This document shows, piece by piece, positions 1-64,000 of a stretch of 64,000 nucleotides of DNA. Every line of letters begins with the position of its first letter. The first letter of the stretch is position 1. Location of the stretch: contig OZ237777.1 in NCBI GenBank assembly GCA_965178125.1, positions 1 through 64,000 on the forward strand, read 5' to 3'. The translations under genes were made by a program, and so were the position numbers. Under the pieces are notes generated by a model that was not told the origin of the DNA, searched no databases, and saw nothing but the letters and a program-made list of their open reading frames with translations. This DNA is from Bilabrum cf. latius. Lineage: Eukaryota.

Positions 1-202
1 AGTAGGAGCCAAGAGGCATTCTGTTTAGTCTTGACTATAAGCCAACGAATATCTGGTATTAATACAATCCTCCAAAAATAAACCACTGCCATAAACATCA
101 TCTCAACAGAACTACTGACTATCAAACGACTATCATCACAAAGACGTGATTCCCATATTTTGAACGTGACATTATCAAGTGACCCCACTGACATCAAAGA
201 AA

Positions 203-1070
203 TTTTTGCACCATGTTGTGGCCCTAGGCCGTCCCAATGCAATTTGAACGGTCTTCATATCTCCTGTGGTTGCCGAGATCGTATCCCACAGGATTTCAGC
301 ATGAAAATCTTCAAGGCCCAATATTGGCGCCGCGCGTCAAAAACGGAACCTGGGGAACATTTGCCCCATGTTGTGGCCCTAGGCCGTCCCAATGCAATTT
401 GAACGGTCTTCATATCTCCTGTAGTTGCCGAGATCGTATCCCGCAGGATTTCAGCATGAAAATCTTCAAGGCCCAATATTGGCGCCGCGCGTCAAAAACG
501 GAACCTGGGGAACATTTTCCCCATGTTGTGGCCCTAGGCCGTCCCAATGCAATTTGAACGGTCTTCATATCTCCTGTGGTTGCCGAGATCGTATCCCGCA
601 GGATTTCAGCATGAAAATCTTCAAGGCCCAATATTGGCGCCGCGCGTCAAAAACGGAACCTGGGGAACATTTGCCCCATGTTGTGGCCCTAGGCCGTCCC
701 AATGCAATTTGAACGGTCTTCATATCTCCTGTAGTTGCCGAGATCGTATCCCGCAGGATTTCAGCATGAAAATCTTCAAGGCCCAATATTGGCGCCGCGC
801 GTCAAAAACGGAACCTGGGGAACATTTGCCCCATGTTGTGGCCCTAGGCCGTCCCAATGCAATTTGAACGGTCTTCATATCTCCTGTAGTTGCCGAGATC
901 GTATCCCGCAGGATTTCAGCATGAAAATCTTCAAGGCCCAATATTGGCGCCGCGCGTCAAAAACGGAACCTGGGGAACATTTGCCCCATGTTGTGGCCCT
1001 AGGCCGTCCCAATACAATTTGAACGGTCTTCATATCTCCTGTGGTTGCCGAGATCGTATCCCGCAGGATT
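203..1070. repeat. 155-bp tandem satellite, array 1 (~5.6 copies)
   Basis: catgttgtggccctaggccgtccc recurs at 212, 367, 522, 677, 832 and 987 (period 155). Confidence 0.97.
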
Positions 1071-1133
1071 TTGTCAAAATTCGAAGATGAAAATATTTTT
1101 TCCCCGACCCTGTCCCTGACTTTATATTAGATA
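1071..1133. other. 63-bp linker joining the 155-bp satellite to the telomeric tract (copy 1)
   Basis: ttgtcaaaa..gaagatgaaa..ttccccgaccctgtccctgactttata.tagata, nearly identical to 8021-8083. Confidence 0.9.
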
Positions 1134-1679
1134 CCCTAACCCTAACCCTAACCCTAACCCTAACCCTAACCCTAACCCTAACCCTAACCCTAACCCTAAC
1201 CCTAACCCTAACCCTAACCCTAACCCTAACCCTAACCCTAACCCTAACCCTAACCCTAACCCTAACCCTAACCCTAACCCTAACCCTAACCCTAACCCTA
1301 ACCCTAACCCTAACCCTAACCCTAACCCTAACCCTAACCCTAACCCTAACCCTAACCCTAACCCTAACCCTAACCCTAACCCTAACCCTAACCCTAACCC
1401 TAACCCTAACCCTAACCCTAACCCTAACCCTAACCCTAACCCTAACCCTAACCCTAACCCTAACCCTAACCCTAACCCTAACCCTAACCCTAACCCTAAC
1501 CCTAACCCTAACCCTAACCCTAACCCTAACCCTAACCCTAACCCTAACCCTAACCCTAACCCTAACCCTAACCCTAACCCTAACCCTAACCCTAACCCTA
1601 ACCCTAACCCTAACCCTAACCCTAACCCTAACCCTAACCCTAACCCTAACCCTAACCCTAACCCTAACCCTAACCCTAA
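1134..1679 (+). repeat. Internal telomeric tract (CCCTAA)91
   Basis: Perfect CCCTAA hexamers with non-telomeric sequence on both sides. Confidence 0.98.
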
Positions 1680-1689
1680 CCCCAAACCC

Positions 1690-4600
1690 GAAACCGCCCT
1701 GGGTAGGTTTTGAAACCGCCCTGGGTAGGTTTTGAAACCGCCCTGGGTAGGTTTTGAAACCGCCCTGGGTAGGTTTTGAAACCGCCCTGGGTAGGTTTTG
1801 AAACCGCCCTGGGTAGGTTTTGAAACCGCCCTGGGTAGGTTTTGAAACCGCCCTGGGTAGGTTTTGAAACCGCCCTGGGTAGGTTTTGAAACCGCCCTGG
1901 GTAGGTTTTGAAACCGCCCTGGGTAGGTTTTGAAACCGCCCTGGGTAGGTTTTGAAACCGCCCTGGGTAGGTTTTGAAACCGCCCTGGGTAGGTTTTGAA
2001 ACCGCCCTGGGTAGGTTTTGAAACCGCCCTGGGTAGGTTTTGAAACCGCCCTGGGTAGGTTTTGAAACCGCCCTGGGTAGGTTTTGAAACCGCCCTGGGT
2101 AGGTTTTGAAACCGCCCTGGGTAGGTTTTGAAACCGCCCTGGGTAGGTTTTGAAACCGCCCTGGGTAGGTTTTGAAACCGCCCTGGGTAGGTTTTGAAAC
2201 CGCCCTGGGTAGGTTTTGAAACCGCCCTGGGTAGGTTTTGAAACCTCCCTGGGTAGGTTTTGAAACCTCCCTGGGTAGGTTTTGAAACCTCCCTGGGTAG
2301 GTTTTGAAACCTCCCTGGGTAGGTTTTGAAACCTCCCTGGGTAGGTTTTGAAACCGCCCTGGGTAGGTTTTGAAACCGCCCTGGGTAGGTTTTGAAACCG
2401 CCCTGGGTAGGTTTTGAAACCGCCCTGGGTAGGTTTTGAAACCGCCCTGGGTAGGTTTTGAAACCGCCCTGGGTAGGTTTTGAAACCGCCCTGGGTAGGT
2501 TTTGAAACCGCCCTGGGTAGGTTTTGAAACCGCCCTGGGTAGGTTTTGAAACCGCCCTGGGTAGGTTTTGAAACCGCCCTGGGTAGGTTTTGAAACCGCC
2601 CTGGGTAGGTTTTGAAACCGCCCTGGGTAGGTTTTGAAACCGCCCTGGGTAGGTTTTGAAACCTCCCTGGGTAGGTTTTGAAACCTCCCTGGGTAGGTTT
2701 TGAAACCGCCCTGGGTAGGTTTTGAAACCGCCCTGGGTAGGTTTTGAAACCGCCCTGGGTAGGTTTTGAAACCGCCCTGGGTAGGTTTTGAAACCGCCCT
2801 GGGTAGGTTTTGAAACCGCCCTGGGTAGGTTTTGAAACCGCCCTGGGTAGGTTTTGAAACCGCCCTGGGTAGGTTTTGAAACCGCCCTGGGTAGGTTTTG
2901 AAACCGCCCTGGGTAGGTTTTGAAACCGCCCTGGGTAGGTTTTGAAACCGCCCTGGGTAGGTTTTGAAACCGCCCTGGGTAGGTTTTGAAACCGCCCTGG
3001 GTAGGTTTTGAAACCGCCCTGGGTAGGTTTTGAAACCGCCCTGGGTAGGTTTTGAAACCGCCCTGGGTAGGTTTTGAAACCGCCCTGGGTAGGTTTTGAA
3101 ACCGCCCTGGGTAGGTTTTGAAACCGCCCTGGGTAGGTTTTGAAACCGCCCTGGGTAGGTTTTGAAACCGCCCTGGGTAGGTTTCGAAACCGCCCTGGGT
3201 AGGTTTTGAAACCGCCCTGGGTAGGTTTTGAAACCGCCCTGGGTAGGTTTTGAAACCGCCCTGGGTAGGTTTTGAAACCGCCCTGGGTAGGTTTTGAAAC
3301 CGCCCTGGGTAGGTTTTGAAACCGCCCTGGGTAGGTTTTGAAACCGCCCTGGGTAGGTTTTGAAACCGCCCTGGGTAGGTTTTGAAACCGCCCTGGGTAG
3401 GTTTTGAAACCGCCCTGGGTAGGTTTTGAAACCGCCCTGGGTAGGTTTTGAAACCGCCCTGGGTAGGTTTTGAAACCGCCCTGGGTAGGTTTTGAAACCG
3501 CCCTGGGTAGGTTTTGAAACCGCCCTGGGTAGGTTTTGAAACCGCCCTGGGTAGGTTTTGAAACCGCCCTGGGTAGGTTTTGAAACCGCCCTGGGTAGGT
3601 TTTGAAACCGCCCTGGGTAGGTTTTGAAACCGCCCTGGGTAGGTTTTGAAACCGCCCTGGGTAGGTTTTGAAACCGCCCTGGGTAGGTTTTGAAACCGCC
3701 CTGGGTAGGTTTTGAAACCTCCCTGGGTAGGTTTTGAAACCTCCCTGGGTAGGTTTTGAAACCGCCCTGGGTAGGTTTTGAAACCTCCCTGGGTAGGTTT
3801 TGAAACCGCCCTGGGTAGGTTTTGAAACCGCCCTGGGTAGGTTTTGAAACCGCCCTGGGTAGGTTTTGAAACCGCCCTGGGTAGGTTTTGAAACCGCCCT
3901 GGGTAGGTTTTGAAACCGCCCTGGGTAGGTTTTGAAACCGCCCTGGGTAGGTTTTGAAACCTCCCTGGGTAGGTTTTGAAACCTCCCTGGGTAGGTTTTG
4001 AAACCTCCCTGGGTAGGTTTTGAAACCTCCCTGGGTAGGTTTTGAAACCGCCCTGGGTAGGTTTTGAAACCGCCCTGGGTAGGTTTTGAAACCGCCCTGG
4101 GTAGGTTTTGAAACCGCCCTGGGTAGGTTTTGAAACCGCCCTGGGTAGGTTTTGAAACCGCCCTGGGTAGGTTTTGAAACCGCCCTGGGTAGGTTTTGAA
4201 ACCGCCCTGGGTAGGTTTTGAAACCGCCCTGGGTAGGTTTTGAAACCGCCCTGGGTAGGTTTTGAAACCGCCCTGGGTAGGTTTTGAAACCGCCCTGGGT
4301 AGGTTTTGAAACCGCCCTGGGTAGGTTTTGAAACCGCCCTGGGTAGGTTTTGAAACCGCCCTGGGTAGGTTTTGAAACCTCCCTGGGTAGGTTTTGAAAC
4401 CTCCCTGGGTAGGTTTTGAAACCGCCCTGGGTAGGTTTTGAAACCGCCCTGGGTAGGTTTTGAAACCGCCCTGGGTAGGTTTTGAAACCGCCCTGGGTAG
4501 GTTTTGAAACCGCCCTGGGTAGGTTTTGAAACCGCCCTGGGTAGGTTTTGAAACCGCCCTGGGTAGGTTTTGAAACCGCCCTGGGTAGGTTTTGAAACCG

Positions 4601-6178
4601 CCCTGGGTAGGTTTTGAAACCGCCCTGGGTAGGTTTTGAAACCGCCCTGGGTAGGTTTTGAAACCGCCCTGGGTAGGTTTTGAAACCGCCCTGGGTAGGT
4701 TTTGAAACCGCCCTGGGTAGGTTTTGAAACCGCCCTGGGTAGGTTTTGAAACCGCCCTGGGTAGGTTTTGAAACCGCCCTGGGTAGGTTTTGAAACCGCC
4801 CTGGGTAGGTTTTGAAACCGCCCTGGGTAGGTTTTGAAACCGCCCTGGGTAGGTTTTGAAACCGCCCTGGGTAGGTTTTGAAACCGCCCTGGGTAGGTTT
4901 TGAAACCGCCCTGGGTAGGTTTCGAAACCGCCCTGGGTAGGTTTTGAAACCGCCCTGGGTAGGTTTTGAAACCGCCCTGGGTAGGTTTTGAAACCGCCCT
5001 GGGTAGGTTTTGAAACCGCCCTGGGTAGGTTTTGAAACCGCCCTGGGTAGGTTTTGAAACCGCCCTGGGTAGGTTTTGAAACCGCCCTGGGTAGGTTTTG
5101 AAACCGCCCTGGGTAGGTTTTGAAACCGCCCTGGGTAGGTTTTGAAACCGCCCTGGGTAGGTTTTGAAACCGCCCTGGGTAGGTTTTGAAACCGCCCTGG
5201 GTAGGTTTTGAAACCGCCCTGGGTAGGTTTTGAAACCGCCCTGGGTAGGTTTTGAAACCGCCCTGGGTAGGTTTTGAAACCGCCCTGGGTAGGTTTTGAA
5301 ACCGCCCTGGGTAGGTTTTGAAACCGCCCTGGGTAGGTTTTGAAACCGCCCTGGGTAGGTTTTGAAACCGCCCTGGGTAGGTTTTGAAACCGCCCTGGGT
5401 AGGTTTTGAAACCGCCCTGGGTAGGTTTTGAAACCGCCCTGGGTAGGTTTTGAAACCGCCCTGGGTAGGTTTTGAAACCGCCCTGGGTAGGTTTTGAAAC
5501 CGCCCTGGGTAGGTTTTGAAACCGCCCTGGGTAGGTTTTGAAACCGCCCTGGGTAGGTTTTGAAACCGCCCTGGGTAGGTTTTGAAACCGCCCTGGGTAG
5601 GTTTTGAAACCGCCCTGGGTAGGTTTTGAAACCGCCCTGGGTAGGTTTTGAAACCGCCCTGGGTAGGTTTTGAAACCGCCCTGGGTAGGTTTTGAAACCG
5701 CCCTGGGTAGGTTTTGAAACCGCCCTGGGTAGGTTTTGAAACCGCCCTGGGTAGGTTTTGAAACCGCCCTGGGTAGGTTTTGAAACCGCCCTGGGTAGGT
5801 TTTGAAACCGCCCTGGGTAGGTTTTGAAACCGCCCTGGGTAGGTTTTGAAACCGCCCTGGGTAGGTTTTGAAACCGCCCTGGGTAGGTTTTGAAACCGCC
5901 CTGGGTAGGTTTTGAAACCGCCCTGGGTAGGTTTTGAAACCGCCCTGGGTAGGTTTTGAAACCGCCCTGGGTAGGTTTTGAAACCGCCCTGGGTAGGTTT
6001 TGAAACCGCCCTGGGTAGGTTTTGAAACCGCCCTGGGTAGGTTTTGAAACCGCCCTGGGTAGGTTTTGAAACCGCCCTGGGTAGGTTTTGAAACCGCCCT
6101 GGGTAGGTTTTGAAACCGCCCTGGGTAGGTTTTGAAACCGCCCTGGGTAGGTTTTGAAACCTCCCCCGAGTAGGTTTC
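1690..6178. repeat. 22-bp minisatellite GAAACCGCCCTGGGTAGGTTTT (~204 copies)
   Basis: Highly homogeneous period-22 array with rare G>T (CCTCCC) and T>C (TTTCGAAA) variants. Confidence 0.98.
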
Positions 6179-6215
6179 AATACGCCATACTTGCACTGAA
6201 TGAAGTACAATGAAT

Positions 6216-8020
6216 CTGAGGAACATTTGGCCAATGTTGTGGCCCTAGGCCGTCCCAACGCAATTTGAACGGTCTTCATATCTCCTGTGGTTGCCGAGAT
6301 CGTATCCCGCAGGATTTCAGCATGAAAATCTTCAAGGCCCAATATTGGCGCCGTGCGTCAAAAGCGGAACCTGAGGAACATTTGGCCAATGATGTGGCCC
6401 TAGGCCGTCCCAATGCAATTTTAACGGTCTTCATATCTCCTGTGGTTGCCGAGATCGTATCCCGCAGGATTTCAGCATGAAAATCTTCAAGGCCCAATAT
6501 TGGCGCCGCGCGTCAAAAGCGGAACCTGAGGAACATTTGGCCAATGATGTGGCCCTAGGCCGTCCCAACGCAATTTGAACGGTCTTCATATCTCCTGTGG
6601 TTGCCGAGATCGTATCCCGCAGGATTTCAGCATGAAAATCTTCAAGGCCCAATATTGGCGCTGCGCGTCAAAAGCGGAACCTGAGGAACATTTGGCCAAT
6701 GTTGTGGCCCTAGGCCGTCCCAACGCAATTTGAACGGTCTTCATATCTCCTGTGGTTGCCGAGATCGTATCCCGCAGGATTTCAGCATGAAAATCTTCAA
6801 GGCCCAATATTGGCGCCGCGCGTCAAAAGCGGAACCTGAGGAACATTTGGCCAATGATGTGGCTCTAGGCCGTCCCAACGCAATTTGAACGGTCTTCATA
6901 TCTCCTGTGGTTGCCGAGATCGTATCCCGCAGGATTTCAGCATGAAAATCTTCAAGGCCCAATATTGGCGCCGCGCGTCAAAAGCGGAACCTGAGGAACA
7001 TTTGGCCAATGATGTGGCCCTAGGCCGTCCCAACGCAATTTGAACGGTCTTCATATCTCCTGTGGTTGCCGAGATCGTATCCCGCAGGATTTCAGCATGA
7101 AAATCTTCAAGGCCCAATATTGGCGCCGCGCGTCAAAAGCGGAACCTGAGGAACATTTGGCCAATGATGTGGCTCTAGGCCGTCCCAACGCAATTTGAAC
7201 GGTCTTCATATCTCCTGTGGTTGCCGAGATCGTATCCCGCAGGATTTCAGCATGAAAATCTTCAAGGCCCAATATTGGCGCCGCGCGTCAAAAGCGGAAC
7301 CTGAGGAACATTTGGCCAATGATGTGGCCCTAGGCCGTCCCAACGCAATTTGAACGGTCTTCATATCTCCTGTGGTTGCCGAGATCGTATCCCGCAGGAT
7401 TTCAGCATGAAAATCTTCAAGGCCCAATATTGGCGCCGCGCGTCAAAAGCGGAACCTGAGGAACATTTGGCCAATGATGTGGCTCTAGGCCGTCCCAATG
7501 CAATTTTAACGGTCTTCATATCTCCTGTGGTTGCCGAGATCGTATCCCGCAGGATTTCAGCATGAAAATCTTCAAGGCCCAATATTGGCGCCGCGCGTCA
7601 AAAGCGGAACCTGAGGAACATTTGGCCAATGTTGTGGCCCTAGGCCGTCCCAACGCAATTTGAACGGTCTTCATATCTCCTGTGGTTGCCGAGATCGTAT
7701 CCCGCAGGATTTCAGCATGAAAATCTTCAAGGCCCAATATTGGCGCCGCGCGTCAAAAGCGGAACCTGAGGAACATTTGGCCAATGTTGTGGCCCTAGGC
7801 CGTCCCAACGCAATTTGAACGGTCTTCATATCTCCTGTGGTTGCCGAGATCGTATCCCGCAGGATTTCAGCATGAAAATCTTCAAGGCCCAATATTGGCG
7901 CCGCGCGTCAAAAGCGGAACCTGAGGAACATTTGGCCAATGATGTGGCCCTAGGCCGTCCCAACGCAATTTGAACGGTCTTCATATCTCCTGTGGTTGCC
8001 GAGATCGTATCCCGCAGGAT
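6216..8020. repeat. 155-bp tandem satellite, array 2 (~11.6 copies)
   Basis: Same unit as array 1 with array-specific substitutions (aaagcggaacctgagg..ggccaat versus aaaacggaacctgggg..gccccat). Confidence 0.97.
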
Positions 8021-8083
8021 TTTGTCAAAAAGTGAAGATGAAAATATTTTTCCCCGACCCTGTCCCTGACTTTATAATAGATA
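8021..8083. other. 63-bp satellite-telomere linker (copy 2)
   Basis: Matches 1071-1133 and has the same junction tagata|ccctaa. Confidence 0.9.
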
Positions 8084-9289
8084 CCCTAACCCTAACCCTA
8101 ACCCTAACCCTAACCCTAACCCTAACCCTAACCCTAACCCTAACCCTAACCCTAACCCTAACCCTAACCCTAACCCTAACCCTAACCCTAACCCTAACCC
8201 TAACCCTAACCCTAACCCTAACCCTAACCCTAACCCTAACCCTAACCCTAACCCTAACCCTAACCCTAACCCTAACCCTAACCCTAACCCTAACCCTAAC
8301 CCTAACCCTAACCCTAACCCTAACCCTAACCCTAACCCTAACCCTAACCCTAACCCTAACCCTAACCCTAACCCTAACCCTAACCCTAACCCTAACCCTA
8401 ACCCTAACCCTAACCCTAACCCTAACCCTAACCCTAACCCTAACCCTAACCCTAACCCTAACCCTAACCCTAACCCTAACCCTAACCCTAACCCTAACCC
8501 TAACCCTAACCCTAACCCTAACCCTAACCCTAACCCTAACCCTAACCCTAACCCTAACCCTAACCCTAACCCTAACCCTAACCCTAACCCTAACCCTAAC
8601 CCTAACCCTAACCCTAACCCTAACCCTAACCCTAACCCTAACCCTAACCCTAACCCTAACCCTAACCCTAACCCTAACCCTAACCCTAACCCTAACCCTA
8701 ACCCTAACCCTAACCCTAACCCTAACCCTAACCCTAACCCTAACCCTAACCCTAACCCTAACCCTAACCCTAACCCTAACCCTAACCCTAACCCTAACCC
8801 TAACCCTAACCCTAACCCTAACCCTAACCCTAACCCTAACCCTAACCCTAACCCTAACCCTAACCCTAACCCTAACCCTAACCCTAACCCTAACCCTAAC
8901 CCTAACCCTAACCCTAACCCTAACCCTAACCCTAACCCTAACCCTAACCCTAACCCTAACCCTAACCCTAACCCTAACCCTAACCCTAACCCTAACCCTA
9001 ACCCTAACCCTAACCCTAACCCTAACCCTAACCCTAACCCTAACCCTAACCCTAACCCTAACCCTAACCCTAACCCTAACCCTAACCCTAACCCTAACCC
9101 TAACCCTAACCCTAACCCTAACCCTAACCCTAACCCTAACCCTAACCCTAACCCTAACCCTAACCCTAACCCTAACCCTAACCCTAACCCTAACCCTAAC
9201 CCTAACCCTAACCCTAACCCTAACCCTAACCCTAACCCTAACCCTAACCCTAACCCTAACCCTAACCCTAACCCTAACCCTAACCCTAA
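8084..9289 (+). repeat. Internal telomeric tract (CCCTAA)201
   Basis: Perfect hexamers, followed by a degenerate A-rich stretch at 9290-9337. Confidence 0.98.
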
Positions 9290-9337
9290 CCCAAACCCTA
9301 AAAAAAACCCAAACCAAACCTAAAAAAAAAAAACCTA

Positions 9338-9747
9338 GGCTGTGCCGGGGCAAGCAGGTCGGGAGAGCGGGCGATGGATGGGGGCCATGGTGGCTGTGCC
9401 GGGGCAAGCAGGTCGGGAGAGCGGGCGATGGATGGGGGCCATGGTGGCTGTGCCGGGGCAAGCAGGTCGGGAGAGCGGGCGATGGATGGGGGCCATGGTG
9501 GCTGTGCCGGGGCAAGCAGGTTGGGAGAGCGGGCGATGGATGGTGGCCACGGTGGCTGTGCCGGGGCAAGCAGGTCGGGAGAGCGGGCGATGGAGGGGGG
9601 CCATGGTGGCTGTGCCGGGGCAAGCAGGTTGGGAGAGCGGGCGATGGATGGGGGCCATGGTGCTAACCCTAACCCTGGATGGGGGCCATGGTGGCTGTGC
9701 CGGGGCAAGCAGGTTGGGAGAGCGGGCGATGGAGGGGGGCCATGGTG
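9338..9747. repeat. 54-bp G-rich telomere-adjacent minisatellite (~7 copies)
   Basis: ggctgtgccggggcaagcaggtcgggagagcgggcgatggatgggggccatggt at 9338, 9392, 9446 and onward; interrupted by ctaaccctaaccct at 9663-9676. Confidence 0.95.
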
Positions 9748-9945
9748 CCTTTGGGTTAGGACCTGGTTAGTGTGCGGCACATAGTGGGGTCTGGTGGGTG
9801 TCTGGGGGATCTGGTGAGTGTGCGGCACATGGTGTGATGTGCTACTTGTCTGTGAAAGTGAATCATTGATCATAAGTGGACGGTGCATCTGCGTCCAGGC
9901 CAAGCAACTGAAGCGTGAGGGCGGACCTGCAGGCAAGGCTGTGCT

Positions 9946-10557
9946 TTGGGGCCGCTGAGCCCGTCAACCAGCTCTTCTACAGCTCGCCCCTCCCTGGCTC
10001 ACGCGGGCAGGGCAGAGGCAGAGCAGACAGCAGCCGAGGCGAACGACCGCGCTAAAGAGGCCGAGTCGAGGAGGCGGGCCATCCAGGGCCAGGTGAAGGC
10101 GCTAGAGGCCAAGCTGGCAGCCACTGAGGAGGCACTGCAGCAAGCACGGGACTAGGTATAGGCGGCAGAAGAGGCCGCTGAATAGGCTCTGGCCGCGATG
10201 GACACAGGCATGCGTAGCATCACGCAGGCGAGGACGACGGGCACCACTGCCAGTGGTGGCACGGGCAAGTGCGAGGACCGGGCGCGGCTGCGCGACGGCA
10301 CCGACGAGGCGGAGGGGGGCGCGGCGGCCGCCGTGGTGGGCGCCGGGGGTGGAATCGGCGCAGCTGCCGCGCTGCAGGACGCTGCGAATGGCGGTGACGT
10401 CGTGGCTGATCCGGTGCGCGAGAAAGTTCCCATTCCCGAGGCGTGGATCGATGCCGAGAGGGGAGGACACGGAGGACGCGCCTTAGGCGGCCAGAGGGCC
10501 GGCGGCTGTGATGGCCAGCAGGCAGTCGTAGGCGTTCGACGCAAACGGATGCAATAA
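9946..10557 (+). CDS. 3' part of a coiled-coil protein, open if TAG is read as Gln; 5' exon structure unresolved
   Basis: Track ORFs 9946-10155 and 10198-10557 are in the same frame. The gap reads LAATEEALQQARD*V*AAEEAAE*ALAAMD with TAGs at 10153, 10159 and 10183. The next stop is TAA at 10555-10557. Confidence 0.65.
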
Positions 10558-11528
10558 GCTCACCTTGCTATCAGACCCATCGGTTGGCATCATACCACCC
10601 TGCCGGCTCGGGGCGGGATCGACGGCCACACGGCAGCCCCCGCTTAGTCACAGGCCACCCGTGCCATTCAGGCTGAATGGGCAGTAGCTGCACTTGAGTG
10701 ACTCTTTAAATTGGATTCAAACTGATTCGAGAATACCCACATTGTATAACCCTACATTATTACAAGATTGCAGACAGGCGTGCATACATGTCCTTGAACC
10801 CCGTGTGTTTGAAGCTCGTAAGCGATGCAGGACTGTCCCTGCGGCCGCTGTGTGGTACACCATTTGCATGCTGGTTCCGTCCACGTGCCCAGGTAGCCGT
10901 TCTGAGAGTATTGGACACGTATGTCAACTACGCCCAGATTGCGCTGATTTGCACTTGCACGGTTTTTATCTTCTTCTTCCAAGATATTCCAGCCAACGGC
11001 ACGTACAGCATTAGGGCACTTTCATGGACCTAGATGGCCCCTACAAGGAGGATAGTCGGTACTGCTATCATTCATACATGGCATGGGATCATGTGGCGCA
11101 GTCGCACCTCTTGAGTCGCCAATGGAAGGCTGACAGTGGCCCCACCTTTGGAACTCGGCGGAATCCACACAGATCAAGCCTAACGATGACCCTCTAGTTG
11201 CAGACAAACCAACCCTGGATCAAACATATCATTCATGAATCAAATGCCCACTAAACGCGGGCTGGCGATCCAGACGGCACTCCAAGTCAGAGCGCCATGC
11301 GGGACTTAGCTGCAATTCCATTAAAACACATACAATGCAGTCCACACGCCCTATGGAATGCAGCGATACTCGACACAAGTAGTCCCATTACACAAACAGC
11401 ACACACTCCAGCGGCGGGAGCGTATTTTTGTGTGGGGCCCAATGCTCAACCAGCTCGAGCCTTCCCACGCACCGCTGCGCAAGCTCGCCGCACTCCGCTC
11501 AGCCACGCCAGAATGCATCCAACTACCC

Positions 11529-12032
11529 TCACCAGCCCTCTCCCCCTGCCCGTGTGCCCGACTTCATAAACCGCGACATCCTCCTCCTCCTGCTGCTCCT
11601 CGCCTCCCCCCGCATACCCATCACGCCCAAGGATCCGCACCCCACACCAGGCAGCCACAAGCCGCCCTTGGGTCCTGCTGGGGACAGACACACCCGCACG
11701 TCCCTTCCTCGTTCCACCACAAATACCTGCCCCGTGATCGACGCGCGCGGCCCTGAACCACCACGCCCTGCACCCGCTAGATTCAGCTCTGCCAGCGCCT
11801 TCGGTCCATCGAGAGCTAGTAGCCTGGCAAGTGATAAGGACTAGACACCAACAGGCGGTACTGGATTCAACGCTAAAGACGATTCACAGCCACCAGAGGT
11901 CAAGGAGAGCGGCGCACAGGCCGAGCAGGCGCAGGGCGGCGCGGGCGGAACCCCCCTGGAAGCACGGCAACTGTCACGCGCCCCCCACCGCAGTCTCCTC
12001 GCCCACTGCCACACTGGCTCCGTTGAAAACAC
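11529..12032 (-). CDS. Possible exon fragment with a leucine-rich-repeat-like segment (TAG readthrough)
   Basis: Track ORFs 11841-12032 and 11529-11720 join through one TAG: LALNPVPPVGV*SLSLARLLALDGPKALAELNLAG. The LRR resemblance is by eye only. Confidence 0.25.
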
Positions 12033-13482
12033 ATACTAGACTACCTACGACCTACACATACCTAGACACATACTTCACACACCGCATGCGGCTGATTACA
12101 GCATTCGGGCCTGCCATTTGCACACAATCCGATTGAAGCGCACCTGGTCTCGCGTTGATTTCAAGTGCGCACCCCTGCAAACCCCCATCAATTCCAACCA
12201 CTGGGCCCCGCCATGACGTATGATAGTTGCACATGACATGATACACCAATACAGCACGACATACAGACCAACGGGGCATTCACAGACGAACACACACCCA
12301 TTTGCACATCCCCTCTTTGCGAACACAACTTGTAAACTCGTCCCAGTCTACCATGATCCCATCTATGGGCAGTCACAACAACCACAGCAAAAAAATTACA
12401 ACATTGTCGAACCTACCAATCGACCGTGCGAGCGCGCCGGCGCCCAAGAGAAAACACACACCTTAGCCATCGAACCTGGGCTCAGTTTAAGTGTTGCTCA
12501 GGGCACGTGATCCGTAAACCTGCAAACTTGTAAACCTTTCAAATTATCGTAAGTGTCTGCCAATCGGGCAAAATAAGAATCTATATATGTTCAATAATAC
12601 ATTGCATCTGCTAAATAAGTTAGAGTATCCTTGGGCTTCGCGAAATCGAAGCTGCAAAGTCTCTGTCGCTCCACTCCGACGAACACATTCTGCGTATTCA
12701 CTCTCATTTCTCACTACTTCGCTGCGAATCGCTTCGCAATATGCCTGATAGCTATAACAAAATATACTAAACCGAGGCGTAAGGTCAGTGCATCTTTAGT
12801 GGCCACGTTCAAAGCGATTTGCATTCACTGTGAAATAGGAAGTTGCTAGGCATTGCCTGTTTCCAGCGTGGGGAACACCAACACGTCGGACCATTGCGGG
12901 TTTACATCGTATTCTAGTGCATTGGTGCGTTCAAACACACTTGGGTGGGCTGAAACGAGGGTATTCAAAGGACTTGAAAGCTTGCAAACCTGGACTAGGG
13001 CCTTGAAGCGCCCGCAAATTCATGGCTTGCTGCATATGGCTGCAGCATGTGTGTTTATGGACGTTATTACTCCTTTGTGGCTTCAGTTGTAGTGTAAAAT
13101 CATATGAATCCCTGTGGAATCGCGATTGTCAATGGTTTGGCCGACGCGTGGGCGCCGCGGCGCAAGTGCAAGTGCTGGCGGAACCTTGGGGACGGCATCG
13201 CTCGATACCGTTGTGGCCCGAGAGGTGACTATGCCATCAATTGATATGCGCCATTCGTACTAATTATAATACATGATTATGGATAGGCAGTGCAGGAGAC
13301 AGATAAGGTTCATGCAATACTTCCATTCGACTATCATCATGATGCGAGACCTCTCCAGGCTTACCAGGGCTTGTTGTCAATGCAAACCCCGCAGCGGTTA
13401 TAAATGTGGAACAAATTTGCAATATTTATATGTAAGGGTAAGCACGCACTAGATTGAGACGTGGGCGACACCAAGACGCACC

Positions 13483-14040
13483 ATGGAGGTATCCAGCCGT
13501 GTGCTGCTCCAAGTCTGCGATGTGAACAGGAAGGGCGAAAGATTGTTTCGTCGCAGTAGGCCATCAAAACGCCAGAGATAGCTGAAGTAGCGCTGTGCCG
13601 TCGAGGCATTCCCAGCATGTGCGGCTGAGGCAAGCCTGAGAGGCATATCCACTAGCAAGCTGCAGCAGAGCAGCTTGGAGGCGCAGGACGTTGCAGGCCG
13701 GGCCAGCGATGTATGTATTAGTCAAGCACTGCTCCGCACGCGGCACCGCACTGGCCGATCCGCACGTTCGGGCCGAGCTGGAGCATGCCGGTGCTGTGCC
13801 TCTGCATCCATCGAGAGGGCTTGGCCCTCCTCCCGCGGGTGGCGTGCGCCTCCCTCCCTGAAACCGAAAGGAAAGGAAAGGAAAGGAAAGGGGGCAGTAC
13901 GCCCTGCCGGCTGGAGTCGACCAGGAAGACATGTGGCAACGAGGCCAGTCGCATACTGGAAAAGGTGGGCCGCTGCTGAACCAGTCGATCGGGGGCGAGC
14001 CCAGTGGGTCCGCGGGACCAACGCGTGCACCTGCACCTGA
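13483..14040 (+). CDS. Hypothetical protein or first exon (TAG readthrough)
   Basis: MEVSSRVLLQVCDVNRKGERLFRRSRPSKRQR*LK*RCAVEAF... runs in frame into track ORF 13675-14040. Possible splice donor GTATGT at 13711. Confidence 0.3.
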
Positions 14041-14972
14041 CCGGGGTGTAGCTGCCCCACCACCCCTGCCCACAGATGTGTTCGTACCAGTGTTGAGCTG
14101 CCTGGACATGACGGTTCAGGGGAATCTTCAGGGTTAAGAGTGGCGAAAATCCTTTTGGCCGGTGGGTCTCCAGTGGCAGCGGACACGGGCCAGGCCACCT
14201 GCTCCTGACCTGCCTTCCACGAGGCCAGGGTGGGCCCCAGCACGGGGGCATGCCCCGCGGATCAAGTAAGGAGCTGAATCGCCTCCTTGGCCCAGCAGCA
14301 GCAGCAGACGCAAGAGCAGGCGCAGGAGCAGGAGGACAGCATCATGGTGCAGCTGCGTTGGGTGGCGTGCCTACTAGTGGTAGTGCATCCGCTGCCTGGC
14401 ATGGCACTGGCCCTCGTTAGGCAAAAAGCTTGCCCACCCACCAAACGATAGTGTTGATTTATAAACACCATCGGACGGAATCGTGCATCCGTCCACTAAC
14501 CAGATTTGCATGCACCGTGACACTGCAAGTGGCCACACCATGAGATCGCCGCTATAAAACGACTCCGAGTCGGAGCTTCGACAAAGCACATTTTGACCCG
14601 TGTCAGTCTGCAATTAAGCGTCGCATCAAGTCTCTTGCTCGTATTCAGTAAGCATAGTATTGTATCACGCAGATGACCGGTTTGGCGGTTTTACTCACAC
14701 ATACACTATGCATTGCCCGGGCATCACAGATTGAGATGTGTATCTGGATTCCCATTGTGATCTGATATGCGCCTGCTTACAGCCATGCATCAATGATCCA
14801 AATTACGTTTACGCTGCAGATCTCTTCTGGGATCACGAGAGGAATCAACGAGCGCATCAACGAGCGCACAAACGGACTGCGAGCGAGCGTAGCGATGCAA
14901 CGACTCTACATTAAAATGGACCAAATTGGGTAAATATATTCTCTCCAGTCTACCAGCTGCAAGTATTGAGAT

Positions 14973-16229
14973 ATGTCAGACGATCTGGCAGACGGTCCAT
15001 GCCGAAGAAGAGGGTCAACCTCCGGGATATAGCGAAGCAACGGGCCTGCGTCAACTGCAACAAGACGAAGAAGGCGCCTTTCTGGGATTGTTGACGACTA
15101 TGATCCTGCTGCAGCCACGTGGGATGACGTGATCCACCTATCAACGCATGTGATTGCATTTCTTGCTATTGCGGCTGACCAAGAGAATTCCACGCACCCG
15201 AACGAAATTGGTCATGTCGCGAGACGGTTGCGCGAGGCCAGGCGAGCAGTGGAAAATCTCAGTTCATCGATTGAGGCAAGTTTAAACGATTCGGTCGGCA
15301 GTTCTGATGCCGAAATGAGCTTGAACATCGCCCCAAAAAGCGCAGGCCTAGGCCGCGATTCCCTCGATGCAGTCGGCGCATCACAGACACGCGACCCCTC
15401 AGCGCTGGCAGTGGCAGACGATGGCAGCCGCAGCAACAGCGGCGAGCTGCCAGTGGGATCCACCGGAGCAAGTGTTGGCATGGCTTCTGATGGCCCACCT
15501 CCCTCCTCGACCTCGACCAGCGGGCTCCCCGTGCACTCGGGCAGCGCACGATAGCTGGCACTGTCCTCGACCTCGACCAGCGGGCTCCCCGTGCACTCGG
15601 GCAGCGCACGATAGCTGGCACTGTCCTCGACCTCGACCAGCGGGCTCCCCGTGCACTCGGGCAGCGCACGATAGCTGGCACTGTCCTCGACCTCGACCAG
15701 CGGGCTCCCCGTGCACTCGGGCAGCGCACGATAGCTGGCACTGTCCTCGACCTCGACCAGCGGGCTCCCCGTGCACTCGGGCAGCGCACGATAGCTGACA
15801 CCGTCCTCAACCTCGTCCGCCTCGCCGTCCGACGCCGGACCAGGGCCATTGCCAGGGCCAGCGGTTGCCATTGGATCCAGGGGACGGGGTGTGGGCATAC
15901 GTGATGGCAGCCGGACTCATATGGCTGCGTCTGTGGCCGGTGCTGTAGGATCGGGGTGGGGTGTGGGCATGAGTGACGGCAGCGGGAGTCACCTGTCGCA
16001 CATGAGCGACGTGGAGCTGTCCCCAAGTATGCGGGTCTACGGCAGCGGGGGACAGGAGATGGATTGGGACGGTATCGCCATCTCAGGGTCCCCTCGCATG
16101 GGATCCTCGGAGTATAGTGCACCAAGTCAGCCGTGGGCCACGAGGGATGCCCTTGGCCATGAGCATGACAGAGGACAGTGGCATGGTGACGAGTTGTGGC
16201 AAGAATCGGACGGCCCCGATCATCTGTGA
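14973..16229 (+). CDS. Hypothetical 418-aa Ser/Gly-rich protein with five 20-aa repeats (TAG readthrough)
   Basis: From ATG 14973 (MSDDLADGPC...) to TGA 16227-16229 in one frame. The only interruptions are TAGs at 15030, 15552, 15612, 15672, 15732 and 15792. It joins track ORFs 15129-15554 and 15849-16229. Confidence 0.65.
15504..15797 (+). repeat. 60-bp tandem repeat x5, in frame (SSTSTSGLPVHSGSAR*LAL)
   Basis: Near-identical consecutive 60-nt units at 15504-15797. Confidence 0.97.
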
Positions 16230-16299
16230 CTATGGTTGATACACATAATATCACAATAGATCCATGTAAGTGCATTGTCCATCTATGTGTCACGTCCGC

Positions 16300-16645
16300 G
16301 GCTGTTATATGTACTCGGACATCAGGATTGAAGCGACGGGGAGCAGAGGTGAGACGGAAGACGAGGTGGGCGCAGGAGGTCAGGAGGTGGAGAAGAAGAG
16401 GGGGACACCGGCACAGGCGACGACAGTGCGGTGTCAACAGGGAGAACACAACGGGAGGAGTGGGGGCTCCAGGTGCAAGGCACGAGGGAGACGCGGGTGG
16501 CAGCGGGCTGCAGGGCCAGCAGCACGCAGAGGGCCAACAGGTGGGTGGACAGATGGGGCGCACGGCAGGTCGGCCAGGACCGGCGCGTGCAAGCTGACAG
16601 GATAGGGCCAAGGTGACAATGCAGGGAGCAGAACACACGGTCCCT
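16300..16645 (+). repeat. Dispersed repeat module, also at ~51030-51245 (+), ~53300-53640 (-), ~55210-55550 (-), ~62340-62630 (+) and partially at 46120-46200 (-)
   Basis: Shared sequence such as caccggcacaggcgacgacagtgcggtgtcaacag and caacaggtgggtggacagatgg. Confidence 0.9.
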
Positions 16646-19598
16646 GGGCGGGGAGCAGCCACGCCCGATGCAGCTGTCAACATCGCTCATGGTTGGCGGG
16701 CAGACGGTGTGGGCAGCCGTCGCCGGTCAGCGAGCTGCCGCCATCTGATCTCGACCGCGGGAGTGGCAGCGCAGAGACATTGCATGGCCATTTCAAGCGC
16801 CTTCCGGCCGCCCGCAACCAGCACGACGGCCCGTGGCCCATGTGTTGCAATGGTGTGTTCGTTTGATTTCGATGTTGGCCAACTTTTCGGACACTCGTCA
16901 CATCATTCCCTCCTGCGAACCCTCAGAGAAGGTTCGGTATGCCACCGGTGCAGTGGCATCCAGCAGCCATTGCAGGTTTTGTGTGCTGTATTGGTGCCAG
17001 GCATCTGCCAGCACGTGCTGCATCAGGAATGATCGGCGATGGAATGCCGCTAGCGCAGCTGCTGCAAGCCTGATTCTGAATACTAATACTCATTGCTTGC
17101 ACTTTTCATTGTCTTCGGTACTAGTCTACTTGAGGGTCGAAGGGATGGAAACGCGCTAATGCTCGCACTAAATAAATGAAAAGGTCGCATGATTTCAAGT
17201 GTGGTCCCGTGGTCGCATTGATGGCCTCCTAGGAATGGCAGCTTATTCGAGCATACAGTAGGGGAAACTCACAGCATGCTGCATATTTATAATGTGCATA
17301 TTCGAATACATAGTATAGATGCGCATGCGTGGTAGCACGTAGTTCGTTCAATCAGGCTATCGCTCCTCCAAGCGGGCAACACAATAGCTTGCTTCATGAG
17401 ACGGTTCGCTAGTATAAAAATTGTGGCAGGCTTCCATCTTGCAAGATAATCTTGCTCATGCTCTACTTATTACAAAACGCCGCACGTATTTAATTTTATC
17501 TGACACATTCCCTGGGTTGAGCCGATTCGAGACTTGCTGCCGCTCTGGGCACTCTCCGCCGTGAAGCATGCTAAGCCTCACGCTGCTCTTCCAACGCACT
17601 GATTGGTTCATCATTTATTCATTGACTACAAACCTTTTCATATTCGCGCCTATCGTAGCGCTGAGGAGCCATTGCTCCGACATGTCACGCCGCTGCTCCA
17701 TCTCCACAGCATCCACCGTCGGGCACTGCCGCTGCCCTCCCGCGCCCGGACCACCTGTGATTTTTTACGGACCATATGAGAGGGCGAGACGGGGCATGGC
17801 TTGCCCATTCACGATCTGCTGCATGGCCTACCAATTGACGACTGGCCTACCAGTGGATCCAGCTGCGCACGCACCACATGCCCTGCATCGCAGCAGATGG
17901 GACCCAGCTAACACTTACAGGTCCTGGCCAACCTGACCCGCGTCTCATCCATCCAGAGAGTCAATCACATGATAATCGACTGTGCTACTTGGGTCTTTTC
18001 CTCTTGATTCCTGACCCGAACCAGCCAGAGCCTTTACCCATGGTTCCGGACCTGGATCTGAAGTCTACGGAATCCGCCAGCGCTTCGCGGTGCATCGCTG
18101 CACATGCTCGTACTAGCGCCCACTGCAATCTCAGGCAAAATGGGCAGCAGCGCCACTTTCCGGACACGCTGTGTGCGCGTCCATAGGCGATGCGGGGCGG
18201 ACCACGACGGCAGGTTCGGAGCAATCCGATGCACGGCCTGCGCAAACTAGCTTTGATTGCATCCTTTCGCCCGTCGGACTTTTATCTTTGCCCCTTGCCG
18301 AATCTTACAATTCCCTACTCGAGATACTATTGATGATTGGCAGCAGCCTGGGCCTGCCTTGCCGCTATGTGGCGAAGTGCCGGTTGCAGGCTTCACCTCT
18401 ACTACACTACAGTCTCTGCTACGGCTTGGAGTGATTCGAGCGCAAATCTTCGTCAGCGTAGGAAATAATGCTGGGGCTGAAATCTATGGCATTTGCGAGC
18501 CAGTAGCTGCCGTTGTATGTTGGTTCGGCGTGTATCCGGGCGAGCCTGGGTGACGATGCTGCCAAGCTGTCTCCAACCTCTTGGTTCTAACGAGTACGGC
18601 GAGCTCCTGCGCTATGAAGATATCCGAAACTAATATCGGGGCTCATTGGTTCGCGCGGTCGAAGCGATGGCTCGATGGCTCGCACCAAATTTGGTGTGTT
18701 GGTCGACACAAGGATGCGCTGCCAATCATTACTTTCCGTTGCTAGGTTATGTTGTTGATCGCCAAACTCTTACAGATTTCTATCGTTCAAAGTGGCGCTG
18801 TGTTGAAATCGTGTGTCTCGCGCCAACAAGGCATCGAGGCATGCAAACGCCGTTGCTGCTTGTAGTGAAGTTCCACCCAGCACGCGGCGCCAAGCCTTGT
18901 TCGAGATCGCCTATCGTGGAAGCAAACGATTCACCGATCACAGCTGAAACCATGCTATTTCAATGATCCGAGGTACGCTCACACTCGATGTTCATAGAGG
19001 ATGGGATGTGAAACACAAATGTGAACACTCACAGTTCCGGTCATCGGCGCTGCTATGCCGGCGCACCCGCAGAGACAGCGACCAAGCAGGCCGAAGCCCC
19101 AGAGGCCACCTCGACCAGTTAGGCAAAGAGGAAACAGTCCAAAAGCATATACGTGCCCCCATCCACCTGCGAGCGGAGCGGCACAAGGTACGTAGACCTC
19201 ACTCCCTCCCCCTGGCAGCGCAAGAAGCAGCTGCAGGCCGCAGGACCGGAACCCTCTACCCCGGTGTGGAGTACATCCCTACGCTCGATCCCATTCATCG
19301 GCGGCATGTGTGGCTCCTGGTCCGGCTGCGCTTCCGCCGACCGGTCCCCTCCTGCTCCTCGAGTGAGGGACACACGTCCTGCCCGTGGCGGCCACTGCCA
19401 CCGGCCCCCCATGACTGGCTGACCCGAAGATGCACCACCGTACCGCGTAACTTAGATGTGCCCCCTCCTACCCCGCTGGTAGGCTCTAACCCCAACGGCT
19501 AGTCCGGACTGCTGGGCAGACAGGTGCATGTGCAGCGGGCCAGGAGCCACCTCGGATGCACCACCGTTCGATGCGACCGCCCACATGAAACCTCTCGG

Positions 19599-20757
19599 CT
19601 GCAGGTCGGGGCAAGTGCCTCAGGGCTGCAGGTCGGGGCAAGTGCCTCAGGGCTGCAGGTCGGGGCAAGTGCCTCAGGGCTGCAGGTCGGGGCAAGTGCC
19701 TCAGGACTGCAGGTCGTTGCTGTGCCTCAGGGCTGCAGGTCGGGGCAAGTGCCTCAGGGCTGCAGGTCGTTGCTGTGCCTCAGGGCTGCAGGTCGGGGCA
19801 AGTGCCTCAGGGCTGCAGGTCGGGGCAAGTGCCTCAGGGCTGCAGGTCGGGGCAAGTGCCTCAGGGCTGCAGGTCGGGGCAAGTGCCTCAGGACTGCAGG
19901 TCGTTGCTGTGCCTCAGGACTGCAGGTCGTTGCTGTGCCTCAGGACTGCAGGTCGGGGCAAGTGCCTCAGGGCTGCAGGTCGGGGCAAGTGCCTCAGGGC
20001 TGCAGGTCGGGGCAAGTGCCTCAGGGCTGCAGGTCGGGGCAAGTGCCTCAGGACTGCAGGTCGTTGCTGTGCTTCAGGGCTGCAGGTCGGGGCAAGTGCC
20101 TCAGGACTGCAGGTCGTTGCTGTGCCTCAGGACTGCAGGTCGGGGCAAGTGCCTCAGGGCTGCAGGTCGGGGCAAGTGCCTCAGGACTGCCGGTCGGGGC
20201 AAGTGCCTCAGGGCTGCAGGTCGGGGCAAGTGCCTCAGGACTGCAGGTCGTTGCTGTGCCTCAGGGCTGCAGGTCGGGGCAAGTGCCTCAGGGCTGCAGG
20301 TCGGGGCAAGTGCCTCAGGGCTGCAGGTCGTTGCTGTGCCTCAGGGCTGCAGGTCGGGGCAAGTGCCTCAGGGCTGCAGGTCGGGGCAAGTGCCTCAGGG
20401 CTGCAGGTCGTTGCTGTGCCTCAGGGCTGCAGGTCGGGGCAAGTGCCTCAGGGCTGCAGGTCGGGGCAAGTGCCTCAGGGCTGCAGGTCGGGGCAAGTGC
20501 CGCAGGGCTGCAGGTCGGGGCAAGTGCCTCAGGGCTGCAGGTCGGGGCAAGTGCCTCAGGGCTGCAGGGTGGAGGCAAGTGCCTCAGGACTGCAGGTCGT
20601 TGCTGTGCCTCAGGGCTGCAGGTCGGGGCAAGTGCCTCAGGGCTGCAGGTCGGGGCAAGTGCCTCAGGGCTGCAGGTCGGGGCAAGTGCCTCAGGGCTGC
20701 AGGTCGTTGCTGTGCCTCAGGGCTGCAGGTCGGGGCAAGTGCCTCAGGGCTGCAGGG
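19599..20757. repeat. Two-variant minisatellite: 27-bp CTGCAGGTCGGGGCAAGTGCCTCAGGG interspersed with 26-bp CTGCAGGTCGTTGCTGTGCCTCAGGG
   Basis: Read directly; about 43 units. Confidence 0.95.
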
Positions 20758-20762
20758 TGGAG

Positions 20763-21010
20763 GCAGCCGGCCCCCGATTTCGACACGTCCGTCCTACAAG
20801 ACGCCATGGACGAGTGCGAGGGCGAGGATCAGGTGAGGGATCAGTGGAAGCGGGTCGTGGCCACCAGCCAGCTCGCGCTGGCCAGGAGGCTCTGCAGTGC
20901 GGCTGCTGGCGAGTGGCTGGACCGGGCGGACGAGCGCCTGCCCAGCGACCCCGGTCGTCGATGCGGCCCAAGTTGGCAGGTAGCCCTGCGCGATCGAGCG
21001 GAACCTGGAG
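20763..21010 (+). mobile_element. Possible degenerate fragment of a non-LTR retrotransposon ORF (post-RT region, CRE/R2-like)
   Basis: DQWKRVVATSQLALARRLCSAAAGEWLDR..LPSDPGRRCGPSWQVALRDR resembles the 'ARLxSxxxxxAGAWLxxxP...FxxALRxRLG' segment of RLE-type LINEs. By-eye match only; no RT core seen. Confidence 0.3.
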
Positions 21011-21688
21011 TTGCAGCAGCGTGGCGGTGCTGGGCTGTTCGTGGTGGACGTGGGTGGGGGAGCTGGAGGAAGGGCAAGACTGGGCGGGGGGACAGGCCAA
21101 AGGTCTCCGGACAGAGACGTGAAGGAAGATATGGTCTGCTGCTCTCTGTTGGCAGTGGATGGGGCCACCGCTAGATCCAGATGGAGCGAGGGGACCTGAG
21201 GACACCGTCGGCGTTATGGCCGGCTGTCGGAGTTATACAGCGTCGGCTGCTCTGTGCAGTGGGTATCAGGTTGACGCAGCAAATGTATGTACACGAATGC
21301 CAGTATATATCTTTCATTAACTAGAGAATCACTTGAATCAGTGTGAATAAGAAGATAAGACCAGGTCAGAAGATGAAAAACAAAAAAAATATGGTTGCAG
21401 CCGGAGTTGACCCCGGCCCCTGCCTGCCACCAATCGGGCGCGACTTGACTCAAGCATTTCGACTTAGGTCGGCTGGTAAAATCAATGATCAACATACCAC
21501 ACATTGATATAATTCGAGATCGCCTGGTTTGCCTAAGAAAAAAAGTTGCTCGACCCTCCTGAATTGAGAGATTTGCGCCTGATTTTTGGTTTGTGTGTCG
21601 ATTTTGGAAAATCATTGGGTCTGCGGGTGGTCCGCCATCCTGAATGTTTCAGGAACACACCCCAACGCCCCCCCCATAAAGGGTTCCA

Positions 21689-24600
21689 GACACTCGGAGT
21701 CCGTGCAGCACCTACCGATGGGCATCGTTGCCGACGCTCGGAGTCCGCGCAGCACGTACCGATGGGCATCGTTGCCGACGCTCGGAGTCCGCGCAGCACC
21801 TACCGATGGGCATCGTTGCCGACGCTCGGAGTCCGCGCAGCACCTACCGATGGGCATCTATGCCGACGCTCGGAGTCCGCGCAGCACCTACCGATGGGCA
21901 TCGATGTCAACGCTCGGAGTCCGCGCAGCACCTACCGATGGGCATCGATGCCGACGCTCGGAGTCCGCGCAGCACCTACCGATGGGCATCGTTGCCGACG
22001 CTCGGAGTCCGCGCAGCACATACCGATGGGCATCGTTGCCGACGCTCGGAATCCGCGCAGCACCTACCGATGGGCATCGTTGCCGACGCTCGGAATCCGC
22101 GCAGCACCTACCGATGGGCATCGTTGCCGACGCTCGGAGTCCGCGCAGCACCTACCGATGGGCATCGTTGCCGACGCTCGGAGTCCGCGCAGCACATACC
22201 GATGGGCATCGTTGCCGACGCTCGGAATCCGCGCAGCACCTACCGATGGGCATCGTTGCCGACGCTCGGAGTCCGCGCAGCACCTACCGATGGGCATCGT
22301 TGCCGACGCTCGGAATCCGCGCAGCACCTACCGATGGGCATCGTTGCAGACACTCGGAGTCCGCGCAGCACCTACCGATGGGCATCGTTGCCGACACTCG
22401 GAGTCCGCGCAGCACCTACCGATGGGCATCGTTGCCGACACTCGGAGTCCGCGCAGCACCTACCGATGGGCATCGTTGCTGACGCTCGGAGTCCGCGCAG
22501 CACGTACCGATGGGCATGGTTGCAGACACTCGGAGTCCGCGCAGCACCTACCGATGGGCATCGTTGCAGACACTCGGAGTCCGCGCAGCACCTACCGATG
22601 GGCATCGTTGCCGACGCTCGGAGTCCGCGCAGCACCTACCGATGGGCATCGTTGCCGACGCTCGGAGTCCGCACAGCACCTACCGATGGGCATCGATGCC
22701 GACGGTCGGAGTCCGCGCAGCACCTACCGATGGGCATCGTTGCCGACGCTCGGAATCCGCGCAGCACCTACCGATGGGCATCGTTGCAGACACTCGGAGT
22801 CCGCGCAGCACCTACCGATGGGCATCGTTGCCGACGCTCGGAGTCCGCGCAGCACCTTCCGATGGGCATCTATGTCGACGGTCGGAGTCCGCGCAGCACC
22901 TACCGATGGGCATCGTTGCCGACGCTCGGAGTCCGCGCAGCACCTACCGATGGGCATCGTTGCAGACACTCGGAGTCCGCGCAGCACCTACCGATGGGCA
23001 TCGTTGCCGACGCTCGGAGTCCGCGCAGCACGTACCGATGGGCATGGTTGCCGACGCTCGGAATCCGCGCAGCACCTACCGATGGGCATCGTTGCCGACA
23101 CTCGGAGTCCGCGCAGCACCTACCGATGGGCATCGTTGCCGACGCTCGGAGTCCGCGCAGCACGTACCGATGGGCATGGTTGCAGACACTCGGAGTCCGC
23201 GCAGCACCTACCGATGGGCATCGTTGCAGACACTCGGAGTCCGCGCAGCACCTACCGATGGGCATCGTTGCCGACGCTCGGAGTCCGCGCAGCACCTACC
23301 GATGGGCATCGTTGCCGACGCTCGGAGTCCGCACAGCACCTACCGATGGGCATCGCGGCCGACGCTCGGAGTCCGCGCAGCACCTACCGATGAGCATCGC
23401 GGCCGACGCTCGGAGTCCGTGCAGCACCTACCGATGGGCATCGTTGTCGACGCTCGGAGTCCGCGCAGCACCTACCGATGGGCATCGATGCCGACACTCG
23501 GAGTCCGCGCAGCATCTACCGATGGGCATCGTTGCTGACGCTCGGAGTCCGCGCAGCACGTACCGATGGGCATCGTTGCCGACGCTCGGAGTCCGCGCAG
23601 CACCTACCGATGGGCATCGTTGCCGACGCTCGGAGTCCGCGCAGCACGTACCGATGGGCATGGTTGCCGACGCTCGGAGTCCGCGCAGCACATACCGATG
23701 GGCATCGTTGCCGACGCTCGGAGTCCGCGCAGCACCTACCGATGGGCATCGATGTCAACGCTCGGAGTCCGCGCAGCACCTACCGATGGGCATCGATGCC
23801 GACGCTCGGAGTCCGCGCAGCACCTACCGATGGGCATCGTTGCAGACACTCGGAGTCCGCGCAGCACATACCGATGGGCATCTATGTCGACACTCGGAGT
23901 CCGCGCAGCACCTACCGATGGGCATCGTTGCCGACGCTCGGAGTCCGCGCAGCACATACCGATGGGCATCGTTGCCGACGCTCGGAATCCGCGCAGCACC
24001 TACCGATGGGCATCGTTGCAGACACTCGGAGTCCGCGCAGCACCTACCGATGGGCATCGTTGCCGACACTCGGAATCCGCGCAGCACCTACCGATGGGCA
24101 TCGTTGCAGACACTCGGAGTCCGCGCAGCACCTACCGATGGGCATCGTTGCCGACGCTCGGAGTCCGCGCAGCACCTACCGATGGGCATGGTTGCAGACA
24201 CTCGGAGTCCGCACAGCACCTACCGATGGGCATCGTTGCCGACGCTCGGAGTCCGCGCAGCACCTACCGATGGGCATCGTTGCCGACGCTCGGAATCCGC
24301 GCAGCACCTACCGATGGGCATCGTTGCAGACACTCGGAGTCCGCGCAGCACCTACCGATGGGCATCGTTGCCGACGCTCGGAGTCCGCGCAGCACCTACC
24401 GATGGGCATCGTTGCCGACGCTCGGAGTCCGCGCAGCACCTTCCGATGGGCATCGATGTCGATGGTCGGAGTCCGCGCAGCACCTACCGATGGGCATCGT
24501 TGCAGACACTCGGAGTCCGCGCAGCACCTACCGATGGGCATCGTTGCAGACACTCGGAGTCCGCGCAGCACCTACCGATGGGCATCGTTGCCGACACTCG

Positions 24601-27600
24601 GAGTCCGCGCAGCACCTACCGATGGGCATCGTTGCCGACGCTCGGAGTCCGCACAGCACCTACCGATGGGCATGGTTGCAGACACTCGGAGTCCGCGCAG
24701 CACCTACCGATGGGCATCGTTGCAGACACTCGGAGTCCGCGCAGCACCTACCGATGGGCATCGTTGCCGACGCTCGGAGTCCGCGCAGCACCTACCGATG
24801 GGCATCGTTGCCGACGCTCGGAGTCCGCACAGCACCTACCGATGGGCATCGCGGCCGACGCTCGGAGTCCGCACAGCACCTACCGGTGGGCATCGTTGCA
24901 GACACTCGGAGTCCGCGCAGCATCTACCGATGGGCATCGCTGCCGACGCTCGGAGTCCGTGCAGCACCTACCGATGAGCATGATTGCCGACGCTCGGAGT
25001 CCGCGCAGCTCGTACCGATGGGCATCGTTGCAGACACTCGGAGTCCGCGCAGCACCTACCGATGGGCATCGTTGCCGACGCTCGGAGTCCGCGCAGCACC
25101 TACCGATGGGCATCGATGCCGACGCTCGGAGTCCGCGCAGCACCTACCGATGGGCATCGTTGCCGACGCTCGGAGTCCGTGCAGCACCTACCGATGAGCA
25201 TGATTGCCGACGCTCGGAGTCCGTGCAGCACCTACCGATGGGCATCGTTGTCGACGCTCGGAGTCCGCGCAGCACCTACCGATGAGCATCGTTGCAGACA
25301 CTCGGAGTCCGCGCAGCACCTACCGATGGGCATCGTTGCCGACGCTCGGAGTCCGCGCAGCACCTACCGATGGGCATCGTTGCCGACGCTCGGAGTCCGC
25401 GCAGCACCTACCGATGGGCATCGTTGCCGACACTCGGAGTCCGCGCAGCACCTACCGATGGGCATCGTTGCCGACGCTCGGAGTCCGCGCAGCACATACC
25501 GATGGGCATCGCGGCCGACGCTCGGAGTCCGCGCAGCACCTACCGATGGGCATCTATGTCGACGCTCGGAGTCCGCGCAGCACCTACCGATGAGCATCGT
25601 TGCAGACACTCGGAGTCCGCGCAGCATCTACCGATGGGCATCGTTGCCGACGCTCGGAGTCCGCGCAGCACGTACCGATGGGCATCGTTGCCGACGCTCG
25701 GAGTCCGCGCAGCACCTACCGATGGGCATCGTTGCCGACGCTCGGAGTCCGCGCAGCACCTACCGATGGGCATCGATGTCAACGCTCGGAGTCCGCGCAG
25801 CACCTACCGATGGGCATCGATGTCAACGCTCGGAGTCCGCGCAGCACCTACCGATGGGCATCGTTGCCGACGCTCGGAGTCCGCACAGCACCTACCGATG
25901 GGCATCGTTGCAGACGCTCGGAGTCCGTGCAGCACCTACCGATGGGCATCGTTGCAGACACTCGGAGTCCGCGCAGCACATACCGATGGGCATCGTTAGC
26001 ACGAGCGATGAGCATGGTTGCCGACGCTCGGAGTCCGCGCAGCACCTACCGATGGGCATCGTTGCCGATGCTCGGAGTCCGTGCAGCACCTACCGATGGG
26101 CATCGTTGCAGACACTCGGAGTCCGCGCAGCACCTACCGATGGGCATCGTTAGCACGAGCGATGAGCATGGTTGCCGACGCTCGGAGTCCGCACAGCACC
26201 TACCGATGGGCATCTATGTCGACGGTCGGAGTCCGCGCAGCACGTACCGATGGGCATCGTTGCCGACGCTCGGAGTCCGCACAGCACCTACCGATGGGCA
26301 TCGTTGCCGACGCTCGGAGTCCGTGCAGCACCTACCGATGGGCATCGTTGCTGACGCTCGGAGTCCGTGCAGCACCTACCGATGGGCATCGTTAGCACGA
26401 GCGATGAGCATGGTTGCCGACGCTCGGAGTCCGCACAGCACCTACCGATGGGCATTGTTAGCACCTACCGATGGGCATCTATGCCGACGCTCGGAATCCG
26501 TGCAGCACCTACCGATGGGCATCGTTGCCGACGCTCGGAGTCCGCGCAGCACCTACCGATGGGCATCGTTGCCGACACTCTGAGTCCGCGCAGCACCTAC
26601 CGATGGGCATCGTTGCCGACGCTCGGAGTCTGTGCAGCACCTACCGATGGGCATCGTTAGCACGAGCGATGGGCATGGTTGCCGACGCTCGGAGTCCGCG
26701 CAGCACCTACCGATGGGCATCGTTGCCGACGCTCGGAGTCCGCGCAGCACGTACCGATGGGCATCGTTGCCGACGCTCGGAGTCCGCACAGCACCTACCG
26801 ATGGGCATCGTTGCCGACGCTCGGAGTCCGTGCAGCACCTACCGATGGGCATCGTTGCAGACACTCGGAGTCCGCGCAGCACATACCGATGGGCATCGTT
26901 AGCACGAGCGATGAGCATGGTTGCCGACGCTCGGAGTCCGCGCAGCACCTACCGATGGGCATCGTTGCCGACGCTCGGAGTCCGCACAGCACGTACCGAT
27001 GGGCATCGTTGCAGACACTCGGAGTCCGCGCAGCACCTACCGATGGGCATCGTTAGCACGAGCGATGAGCATGGTTGCCGACGTCCGGAGTCCGCACAGC
27101 ACCTACCGATGGGCATCTATGTCGACGGTCGGAGTCCGCGCAGCACGTACCGATGGGCATCGTTGCCGACGCTCGGAGTCCGCACAGCACCTACCGATGG
27201 GCATCGTTGCCGACGCTCGGAGTCCGTGCAGCACCTACCGATGGGCATCGTTAGCACGAGCGATGAGCATGGTTGCCGACGTCCGGAGTCCGCACAGCAC
27301 CTACCGATGGGCATCTATGTCGACGGTCGGAGTCCGCGCAGCACGTACCGATGGGCATCGTTGCCGACGCTCGGAGTCCGCACAGCACCTACCGATGGGC
27401 ATCGTTGCTGACGCTCGGAGTCCGTGCAGCACGTACCGATGGGCATCGTTAGCACGAGCGATGAGCATGGTTGCCGACGCTCGGAGTCCGCGCAGCACCT
27501 ACCGATGGGCATCGTTAGCACGAGCGATGGGCATCGTTGCCGACGCTCGGAGTCCGCGCAGCACCTACCGATGGGCATCGTTAGCACGAGCGATGAGCAT

Positions 27601-30600
27601 GGTTGCCGACGCTCGGAGTCCGCACAGCACCTACCGATGGGCATCGTTGCCGACGGTCGGAGTCCGCGCAGCACGTACCGATGGGCATCGTTGCCGACGC
27701 TCGGAGTCCGTGCAGCACATACCGATGGGCATCGTCGCCGACGCTCGGAGTCCGCGCAGCACCTACCGATGGGCATCGTTGCCGACGCTCGGAGTCTGTG
27801 CAGCACCTACCGATGGGCATCGTTAGCACGAGCGATGGGCATCGTTGCCGACGCTCGGAGTCCGCGCAGCACCTACCGATGGGCATCGTTGCCGACGCTC
27901 GGAGTCCGCGCAGCACGTACCGATGGGCATCGTTGCCGACGCTCGGAGTCCGCACAGCACCTACCGATGGGCATCGTTGCCGACGCTCGGAGTCCGTGCA
28001 GCACCTACCGATGGGCATCGTTGCAGACACTCGGAGTCCGTGCAGCACCTACCGATGGGCATCGTTAGCACGAGCGATGAGCATGGTTGCCGACGTCCGG
28101 AGTCCGCACAGCACCTACCGATGGGCATCTATGTCGACGGTCGGAGTCCGCGCAGCACGTACCGATGGGCATCGTTGCCGACGCTCGGAGTCCGCACAGC
28201 ACCTACCGATGGGCATCGTTGCTGACGCTCGGAGTCCGTGCAGCACGTACCGATGGGCATCGTTAGCACGAGCGATGAGCATGGTTGCCGACGCTCGGAG
28301 TCCGCACAGCACCTACCGATGGGCATTGTTAGCACCTACCGATGGGCATCTATGCCGACGCTCGGAATCCGTGCAGCACCTACCGATGGGCATCTATGCC
28401 GACGCTCGGAGTCCGCGCAGCACCTACCGATGGGCATCGTTGCCGACACTCGGAGTCCGCGCAGCACCTACCGATGGGCATCGTTGCCGACGCTCGGAGT
28501 CTGTGCAGCACCTACCGATGGGCATCGTTAGCACGAGCGATGGGCATCGTTGCCGACGCTCGGAGTCCCTGCAGCACCTACCGATGGGCATCGTTTCCGA
28601 CGCTCGGAGTCCGTGCAGCACCTACCGATGGGCATCGTTGCCGACACTCGGAGTCCGTGCAGCACATACCGATGGGCATCGTTGCCGACGCTCGGAGTCC
28701 GCGCAGCACCTACCGATGGGCATCGCGGCGGACGCTCGGAGTCCGTGCAGCACCTACCGATGGGCATGGTTGCCGAGACTCGGAGTCCGTGCAGCACATA
28801 CCGATGGGCATCGTCGCCGACGCTCGGAGTCCGTGCAGCACCTACCGATGGCCATCGTTGCCGACGCTCGGAGTCCGTGCAGCACCTACCGATGGGCATC
28901 GATAGCACGAGCGATGGGCATCGTTGTCGACGCTCGGAGTCCGTGCAGCACCTACCGATGGGCATCGTTGCCGACGCTCGGAGTCCGCGCAGCACCTACC
29001 GATGGTGATCGTTAGCACGAGCGATGAGCATGGTTGCCGACGCTCGGAGTCCGCGCAGCACCTACCGATGGGTATCGTTAGCACCTACCGATGGGCATCG
29101 TTGCCGACGCTCGGAGTCCGTGCAGCACCTACCGATGGGCATCGTTAGCACGACCGATGGGCATCGTTGCCGACGCTCGGAGTCCGCGCAGCACCTACCG
29201 ATGAGCATCGTTAGCACGAGCGATGGGCATCGTTGTCGACGCTCGGAGTCCGTGCAGCACCTACCGATGGGCATCGATGCCGACGTTCGGAGTCCGCGCA
29301 GCACCTACCGATGGGCATTGTTAGCACCTACCGATTGGCATCGATGCCGACGCTCGGAGTCCGCGCAGCACCTACCGATGGGCATCGTTGCCGACGCTCG
29401 GAGTCCGTGCAGCACCTACCGATGGGCATCGTTAGCACCTACCGATGGGCATCGTTGTCGACGCTCGGAGTCCGTGCAGCACCTACCGATGGGCATCGTT
29501 AGCACGAGCGATGGGCATCGTTGCCGACGCTCGGAGTCCGCGCAGCACGTACCGATGGGCATCGTTGCCGACGCTCGGAGTCCGCGCAGCACCTACCGAT
29601 GGGCATTGTTAGCACGTACCGATGGGCATCGTTGCCGACGCTCGGAGTCCGCGCAGCACCTACCGATGGGCATCGTTGCTGACGCTCGGAGTCCGCGCAG
29701 CACATACCGATGGGCATCGTTGCCGACACTCGGATTCCGCGCAGCACCTACCGATTGGCATCGATGTCAACGCTCGGAGTCCGCGCAGCACCTACCGATG
29801 GGCATCGTTAGCACGAGCGATGGGCATCGTTGCCGACGCTCGGAGTCCGCGCAGCACCTACCGATGGGCATCGTTGCCGACACTCGGAGTCCGCGCAGCA
29901 CCTACCGATGGGCATCGTTGCCGACGCTCGGAGTCCGCGCAGCACCTACCGATGGGCATCGTCGCCGACACTCGGAGTCCGCGCAGCACCTACCGATGGG
30001 CATCGATGTCAACGCTCGGAGTCCGCGCAGCACCTACCGATGGGCATCGTTAGCACGAGCGATGGGCATCGTTGTCGACGCTCGGAGTCCGTGCAGCACC
30101 TACCGATGGGCATCGTTAGCACAAGTGATGGGCATCGTTGTCGACGCTCGGAGTCCGCGCAGCACGTACCGATGGGCATCGTTGTCGACGCTCGGAGTCC
30201 GCGCAGCACCTACCGATGGGCATCGATGCCGACGCTCGGAGTCCGCGCAGCACGTACCGATGGGCATCGATGTCAACGCTCGGAGTCCGTGCAGCACCTA
30301 CCGATTGGCATCGTTACCGACGCTCGGAGTCCGCGCAGCACCTACCGATGGGCATTGTTAGCATCTACCGATTGGCATCGATGCCGACGCTCGGAGTCCG
30401 CGCAGCACCTACCGATGGGCATCGTTGCAGACACTCGGAGTCCGCGCAGCACATACCGATGGGCATCGTTGCCGACGCTCGGAGTCCGCGCAGCACCTAC
30501 CGATGGGCATCGTTGTCGACGCTCGGAGTCCGCGCAGCACGTACCGATGGGCATCGTTGTCGACGCTCGGAGTCCGTGCAGCACCTTCCGATGGGCATCG

Positions 30601-33600
30601 TTACCGACGCTCGGAGTCCGCGCAGCACCTACCGATGGGCATTGTTAGCATCTACCGATTGGCATCGATGCCGACGCTCGGAGTCCGCGCAGCACCTACC
30701 GATGGGCATCGTTGCAGACACTCGGAGTCCGCGCAGCACATACCGATGGGCATCGTCGCCGACGCTCGGAGTCCGCGCAGCACCTACCGATGGGCATCGC
30801 GGCGGACGCTCGGAGTCCGTGCAGCACGTACCGATGGGCATCGTTGTCGACGCTCGGAGTCCGCGCAGCACCTACGGATGGGCATCGTTGCCGACGCTCG
30901 GAGTCCGCGCAGCACCTACCGATGGGCATTGTTAGCATCTACCGATTGGCATCGATGCCGACGCTCGGAGTCCGCGCAGCACCTACCGATGGGCATCGTT
31001 GCCGACGCTCGGAGTCCGCGCAGCACCTACCGATGGGCATCGTCGCCGACGCTCGGAGTCCGCGCAGCACCTACCGATGGGCATCGCGGCGGACGCTCGG
31101 AGTCCGTGCAGCACCTACCGATGGGCATCGTTAGCACGAGCGATGGGCATCGTTGTCGACGCTCGGAGTCCGTGCAGCACCTACCGATGGGCATCGTTAG
31201 CACGAGCGATGGGCATCGTTGCCGACGCTCGGAGTCCGCGCAGCACCTACCGATGGGCATCGTTAGCACGAGCGATGGGCATCGTTGTCGACGCTCGGAG
31301 TCCGCGCAGCACCTACCGATGGGCATCGTTGCCGACGCTCGGAGTCCGTGCAGCACCTACCGATGGGCATCGTTGCCGACGCTCGGAGTCCGCGCAGCAC
31401 CTACCGATGGGCATTGTTAGCATCTACCGATTGGCATCGATGCCGACGCTCGGAGTCCGTGCAGCACCTACCGATGGGCATCGTTGCAGACACTCGGAGT
31501 CCGCGCAGCACATACCGATGGGCATCGTTGTCGACGCTCGGAGTCCGCGCAGCACCTACCGATGGGCATCGCGGCGGACGCTCGGAGTCCGTGCAGCACC
31601 TACCGATGGGCATCGTTAGCACGAGCGATGGGCATCGTTGTCGACGCTCGGAGTCCGTGCAGCACCTACCGATGGGCATCGTTAGCACGAGCGATGGGCA
31701 TCGATGCCGACGCTCGGAGTCCGCGCAGCACCTACCGATGGGCATCGTTAGCACGAGCGATGGGCATCGTTGTCGACGCTCGGAGTCCGCGCAGCACCTA
31801 CCGATGGGCATCGTTGCCGACGCTCGGAGTCCGTGCAGCACCTACCGATGGGCATTTTTGCCGACGCTCGGAGTCCGTGCAGCACCTACCGATGCGCATC
31901 GTTAGCACGAGCGATGGGCATCGTTGTCGACGCTCGGAGTCCGTGCAGCACCTACCGATGGGCATCGTTAGCACGAGCGATGGGCATCGTTGTCGACGCT
32001 CGGAGTCCGCGCAGCACCTACCGATGGGCATCGATAGCACGAGCAATGGGCATCGTTGTCGACGCTCGGAGTCCGTGCGTCACCTACCGATGGTCATCGT
32101 TAGCACGAGCGATGGGCATCGATGTCGACGCTCGGAGTCCGCGCAGCACCTACCGATGGGCATCGTTAGCACGAGCGATGGGCATCGTTGTCGACGCTCG
32201 GAGTCCGCGCAGCACCTACCGATGGGCATCGTTGCCGACGCTCGGAGTCCGTGCAGCACCTACCGATGGGCATCGTTGCCGACGCTCGGAGTCCGTGCAG
32301 CACCTACCGATGCGCATCGTTAGCACGAGCGATGGGCATCGTTGTCGACGCTCGGAGTCCGTGCAGCACCTACCGATGGGCATCGTTGCCGACGCTCGGA
32401 GTCCGCGCAGCACGTACCGATGGGCATCGTTTCCGACGCTCGGAGTCCGCACAGCACCTACCGATGGGCATCGTTGCCGACGCTCGGAGTCCGCGCAGCA
32501 TCTACCGATGGGCATCGATGTCAAAGCTCGGAGTCCGCGCAGCACCTACCGATGGGCATCGTTGCAGACACTCGGAGTCCGCGCAGCACATACCGATGGG
32601 CATCGTTGCCGACGCTCGGAGTCCGCGCAGCACCTACCGATGGGCATCGTTGCCGACGCTCGGAGTCCGCGCAGCACCTACCGATGGGCATCGCGGCCGA
32701 CGCTCGGAGTCCGCGCAGCACCTACCGATGGGCATCGATGTCGACGGTCGGAGTCCGCGCAGCACCTACCGATGGGCATCGTTGCCGACGCTCGGAGTCC
32801 GCGCAGCACATACCGATGGGCATCGTTGCCGACGCTCGGAGTCCGCGCAGCACCTACCGATGGGCATCGTTGCAGACACTCGGAGTCCGCGCAGCACGTA
32901 CCGATGGGCATCGTTGCCGACACTCGGAGTCCGCGCAGCACCTACCGATGGGCATCTATGCCGACGCTCGGACTCCGCGCAGCACCTACCGATGGGCATC
33001 GTTGCCGACGCTCGGAGTCCGCGCAGCACCTACCGATGGGCATCGTTGCCGACGCTCGGAGTCCGCGCAGCACCTACCGATGGGCATCGCGGCCGACGCT
33101 CGGAGTCCGTGCAGCACCTACCGATGGGCATCGTTGTCGACGCTCGGAGTCCGCGCAGCACCTACCGATGAGCATCGTTGCAGACACTCGGAGTCCGCGC
33201 AGCATCTACCGATGGGCATCGATTTCAACGCTCGGAGTCCGCGCAGCACCTACCGATGGGCATCGATGCCGACGCTCGGAGTCCGCGCAGCACCTACCGA
33301 TGGGCATCGTTGCCGACGCTCGGAGTCCGTGCAGCACCTACCGATGGGCATCTACGTCGACGGTCGGAGTCCGCGCAGCACGTACCGATGGGCATCGTTG
33401 CCGACGCTCGGAGTCCGCACAGCACCTACCGATGAGCATGGTTGCCGACGCTCGGAGTCCGCACAGCACCTACCGATGGGCATCGTTGCCGACGCTCGGA
33501 GTCCGTGCAGCACCTACCGATGGGCATCGTTGCAGACACTCGGAGTCCGCGCAGCACCTACCGATGGGCATCGTTAGCACGAGCGATGAGCATCGTTGCC

Positions 33601-36600
33601 GACGCTCGGAGTCCGCACAGCACCTACCGATGGGCATCTATGTCGACGCTCGGAGTCCGTGCAGCACGTACCGATGGGCATCGTTGCCGACGCTCGGAGT
33701 CCGCACAGCACCTACCGATGGGCATCGTTGCCGACGCTCGGAGTCCGCACAGCACCTACCGATGGGCATCGAAGTCAACGCTCGGAGTCCGCGCAGCACC
33801 TACCGATGGGCATCGTTAGCACGAGCGATGAGCATGGTTGCCGACGCTCGGAGTCCGCACAGCACCTACCGATGGGCATCGTTGCCGACGCTCGGAGTCC
33901 GCACAGCACCTACCGATGGGCATCGTTGCCGACGCTCGGAGTCCGTGCAGCACCTACCGATGGGCATCGTTGCCGACGCTCGGAGTCCGTGCAGCACCTA
34001 CCGATGGGCATCGTTGCAGACACTCGGAGTCCGCGCAGCACCTACCGATGGGCATCGTTAGCACGAGCGATGAGCATGGTTGCCGACGCTCGGAGTCCGC
34101 ACAGCACCTACCGATGGGCATCGTTGCCGACGCTCGGAGTCCGCACAGCACCTACCGATGGGCATCGTTGCCGACGCTCGGAGTCCGCGCAGCACCTACC
34201 GATGGGCATCGTTGCAGACACTCGGAGTCCGCGCAGCACCTACCGATGGGCATCGTTAGCACGAGCGATGAGCATGGTTGCCGACGCTCGGAGTCCGCAC
34301 AGCACCTACCGATGGGCATCTATGTCGACGGTCGGAGTCCGCGCAGCACCTACCGATGGGCATCGTTGCCGACGCTCGGAGTCCGCGCAGCACCTACCGA
34401 TGGGCATCGTTAGCACGAGCGATGAGCATGGTTGCCGACGCTCGGAGTCCGCGCAGCACCTACCGATGGGCATCGTTAGCACCTACCGATGGGCATCTAT
34501 GCCGACGCTCGGAATCCGTGCAGCACCTACCGATGGGCATCGTTGCCGACGCTCGGAGTCCGCGCAGCACCTACCGATGGGCATCGATGCCGACACTCGG
34601 AGTCCGCGCAGCACCTACCGATGGGCATCGTTGCCGACGCTCGGAGTCTGTGCAGCACCTACCGATGGGCATCGGTAGCACGAGCGATGGGCATGGTTGT
34701 CGACGCTCGGAGTCCGCGCAGCACATACCGATGGGCATCGTTTCCGCCGCTCGGAGTCCGTGCAGCACCTACCGATGGGCATCGTTTCCGACGCTCGGAG
34801 TCCGTGCAGCACATACCGATGGGCATCGTTGCCGACGCTCGGAGTCCGCGCAGCACCTACCGATGGGCATCGTTGCCGACGCTCGGAGTCCGCGCAGCAC
34901 CTACCGATGGGCATCGCGGCCGACGCTCAGAGTCCGCGCAGCACCTACCGATGGGCATCGTTGCCGACGCTCGGAGTCCGTGCAGCACATACCGATGGGC
35001 ATCGTCGCCGACGCTCGGAGTCCGCGCAGCACCTACCGATGGGCATCGCGGCGGACGCTCGGAGTCCGTGCAGCACCTACCGATGGGCATTTTTGCCGAC
35101 GCTCGGAGTCCGCGCAGCACCTACCGATGGGCATCGTTGCCGACGCTCGGAGTCCGTGCAGCACCTACCGATGGGCATCGTTAGCACGAGCGATGGGCAT
35201 CGTTGTCGACGCTCGGAGTCCGTGCAGCACCTACCGATGGGCATCGTTTCCGACGCTCGGAGTCCGTGCAGCACGTACCGATGGGCATCGGTGCCGACAC
35301 TCGGAGACCGCGCAGCACATACCGATGGGCATCGTTGCCGACGCTCGGAGTCCGCGCAGCACCTACCGATGGTCATCGTTAGCACGAGCGATGAGCATGG
35401 TTGCCGACGCTCGGAGTCCGCGCAGCACCTACCGATGGGCATCGTTAGCACCTACCGATGGGCATCGTTGCCGACGCTCGGAGTCCGTGCAGCACCTACC
35501 GATGGGCATCGTTAGCACGAGCGATGGGCATCGTTGCCGACGCTCGGAGTCCGCACAGCACCTACCGATGGGCATCGTTAGCACGAGCGATGGGCATCGT
35601 TGTCGACGCTCGGAGTCCGCGCAGCACCTACCGATGGGCATCGTTGCAGACGCTCGGAGTCCGCGCAGCACCTACCGATGGGCATCGATGCCGATGTTCG
35701 GAGTCCACGCAGCACCTACCGATGGGCATTGTTAGCACCTACCGATTGGCATCGATGCCGACGCTCGGAGTCCGCGCAGCACCTACCGATGGGCATCGTT
35801 GCTGACGCTCGGAGTCCGTGCAGCACCTACCGATGGGCATCGTTAGCACCTACCGATGAGCATGGTTGTCGACGCTCGGAGTCCGCGCAGCACGTACCGA
35901 TGGGCATCGTTGCAGACACTCGGAGTCCGCGCAGCACATACCGATGGGCATTGTTAGCACGTACCGATGGGCATCGTTGCCGACGCTCGGAGTCCGCGCA
36001 GCACCTACCGATGGGCATCGTTGCTGACGCTCGGAGTCCGCGCAGCACATACCGATGGGCATCGTCGCCGACACTCGGAGTCCGCGCAGCACCTACCGAT
36101 GGGCAACGTTAGCACGAGCAATGGGCATCGTTGCCGACGCTCGGAGTCCGCGCAGCACCTACCGATGGGCATCGTTGCCGACGCTCGGAGTCCGCACAGC
36201 ACCTACCGATGGGCATCGATGTCAACGCTCGGAGTCCGCGCAGCACCTACCGATGGGCATCGTCGCCGACACTCGGAGTCCGCGCAGCACCTACCGATGG
36301 GCATCGATGTCAACGCTCGGCGTCCGCGCAGCACCTACCGATGGGCATCGTTAGCACGAGCGATGGGCATCGTTGTCGACGCTCGGAGTCCGCGCAGCAC
36401 CTACCGATGGGCATCGTTAGCACGAGTGATGGGCATCGTTGTCGACGCTCGGAGACCGCGCAGCACCTACCGATGGGCATCGTTGTCGACGCTCGGAGTC
36501 CGTGCAGCACCTACCGATGGGCATCGTTACCGACGCTCGGAGTCCGCGCAGCACCTACCGATGGGCATCGTTGCAGACACTCGGAGTCCGCGCAGCACAT

Positions 36601-39600
36601 ACCGATGGGCATCGTCGCCGATGCTCGGAGTCCGCGCAGCACCTACCGATGGGCATCGCGGCGGACGCTCGGAGTCCGTGCAGCACGTACCGATGGGCAT
36701 CGTTGCCGACGCTCGGAGTCCGCGCAGCACCTACGGATGGGCATCGTTGCCGACGCTCGGAGTCCGCGCAGCACGTACCGATGGGCATCGTTGCCGACGC
36801 TCGGACTCCGCGCAGCACCTACCGATGGGCATTGTTAGCATCTACCGATTGGCATCGATGCCGACGCTCGGAGTCCGCGCAGCACCTACCGATGGCCATC
36901 GTTGCAGACACTCGGAGTCCGCGCAGCACATACCGATGGGCATCGTTGCAGACACTCGGAGTCCGCGCAGCACATACCGATGGGCATCGTCGCCGACGCT
37001 CGGAGTCCGTGCAGCACCTACCGATGGGCATCGCGGCGGACGCTCGGAGTCCGTGCAGCACGTACCGATGGGCATCGTTGCCGACGCTCGGAGTCCGCAC
37101 AGCACGTACCGATGGGCATCGTTGCCGACGCTCGGAGTCCGCGCAGCACCTACCGATGGGCATCGTTGCAGACACTCGGAGTCCGCGCAGCACATACCGA
37201 TGGGCATCGTCGCCGACGCTCGGAGTCCGCGCAGCACCTACCGATGGGCATCGCGGCGGACGCTCGGAGTCCGTGCAGCACGTACCGATGGGCATGGTTG
37301 CCGACGCTCGGAGTCCGCGCAGCACCTACCGATGGGCATCGTTGCCGACGCTCGGAGTCCGCGCAGCACGTACCGATGGGCATCGTTGCCGACGCTCGGA
37401 GTCCGCGCAGCACCTACCGATGGGCATCGTTAGCACGAGCGATGGGCATCGTTGCCGACGCTCGGAGTCCGTGCAGCACCTACCGATGGGCATCGTTAGC
37501 ACGAGCGATGGGCATCGTTGTCGACGCTCGGAGTCCGCGCAGCACGTACCGATGGGCATCGTTAGCACGAGCGATGGGCATCGTTGTCGACGCTCGGAGT
37601 CCGCGCAGCACCTACCGATGGGCATCGTTGCCGACGCTCGGAGTCCGTGCAGCACCTACCGATGGGCATCGTTGCCGACGCTCGGAGTCCGCGCAGCACC
37701 TACCGATGGGCATCGTTAGCACGAGCGATGGGCATCGTTGTCGACGCTCGGAGTCCGCGCAGCACCTACCGATGGGCATCGTTAGCACGAGCGATGGGCA
37801 TCGTTGCCGACGCTCGGAGTCCGCGCAGCACCTACCGATGGGCATCGTTAGCACGACCGATGGGCATCGTTGCCGACGCTCGGAGTCCGCGCAGCACCTA
37901 CCGATGGGCATCGTTAGCACGAGCGATGGGCATCGTTGTCGACGCTCGGAGTCCGTGCAGCACCTACCGATGGGCATCGTTAGCACGAGCGATGGGCATC
38001 GTTGCCGACGCTCGGAGTCCGCGCAGCACCTACCGATGGGCATCGTTGCCGACGCTCGGAGTCCGCGCAGCACCTACCGATGGGCATCGTTAGCACGAGC
38101 GATGGGCATCGTTGCCGACGCTCGGAGTCCGCGCAGCACCTACCGATGGGCATCGTTGCCGACGCTCGGAGTCCGCGCAGCACCTACCGATGGGCATCGT
38201 TAGCACGAGCGATGGGCATCGTTGCCGACGCTCGGAGTCCGCGCAGCACCTACCGATGGGCATCGTTGCCGACGCTCGGAGTCCGCGCAGCACCTACCGA
38301 TGGGCATCGTTAGCACGAGCGATGGGCATCGTTGCCGACGCTCGGAGTCCGCGCAGCACCTACCGATGGGCATCGTTGTCGACGCTCGGAGTCCGCGCAG
38401 TACATACCGATGGGCATCGTCGCCGACGCTCGGAGTCCGCGCAGCACCTACCGATGGGCATCGCGGCGGACGCTCGGAGTCCGTGCAGCGCCTACCGATG
38501 GGCATCGTTAGCACGAGCGATGGGCATCGTTGTCGACGCTCGGAGTCCGTGCAGCACCTACCGATGGGCATCGTTAGCACGAGCGATGGGTATCGTTGTC
38601 GACGCTCGGAGTCCGCGCAGCACCTACCGATGGGCATCGATAGCACGAGCGATGGGCATCGTTGTCGACGCTCGGAGTCCGCGCAGCACCTACCGATGGG
38701 CATCGTTGCCGACGCTCGGAGTCCGTGCAGCACGTACCGATGGGCATCGTTGCCAACGCTCGGAGTCCGCGCAGCACCTACCGATGGGCATCGTTGCCGA
38801 CGCTCGGAGTCCGTGCAGCACCTACCGATGGGCATCGTTAGCACGAGCGATGGGCATCGTTGTCGACGCTCGGAGTCCGCGCAGCACCTACCGATGGGCA
38901 TCGTTAGCACGAGCGATGGGCATCGTTGTCGACGCTCGGAGTCCGCGCAGCACCTACCGATGGGCATCGTTGCCGACGCTCGGAATCCGTGCAGCACCTA
39001 CCGATGGGCATCGTTAGCACGAGCGATGGGCATCGTTGTCGACGCTCGGAGTCCGCGCAGCACCTACCGATGGGCATCGTTAGCACCTACCGATGGGCAT
39101 CGTTGCCGACGCTCGGAGTCCGTGCAGCACCTACCGATGGGCATCGTTGTCGACGCTCGGAGTCCGCGCAGCACCTACCGATGGGCATCGTTAGCACCTA
39201 CCGATGGGCATCGTTGCCGACGCTCGGAGTCCGTGCAGCACCTACCGATGGGCATCGTTAGCACCTACCGATGGGCATCGCGGCGGACGCTCGGAGTCCG
39301 TGCAGCACCTACCGATGGGCATCGTTGCCGACGCTCGGAGTCCGCGCAGCACCTTCCGATGGGCATCGTTAGCATCTACCGATGGGCATCGCGGCGGACG
39401 CTCGGAGTCCGTGCAGCACCTACCGATGGGCATCGTTAGCACGAGCGATGGGCATCGTTGTCGACGCTCGGAGTCCGTGCAGCACCTACCGATGGGCATC
39501 GTTAGCACGACCGATGGGCATCGTTGCCGACGCTCGGAGTCCGCGCAGCACCTACCGATGGGCATCGTTAGCACCTACCGATGGGCATCGTCGCCGACGC

Positions 39601-42254
39601 TCGGAGTCCGCGCAGCACCTACCGATGGGCATCGTTGCCGACGCTCGGAGTCCGTGCAGCACCTACCGATGGGCATCGTTAGCACGAGCGATGGGCTTCG
39701 ATGTCAACGCTCGGAGTCCGCGCAGCACCTACCGATGGGCATCGTTAGCACGAGCGATGGGCATCGTTGTCGACGCTCGGAGTCCGTGCAGCACCTACCG
39801 ATGGGCATCGTTAGCACGACCGATGGGCATCGTTGCCGACGTTCGGAGTCCGTGCAGCACCTACCGATGGGCATCGTTAGCACGAGCGATGGGCATCGTT
39901 GTCGACGCTCGGAGTCCGCGCAGCACCTACCGATGGGCATCGTTAGCACGAGCGATGGGCATCGATGTCAACGCTCGGACCGCCGCGCAGCACCTACCGA
40001 TGGGCATCGATGTCGACGTTCGGAGTCCGTGCAGCACCTACCGATGGGCATCGTTAGCACGAGCGATGGGCATCGTTGTCGACGCTCGGAGTCCGCGCAG
40101 CACCTACCGATGGGCATCGTTAGCACGAGCGATGGGCATCGTTGTCGACGCTCGGAGTCCGTGCAGCACCTACCGATGGGCATCGTTAGCACGAGCGATG
40201 GGCATCGTTGTCGACGCTCGGAGTCCGCGCAGCACCTACCGATGGGCATCGTTAGCACGACCGATGGGCATCGTTGCCGACGTTCGGAGTCCGTGCAGCA
40301 CCTACCGATGGGCATCGTTAGCACGAGCGATGGGCATCGTTGTCGACGCTCGGAGTCCGCGCAGCACCTACCGATGGGCATCGTTAGCACGAGCGATGGG
40401 CATCGATGTCAACGCTCGGACCGCCGCGCAGCACCTACCGATGGGCATCGATGTCGACGTTCGGAGTCCGTGCAGCACCTACCGATGGGCATCGTTAGCA
40501 CGAGCGATGGGCATCGTTGTCGACGCTCGGAGTCCGCGCAGCACCTACCGATGGGCATCGTTAGCACGAGCGATGGGCATCGTTGTCGACGCTCGGAGTC
40601 CGTGCAGCACCTACCGATGGGCATCGTTAGCACGAGCGATGGGCATCGTTGTCGACGCTCGGAGTCCGCGCAGCACCTACCGATGGGCATCGTTAGCACC
40701 TACCGATGGGCATCGTCGCCGACGCTCGGAGTCCGTGCAGCACCTACCGATGGGCATCGTTGCCGACGCTCGGAGTCCGTGCAGCACCTACCGATGGGCA
40801 TCGTTAGCACGAGCGATGGGCATCGATGTCAACGCTCGGAGTCCGCGCAGCACCTACCGATGGGCATCGATGTCGACGTTCGGAGTCCGTGCAGCACCTA
40901 CCGATGGGCATCGTTAGCACGAGCGATGGGCATCGTTGTCGACGCTCGGAGTCCGCGCAGCACCTACCGATGGGCATCGTTAGCACCTACCGATGGGCAT
41001 CGTTGCCGACGCTCGGAGTCCGCGCAGCACCTACCGATGGGCATCGTTAGCACCTACCGATGGGCATCGTCGCCGACGCTCGGAGTCCGCGCAGCACCTA
41101 CCGATGGGCATCGTTGCCGACGCTCGGAGTCCGTGCAGCACCTACCGATGGGCATCGTTAGCACGAGCGATGGGCATCGATGTCAACGCTCGGAGTCCGC
41201 GCAGCACCTACCGATGGGCATCGATGTCGACGTTCGGAGTCCGTGCAGCACGTACCGATGGGCATCGTTGTCGACGCTCGGAGTCCGCGCAGCACGTACC
41301 GATGGGCATCGTTGTCGACGCTCGGAGTCCGCGCAGCACCTACCGATGGGCATTGTTAGCATCTACCGATTGGCATCGATGCCGACGCTCGGAGTCCGCG
41401 CAGCACCTACCGATGGGCATCGTTGTCGACGCTCGGAGTCCGTGCAGCACCTACCGATGGGCATCGTTGCCGACGCTCGGAGTCCGCGCAGCACCTACCG
41501 ATGGGCATCGTTAGCACGAGCGATGGGCATCGTTGTCGACGCTCGGAGTCCGTGCAGCACCTACCGATGGGCATCGTTAGCACCTACTGATGGGCATCGA
41601 TGTCAACGCTCGGAGTCCGTGCAGCACCTACCGATGGGCATCGTTGCCGACGCTCGGAGTCCGCGCAGCACCTACCGATGGGCATCGTTGCCGACGCTCG
41701 GAGTCCGCGCAGCACCTACCGATGGGCATTGTTAGCACCTACCGATTGGCATCGATGCCGACGCTCGGAGTCCGCGCAGCACCTACCGATGGGCATTGTT
41801 GCTGACGCTCGGAGTCCGTGCAGCACCTACCGATGGGCATCGTTAGCACGTACCGATGGGCATCGTTGTCGACGCTCGGAGTCCGCACAGCACCTACGGA
41901 TGGGCATCGTTGCCGACGCTCGGAGTCCGCGCAGCACCTACGGATGGGCATCGTTGCCGACGCTCGGAGTCCGCGCAGCACCTACCGATGGGCATCGTTG
42001 TCGACGCTCGGAGTCCGCGCAGCACCTACCGATGGGCATCGTTGCCGACGCTCGGAATCCGTGCAGCACCTACCGATGGGCATCGTTGCCGACGCTCGGA
42101 GTCCGCGCAGCACGTACCGATGGGCATCGTTGTCGACGCTCGGAGTCCGCGCAGCACGTACCGATGGGCATCGTTGCCGACGCTCGGAGTCCGCGCAGCA
42201 CCTACCGATGGGCATTGTTAGCACCTACCAATTGGCATCGATGCCGACGCTCGG
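21689..42254. repeat. 20.5-kb satellite, 44-bp unit GACGCTCGGAGTCCGCGCAGCACCTACCGATGGGCATCGTTGCC with 22/23-bp derived sub-units
   Basis: Continuous array. The sub-units agcacgagcgatg(a/g)gcat(g/c)gtt and agcacctaccgatgggcatcgtt appear from 25998 onward. Confidence 0.98.
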
Positions 42255-43059
42255 GATGCCCCGAGCGCGGTTAACCAGACGCGTGGCGGGGACGACGAAG
42301 GGGCACGGACAGGCCCGTGCAAGCCAGTAGGGCTCGGGAGCGTGGAGGCCCATGGGGAGGGAGGGGCAGCGGAGGCAGCCGAGTGGGGCCAGACCACAAG
42401 GCAGCAGGATTTCTGGCGAAGGCTGAGACGTACGGGTGCGTAGGGAGACAGCAGATCAGAAAGCGTACAGGCAACGAGCCCGCGGTGTCTGCACACAAGT
42501 AGCACACAAGGCCTTCACACAACGTGACACTCTACCAGTATCAACTATGTTTAAGTGGCTCTGTATCTATTTAAGGATGGAATAGGGCCATTTGTGGTGT
42601 TTGATGGGTGAACCATAATTTAGCATTGATATTATACAAGTCTGAAGGTTTAACACTGTACGATCTAGGATTGTGAAAGCCAGAATTGAAGTTTCCAAAT
42701 AGGTGTATCAAGACTTGCGTACGGACCTTTAATTGCGCAAACTAACTAAATTATTAATAGATTATTCATTATATGTGCCTAAATTTGTCATTTTGACAAA
42801 AATTAGCCCCTCGGATATGAATCTAGGAATCTGGGCTAGGGCCCGGCATGGGCCGGCACACGCGAACCTCGGCGATGGTCCTACCAAATGTGCTACTGAT
42901 CCGAGACGTCAGCCTTGATATTGCCCGGTGTGTACCGCGTAATGCACACCGGCACGTCGGTTCAGTCGCTGAGAAAGTCAGCCACCCTCACGTCCACCTC
43001 GAGCCCGCTGGCCTGTCCAGTGCGGGCACCTGGTTCTCAAGGCTCTCACCGCTTCCCGT

Positions 43060-43650
43060 GCTAAAAAGCATTCCCAATTCGCCCTGCACCTAGGTGTGCC
43101 TGTTGCCGTGAGCCACGGCCTTCTTCCACAGAGTACCCGTGGTACTCACCCATGTCGCGCCTCAGGTAGATGGCTGCCCTGCCTCCGTCGGGGATGGTGG
43201 ACTTGGGCCGTGCATGTCCAGCTCTTCCACCCCGCAGATCTCTGCAAGCTTGCACTACTGCCTATCCCGCACGTAGCCCCAGTCCAGATAGATGATACGC
43301 GACAGCGACTCGGTCATGCTTTGACATCCTCCTGTTCTCGATTGACCCCGTGAAGGCCCGGGGCATGGGATCGGCATCGCCCATCTACTTACGATTCTGG
43401 TACATGTCCTCCATCCACATCGCCGGCACTTTGCCATTGTATGTCTTCCAGAGAGCGGTTTGCAGGTCCCACAGCCAGTCGAGCTAGCTCAGCTTCACCC
43501 GTCGTGTAGGCCAACTCCTTGAGCGGGTGCATCGTCGACCACCACCGCCTCATGCAGCTGAAAGGGGCCTCCATCCTGCAGGTCCATCGGATAATAGTGA
43601 CCTGTAGCGCGGTGCCGTCAATGCCCCCCGGCCCAATATGGCATCGCCGG
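43060..43650 (-). pseudogene. Frameshifted protein-like remnant, possibly a transposase
   Basis: Protein-like segments alternate between frames (GIDGTALQVTI; PLKELAYTTGEAELARL; MTESLSRIIYLDWGYVRDR). IDGT at 43611-43622 resembles the first acidic motif of a DDE transposase. Confidence 0.2.
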
Positions 43651-43729
43651 GCCCAGGCCTGCGTTCAGCAGCCGCATCGCGCCAACGACGATGGATCCAC
43701 GAGCCGAGCTGGCCCGGTCAGCACGTTGC

Positions 43730-44848
43730 TCAGAGCTCCTGCTCTCTTGCTGGATTCCGCACTACCGTTGCTGGCCGCTGGGGCGACTGCCCGGACGGGC
43801 TCTGCGGCCCTACCGGCTTGTCTGCCAGAGACTCGGGGCTGCTGCTGCCGCTGTCGGTGCCACTGCTGGTGCTGGTGCTGGTGTCGGGCCCGGACCCTGC
43901 CTCGGCGCTGGCAGCACGTCTCGGTGATGAAGGCAGGCATTTCCGAATGCTCGCGACAAAGACATCTTCCCATTCCTCCTGCTGGTTCCCAGCAAACAGA
44001 AACTGGAAGCAATGCAACAGTGCGCGCATGTCCGGCGTCCATGCAGTGTCCTGCGAGGCCAGCTCTGGAACCAACAGCATCAACAGCCGGCTTGCGCTGC
44101 CCATCCTGCCCTCGAAAGCGACAGGGTCATCATCTATCACATCATCTGCCTTGCGATACTCCTTGAGGAGACGTACTAGTATCATGTCCGGATGACACCT
44201 TTTCAGAACCGGTAAGGCGGCATGCACCACCGCAGTAAGCCTCGTCTTCAAGCTCGGTCCCGGCGATCTGGGAGACTCGCTGCCTGCACCCCCGACCCGG
44301 GGGTACTTGGCGACTTGTTCAACAGCCTAGTCCTCATTGCTGGTCTGTTCGGAGCGACTACGTTTCTGTCCGGGTACATATTGAGTCCCATCGCTAGCAG
44401 CACCATGGACGCGGGGTTCCTGTCGTTCCAATCCCCTCGCTGGGACTCGCCGGCCATCGATATGATCGTGTGCACTCTTTTTCAGATTCGACCATTCGAA
44501 TATTCCGTACTTTCTACCGCATACTTGGCAGCTGATTGCCCTGTCTTCAATCATGCGCACTCGGCAGGCGGGCTCTTTGGCGTGGCCAAAGCAACTACGT
44601 AGTTGGGATCCTATGTGCTCCTTGTCAATCTCCATGACTAACCTATCGAGCTGACGCGACACATAGGCGTCATAGAGGGTTCTTAGGCGGCCATTCACCT
44701 TCTCGCCGGTAATCATTTCGTACTGGCGAACCGCATTCGCAGATGATTTTGGCAGTAGCCGTAGGTTTGATTTGTTCTAAACCAGCTGCTTAACCTCATT
44801 TAAAGAAGCATCTATTTGAGCGGCCGTTAGGGGCCAGACGCGAGGCAT
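43730..44848 (-). CDS. Hypothetical 372-aa protein with a C2H2/BED-like zinc-finger motif (TAG readthrough)
   Basis: From ATG 44848 (MPRVWPLTAAQIDASLNEVKQLV*NKSNL...) to TGA at 43730. TAGs at 44777-44779 and 44327-44329 join track ORFs 44327-44716 and 43730-44251. Motif CQVCGRKYGIFEWSNLKKSAHDH. Confidence 0.6.
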
Positions 44849-45094
44849 TGGGAGCTACGAAAGCTGTCCCGCCCTTGCCTGCCATTTGCCTACGGAACCT
44901 ACTAGAAGTGAATGCGCGGCGCACTCCTACTCCGGGTGAGGCCCTGCCCATCACGGAGTGGCCGACCTGGAGCTTGGCAAGTAGGCGGGGGGCAACAACA
45001 TTGACGAAACACTAGCATCCGCTTGCGCTGCGTCGGACTGCTGAATCGGGAGCCAGGGACCGTGGCGGGTGGAGACCGGACTCGGTGTTCACTG

Positions 45095-46457
45095 AACAGT
45101 ACCCATCCTTCAATCAGCAAAGTGCAAAGGTGGTGCCGCCGGCGGAGTGCGAAGCGCATCCCGGTCTGCAATGATCGGACCGCTGCTGCTCGTGCCCTGT
45201 ACGGATTCTGTGACAGGCAAGGACACCCAGGACCGCATCAGCGTACCTCACCCCCCCCCCCGCTCGTGCACCTGTACGGTAGAACCAGTTTAAAGATACA
45301 TTGATTCGGCTGAGGCAAGTGTGTCCCCGTGGCCGAGCCAAAATTTTGGCTCATTCACGAGGTTCCGCTGCGGCCGGGGACGTCAGCGGCCGATTGCCGA
45401 TTGGCCACCGTCCCACCTTATCCGCATATCCAAATTCAATTCGAAAGGTCCAAATGCCACTGCAAGACCACAACAGGCACAGAACCGCCGGTGCCAGGCC
45501 GTTCCAGTTGCCGGAGCGGTTGGTTTGAGGCGTACCTCACCACTACCCACGCCCGTGCAGAAGTCCCGTGCAGAAGTCCCGTGCACGTGCACGGGGCCCC
45601 GCCCACGTGGTCTGACGCCCTAGGGGCCGTGTGCCTTGCTCCATGCATTCCCACCTTGGCCCCATTCTCTTCCAGCTTGGACGCGCCGGAACTGGCCCCG
45701 CTTCCATCCATCCATCCATCTGCCCGTCCGCCCATCCATGCATCCGGTTGCTGGGCCTCTGCGCGCTGCTGCCCGTCGTGCACCTAAAGCACCTGTACGG
45801 CTTTCGATCCATTTGACAGGCAGGGCGAGGCCCGTGCCGGCTTGCATCAGCGTACCTCACCACCACCCACGCCCGTGCAGAAGTCCCGTGCAGAAGTCCC
45901 GTGCACGTGCACGGGGCCCCGCCCACGTGGTCTGACGCCCTAGGGGCCGTGTGCCTTGCTCCATTGAACCTAGACTACAGATCAGATTTGTTCCTTCAAC
46001 CACACCCATTGGCTCATCTTCACGGCTGCTGCAAACCCCACTGGTTGGCAGTTACCACGACTGGTTCTTCACCGGTCCACCTGAATGCGGTATTCATCTG
46101 ACACTACGAATGTACACACCACTTCCTGTCCTCCCGCCTCGTCTTCCGTCTCACCTCTGCTCCCCATTGCTTCAATCCTGATGTCCGAGTACATATAACA
46201 GCATTCCAACCTTGGCCCCATTCTCTTCCAGCTTGGACGCGCCGGAACTGGCCCCGCTTCCATCCATCCATCCATCTGCCCGTCCGCCCATCCATGCATC
46301 CGGTTGCTGGGCCTCTGCGCGCTGCTGCCCGTCGTGCACCTAAAGCACCTGTACGGCTTTCGATCCATTTGACAGGCAGGGCGAGGCCCGTGCCGGCTTG
46401 CATCAGCGTACCTCACCACCACCCACGCCCGTGCAGAAGTCCCGTGCACGTGCACGT
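45095..46457 (+). repeat. Composite dispersed repeat with an internal 320-bp-period direct repeat
   Basis: Modules shared with 52387-53245, 54310-55150, 57230-57650 and, inverted, 62630-64000. Confidence 0.9.
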
Positions 46458-47184
46458 GGCAACGCCCGTGCACCCACCTACAGGAAGACACCCGGATGCG
46501 GCGAACCCAATTTTTGGAGCGTGGCGAGCTGGGCCCGCTGGGCTGCATCTGGCATGAACAGCCTATGCACGATCGGGCAGCACTTGGCGCTATTCCCCCA
46601 CAGCCCTATCATGAGGTTCCGCATCGCCAGACAGCACAGTCACCGTGCCCGTCACAGCCTTGACAGACACGCCCGACAGAATGCGGCCAGATGCAGCCGA
46701 CACCGCCGCGCCCGAGCCCACAGTCACCACGCCAGGCACCGCGCTCGTCGACGCGCCTAGCCCTCCACGTCTGAATTCGCTGCCCGCATATCCAAACAGA
46801 ATACCAACAGCGCCATTACACGCACCGTGTATTGGATAGTCGAATTCGGCAGCCTGCTGTTCCCTTGCACTAGCGACCCACCCGGCAAGCGAGCCCAACC
46901 CTGGATCCCTTGAGCAGCGGATTCATCCCCAAGAGCCGCCCGAGCGGTGCCAGAGCTCAACAGCTGGTTCCGGGCCAGCTGCCCTTTTCAGCTTGTTTCG
47001 GGTTCTGAATACATCATTCAAATGCGACATGCTTTCTTTGGTTGTGCCGCGTAGCTGCAGAACGAGCGACGAAGGAGCCCTGGTCTCACATGCAGAGGCT
47101 GCCGCATATGCCACCAAGCTCTAGATGAACTCGTGCAAGCGCCAATGCCACAATAACATATGTCCAGCTAGTAATACCGACGTG

Positions 47185-47384
47185 NNNNNNNNNNNNNNNN
47201 NNNNNNNNNNNNNNNNNNNNNNNNNNNNNNNNNNNNNNNNNNNNNNNNNNNNNNNNNNNNNNNNNNNNNNNNNNNNNNNNNNNNNNNNNNNNNNNNNNNN
47301 NNNNNNNNNNNNNNNNNNNNNNNNNNNNNNNNNNNNNNNNNNNNNNNNNNNNNNNNNNNNNNNNNNNNNNNNNNNNNNNNNNNN
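47185..47384. other. Assembly gap (200 N)
   Basis: Run of N. Confidence 1.
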
Positions 47385-48572
47385 CAACCACACCCATTGG
47401 CTCATCTTCACGGCTGCTGCAAACCCCACTGGTTGGCAGTTACCACGACTGGTTCTTCACCGGTCCACCTGAATGCGGTATTCATCTGACACTACGAATG
47501 TACACACCACTTCCTGTCCTCCCGCCTCGTCTTCCGTCTCACCTCTGCTCCCCATTGCTTCAATCCTGATGTCCGAGTACATATAACAGCATTCCAACCT
47601 TGGCCCCATTCTCTTCCAGCTTGGACGCGCCGGAACTGGCCCCGCTTCCATCCATCCATCCATCTGCCCGTCCGCCCATCCATGCATCCGGTTGCTGGGC
47701 CTCTGCGCGCTGCTGCCCGTCGTGCACCTAAAGCACCTGTACGGCTTTCGATCCATTTGACAGGCAGGGCGAGGCCCGTGCCGGCTTGCATCAGCGTACC
47801 TCACCACCACCCACGCCCGTGCAGAAGTCCCGTGCACGTGCACGTGGCAACGCCCGTGCACCCACCTACAGGAAGACACCCGGATGCGGCGAACCCAATT
47901 TTTGGAGCGTGGCGAGCTGGGCCCGCTGGGCTGCATCTGGCATGAACAGCCTATGCACGATCGGGCAGCACTTGGCGCTATTCCCCCACAGCCCTATCAT
48001 GAGGTTCCGCATCGCCAGACAGCACAGTCACCGTGCCCGTCACAGCCTTGACAGACACGCCCGACAGAATGCGGCCAGATGCAGCCGACACCGCCGCGCC
48101 CGAGCCCACAGTCACCACGCCAGGCACCGCGCTCGTCGACGCGCCTAGCCCTCCACGTCTGAATTCGCTGCCCGCATATCCAAACAGAATACCAACAGCG
48201 CCATTACACGCACCGTGTATTGGATAGTCGAATTCGGCAGCCTGCTGTTCCCTTGCACTAGCGACCCACCCGGCAAGCGAGCCCAACCCTGGATCCCTTG
48301 AGCAGCGGATTCATCCCCAAGAGCCGCCCGAGCGGTGCCAGAGCTCAACAGCTGGTTCCGGGCCAGCTGCCCTTTTCAGCTTGTTTCGGGTTCTGAATAC
48401 ATCATTCAAATGCGACATGCTTTCTTTGGTTGTGCCGCGTAGCTGCAGAACGAGCGACGAAGGAGCCCTGGTCTCACATGCAGAGGCTGCCGCATATGCC
48501 ACCAAGCTCTAGATGAACTCGTGCAAGCGCCAATGCCACAATAACATATGTCCAGCTAGTAATACCGACGTG
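47385..48572 (+). repeat. 1188-bp copy of 45997-47184 flanking the gap (probable false duplication)
   Basis: Apparently identical sequence at offset 1388. One copy ends and the other starts exactly at the gap. Confidence 0.9.
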
Positions 48573-48835
48573 CAGGGCACAAAGGCATGCAGAGATAGGC
48601 CTCTTGCCCTCACGTTCGATAGTGCAGCGGCCGCCAGAGACACTGCGCATCGAGCAGCCTCCATCTTGTTTAGCTGCAGCTGCGCGACTTCATCCTTCTT
48701 CAGCTTATCCTAGCTTTGCTATGTCCCTGAATCCAGTTTTTGAGGCTGGCTGGTTGAACCCAGGCAAGGTTGAAGGTTCAAGGAAGGTTCCACTGGCACT
48801 GCGGCGCCGCTGGCTCCGCAGTTAGTTCCGTAATA
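48311..48835 (-). CDS. Hypothetical protein frame (TAG readthrough), start uncertain
   Basis: Frame bounded by two TGAs with three TAGs (48719, 48710, 48509): QPQKLDSGT*QS*DKLKKDEVAQLQLNKMEAARC...HEFI*SLVAYAAA. First in-frame ATG at 48664. Confidence 0.35.
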
Positions 48836-48915
48836 TCAAACGGGCTCCCATCTAACAGATTAGCTGGAACTGGGCAGAATATTGTCCACCGCCATACGCT
48901 GCAATCACATCCTCT

Positions 48916-50929
48916 ATGGACGAATCTGCAGTGACTAGTGGCGACTAGGTGCTTCAACAAGCAATAAGCCAGCTGAGAATGTATGCGGAGCAAGATTCAA
49001 ATATTTTCTTGCCTGACAAACCGAGATAGCTTGTGGTAAGATCGTTCAAGTTGTAGTGCTTGCTGGCTTGATTGCGCACTACGAACTTACGAACGAATCG
49101 TTATTTCCGTCCCCACACAGGTTGATTTCGTTGAGAATATGTATAGCATTTCTTTCGAGGATAAACATTTCTGGGACAAGCCGAAATAGGAAACCAAGCT
49201 TGCTATGGCTTTGAACCGTGAATTAAGCAAAGATAACAGTTTGAGTTTTGGTGAGATCCCGCCAATTGCGGCAGTAAGTTTTCTGGAGAGTTTTGGCAGT
49301 TGGTCCAAGAATGACTGTCTGGCAGACCTTGGCTGTGGTAGCGGCCGATTTCTAATCTTAGCCTGTGCAATTCTGGGCATTCGCGGGGTAGGTATGGAAC
49401 TCATCCCAGCTCGTGCAAGGGCCGGGGCCAATGCTATTCAGCTGTGTCGCCGCCTGACAGAAGAGCAATTCTGTTAGGTAGCCCAAGGCGCTGCCCATCT
49501 AGACACACTTTTCCCTTTAGAGATGGGTGAGGCCCCCGATTTGGCTGCTGCCAGCAGTGCATCTTCTAGTTCTAGCAGTAGCTACACCGTGGTGACCTCG
49601 AGCGCCAGTTCTTCTTCATCTGGTGTTCGAACTGCAGCCGACACGGTCAAACGTGTGTACGGGTTGAGTGATTCGGACATCACGCAGGCATTGTAGGCAA
49701 TCCAATCACTTAATTCGCGTTGCAAGATTTATGGGCAGTCATTCGCTGTGGACGTGAGGCAAGGCCCACTCGAAATTTTGAAAGACCGCCAGGCGATAAG
49801 AGACAGATTGAACAATGCTACAGTGGCGTATTGCTGTAATTATGTGTTTAATGAAAACCTGAATTCGAGAATGCTTGAGGCAGTACGTTCTCTTCCAGAT
49901 TTGCGGCAGTTGATGACGCTAAAATTGATCGGAGATTGCCGGCCATTTTTTATCATGGGAAAGTAGACAAGGGTTGACAATACGTGGTCCAGCTACCAAG
50001 CTCCTGTGTTTCATTACTACCGAGTGCGACGAGCACCGCTCCTTGTAACTAGTTTCGAGCAGCCCTCTGGAGTGGCAACCAGGTCTAAATCCCGCAGTTC
50101 AGTCCACAGCGCCTCTAGTGGTACCGGTGAGGCAGGCTAGATTGATTTGGGCTCAGCCAAGCTCGGCCAAAAGCGAAGCTGGGGTGAACTGCAAGATGGG
50201 GTCTTTGATGATGGGAGTACTGGCCGTACATCAACCCGGACTGGCGAAGCCGGCCGCGCCGCCCATGCTTCTCGGCTCGCCCACGCGAAAATGATCAAAG
50301 AGGCGCGTAGGGCTATATTTCGCGAGCGGATTGAGGCAGACAGGAAGCCAAAGAGACTAAGAGCCGAAGTTTCGCCGGTGTCACGCCGCCTGACCAGATC
50401 TCAAGGCCAGATTGGCAATCTAGAGTTTGCGAAGTTGGATGCATCGGGTAAAAACGCTATCATGTGGGTGGGGAACAAGGAGGAGCCAGATCCCAAGAAG
50501 GAACGTGTCCATACCGCTCAACAGAAGCGCCGACAGGGTGCAACCCTCATTGCAGCGGTACCGCAAGACTCAGATGTCAAGATGAACGCACGGAGGCAGC
50601 ACGCGCAAGTGCTCGGCGCCTGGGCCGCACAAGCCATGCAGCAGGTTCCGCAACACCCTGCAGAGTTCAGCGACAAGGCAAAATAGCGCGCAGTCTACTT
50701 GTCCAGAGCAGTGTTGGCGCTATTCATGGGAACCAGCGATTAGAAAAGCGAGGCAGCGCTTGCGATTAGCTCTTCCTGCCTCACTCGATAGTGCACTGCA
50801 GTATCGGGCTTCTCCCAAAACGCCCCAAGACATGTCCGCAAAGCCTCATTGTACCTATTGGATGATTACAAGCTGCGATCCATTCACGTGTTGCGTTGCA
50901 TTGAGCGACTGAGGGCATGGTGGGGGTGA
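48916..50929 (+). CDS. DOT1: DOT1-like histone H3K79 methyltransferase, 642 aa; join(48916..49035,49121..50929), TAG read as sense
   Basis: DOT1 motifs in the expected order: SFGE (YGE), LADLGCGSG (SAM motif I), GVGMELIP, ATVAYCCNYVF (VIFVNNFAF), QLMTLK, VDNTWSSYQAPVFHYY (VSWT..YY). One frame with 10 TAGs and no TAA or TGA until TGA 50927-50929. Confidence 0.8.
49036..49120 (+). other. Predicted 85-nt spliceosomal intron in the DOT1-like gene
   Basis: GTAAGA donor and pyrimidine-rich ttccgtccccacacAG acceptor. Removing it joins two protein-like frames in phase 0. Confidence 0.7.
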
Positions 50930-51319
50930 AGTCGCTTGGCGTTTTGCTGGCGGTCGCAACAGAGATCGTGCGACCACCATAACCGCTGGGCCAGGCAGGT
51001 GCTGCGACAAGGAGTAGGGGTGATCCGGAAGATGAGGTGGGCGCAGGAGGACAGGAGGTGGAAAGGAAGAGGGGGGCACCGGCACAGGCGACGACAGTGC
51101 GGTGTCAACAGGGAGAACACAACGGGAGGAATGGGGGCTCCAGGTGCAAGGCACGAGGGAGACGCGGGTGGCAGCGGGCTGCAGGGCCAGCAGCACGCAG
51201 AGGGCCAACAGGTGGGTGGACAGATGGAGCGCACGGCAGGTCGGCTTAGGCTAACCCTAAGGGATAAAGACTTCAGCTTGGCCCAAGGCAGGGGAGGCGG
51301 TCTTTCGCGGTTGGGTGAT

Positions 51320-51697
51320 GGTGGGTGGGCGGGCGGGCAGGCGAGACCAAGAGGACCAGGAGGCGGTCTCTCCCGCTGGGGTGGGTGGGCGGGCAGGCGA
51401 GACCAAGAGGACCAGGAGGCGGTCTCTCCCGCTGGGGTGGGTGGGCGGGCAGGCGAGACCAAGAGGACCAGGAGGCGGTCTCTCCCGCTGGGGTGGGTGG
51501 GCGGGCAGGCGAGACCAAGAGGACCAGGAGGCGGTCACTCCCGCTGGGGTGGGTGGGCGGGCAGGCGAGACCAAGAGGACCAGGAGGCGGTCTCTCCCGC
51601 TGGGGTGGGTGGGCGGGCAGGCGAGACCAAGAGGACCAGGAGGCGGTCACTCCCGCTGGGGTGGGTGGGCGGGCAGGCGAGACCAAGAGGACCAGGA
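51320..51697. repeat. 56-bp G-rich minisatellite (~6.5 copies)
   Basis: gggtgggtgggcgggcaggcgagaccaagaggaccaggaggcggtctctcccgctg, period 56. Confidence 0.95.
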
Positions 51698-51877
51698 AGA
51701 GGAAGAGGGGGAGATAGGCGGCTGCAGCAGTTGTACCATAGGAGGAAGCAATCACGAGGCAGACGGTCTTGCGCCGCCGGTCATGCCACAGAGGTGGACG
51801 ATGAGAGCTGCCCGCGCAGATGGATGGGTCACGACCAATGCGACCCGCATACGAATCGTGGACATCATCCGGCAACT

Positions 51878-54800
51878 AGTCTCCAACGAAGCCACTAACG
51901 TCTTCAACATGTTTCAGAAAATTTGCTTTGGAGACATCAGCCTCCGCATATGCAGCCATGGTATGCTAGGCAACACTTGTGGCTCGGGCGTCCTGGCATT
52001 GATCTGGATGCCACGAGCATCATCTGCATCGGCACCACCGGGAGCAGTCGCGCCCTTAATGGTAGGTTCAATGCATCAAGCCAAAGAATGGCTTATGAAT
52101 TGCGCGCGTTTCTGTACATTGATCAAGTCTGGCAACAGGAGCATCATGCCGGGAAGCATCCGACGGGTCGAATGGCACACCGGCGGCAACGCCTGCTCCA
52201 ATCTACCAAGCAACTAATTGAATATATAGCTAATTACAAGTTACGTGTGCCCTAGCTGCAAACAAAGGAAAACCCTAGGGTTTGGCGGAGGGTGCCTCTG
52301 CACGAGCCCAACCTCCGGCTCGGGCGCAGGTGCTCGGGCCCCCGAGCCGAACACTCCGCGCGGGCACGACCCCATGCAATTGCGGCAGAACCAGTTTAAA
52401 GATACATTGATTCGGCTGAGGCAAGTGTGTCCCCGTGGCCGAGCCAAAATTTTGGCTCATTCACGAGGTTCCGCTGCGGCGCCAGCGCGGGGACCGTCGT
52501 GACGTCAGCGGCCGATTGCCGATTGGCCACCGTCCCACCTTATCCGCATATCCAAATTCAATTCGAAAGGTCCAAATGCCACTGCAAGACCACAACAGGC
52601 ACAGAACCGCCGGTGCCAGGCCGTTCCAGTTGCCGGAGCGGTTGGTTTGAGGCGTACCTCACCACTACCCACGCCCGTGCAGAAGTCCCGTGCAGAAGTC
52701 CCGTGCACGTGCACGGGGCCCCGCCCACGTGGTCTGACGCCCTAGGGGCCGTGTGCCTTGCTCCATGCATTCCCACCTTGGCCCCATTCTCTTCCAGCTT
52801 GGTCGCGCCGGAGCTGGCCCCGCGTCCATCCATCCATCCATCCATCTGCCCGTCCGTCCATCCATGCATCCGGTTGCTGGGCCTCTGCGCGCTGCTGCCC
52901 GTCGTGCACCTAAAGCACCTGTACGGCTTTCGATCCATTTGACAGGCAGGGAGAGGCCCGTGCCGGCTTGCATCAGCGTACCTCACCACCACCCACGCCC
53001 GTGCAGAAGTCCCGTGCAGAAGTCCCGTGCACGTGCACGGGGCCCCGCCCACGTGGTCTGACGCCCTAGGGGCCGTGTGCCTTGCTCCATTGAACCTAGA
53101 CTACAGATCAGATTTGTTCCTTCAACCACACCCATTGGCTCATCTTCACGGCTGCTGCAAACCCCACTGGTTGGCAGTTACCACGACTGGTTCTTCACCG
53201 GTCCACCTGAATGCGGTATTCATCTGACACTACGAATGTACACACCACTTTCCCCATGCACCCGACTGGCCTCGTCACCACATGGCTTCCTGTTCCTGTT
53301 CCCCGCCCTAGGGACCGTGTGCTTTGTTCCCAGCATCGCCACCTTGGCCCTATCCTTTCAGCTTGCACGCGCCGGTCCTGGCCGACCTGCCGTGCGCCCC
53401 ATCTGTCCACCCACCTGTTGGCCTTCTGCGTGCTGCTGGCCATGCAGTCCGCTGCCACCCGCGTCTCCCTCGTGCCTTGCACCTGGAGCCACCATTCCTC
53501 CCGTTGTGTTCTCACTGTTGACACCGCACTGTCGTCGCCTGTGCCGGTGCCCCCCTCTTCCTTTCCACCTCCTGTCCTCCTGCGCCCGCCTTGTCTTCCG
53601 TCTCACCTCTGCTCCCCGTTGCTTCAATCCTGATGTCCGAGCTGCACATAACATCAGGCTGGCATCCGCCTACCTCACCCGTCACCACCAAATTCCCTAT
53701 CCTGTGTGCCGTGGAACCACTGGGCTTTACCCCCAAACGACGGGGTCTTTCAATCCTCCCACACTGCGTATGTACACGCCACTATGCCTGTGAACGCGAC
53801 TGGTCTCAAACGAAGCCACTAACGACTTCAACATGTTTCAGAAAATTTGCTTTGGAGACATCAGCCTCCGCATATGCAGCCATGGTATGCTAGGCAACTC
53901 TTGTGGCTCGGGCGTCCTGGCATTGATCTGGATGCCACGAGCATCATCTTCATCGGCACCACCGGGAGCAGTCGCGCCCTTAATGGTAGGTTCAATGCAT
54001 CAAGCCAATGAATGGCTTATGAATTGCACGCATTCCTGTACATTGACCAAGTCTGGCAACAGGAGCATTTTGCCGGGAAGCATCCGACGGGTCGAATGGC
54101 ACACCGGCGGCAACACCTGCTCCTATCTACCAAGCAACTAATTAAATATATAGCTAATTACAAGTTACGTGTGCCCTAGCTGCAAACAAAGGAAAACCCT
54201 AGGGTTTGGCGGAGGGTGCCTCTGCACGAGCCCAACCTCCGGCTCGGGCGCAGGTGCTCGGGCCCCCGAGCCGAACACTCCGCGCGGGCACGACCCCATG
54301 CAATTGCGGCAGAACCAGTTTAAAGATACATTGATTCGGCTGAGGCAAGTGTGTCCCCGTGGCCGAGCCAAAATTTTGGCTCATTCACGAGGTTCCGCTG
54401 CGGCCGGGGACGTCAGCGGCCGATTGCCGATTGGCGACCGTCCCACCTTATCCGCATATCCAAATTCAATTCGAAAGGTCCAAATGCCACTGCAAGACCA
54501 CAACAGGCACAGAACCGCCGGTGCCAGGCCGTTCCAGTTGCCGGAGCGGTTGGTTTGAGGCGTACCTCACCACTACCCACGCCCGTGCAGAAGTCCCGTG
54601 CAGAAGTCCCGTGCACGTGCACGGGGCCCCGCCCACGTGGTCTGACGCCCTAGGGGCCGTGTGCCTTGCTCCATGCATTCCCACCTTGGCCCCATTCTCT
54701 TCCAGCTTGGTCGCGCCGGAGCTGGCCCCGCGTCCATCCATCCATCCATCCATCTGCCCGTCCGTCCATCCATGCATCCGGTTGCTGGGCCTCTGCGCGC

Positions 54801-56484
54801 TGCTGCCCGTCGTGCACCTAAAGCACCTGTACGGCTTTCGATCCATTTGACAGGCAGGGAGAGGCCCGTGCCGGCTTGCATCAGCGTACCTCACCACCAC
54901 CCACGCCCGTGCAGAAGTCCCGTGCAGAAGTCCCGTGCACGTGCACGGGGCCCCGCCCACGTGGTCTGACGCCCTAGGGGCCGTGTGCCTTGCTCCATTG
55001 AACCTAGACTACAGATCAGATTTGTTCCTTCAACCACACCCATTGGCTCATCTTCACGGCTGCTGCAAACCCCACTGGTTGGCAGTTACCACGACTGGTT
55101 CTTCACCGGTCCACCTGAATGCGGTATTCATCTGACACTACGAATGTACACACCACTTTCCCCATGCACCCGACTGGCCTCGTCACCACATGGCTTCCTG
55201 TTCCTGTTCCCCGCCCTAGGGACCGTGTGCTTTGTTCCCAGCATCGCCACCTTGGCCCTATCCTTTCAGCTTGCACGCGCCGGTCCTGGCCGACCTGCCG
55301 TGCGCCCCATCTGTCCACCCACCTGTTGGCCTTCTGCGTGCTGCTGGCCATGCAGTCCGCTGCCACCCGCGTCTCCCTCGTGCCTTGCACCTGGAGCCAC
55401 CATTCCTCCCGTTGTGTTCTCACTGTTGACACCGCACTGTCGTCGCCTGTGCCGGTGCCCCCCTCTTCCTTTCCACCTCCTGTCCTCCTGCGCCCGCCTT
55501 GTCTTCCGTCTCACCTCTGCTCCCCGTTGCTTCAATCCTGATGTCCGAGCTGCACATAACATCAGGCTGGCATCCGCCTACCTCACCCGTCACCACCAAA
55601 TTCCCTATCCTGTGTGCCGTGGAACCACTGGGCTTTACCCCCAAACGACGGGGTCTTTCAATCCTCCCACACTGCGTATGTACACGCCACTATGCCTGTG
55701 AACGCGACTGGTCTCAAACGAAGCCACTAACGACTTCAACATGTTTCAGAAAATTTGCTTTGGAGACATCAGCCTCCGCATATGCAGCCATGGTATGCTA
55801 GGCAACTCTTGTGGCTCGGGCGTCCTGGCATTGATCTGGATGCCACGAGCATCATCTTCATCGGCACCACCGGGAGCAGTCGCGCCCTTAATGGTAGGTT
55901 CAATGCATCAAGCCAATGAATGGCTTATGAATTGCACGCATTCCTGTACATTGACCAAGTCTGGCAACAGGAGCATTTTGCCGGGAAGCATCCGACGGGT
56001 CGAATGGCACACCGGCGGCAACACCTGCTCCTATCTACCAAGCAACTAATTAAATATATAGCTAATTACAAGTTACGTGTGCCCTAGCTGCAAACAAAGG
56101 AAAACCATAGGGTTTGGCGGAGGGTGCCTCTGCACGAGCCCAACCTCCGGCTCGGGCGCAGGTGCTCGGGCCCCCGAGCCGAACACTCCGCGCGGGCACG
56201 ACCCCATGCAATTGCGGCAGAACCAGTTTAAAGATGCATTGATTCGGCTGAGGCAAGTGTGTCCCCGTGGCCGAGCCAAAATTTTGGCTCATTCACGAGG
56301 TTCCGCTGCGGCGCCAGCGCGGGGACCGTCGTGACGTCAGCGGCCGATTGCCGATTGGCCACCGTCCCACCTTATCCGCATATCCAAATTCAATTCGAAA
56401 GGTCCAAATGCCACTGCAAGACCACAACAGGCACAGAACCGCCGGTGCCAGGCCGTTCCAGTTGCCGGAGCGGTTGGTTTGAGG
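51878..56484 (+). repeat. ~1.9-kb tandem duplication, ~2.4 copies (offsets 1924 and 1908)
   Basis: aacgaagccactaacg near 51886, 53810 and 55718. Identical track ORFs recur at +1908. Confidence 0.95.
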
Positions 56485-57645
56485 CAGCGGCAGCTGCTGC
56501 CCTACTTAGAAGTTCACTGCACGTCCTCTGCCAGGCCGTCGCCCGCACCCACTGGCTCGTCACCGCACCCTTCCCATCCACGTCGGACGTGCCAGAGCCC
56601 ACAGTATTGCGCCCGTCGAGTCCAGCGACGAAGACCCAGGCAGCACGCTACCTAAAACCCTAGCCCGATGCAGCCGACACCGCCGCGCCCGAGTCCACAG
56701 TCACCACGCCAGACACCGCGTTCGTCGACGCGCCCGACGCCAGGCTCACCGCGCCCGATGACGCGGATGCCGCATCGCCAGACCGCACAGTCACCGTGCC
56801 CGTCACAGCCTTGTCAGACACGCCCGACAGTATGCGGCCAGATGCAGCAGCAGGAAGGAAGGAGGAAGCAACAGTACCCATCATTCAATCGGCACAGCGC
56901 CTTGGGACCAATCTCCATAGTTCACGTAAATACTATAGGATGCTTTTGAGTGTGCGGTGAAACTTGCACGTGGACCAAATCTCAATCACAGCTAGTGAAT
57001 GACGCTCGCTCAAAGACACGCTCAAACCCCATTCGATAGCCAATGGTCGGACCAGGTGGTCCAATCGCACCATGATCATGGACGAGCCTATGTAATAACC
57101 TAAAAGTACGTGCGCTGAGGCCGACAAAGTGTACGCCCAGGGCAGGCAACCTTGGGCACGACGACTTGGCCGTGAGACTTGAATCCGGGGTTGCTTGCTG
57201 CCGCCGCAGCAGCAGAAAGGTAGGAGGAAGCAACAGTACCCATCATTTAATCAGTACAGTGCAAAAGTGGCGCCGCCAGTGGAGTGCGAAGCGCATCTCG
57301 GTCTGCAAGGATCGGACCGCTGCTGCTCGTGCCCCTGCACGGATCCTCTGACAGGCACGGACACCCAGGAACGCATCAGCGTACCTCACCGCCCCCCCCC
57401 GCTCGTGCACCTGTACGGCTTTCGATCCATTTGACAGGCAGGGAGAGGCCCGTGCCGGCTTGCATCAGCGTACCTCACCACCACCCACGCCCGTGCAGAA
57501 GTCCCGTGCAGAAGTCCCGTGCACGTGCACGGGGCCCCGCCCACGTGGTCTGACGCCCTAGGGGCCGTGTGCCTTGCTCCATGCATTCCCACCTTGGCCC
57601 CATTCTCTTCCAGCTTGGACGCGCCGGAACTGGCCCCGCTTCCAT
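56202..57645 (+). repeat. Left arm of a long inverted repeat (partner 62935-64000)
   Basis: The reverse complement of 62935-64000 matches this arm except for a ~360-bp insert at ~56890-57250. Confidence 0.9.
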
Positions 57646-57691
57646 CCATCCATCCATCCATCCATCCATCCATCCATCCATCCATCCATCC
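57642..57691 (+). repeat. (CCAT)n microsatellite, ~12 copies
   Basis: Expanded relative to the 4-5 copies in sister repeat modules. Confidence 0.95.
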
Positions 57692-58939
57692 ACATCCATC
57701 CTGTTCGCCCTCTGCGCCCTGCTGCCTGTGCAGCCCGCCGCCGCTTGCGTCTCCCCCTTGCATGGCGCTGGGAGCCCCCGTCGCGCCCTTATCGTCTATC
57801 CATTGACACCGCCGTCCAGACCTCCGCGTACATACACCGAGACCCCTCCCCGCACTCCATCGGCACCAGCACATCGCTGCCCTGCCTCTCAGACCCGTTC
57901 CCCCACTACACAAGCTGCTAAATTCATCCCGCCAGCGGTTTCAGACCCCCTACATACGCTCAGACTGCCCCGACCACACACTGGGGGGCCGTACAGGCAC
58001 GGTTCGCAGCCTCCAACATCCGCCCCCACCTGCGACGGGCACCCCACGCATCCAGGAATGGGGCCCATTCACCAGTGATGCCAAGACGCCATTACCTCGC
58101 CGATCTACGGTACGCCAGGCACGGAATATGGATAATCAACATTGTACAAGCCAACACGTCCACTACGAACACTTGAGGATACCTATGTACTCAGAATTCG
58201 ATAATTACGATACGGATGCACAATTTCGAAGGCTCCATCTAGCCATGGTTTCGCCACTCCCTCCATACACAGTATCGACCGCGGGTTGTACGCACACGAT
58301 GTAACACATACGGTGCATGCGGATACATATGGCACATCTAGAGTTCCATCATGACACCCGGCCGGCAGTTCAAGAGCCCATTGCTGCATGTGGGAGTTGC
58401 CCTCGAAATTTTGCATTTTGGCCTACCGTGATCAATATGCCATCTTACACCGCCTTAACTTGGATCTAGTGTTCTTTTATCAATGCAAGTATGTGGTGCG
58501 CTCTGTGAACTCCAATACCAGCTGTAAAGCCCGAACCGTCTAATTAAAGTTCGATTGCACAATTTGGAAGGCTCCATTGGGCCATAGTTGCGCCTGTCGC
58601 TCCATACATAGCATCCACTGCGCACTGCGCGCACACGATGTCAAAGATAGTGGGCATGGGAATACATACGTCGCGCCTAGAGCTCCATCACGACACCTGG
58701 CTGGCAGTTGGATGGCCCATTCCAGAATTTTCCATTTGCAACAGAAATTTTACATTTCGGCTAACCTTGGTATCTATGCCATCAAACGCCTAGGAATAAT
58801 TGAATCTAGCACTATATCATATATTCACTCATGTGGTGCTTCCCTGGAACACCAACCGCGCAGGAGAAGACCATGCGCACGCCGGCTATTACATGCATAG
58901 TTATAGGGTGCGCCGTGCGCATGTGCAGCAATTCTCGAA

Positions 58940-60070
58940 ATCCCAAATTTTCATAGAGCATCCCAGTATGCCTCCACGGCGTTGCAGCTTCGCACAATGG
59001 TACATTAGTACTATCAAAAAATTATGACCCGTGAAACAGAACTGTTGTAGCGCTCCTTGTGCCTGGAAATGGTCTTCGATATCTGGCCGGAGCGAAATCC
59101 CAAATTTTCGTCCAGAGCATTGTACCCTTCACACACGTCGGGTTCGGCCACCATTGAGATGCCATGCATTCAAAACATAAGTAGAGCGCTTCAACGCCGG
59201 GAAAATAGCGCGCTTAGTGCTGCAAATGGGGCGCAGTGTACGCAAAGCTGCAGCAATCCGCGAGGCTCATACGATCATGATTTTGCTGCATCGCTTGTCG
59301 ATTGTTCGCATCTTTATAATGCATATATAAATATCACCTATTCAGTACTGTTGCTCAGACCTGCCCTGACATTCAAGTTGTGGTGTAGACTAGCAATAAT
59401 CACCCAAGCGAACTGCTGGCAGCGGAACATCAACACAAAATGCGGCGGTGCTGGCGCAGCGCCACTAATGAGAGCATCGGGACCATACTTTGCCGGACCG
59501 TCAACCCAATCCATCAAACAATGCCAGCGACAGCGGTACGCTAGAGAGCCTAAGCAAACCAGTCGACGACCACGTCTGCCGAGGCATGCATTGGGGCTTG
59601 TGCATAATACGCAGCACTCGACATCCCAAATTTTCATAGAGCATCCCAGTATGCCTCCACGGCGTTGCAGCTTCGCACAATGGTACATTAGTACTATCAA
59701 AAAATTATGACCCGTGAAACAGAACTGTTGTAGCGCTCCTTGTGCCTGGAAATGGTCTTCGATATCTGGCCGGAGCGAAATCCCAAATTTTCGTCCAGAG
59801 CATTGTACCCTTCACACACGTCGGGTTCGGCCACCATTGAGATGCCATGCATTCAAAACATAAGTAGAGCGCTTCAACGCCGGGAAAATAGCGCGCTTAG
59901 TGCTGCAAATGGGGCGCAGTGTACGCAAAGCTGCAGCAATCCGCGAGGCTCATACGATCATGATTTTGCTGCATCGCTGGTCGATTGTTCGCATCTTTAT
60001 AATGCATATATAAATATCACCTATTCAGTACTGTTGGTCAGACCTGCCCTGACATTCAAGTTGTGGTGTA
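58940..60070 (+). repeat. 448-bp direct repeat pair (58940-59387 and 59623-60070)
   Basis: Near-identical sequence at offset 683. Confidence 0.92.
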
Positions 60071-62934
60071 ACGGTATCACCCATAATCAACCAGCGCAAC
60101 AGCAAATCGGGCCGAATCGAGGGGACTGTGCCGGAGGGTAAACATAATCAGCCAGCAACCTAAATCATGGCAGCATTGCCCTCGAGTGCCATCCATTGCC
60201 GCGCCTGCCAAGCGCCCCGCTCCCACCCAAGCAAATCTGGCTCACACGGACTCGTAAACGCCCAGGCAGATGCAGAATGGCCCCTTGCGCAGCATGCAAC
60301 ACAGCCTTCCGAGCCGCAGGAACAGCGCACCCCTCCCCTCCACCAACCAAGCTCTTGCCATGCAGTCTCTTGCCATGCAGTCTCTTGCCATGCAGTCTTA
60401 AAGCACAAGCAAGCTGCAGTGCACCTCACAGTCCCGTGTGCTATGGCCAGTGGTGCTTGCCCGCCGCCTGTTTGGCGGCCTTGCTTGGCAACCGCCTAAT
60501 CGATCATTACTGCGCACGCTCCAAGGCAGGAACGTGCACGCAAGCGTGATGACGTGTCGTGTTGCAATTGCAGTAGGCCGGCGGTCGAGGCCATCGATAG
60601 GCGAGGCTGTGGTTCCGTCCGGCTTCGTGACTGTGTTTCATTGGGCTGGTTGATATTGCTTGTGGTTCGGGAGAGTCCCGACCAGACGTTGTAAGGGCGG
60701 CCAGCAGTCGCAGTCGGTTCGAATTGCAACTGCAACTTCGCGCAGTATCGGTGCTCACACAATTCATATTGCGCGCACACAGACCAAACGTTCAGTAAAA
60801 TACCGCCGATCAAGCTTCGGAAACTGAAATGTTCGGTCAGGGCGGAGAGCGCCCATGCTCGAGCGGCCTGCTCGTCTCGGACCTATATGCTCGACGCCCG
60901 AGCTGAGCAATACGCTCGGGTGCAATAATCCTTACGGATATCTCATAGTAAACAGAATCGATCTTGGGCGACGTTACCCTGAGCCCGAGCCGAAATGCAT
61001 GCAATCCGCCTTCAGTTTGGCAGTACACATGTTTTGAATTTCTGTTTATTTTCTTCATCTTCAAGTATATCGTGTGTATTATATCAGTACCTTTCAATCA
61101 ATTCTGATATATTTGTGTAGCGAACATCTGGTTGCAACCATACGCTGTACACATCTTGGGCCAGGGTGTGTACAGCAAGTATCAACCCATGTCTGCAAAC
61201 CAAGCTAAAATGTCAAGCATCGCTGAATTATATGTACATTCTGTATACATCAGATTGATTGAACCTGGAGTCCGCGAGATTGCAAGGCAACAACGATTCG
61301 TGATACTAGTAGAACGAACAAACGAAACTTGATTTTCTCACGAGACCTACTGCACCTGCGATGATGCATGCAGCTAGTGCAAGTTTGGAGTACCAAGCAA
61401 GGGTTTCGAAAGCAGCAGCTGCGAGCGATGCCTCGGCAACGTCTGGGGGTAGTGTTGTAATGGTGCAGCAGCAGCTTGTCGCTACCATAGAGGCTTGACC
61501 AGTAGCATCCTGCGCCATTAGAGGTCTCAACGAGTCCGGGAAGGCTCCCCAAACAAACGATAGCTGCCACGATACGCGCCTGTCGAATGAAAAAGGACAT
61601 GAGTGGCTTTAGGGCCGACGAGCCAAAGTGGACCAAGGATGACCTGAACAGCTTCGGTACAAACATCGTCCGTGCCTTCTTCGGCATATGTGGAACTGAC
61701 GGTTTCTCATAGAATCACCGCCAAGATAGCAGCGATACTTGATAAACAAAAGCAGGTGCAGACGTCAGTCCAGGCTGCCGTGCAGGCGGCATGTACCGCA
61801 GTACACAGCAATGCCACAAGAACCTGAAAAATTAAGGAGACAGGCCTAGATCGATGGATAATGGGGCAGCTTCAATGGAGTCTAGGCAGCGGTGCAGGAG
61901 GTCATGGCCGCCCAAAGCGCCAATGGATCATGGCAATTTCCAGTGTGATGGTTCCGTGTTCACCGCGCCGCACGTCAGCACATTGAACAGCGAGGGCAAC
62001 GACGCGGACCGAGTAGTGTGCATTGTGCAGGCCGCAGGCGGGCATCAGTTTGCAGGGGTACTCAGTGCCTGTGAGAGTGGCTCGAACCTGTGCACGGGTA
62101 TACTGCACGAGTGTGAAGGAGGGTGAGCTTTGCTGACGCGACTCCATGAGATGTGTCCGTGCCTTTCACGTGGGCAGAAACTCGTAAAAAGGTAATTGCA
62201 GGATCGTAGACACGAATCAGGCTGGCTAATGTGAGCCTGCACGTGCCCATGGCTCAGTCAAACGTCCGTGCAAGGGTACCTTGCACGAGTAAGGGTGAGG
62301 CTGGCTTACATGAGCCTGCATGGGGTGTTTCCGTGCCTGTGTGTTATATGTACTCGAACATCAGGATTGAAGCAACGGGGAGCAGAGGTGAGACGGAAGA
62401 CAAGGCGGGCGCAGTAGGACAGGAGCTGGAGAGGAACAAGAGGGGGACACCGGCACAGGCGACGACAGCACGGTGTCAACAGAGAGAACACCGCGTGGGA
62501 CAGGGAGCTCCAGTTGCAAGGCACCAGCGAGATGCGGGTGGCAGCGGGCTGCACGGCCAGCAGCGCGCAGAGGACCAACAGGTGGGTGGACAGATGGGGC
62601 GCACGGCAGGTCGGCCAGGACCGGCGCGTCCAAGCTGGAAGAGAATGGGGCCAAGGTGGGAATGCATGGAGCAAGGCACACGGCCCCTAGGGCGTCAGAC
62701 CACGTGGGCGGGGCCCCGTGCACGTGCACGGGACTTCTGCACGGGACTTCTGCACGGGCGTGGGTGGTGGTGAGATACGCTGATGCAAGCCGGCACGGGC
62801 CTCTCCCTGCCTGTCAAATGGATCGAAAGCCGTACAGGTGCTTTAGGTGCACGACGGGCAGCAGCGCGCAGAGGCCCAGCAACCGGATGCATGGATGGAC
62901 GGACGGGCAGATGGATGGATGGATGGAAGCGGGG

Positions 62935-64000
62935 CCAGTTCCGGCGCGTCCAAGCTGGAAGAGAATGGGGCCAAGGTGGGAATGCATGGAGCAAGGCACA
63001 CGGCCCCTAGGGCGTCAGACCACGTGGGCGGGGCCCCGTGCACGTGCACGGGACTGCTGCACGGGACTTCTGCACGGGCGTGGGTGGTGGTGAGGTACGC
63101 TGATGCAAGCCGGCACGGGCCTCTCCCTGCCTGTCAAATGGATCGAAAGCCGTACAGGTGCACGAGCGGGGGGGGGGCGGTGAGGTACGCTGATGCGTTC
63201 CTGGGTGTCCGTGCCTGTCACAGCAACCCGTGCAGGGGCACGAGCAGCAGCGGTCCGATCCTTGCAGACCGAGATGCGCTTCGCACTCTACTGGCGGCAC
63301 CACTTTTGCACTGGGCGGATTGAATGATGGGTACTGTTGCTTCCTCCTTCCTTCCTGCTGCTGCATCTGGCCGCATACTGTCGGGCGTGTCTGACAAGGC
63401 TGTGACGGGCACGGTGACTGTGCGGTCTGGCGATGCGGCATCCGCGTCATCGGGCGCGGTGAGCCAGGCGTCGGGCGCGTCGACGAACGTGGTGTCTGGC
63501 GTGGTGACTGTGGACTCGGGCGCGGCGGTGTCGGCTGCATCGGGCTAGGGTTTTAGGTAGCGTGCTGCCTGGGTCTTCGTCGCTGGACTCGACGGGCGCA
63601 ATACTGTGGGCTCTGGCACGTCCGACGTGGATGGGAAGGGTGCGGTGACGAGCCAGTGGGTGCGGGCGACGGCCTGGCAGAGGACGTGCAGTGAAGGCAG
63701 GACATCCGCCGCAGCAGCTGCCGCTGCCTCAAACCAACCGCTCCGGCAACTGGAACGGCCTGGCACCGGCGGTTCTGTGCTTGTTGTGGTCTTGCAGTGG
63801 CATTTGGACCTTTCGAATTGAATTTGGATATGCGGATAAGGTGGGACGGTGGCCAATCGGCAATCGGCCGCTGACGTCCCCGTGCTGGCGCCGCAGCGGA
63901 ACCTCGTGAATGAGCCAAAAATTTGGCTCGGCCACGGGGACACACTTGCCTCAGCCGAATCAATGTATCTTTAAACTGGTTCTGCCGCAATTGCATGGGG
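62935..64000 (-). repeat. Right arm of the inverted repeat; runs off the window
   Basis: The final bases ttgcatgggg are the reverse complement of 56202-56211. Confidence 0.9.

Follow-up and report, generated by a model that had tools for sequence, protein, structure and literature searches.

The 64-kb stretch of DNA analysed here (the window) carries TTAGGG-type telomere repeats and 20-kb satellites and has a GC content of 52-65%. Over its whole length, the trinucleotide TAG occurs 1591 times, TGA 1310 times, and TAA, the rarest of the three, 774 times. The features of interest are a two-exon gene for a DOT1-like protein, whose reading frame contains ten TAG codons, and four further candidate frames that also contain TAG (Table 1). 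The DOT1-like gene is sited close to a chromosome end, where the subtelomeric DNA is rich in repeats, and has satellites and dispersed repeats around it. No tRNA gene was found by ARAGORN in the 64-kb window, there were no Rfam matches, and the window carries no eRF1 gene.

Table 1. Coordinates of the DOT1-like gene and of the other TAG-containing candidate frames
Feature	Position	Strand	Details or basis
Exon 1 of DOT1-like gene	48916..49035	+	Starts with ATG at 48916; two in-frame TAGs (48946, 49027) among 40 codons
Intron, 85 nt, spliceosomal GT-AG type (GTAAGA...CACAG)	49036..49120	+	Sequence, frame and one X5 contig
Exon 2 of DOT1-like gene	49121..50929	+	602 sense codons, then TGA at 50927
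In-frame TAG codons of exon 2	49187, 49475, 49694, 49964, 50138, 50684, 50741, 50789	+	Frame count
Second candidate gene, 372 codons, 2 TAG, TGA stop	43730..44848	-	Orphan
Candidate coiled-coil-like frame, 3 TAG, TAA end	9946..10557	+	Length at chance level
Candidate frame, 6 TAG (5 in a 60-bp tandem repeat), TGA end	14973..16229	+	Length at chance level
Candidate frame, 3 TAG, TGA end	48311..48835	-	Weakest of the five

The initial annotation described 48916-50929 as one open frame. Unspliced, this interval is interrupted by 19 TGA, 12 TAG, and 7 TAA codons, and it becomes open, with ten TAGs, after removal of the 85-nt intron. The spliced coding sequence comprises 642 sense codons with two TAGs from exon 1 and eight from exon 2, no TAA, and one terminal TGA; three of the TAGs fall within the last 81 codons. 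The nearest in-frame stop upstream of the ATG is a TAA at 48853, retention of the intron introduces an in-frame TGA, and no frameshift was found across the 1.9 kb of the gene. The TGA at 50927 is a putative end only, because the C-terminal tail of the protein is without homologues. Beyond it the frame stays open for 322 further codons, to a TAA at 51896-51898. The sequence beyond the TGA is made up of high-copy and tandem repeats rich in GC, with several frames open on both strands, and its codon-model score (-0.041) is unremarkable. An exact 24-nt pattern taken from a high-copy repeat gave no matches.

The stretch is present in public sequencing runs, of which eight were listed, none of them on record as RNA; the 'RNA?' labels of the runs behind the X5, X6, and X8 contigs are guesses, and X5 is marked 'probably DNA'. 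One contig from run X5 (229 nt, depth 2.3) represents the spliced form, joining 49034 to 49120 and skipping 85 nt with GT..AG ends, and 48881-49034 is covered by an X5 contig without differences. Splice evidence consists of this one contig, contig depth in these runs being low (2.3-5), and none of the longest X5 pieces listed lies on the intron. Listed contigs with no differences cover seven of the ten TAGs in X5 and nine of the ten in X5, X6, and X8 together, leaving the TAG at 49475 without cover. An independently assembled ENA contig of 7,540 nt has the same sequence, and a standard-code gene caller split the gene on it into fragments ending at TAGs (P0001, P0002).

In the protein, a methyltransferase domain at approximately residues 30-300 precedes a tail of about 300 residues that is not conserved. 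The match to the Pfam family DOT1 (PF08123) is marginal, with 23.2 bits where the curated cut-off is 23 (E 5.9e-5). A phmmer search against 1.84 billion representatives returned 34 matches at E<=1e-3, and among those sampled, PF08123 scored above the cut-off in 10 of 10 and was the best family in 9 of 10; BLASTP against P0008 gave 1e-11 over query residues 33-271. The SAM-binding glycine motif DLGCGSG is present, and its residues D69, L70, G71, G73, and G75 are invariant in alignments of both 8 and 16 sequences. The AlphaFold2 model (pLDDT 71.2, pTM 0.69) has seven strands, and the best ten Foldseek matches in the PDB were all DOT1 or DOT1L (E 9e-8 to 3.5e-7; target TM at most 0.64). Searching the PDB by sequence gave a weak result, in which an RNA methyltransferase came first (E 0.0014) and DOT1 chains followed at 0.018 and 0.026. 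A word-index search of 5.8 billion proteins within the 'near' length range found no homologue of exon 2, a JGI metagenome scan with the protein yielded 47 pattern matches of which none was confirmed, and no homologues of the tail were found. The Pfam and phmmer matches, the alignment, and the predicted fold together identify the product as a putative SAM-dependent methyltransferase of the DOT1 family. It shares the DLGCGSG motif and, in the predicted model, the seven-stranded fold with the DOT1/DOT1L H3K79 methyltransferases (PF08123; PDB 1nw3, 1u2z, 8fjm, and 9ne1), although sequence identity to these structures is only 8-15% and the window's protein differs in having an insert rich in Ser (residues 127-165, about 40 in all) and the 300-residue tail without homologues.

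The distribution of stop trinucleotides in this gene is strongly frame-dependent. In the two off-frames of exon 2, TAA occurs 7 and 7 times, TAG 6 and 9 times, and TGA 16 and 18 times, so that TAA and TGA together amount to 23 and 25. From these counts, about 24.5 excluded stops would be expected in frame, and none was seen (P approximately e^-24.5); TAG is therefore equally frequent in frame and off frame, whereas TAA and TGA are kept out of the reading frame. Comparison with position-specific base composition over the spliced coding sequence gave the same picture: TAG was found 10 times against 9.9 expected, TAA not at all against 7.5, and TGA once, as the terminator, against 6.1. The exclusion holds separately for the domain part (16 excluded stops expected, none seen, P 1.1e-7) and for the tail after it (8 expected, none seen, P 3.4e-4), each of which holds four TAGs. 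As a control, frames opened by reading TGA as sense reached at most 8.0 expected excluded stops, compared with 24.5 for the DOT1-like gene.

Four of the TAGs, at exon-2 residues 23, 119, 192, and 282, lie upstream of the invariant W289, which is the last conserved motif. In alignment A1 (exon-2 numbering), the invariant residues D69, L70, G71, G73, G75, and E93 precede the TAGs at 119, 192, and 282, with T234 and W289, likewise invariant, following; TAG 282 is inside a strand (277-285) of the AlphaFold2 model. Each of the four TAGs within or ahead of the conserved domain falls in a variable alignment column: residue 119 aligns with D/A/E/K/S/T and residue 282 with V/E/S/E/T/R/K, while TAG 192 falls in the insert. 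On precedent, Gln is the commonest meaning of a reassigned UAG and Leu is the other one known; Gln is taken here as a prior only.

The initial annotation had based its proposal of UAG as a sense codon on five frames, and much of its description was borne out. Recounting gave the same 24 in-frame TAGs (3+6+2+3+10), of which five sit in one 60-bp tandem repeat at 15504-15815, the same terminators (TGA in four frames, TAA in 9946-10557), and the same absence of internal TAA and TGA, which for the fifth frame holds only after intron removal. The weight of the five frames as evidence is nevertheless uneven: 48916-50929 is clearly beyond chance and 43730-44848 is moderate, whereas the other three are at chance level by length. 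Reading TGA as sense yields even more frames of at least 200 codons outside the satellites (41+17) than reading TAG as sense (20+11), and length therefore proves nothing for 9946-10557, 14973-16229, and 48311-48835.

The frame 43730-44848 extends openly to 44950, then with four TAGs, and over 43733-44950 about 11 TAA and TGA codons would be expected and none was seen. Its GC content by codon position is 0.61/0.49/0.61. No Pfam family was found in it, or in a six-frame scan of 42220-45302, and a word-index search of 5.8 billion proteins in the 'near' length range with 43733-44848 found no homologue. As a TAG-containing gene it is moderately supported. For 9946-10557 and 14973-16229, about 4 and 10 excluded stops, respectively, would be expected; all Pfam matches of the former were under the cut-off, the latter has no Pfam family, and residues 1-180 of 14973-16226 had no homologue in the same word-index search and length range. 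Opposite 14973-16229 runs a 475-codon frame without any stop (15262-16686, minus strand). In a codon model from which stops were excluded, 9946-10557, 14973-16229, and 43730-44848 ranked 1, 4, and 6 of 78, but the model was trained on the 642 codons of the DOT1-like gene and base composition may drive the ranks, making this weak support; a version with stops included was dropped because the stop penalty confounds it. Pfam searches of ten standard-code ORFs found no family, those of nine TAG-sense ORFs found the DOT1 match only, and six-frame read-through of 9750-14749 and 42220-45302 found none; the regions 14750-19600, 45300-48000, and 51000-64000 were covered by Pfam through selected ORFs.

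The frame 48311-48835 has no Pfam family and falls outside the top eight in the codon model. One X5 contig shows a 2-nt insertion behind 48493 and a C>A difference at 48509, within one of its TAGs, and X5 and X6 contigs end inside the frame, at 48760 and 48759. The segments 45997-47184 and 47385-48572, which flank a 200-N gap, are identical at 1188 of 1188 positions and most likely represent an unmerged scaffold overlap. The second half of the frame was considered as part of a true repeat, which was rejected on account of this complete identity across the gap.

Taking these results together, we consider, with a probability of about three in four, that in the nuclear genes of the organism UAG is an ordinary codon for an amino acid and that UGA, and probably UAA, is not sense. 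The one validated gene, in which homology, fold, and splicing agree, gives good support to TAG as a sense codon. For the companion claim, that UAA still serves as a stop, the support is indirect: TAA is absent from the 642 sense codons and is not a common sense codon, and the sole terminal TAA belongs to an unvalidated frame. The complete catalytic fold and C-terminal tail of the DOT1-like protein require all ten TAGs to be decoded, presumably by means of a CUA-anticodon tRNA and a release factor that has lost its action on UAG. The single validated gene lies in subtelomeric, repeat-rich DNA, which calls for caution.

Decaying gene copies are common in subtelomeric regions, and the DOT1-like copy might be a transcribed pseudogene under the standard code whose TAGs arose from CAG and CTG by C>T change (CHG-type methylation and deamination), a process that cannot create TAA or TGA. 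The setting among satellites and dispersed repeats, the fact that all ten stops are TAG, and the low X5 and X6 cover would fit such an origin, as would the in-frame excess of CAA (17, with 8.1 expected) and TTG (18, with 8.7 expected), which CAG>CAA and CTG>TTG changes would produce. A CWG-deamination process also predicts raised CAA and TTG. However, CAG (13 in frame) is not depleted, its observed/expected ratio of 1.32 in the gene falling within the 1.15-1.49 of four other stretches, TAG is below expectation everywhere (0.61-0.95), off-frame TAG (6 and 9) does not exceed in-frame TAG, and CTA is at its expected level (7 against 7.1). The agreement of TAG with its compositional expectation would then be a coincidence, there are no frameshifts, the intron is preserved and in use, and TAA and TGA remain excluded from the tail beyond the first TAG after the domain. 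Unbiased decay fits even less well, as off-frame ratios of 7:8:17.5 give TAG a share of about 25% and ten of ten a P of approximately 1e-6. We therefore regard a pseudogene as unlikely.

Still less likely, in our estimation, is a code of the table 6 type, with UAA and UAG both Gln and TAA rare merely through GC-richness. Such a code is by far the commonest nuclear stop-codon reassignment (PMC5304391), and TAA is indeed the rarest of the three trinucleotides in the window. Against it, the Gln box has no bias toward the G-ending codon, CAA (17) being no rarer than CAG (13); at an A share of 57%, finding no TAA among ten TAR codons has a P of approximately 2e-4, and TAA occurs seven times in each exon-2 off-frame. 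We give the least credence to an ambiguous or context-dependent code, in which UAG would be read as sense and also end genes, as in Condylostoma or Blastocrithidia, or in which TGA 50927 would be read through to the TAA at 51896. The 322 open codons past the TGA would allow this, with no conserved C-terminus fixing the protein end, but the repetitive nature and unremarkable codon score of that stretch, the single TGA in the gene against 6.1 expected, and the three TAGs near its end, which misfit a position-dependent stop role, all argue the other way.

Eukaryotes that reassign UAA or UAG almost always change both, and table 6 codes, in which both mean Gln, are known from ciliates, dasycladacean algae, and hexamitid diplomonads. 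In-frame nuclear TAG is common to these codes and the window, whereas the window's gene has no TAA among its sense codons and uses CAA at least as often as CAG. NCBI table 15 gives UAG the same meaning as in Iotanema spirale (Fornicata). In this organism, UAG is Gln, shown at conserved positions, and the stops are UAA and UGA, with UAA at 104 of 119 scored ends (PMC5304391). Iotanema and the window's gene are alike in having in-frame UAG as sense, in ordinary genes, without in-frame UAA or UGA; they differ in that UAA is the main terminator in Iotanema, while the validated gene here ends, putatively, in TGA and lies in DNA of 52-65% GC. The same source describes the rhizarian exLh, a sainouroid from Lygus hesperus, in which UAG is Leu (384 in-frame UAGs in 71 genes) and genes end in UAA (56) or UGA (15) (PMC5304391). 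UAG alone is reassigned in exLh and, on the reading favoured here, in the window, but Leu was deduced from conserved columns in exLh, whereas the TAG columns here are variable. Among phyllopharyngean ciliates, one lineage has UAG as Leu and two have it as Gln; its reassignment there was independent of UAA, as proposed for the window (PMC11687900). In the literature searched, there were no UAG-only nuclear codes outside Iotanema, the rhizarian exLh, and ciliates.

The window would be a further instance of a known rare code change, UAG-only reassignment. Tentatively, and at somewhat less than even odds, we suggest that it is an independent and so far undescribed one, in a non-ciliate eukaryote whose genome is GC-rich, contains introns and large satellites, and has telomeres of the TTAGGG type, with UGA as the usual terminator. 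The telomere repeats and 20-kb satellites are, we presume, unlike ciliate macronuclear DNA, and UAG at full compositional frequency implies that the change would be old and complete. To our knowledge, UAA predominates as terminator in every described UAG-only lineage. Standard-code callers would cut the genes of this organism at every TAG, as seen for P0001 and P0002, and its annotation and metagenomic binning would be badly fragmented. Because public runs hold the stretch, the tRNA, eRF1, and proteome are directly testable. Lineages in which the two codons are uncoupled test how a single release factor tells UAG from UAA and how a CUA-tRNA takes over the codon, and, if true, a further UAG-only case would be an independent data point from a genome that is GC-rich and has ordinary introns.

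We recounted the five open frames on which the initial annotation had based a nuclear code with UAG as a sense codon. Four of them (9946-10557+, 14973-16229+, 43730-44848-, and 48311-48835-) were exactly as described there, and the fifth, 48916-50929+, was open once an intron was removed; read straight through, it contains 19 TGA, 12 TAG, and 7 TAA. Because its two exons, when spliced, give a single frame with no TAA, a terminal TGA, and TAG at 10 of its 642 sense codons, the claimed total of 24 in-frame TAG codons was correct with this frame taken as spliced. Overall, the observation was partly confirmed. In this DOT1-like gene, which encodes a DOT1-family methyltransferase, 10 in-frame TAG were seen against 9.9 expected from the position-specific base composition, while TAA was absent (7.5 expected) and TGA occurred once, as the terminator (6.1 expected). 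The two off-frames of exon 2 contain 7 and 7 TAA, 6 and 9 TAG, and 16 and 18 TGA, respectively. Therefore, TAG behaves like any sense codon in this gene and TAA and TGA behave like stops, although TAA is perhaps merely unused. The exclusion extends beyond the domain part (16 TAA and TGA expected, none seen, four TAGs) to the tail (8 expected, none seen, four TAGs), and translation therefore seems to run past the first TAG after the domain.

By length alone, the TAG-sense frames were not beyond chance. Outside the satellites, in regions 9750-19596 and 42220-64000, frames of at least 200 codons numbered 3 and 9, respectively, with the standard code, 11 and 20 with TAG as sense, 17 and 41 with TGA as sense, and 3 and 18 with TAA as sense, so that opening TGA yielded more long frames than opening TAG. 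A better measure is the number of still-forbidden stops expected if a frame resembled its own off-frames. This number was 24.5 for the DOT1-like frame and 11 for 43733-44950-, with none present in either, 10 for 14970-16226+, and 4 for 9919-10554+; the control frames gave at most 8.0 (TGA as sense) and at most 9.5 (TAA as sense). Only the DOT1-like gene lies far outside the null, and 43733-44950- lies moderately outside it.

The DOT1-like product scored 23.2 bits (E 5.9e-5) for the Pfam family DOT1 (PF08123), whose cut-off is 23. A phmmer search of 1.84 billion representatives gave 34 matches at E<=1e-3, and PF08123 was above cut-off in all 10 of the other matches sampled. Two of the 34, P0001 (179 aa) and P0002 (90 aa), correspond to the sequence studied here, present on a 7,540-nt ENA contig where a standard-code gene caller had cut the frame at TAGs; BLASTP aligned the product with another protein, P0008, over residues 33-271 (1e-11). 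When the product was aligned with seven DOT1-domain proteins, the columns G44, E45, D69, L70, G71, G73, G75, and E93 were invariant before the TAGs at exon-2 residues 119, 192, and 282, and T234 and W289 were invariant after, so that invariant columns flank the TAGs on both sides. The columns at the TAGs themselves are variable, and the amino acid for TAG is therefore not readable from the alignment. AlphaFold2, given an alignment of 16 rows, predicted a seven-stranded methyltransferase fold (pLDDT 71.2, pTM 0.69), which would place TAG 282 within strand 277-285; confidence was low only at the ends and in a Ser-rich insert (127-165). The best 10 PDB fold matches of this predicted structure were all DOT1/DOT1L (E 9e-8 to 3.5e-7), namely human, Trypanosoma brucei DOT1A, and one bacterial DOT1L; yeast Dot1p (1u2z) was lower in the list (rank 26, E 1.4e-6).

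Eight public sequencing runs contain words of 48800-51000; four, from one sample of one study, contain all of them, and the shares in the remaining four are 0.40, 0.17, 0.11, and 0.10. Contigs of four runs (X1, X5, X6, and X8) were compared over 47990-51300, with only the longest pieces tabulated. A 229-nt contig of X5 (depth 2.3) matches 48881-49034 without differences and resumes at 49120; the 85 nt left out have GT..AG ends and are exactly the predicted intron. The joint is supported by this one contig, at low depth, and no X5 contig among the longest pieces lay on the intron. Among those pieces, contigs with no differences cover 7 of the 10 TAGs when X5 is taken alone and 9 when X5, X6, and X8 are combined, and no tabulated contig covers TAG 49475. 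The kind of each run is a guess, X5 being flagged as probably DNA; if it is DNA, the contig would come from a copy without the intron, which would still show splicing of the intron but not survival of the TAGs in RNA. Two X8 contigs match 49096-49143 and 49927-50153 without differences and carry 103 and 22 unrelated letters, respectively, ahead of the match. The break at 49096 falls inside the intron rather than at a splice site; both breaks could stem from rearrangement of a copy in that sample or from chimeric reads.

Unbiased pseudogene decay was excluded, as ten of ten stops would be TAG with P ~1e-6 given the off-frame ratios of 7:8:17.5. Context-specific CAG>TAG decay is possible and would fit the raised in-frame CAA and TTG, but it lacks support: CAG is not depleted (observed/expected 1.32; other stretches 1.15-1.49), TAG falls below expectation throughout (0.61-0.95) and is not raised in the off-frames, and the gene has no frameshift and an intron in use. 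Reassignment of UAA together with UAG (table 6) with a bias to TAG is unlikely, since CAA is no rarer than CAG (17 versus 13), while TAA is found 0 times against 10 TAG. Beyond its TGA, the frame stays open for 322 further codons, to TAA 51896-51898, across high-copy repeat sequence that is followed through the tandem array of 56-bp units at 51323-51697. We read this open stretch (50930-51898) as chance in GC-rich repeat DNA; the alternative is TGA read-through. A context-dependent code, with UAG as both sense and stop or with TGA 50927 also read through, would agree with this continuation and with the non-conserved C-terminus, but several frames are open in this GC-rich repeat, and we consider such a code very improbable.

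No Pfam family was above cut-off for the four other frames, and a word-index search for homologues of 43733-44848- and 14973-16226+ found none. We trained a codon-usage model on the DOT1-like gene, omitting stop codons, and applied it to 78 TAG-sense intervals of at least 150 codons (mean -0.121, sd 0.108). Because the training set is small, the resulting ranks back the claimed frames as coding only weakly. Opposite 14973-16229+ lies a 475-codon frame without any stop, whose Arg/Pro/Cys-rich translation is unlike protein. The weakest of the claimed frames is 48311-48835-, inside which X5 and X6 contigs end (48760 and 48759); in one X5 contig, 2 nt are inserted behind 48493 and one of its TAGs is altered by C>A at 48509. 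Over 48094-48760, depth is 82 in X5 and 17 in X6, versus 2-5 on the DOT1-like gene, and the X1 contig continues past these ends. The stretch may belong to a separate transcript with higher expression, for which 48003-48740+ and 48311-48835- are candidate frames.

The window (64 kb, 52-65% GC) is a repeat-rich eukaryotic chromosome-end region, more than half of it satellite DNA; searches of it found no tRNA gene and no Rfam match. Two readings fit the layout of 1-9750: a chromosome-end module that was duplicated, or two ends mis-joined in assembly. All three plus-strand frames are open across kilobases of the 20.5-kb satellite. Directly flanking the only N run (200 nt, 47185-47384), 45997-47184 and 47385-48572 match at all 1188 positions, most likely because two scaffolded contigs overlap and were left unmerged, and not through a real duplication. 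Dispersed direct and inverted repeats make up much of 45-64 kb. Those at 47990-48211 and 50987-51300 flank a unique 3-kb stretch; their summed word depth in X1 is 700-5,200, versus 27.5 for the unique part, and many of their variant positions are common to X1, X5, and X6. A unit of ~1.9 kb occurs twice in 52279-56046, each copy with 620-631 codons open with TGA as sense (4-6 TGA; 5.5-7 TAA and TAG expected) and a 243-aa standard-code ORF (53062-53793 and 54970-55701) without a Pfam family. Inverted-repeat copies at 56393-56884 (-) and 63324-63818 (+), with 99% complementary arms, each hold a TAG-sense frame of 164-165 codons (protein identity 94.5%), second and third of 78 in the codon-usage model, and may be a repeated coding element.

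Repeat arrays, exons, and scored frames in the window
Feature	Position	Strand	Remarks
155-mer arrays	205-1071 and 6212-8022		each precedes one telomere-repeat array
Telomere repeat, CCCTAA-type (printed as ACCCTA)	1133-1682		92 copies
22-mer array	1690-6177		204 copies; between the two telomere-repeat arrays
Telomere repeat, CCCTAA-type (printed as ACCCTA)	8083-9301		203 copies
54-mer array	9338-9662		after second telomere-repeat array
TAG-sense frame	9919-10554	+	codon model rank 1, score 0.138
TAG-sense frame	14970-16226	+	codon model rank 4, score 0.053
27-mer array	19597-20756		43 copies; just before 20.5-kb satellite
20.5-kb satellite	21689-42219		44-nt units; higher-order periods 66, 110, 154, 198 nt
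TAG-sense frame	43733-44950	-	codon model rank 6, score 0.015
DOT1-like exon 1	48916-49035	+	40 codons
DOT1-like intron	49036-49120	+	85 nt, GTAAGA...CACAG, seen in sequence
DOT1-like exon 2	49121-50929	+	in frame with exon 1

The available text of PMC5304391 describes UAG-only nuclear codes in Iotanema spirale (UAG = Gln) and in a sainouroid rhizarian from Lygus hesperus (UAG = Leu), consistent with the mention of an uncultured rhizarian in the initial annotation. That of PMC11687900 reports three UAG-only reassignments, to Leu or Gln, among phyllopharyngean ciliates, and that of PMC10553269 a ciliate with different amino acids for UAA and UAG; the literature searched, supplementary files aside, gave no further UAG-only lineage. 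UAA is given as the predominant terminator in the available parts of PMC5304391 and PMC11687900, whereas the DOT1-like gene and three unvalidated frames of the window all end in TGA. The proposed reading of UAG is partly supported: within the DOT1-like gene, TAG behaves as a sense codon and TAA and internal TGA are absent, and in this one gene only is the pattern far beyond chance. The case rests on one gene, and we put the probability that TAG is a sense codon in this organism at about three in four. UAG as a sense codon here would be a further case of a known but rare kind of nuclear code change.
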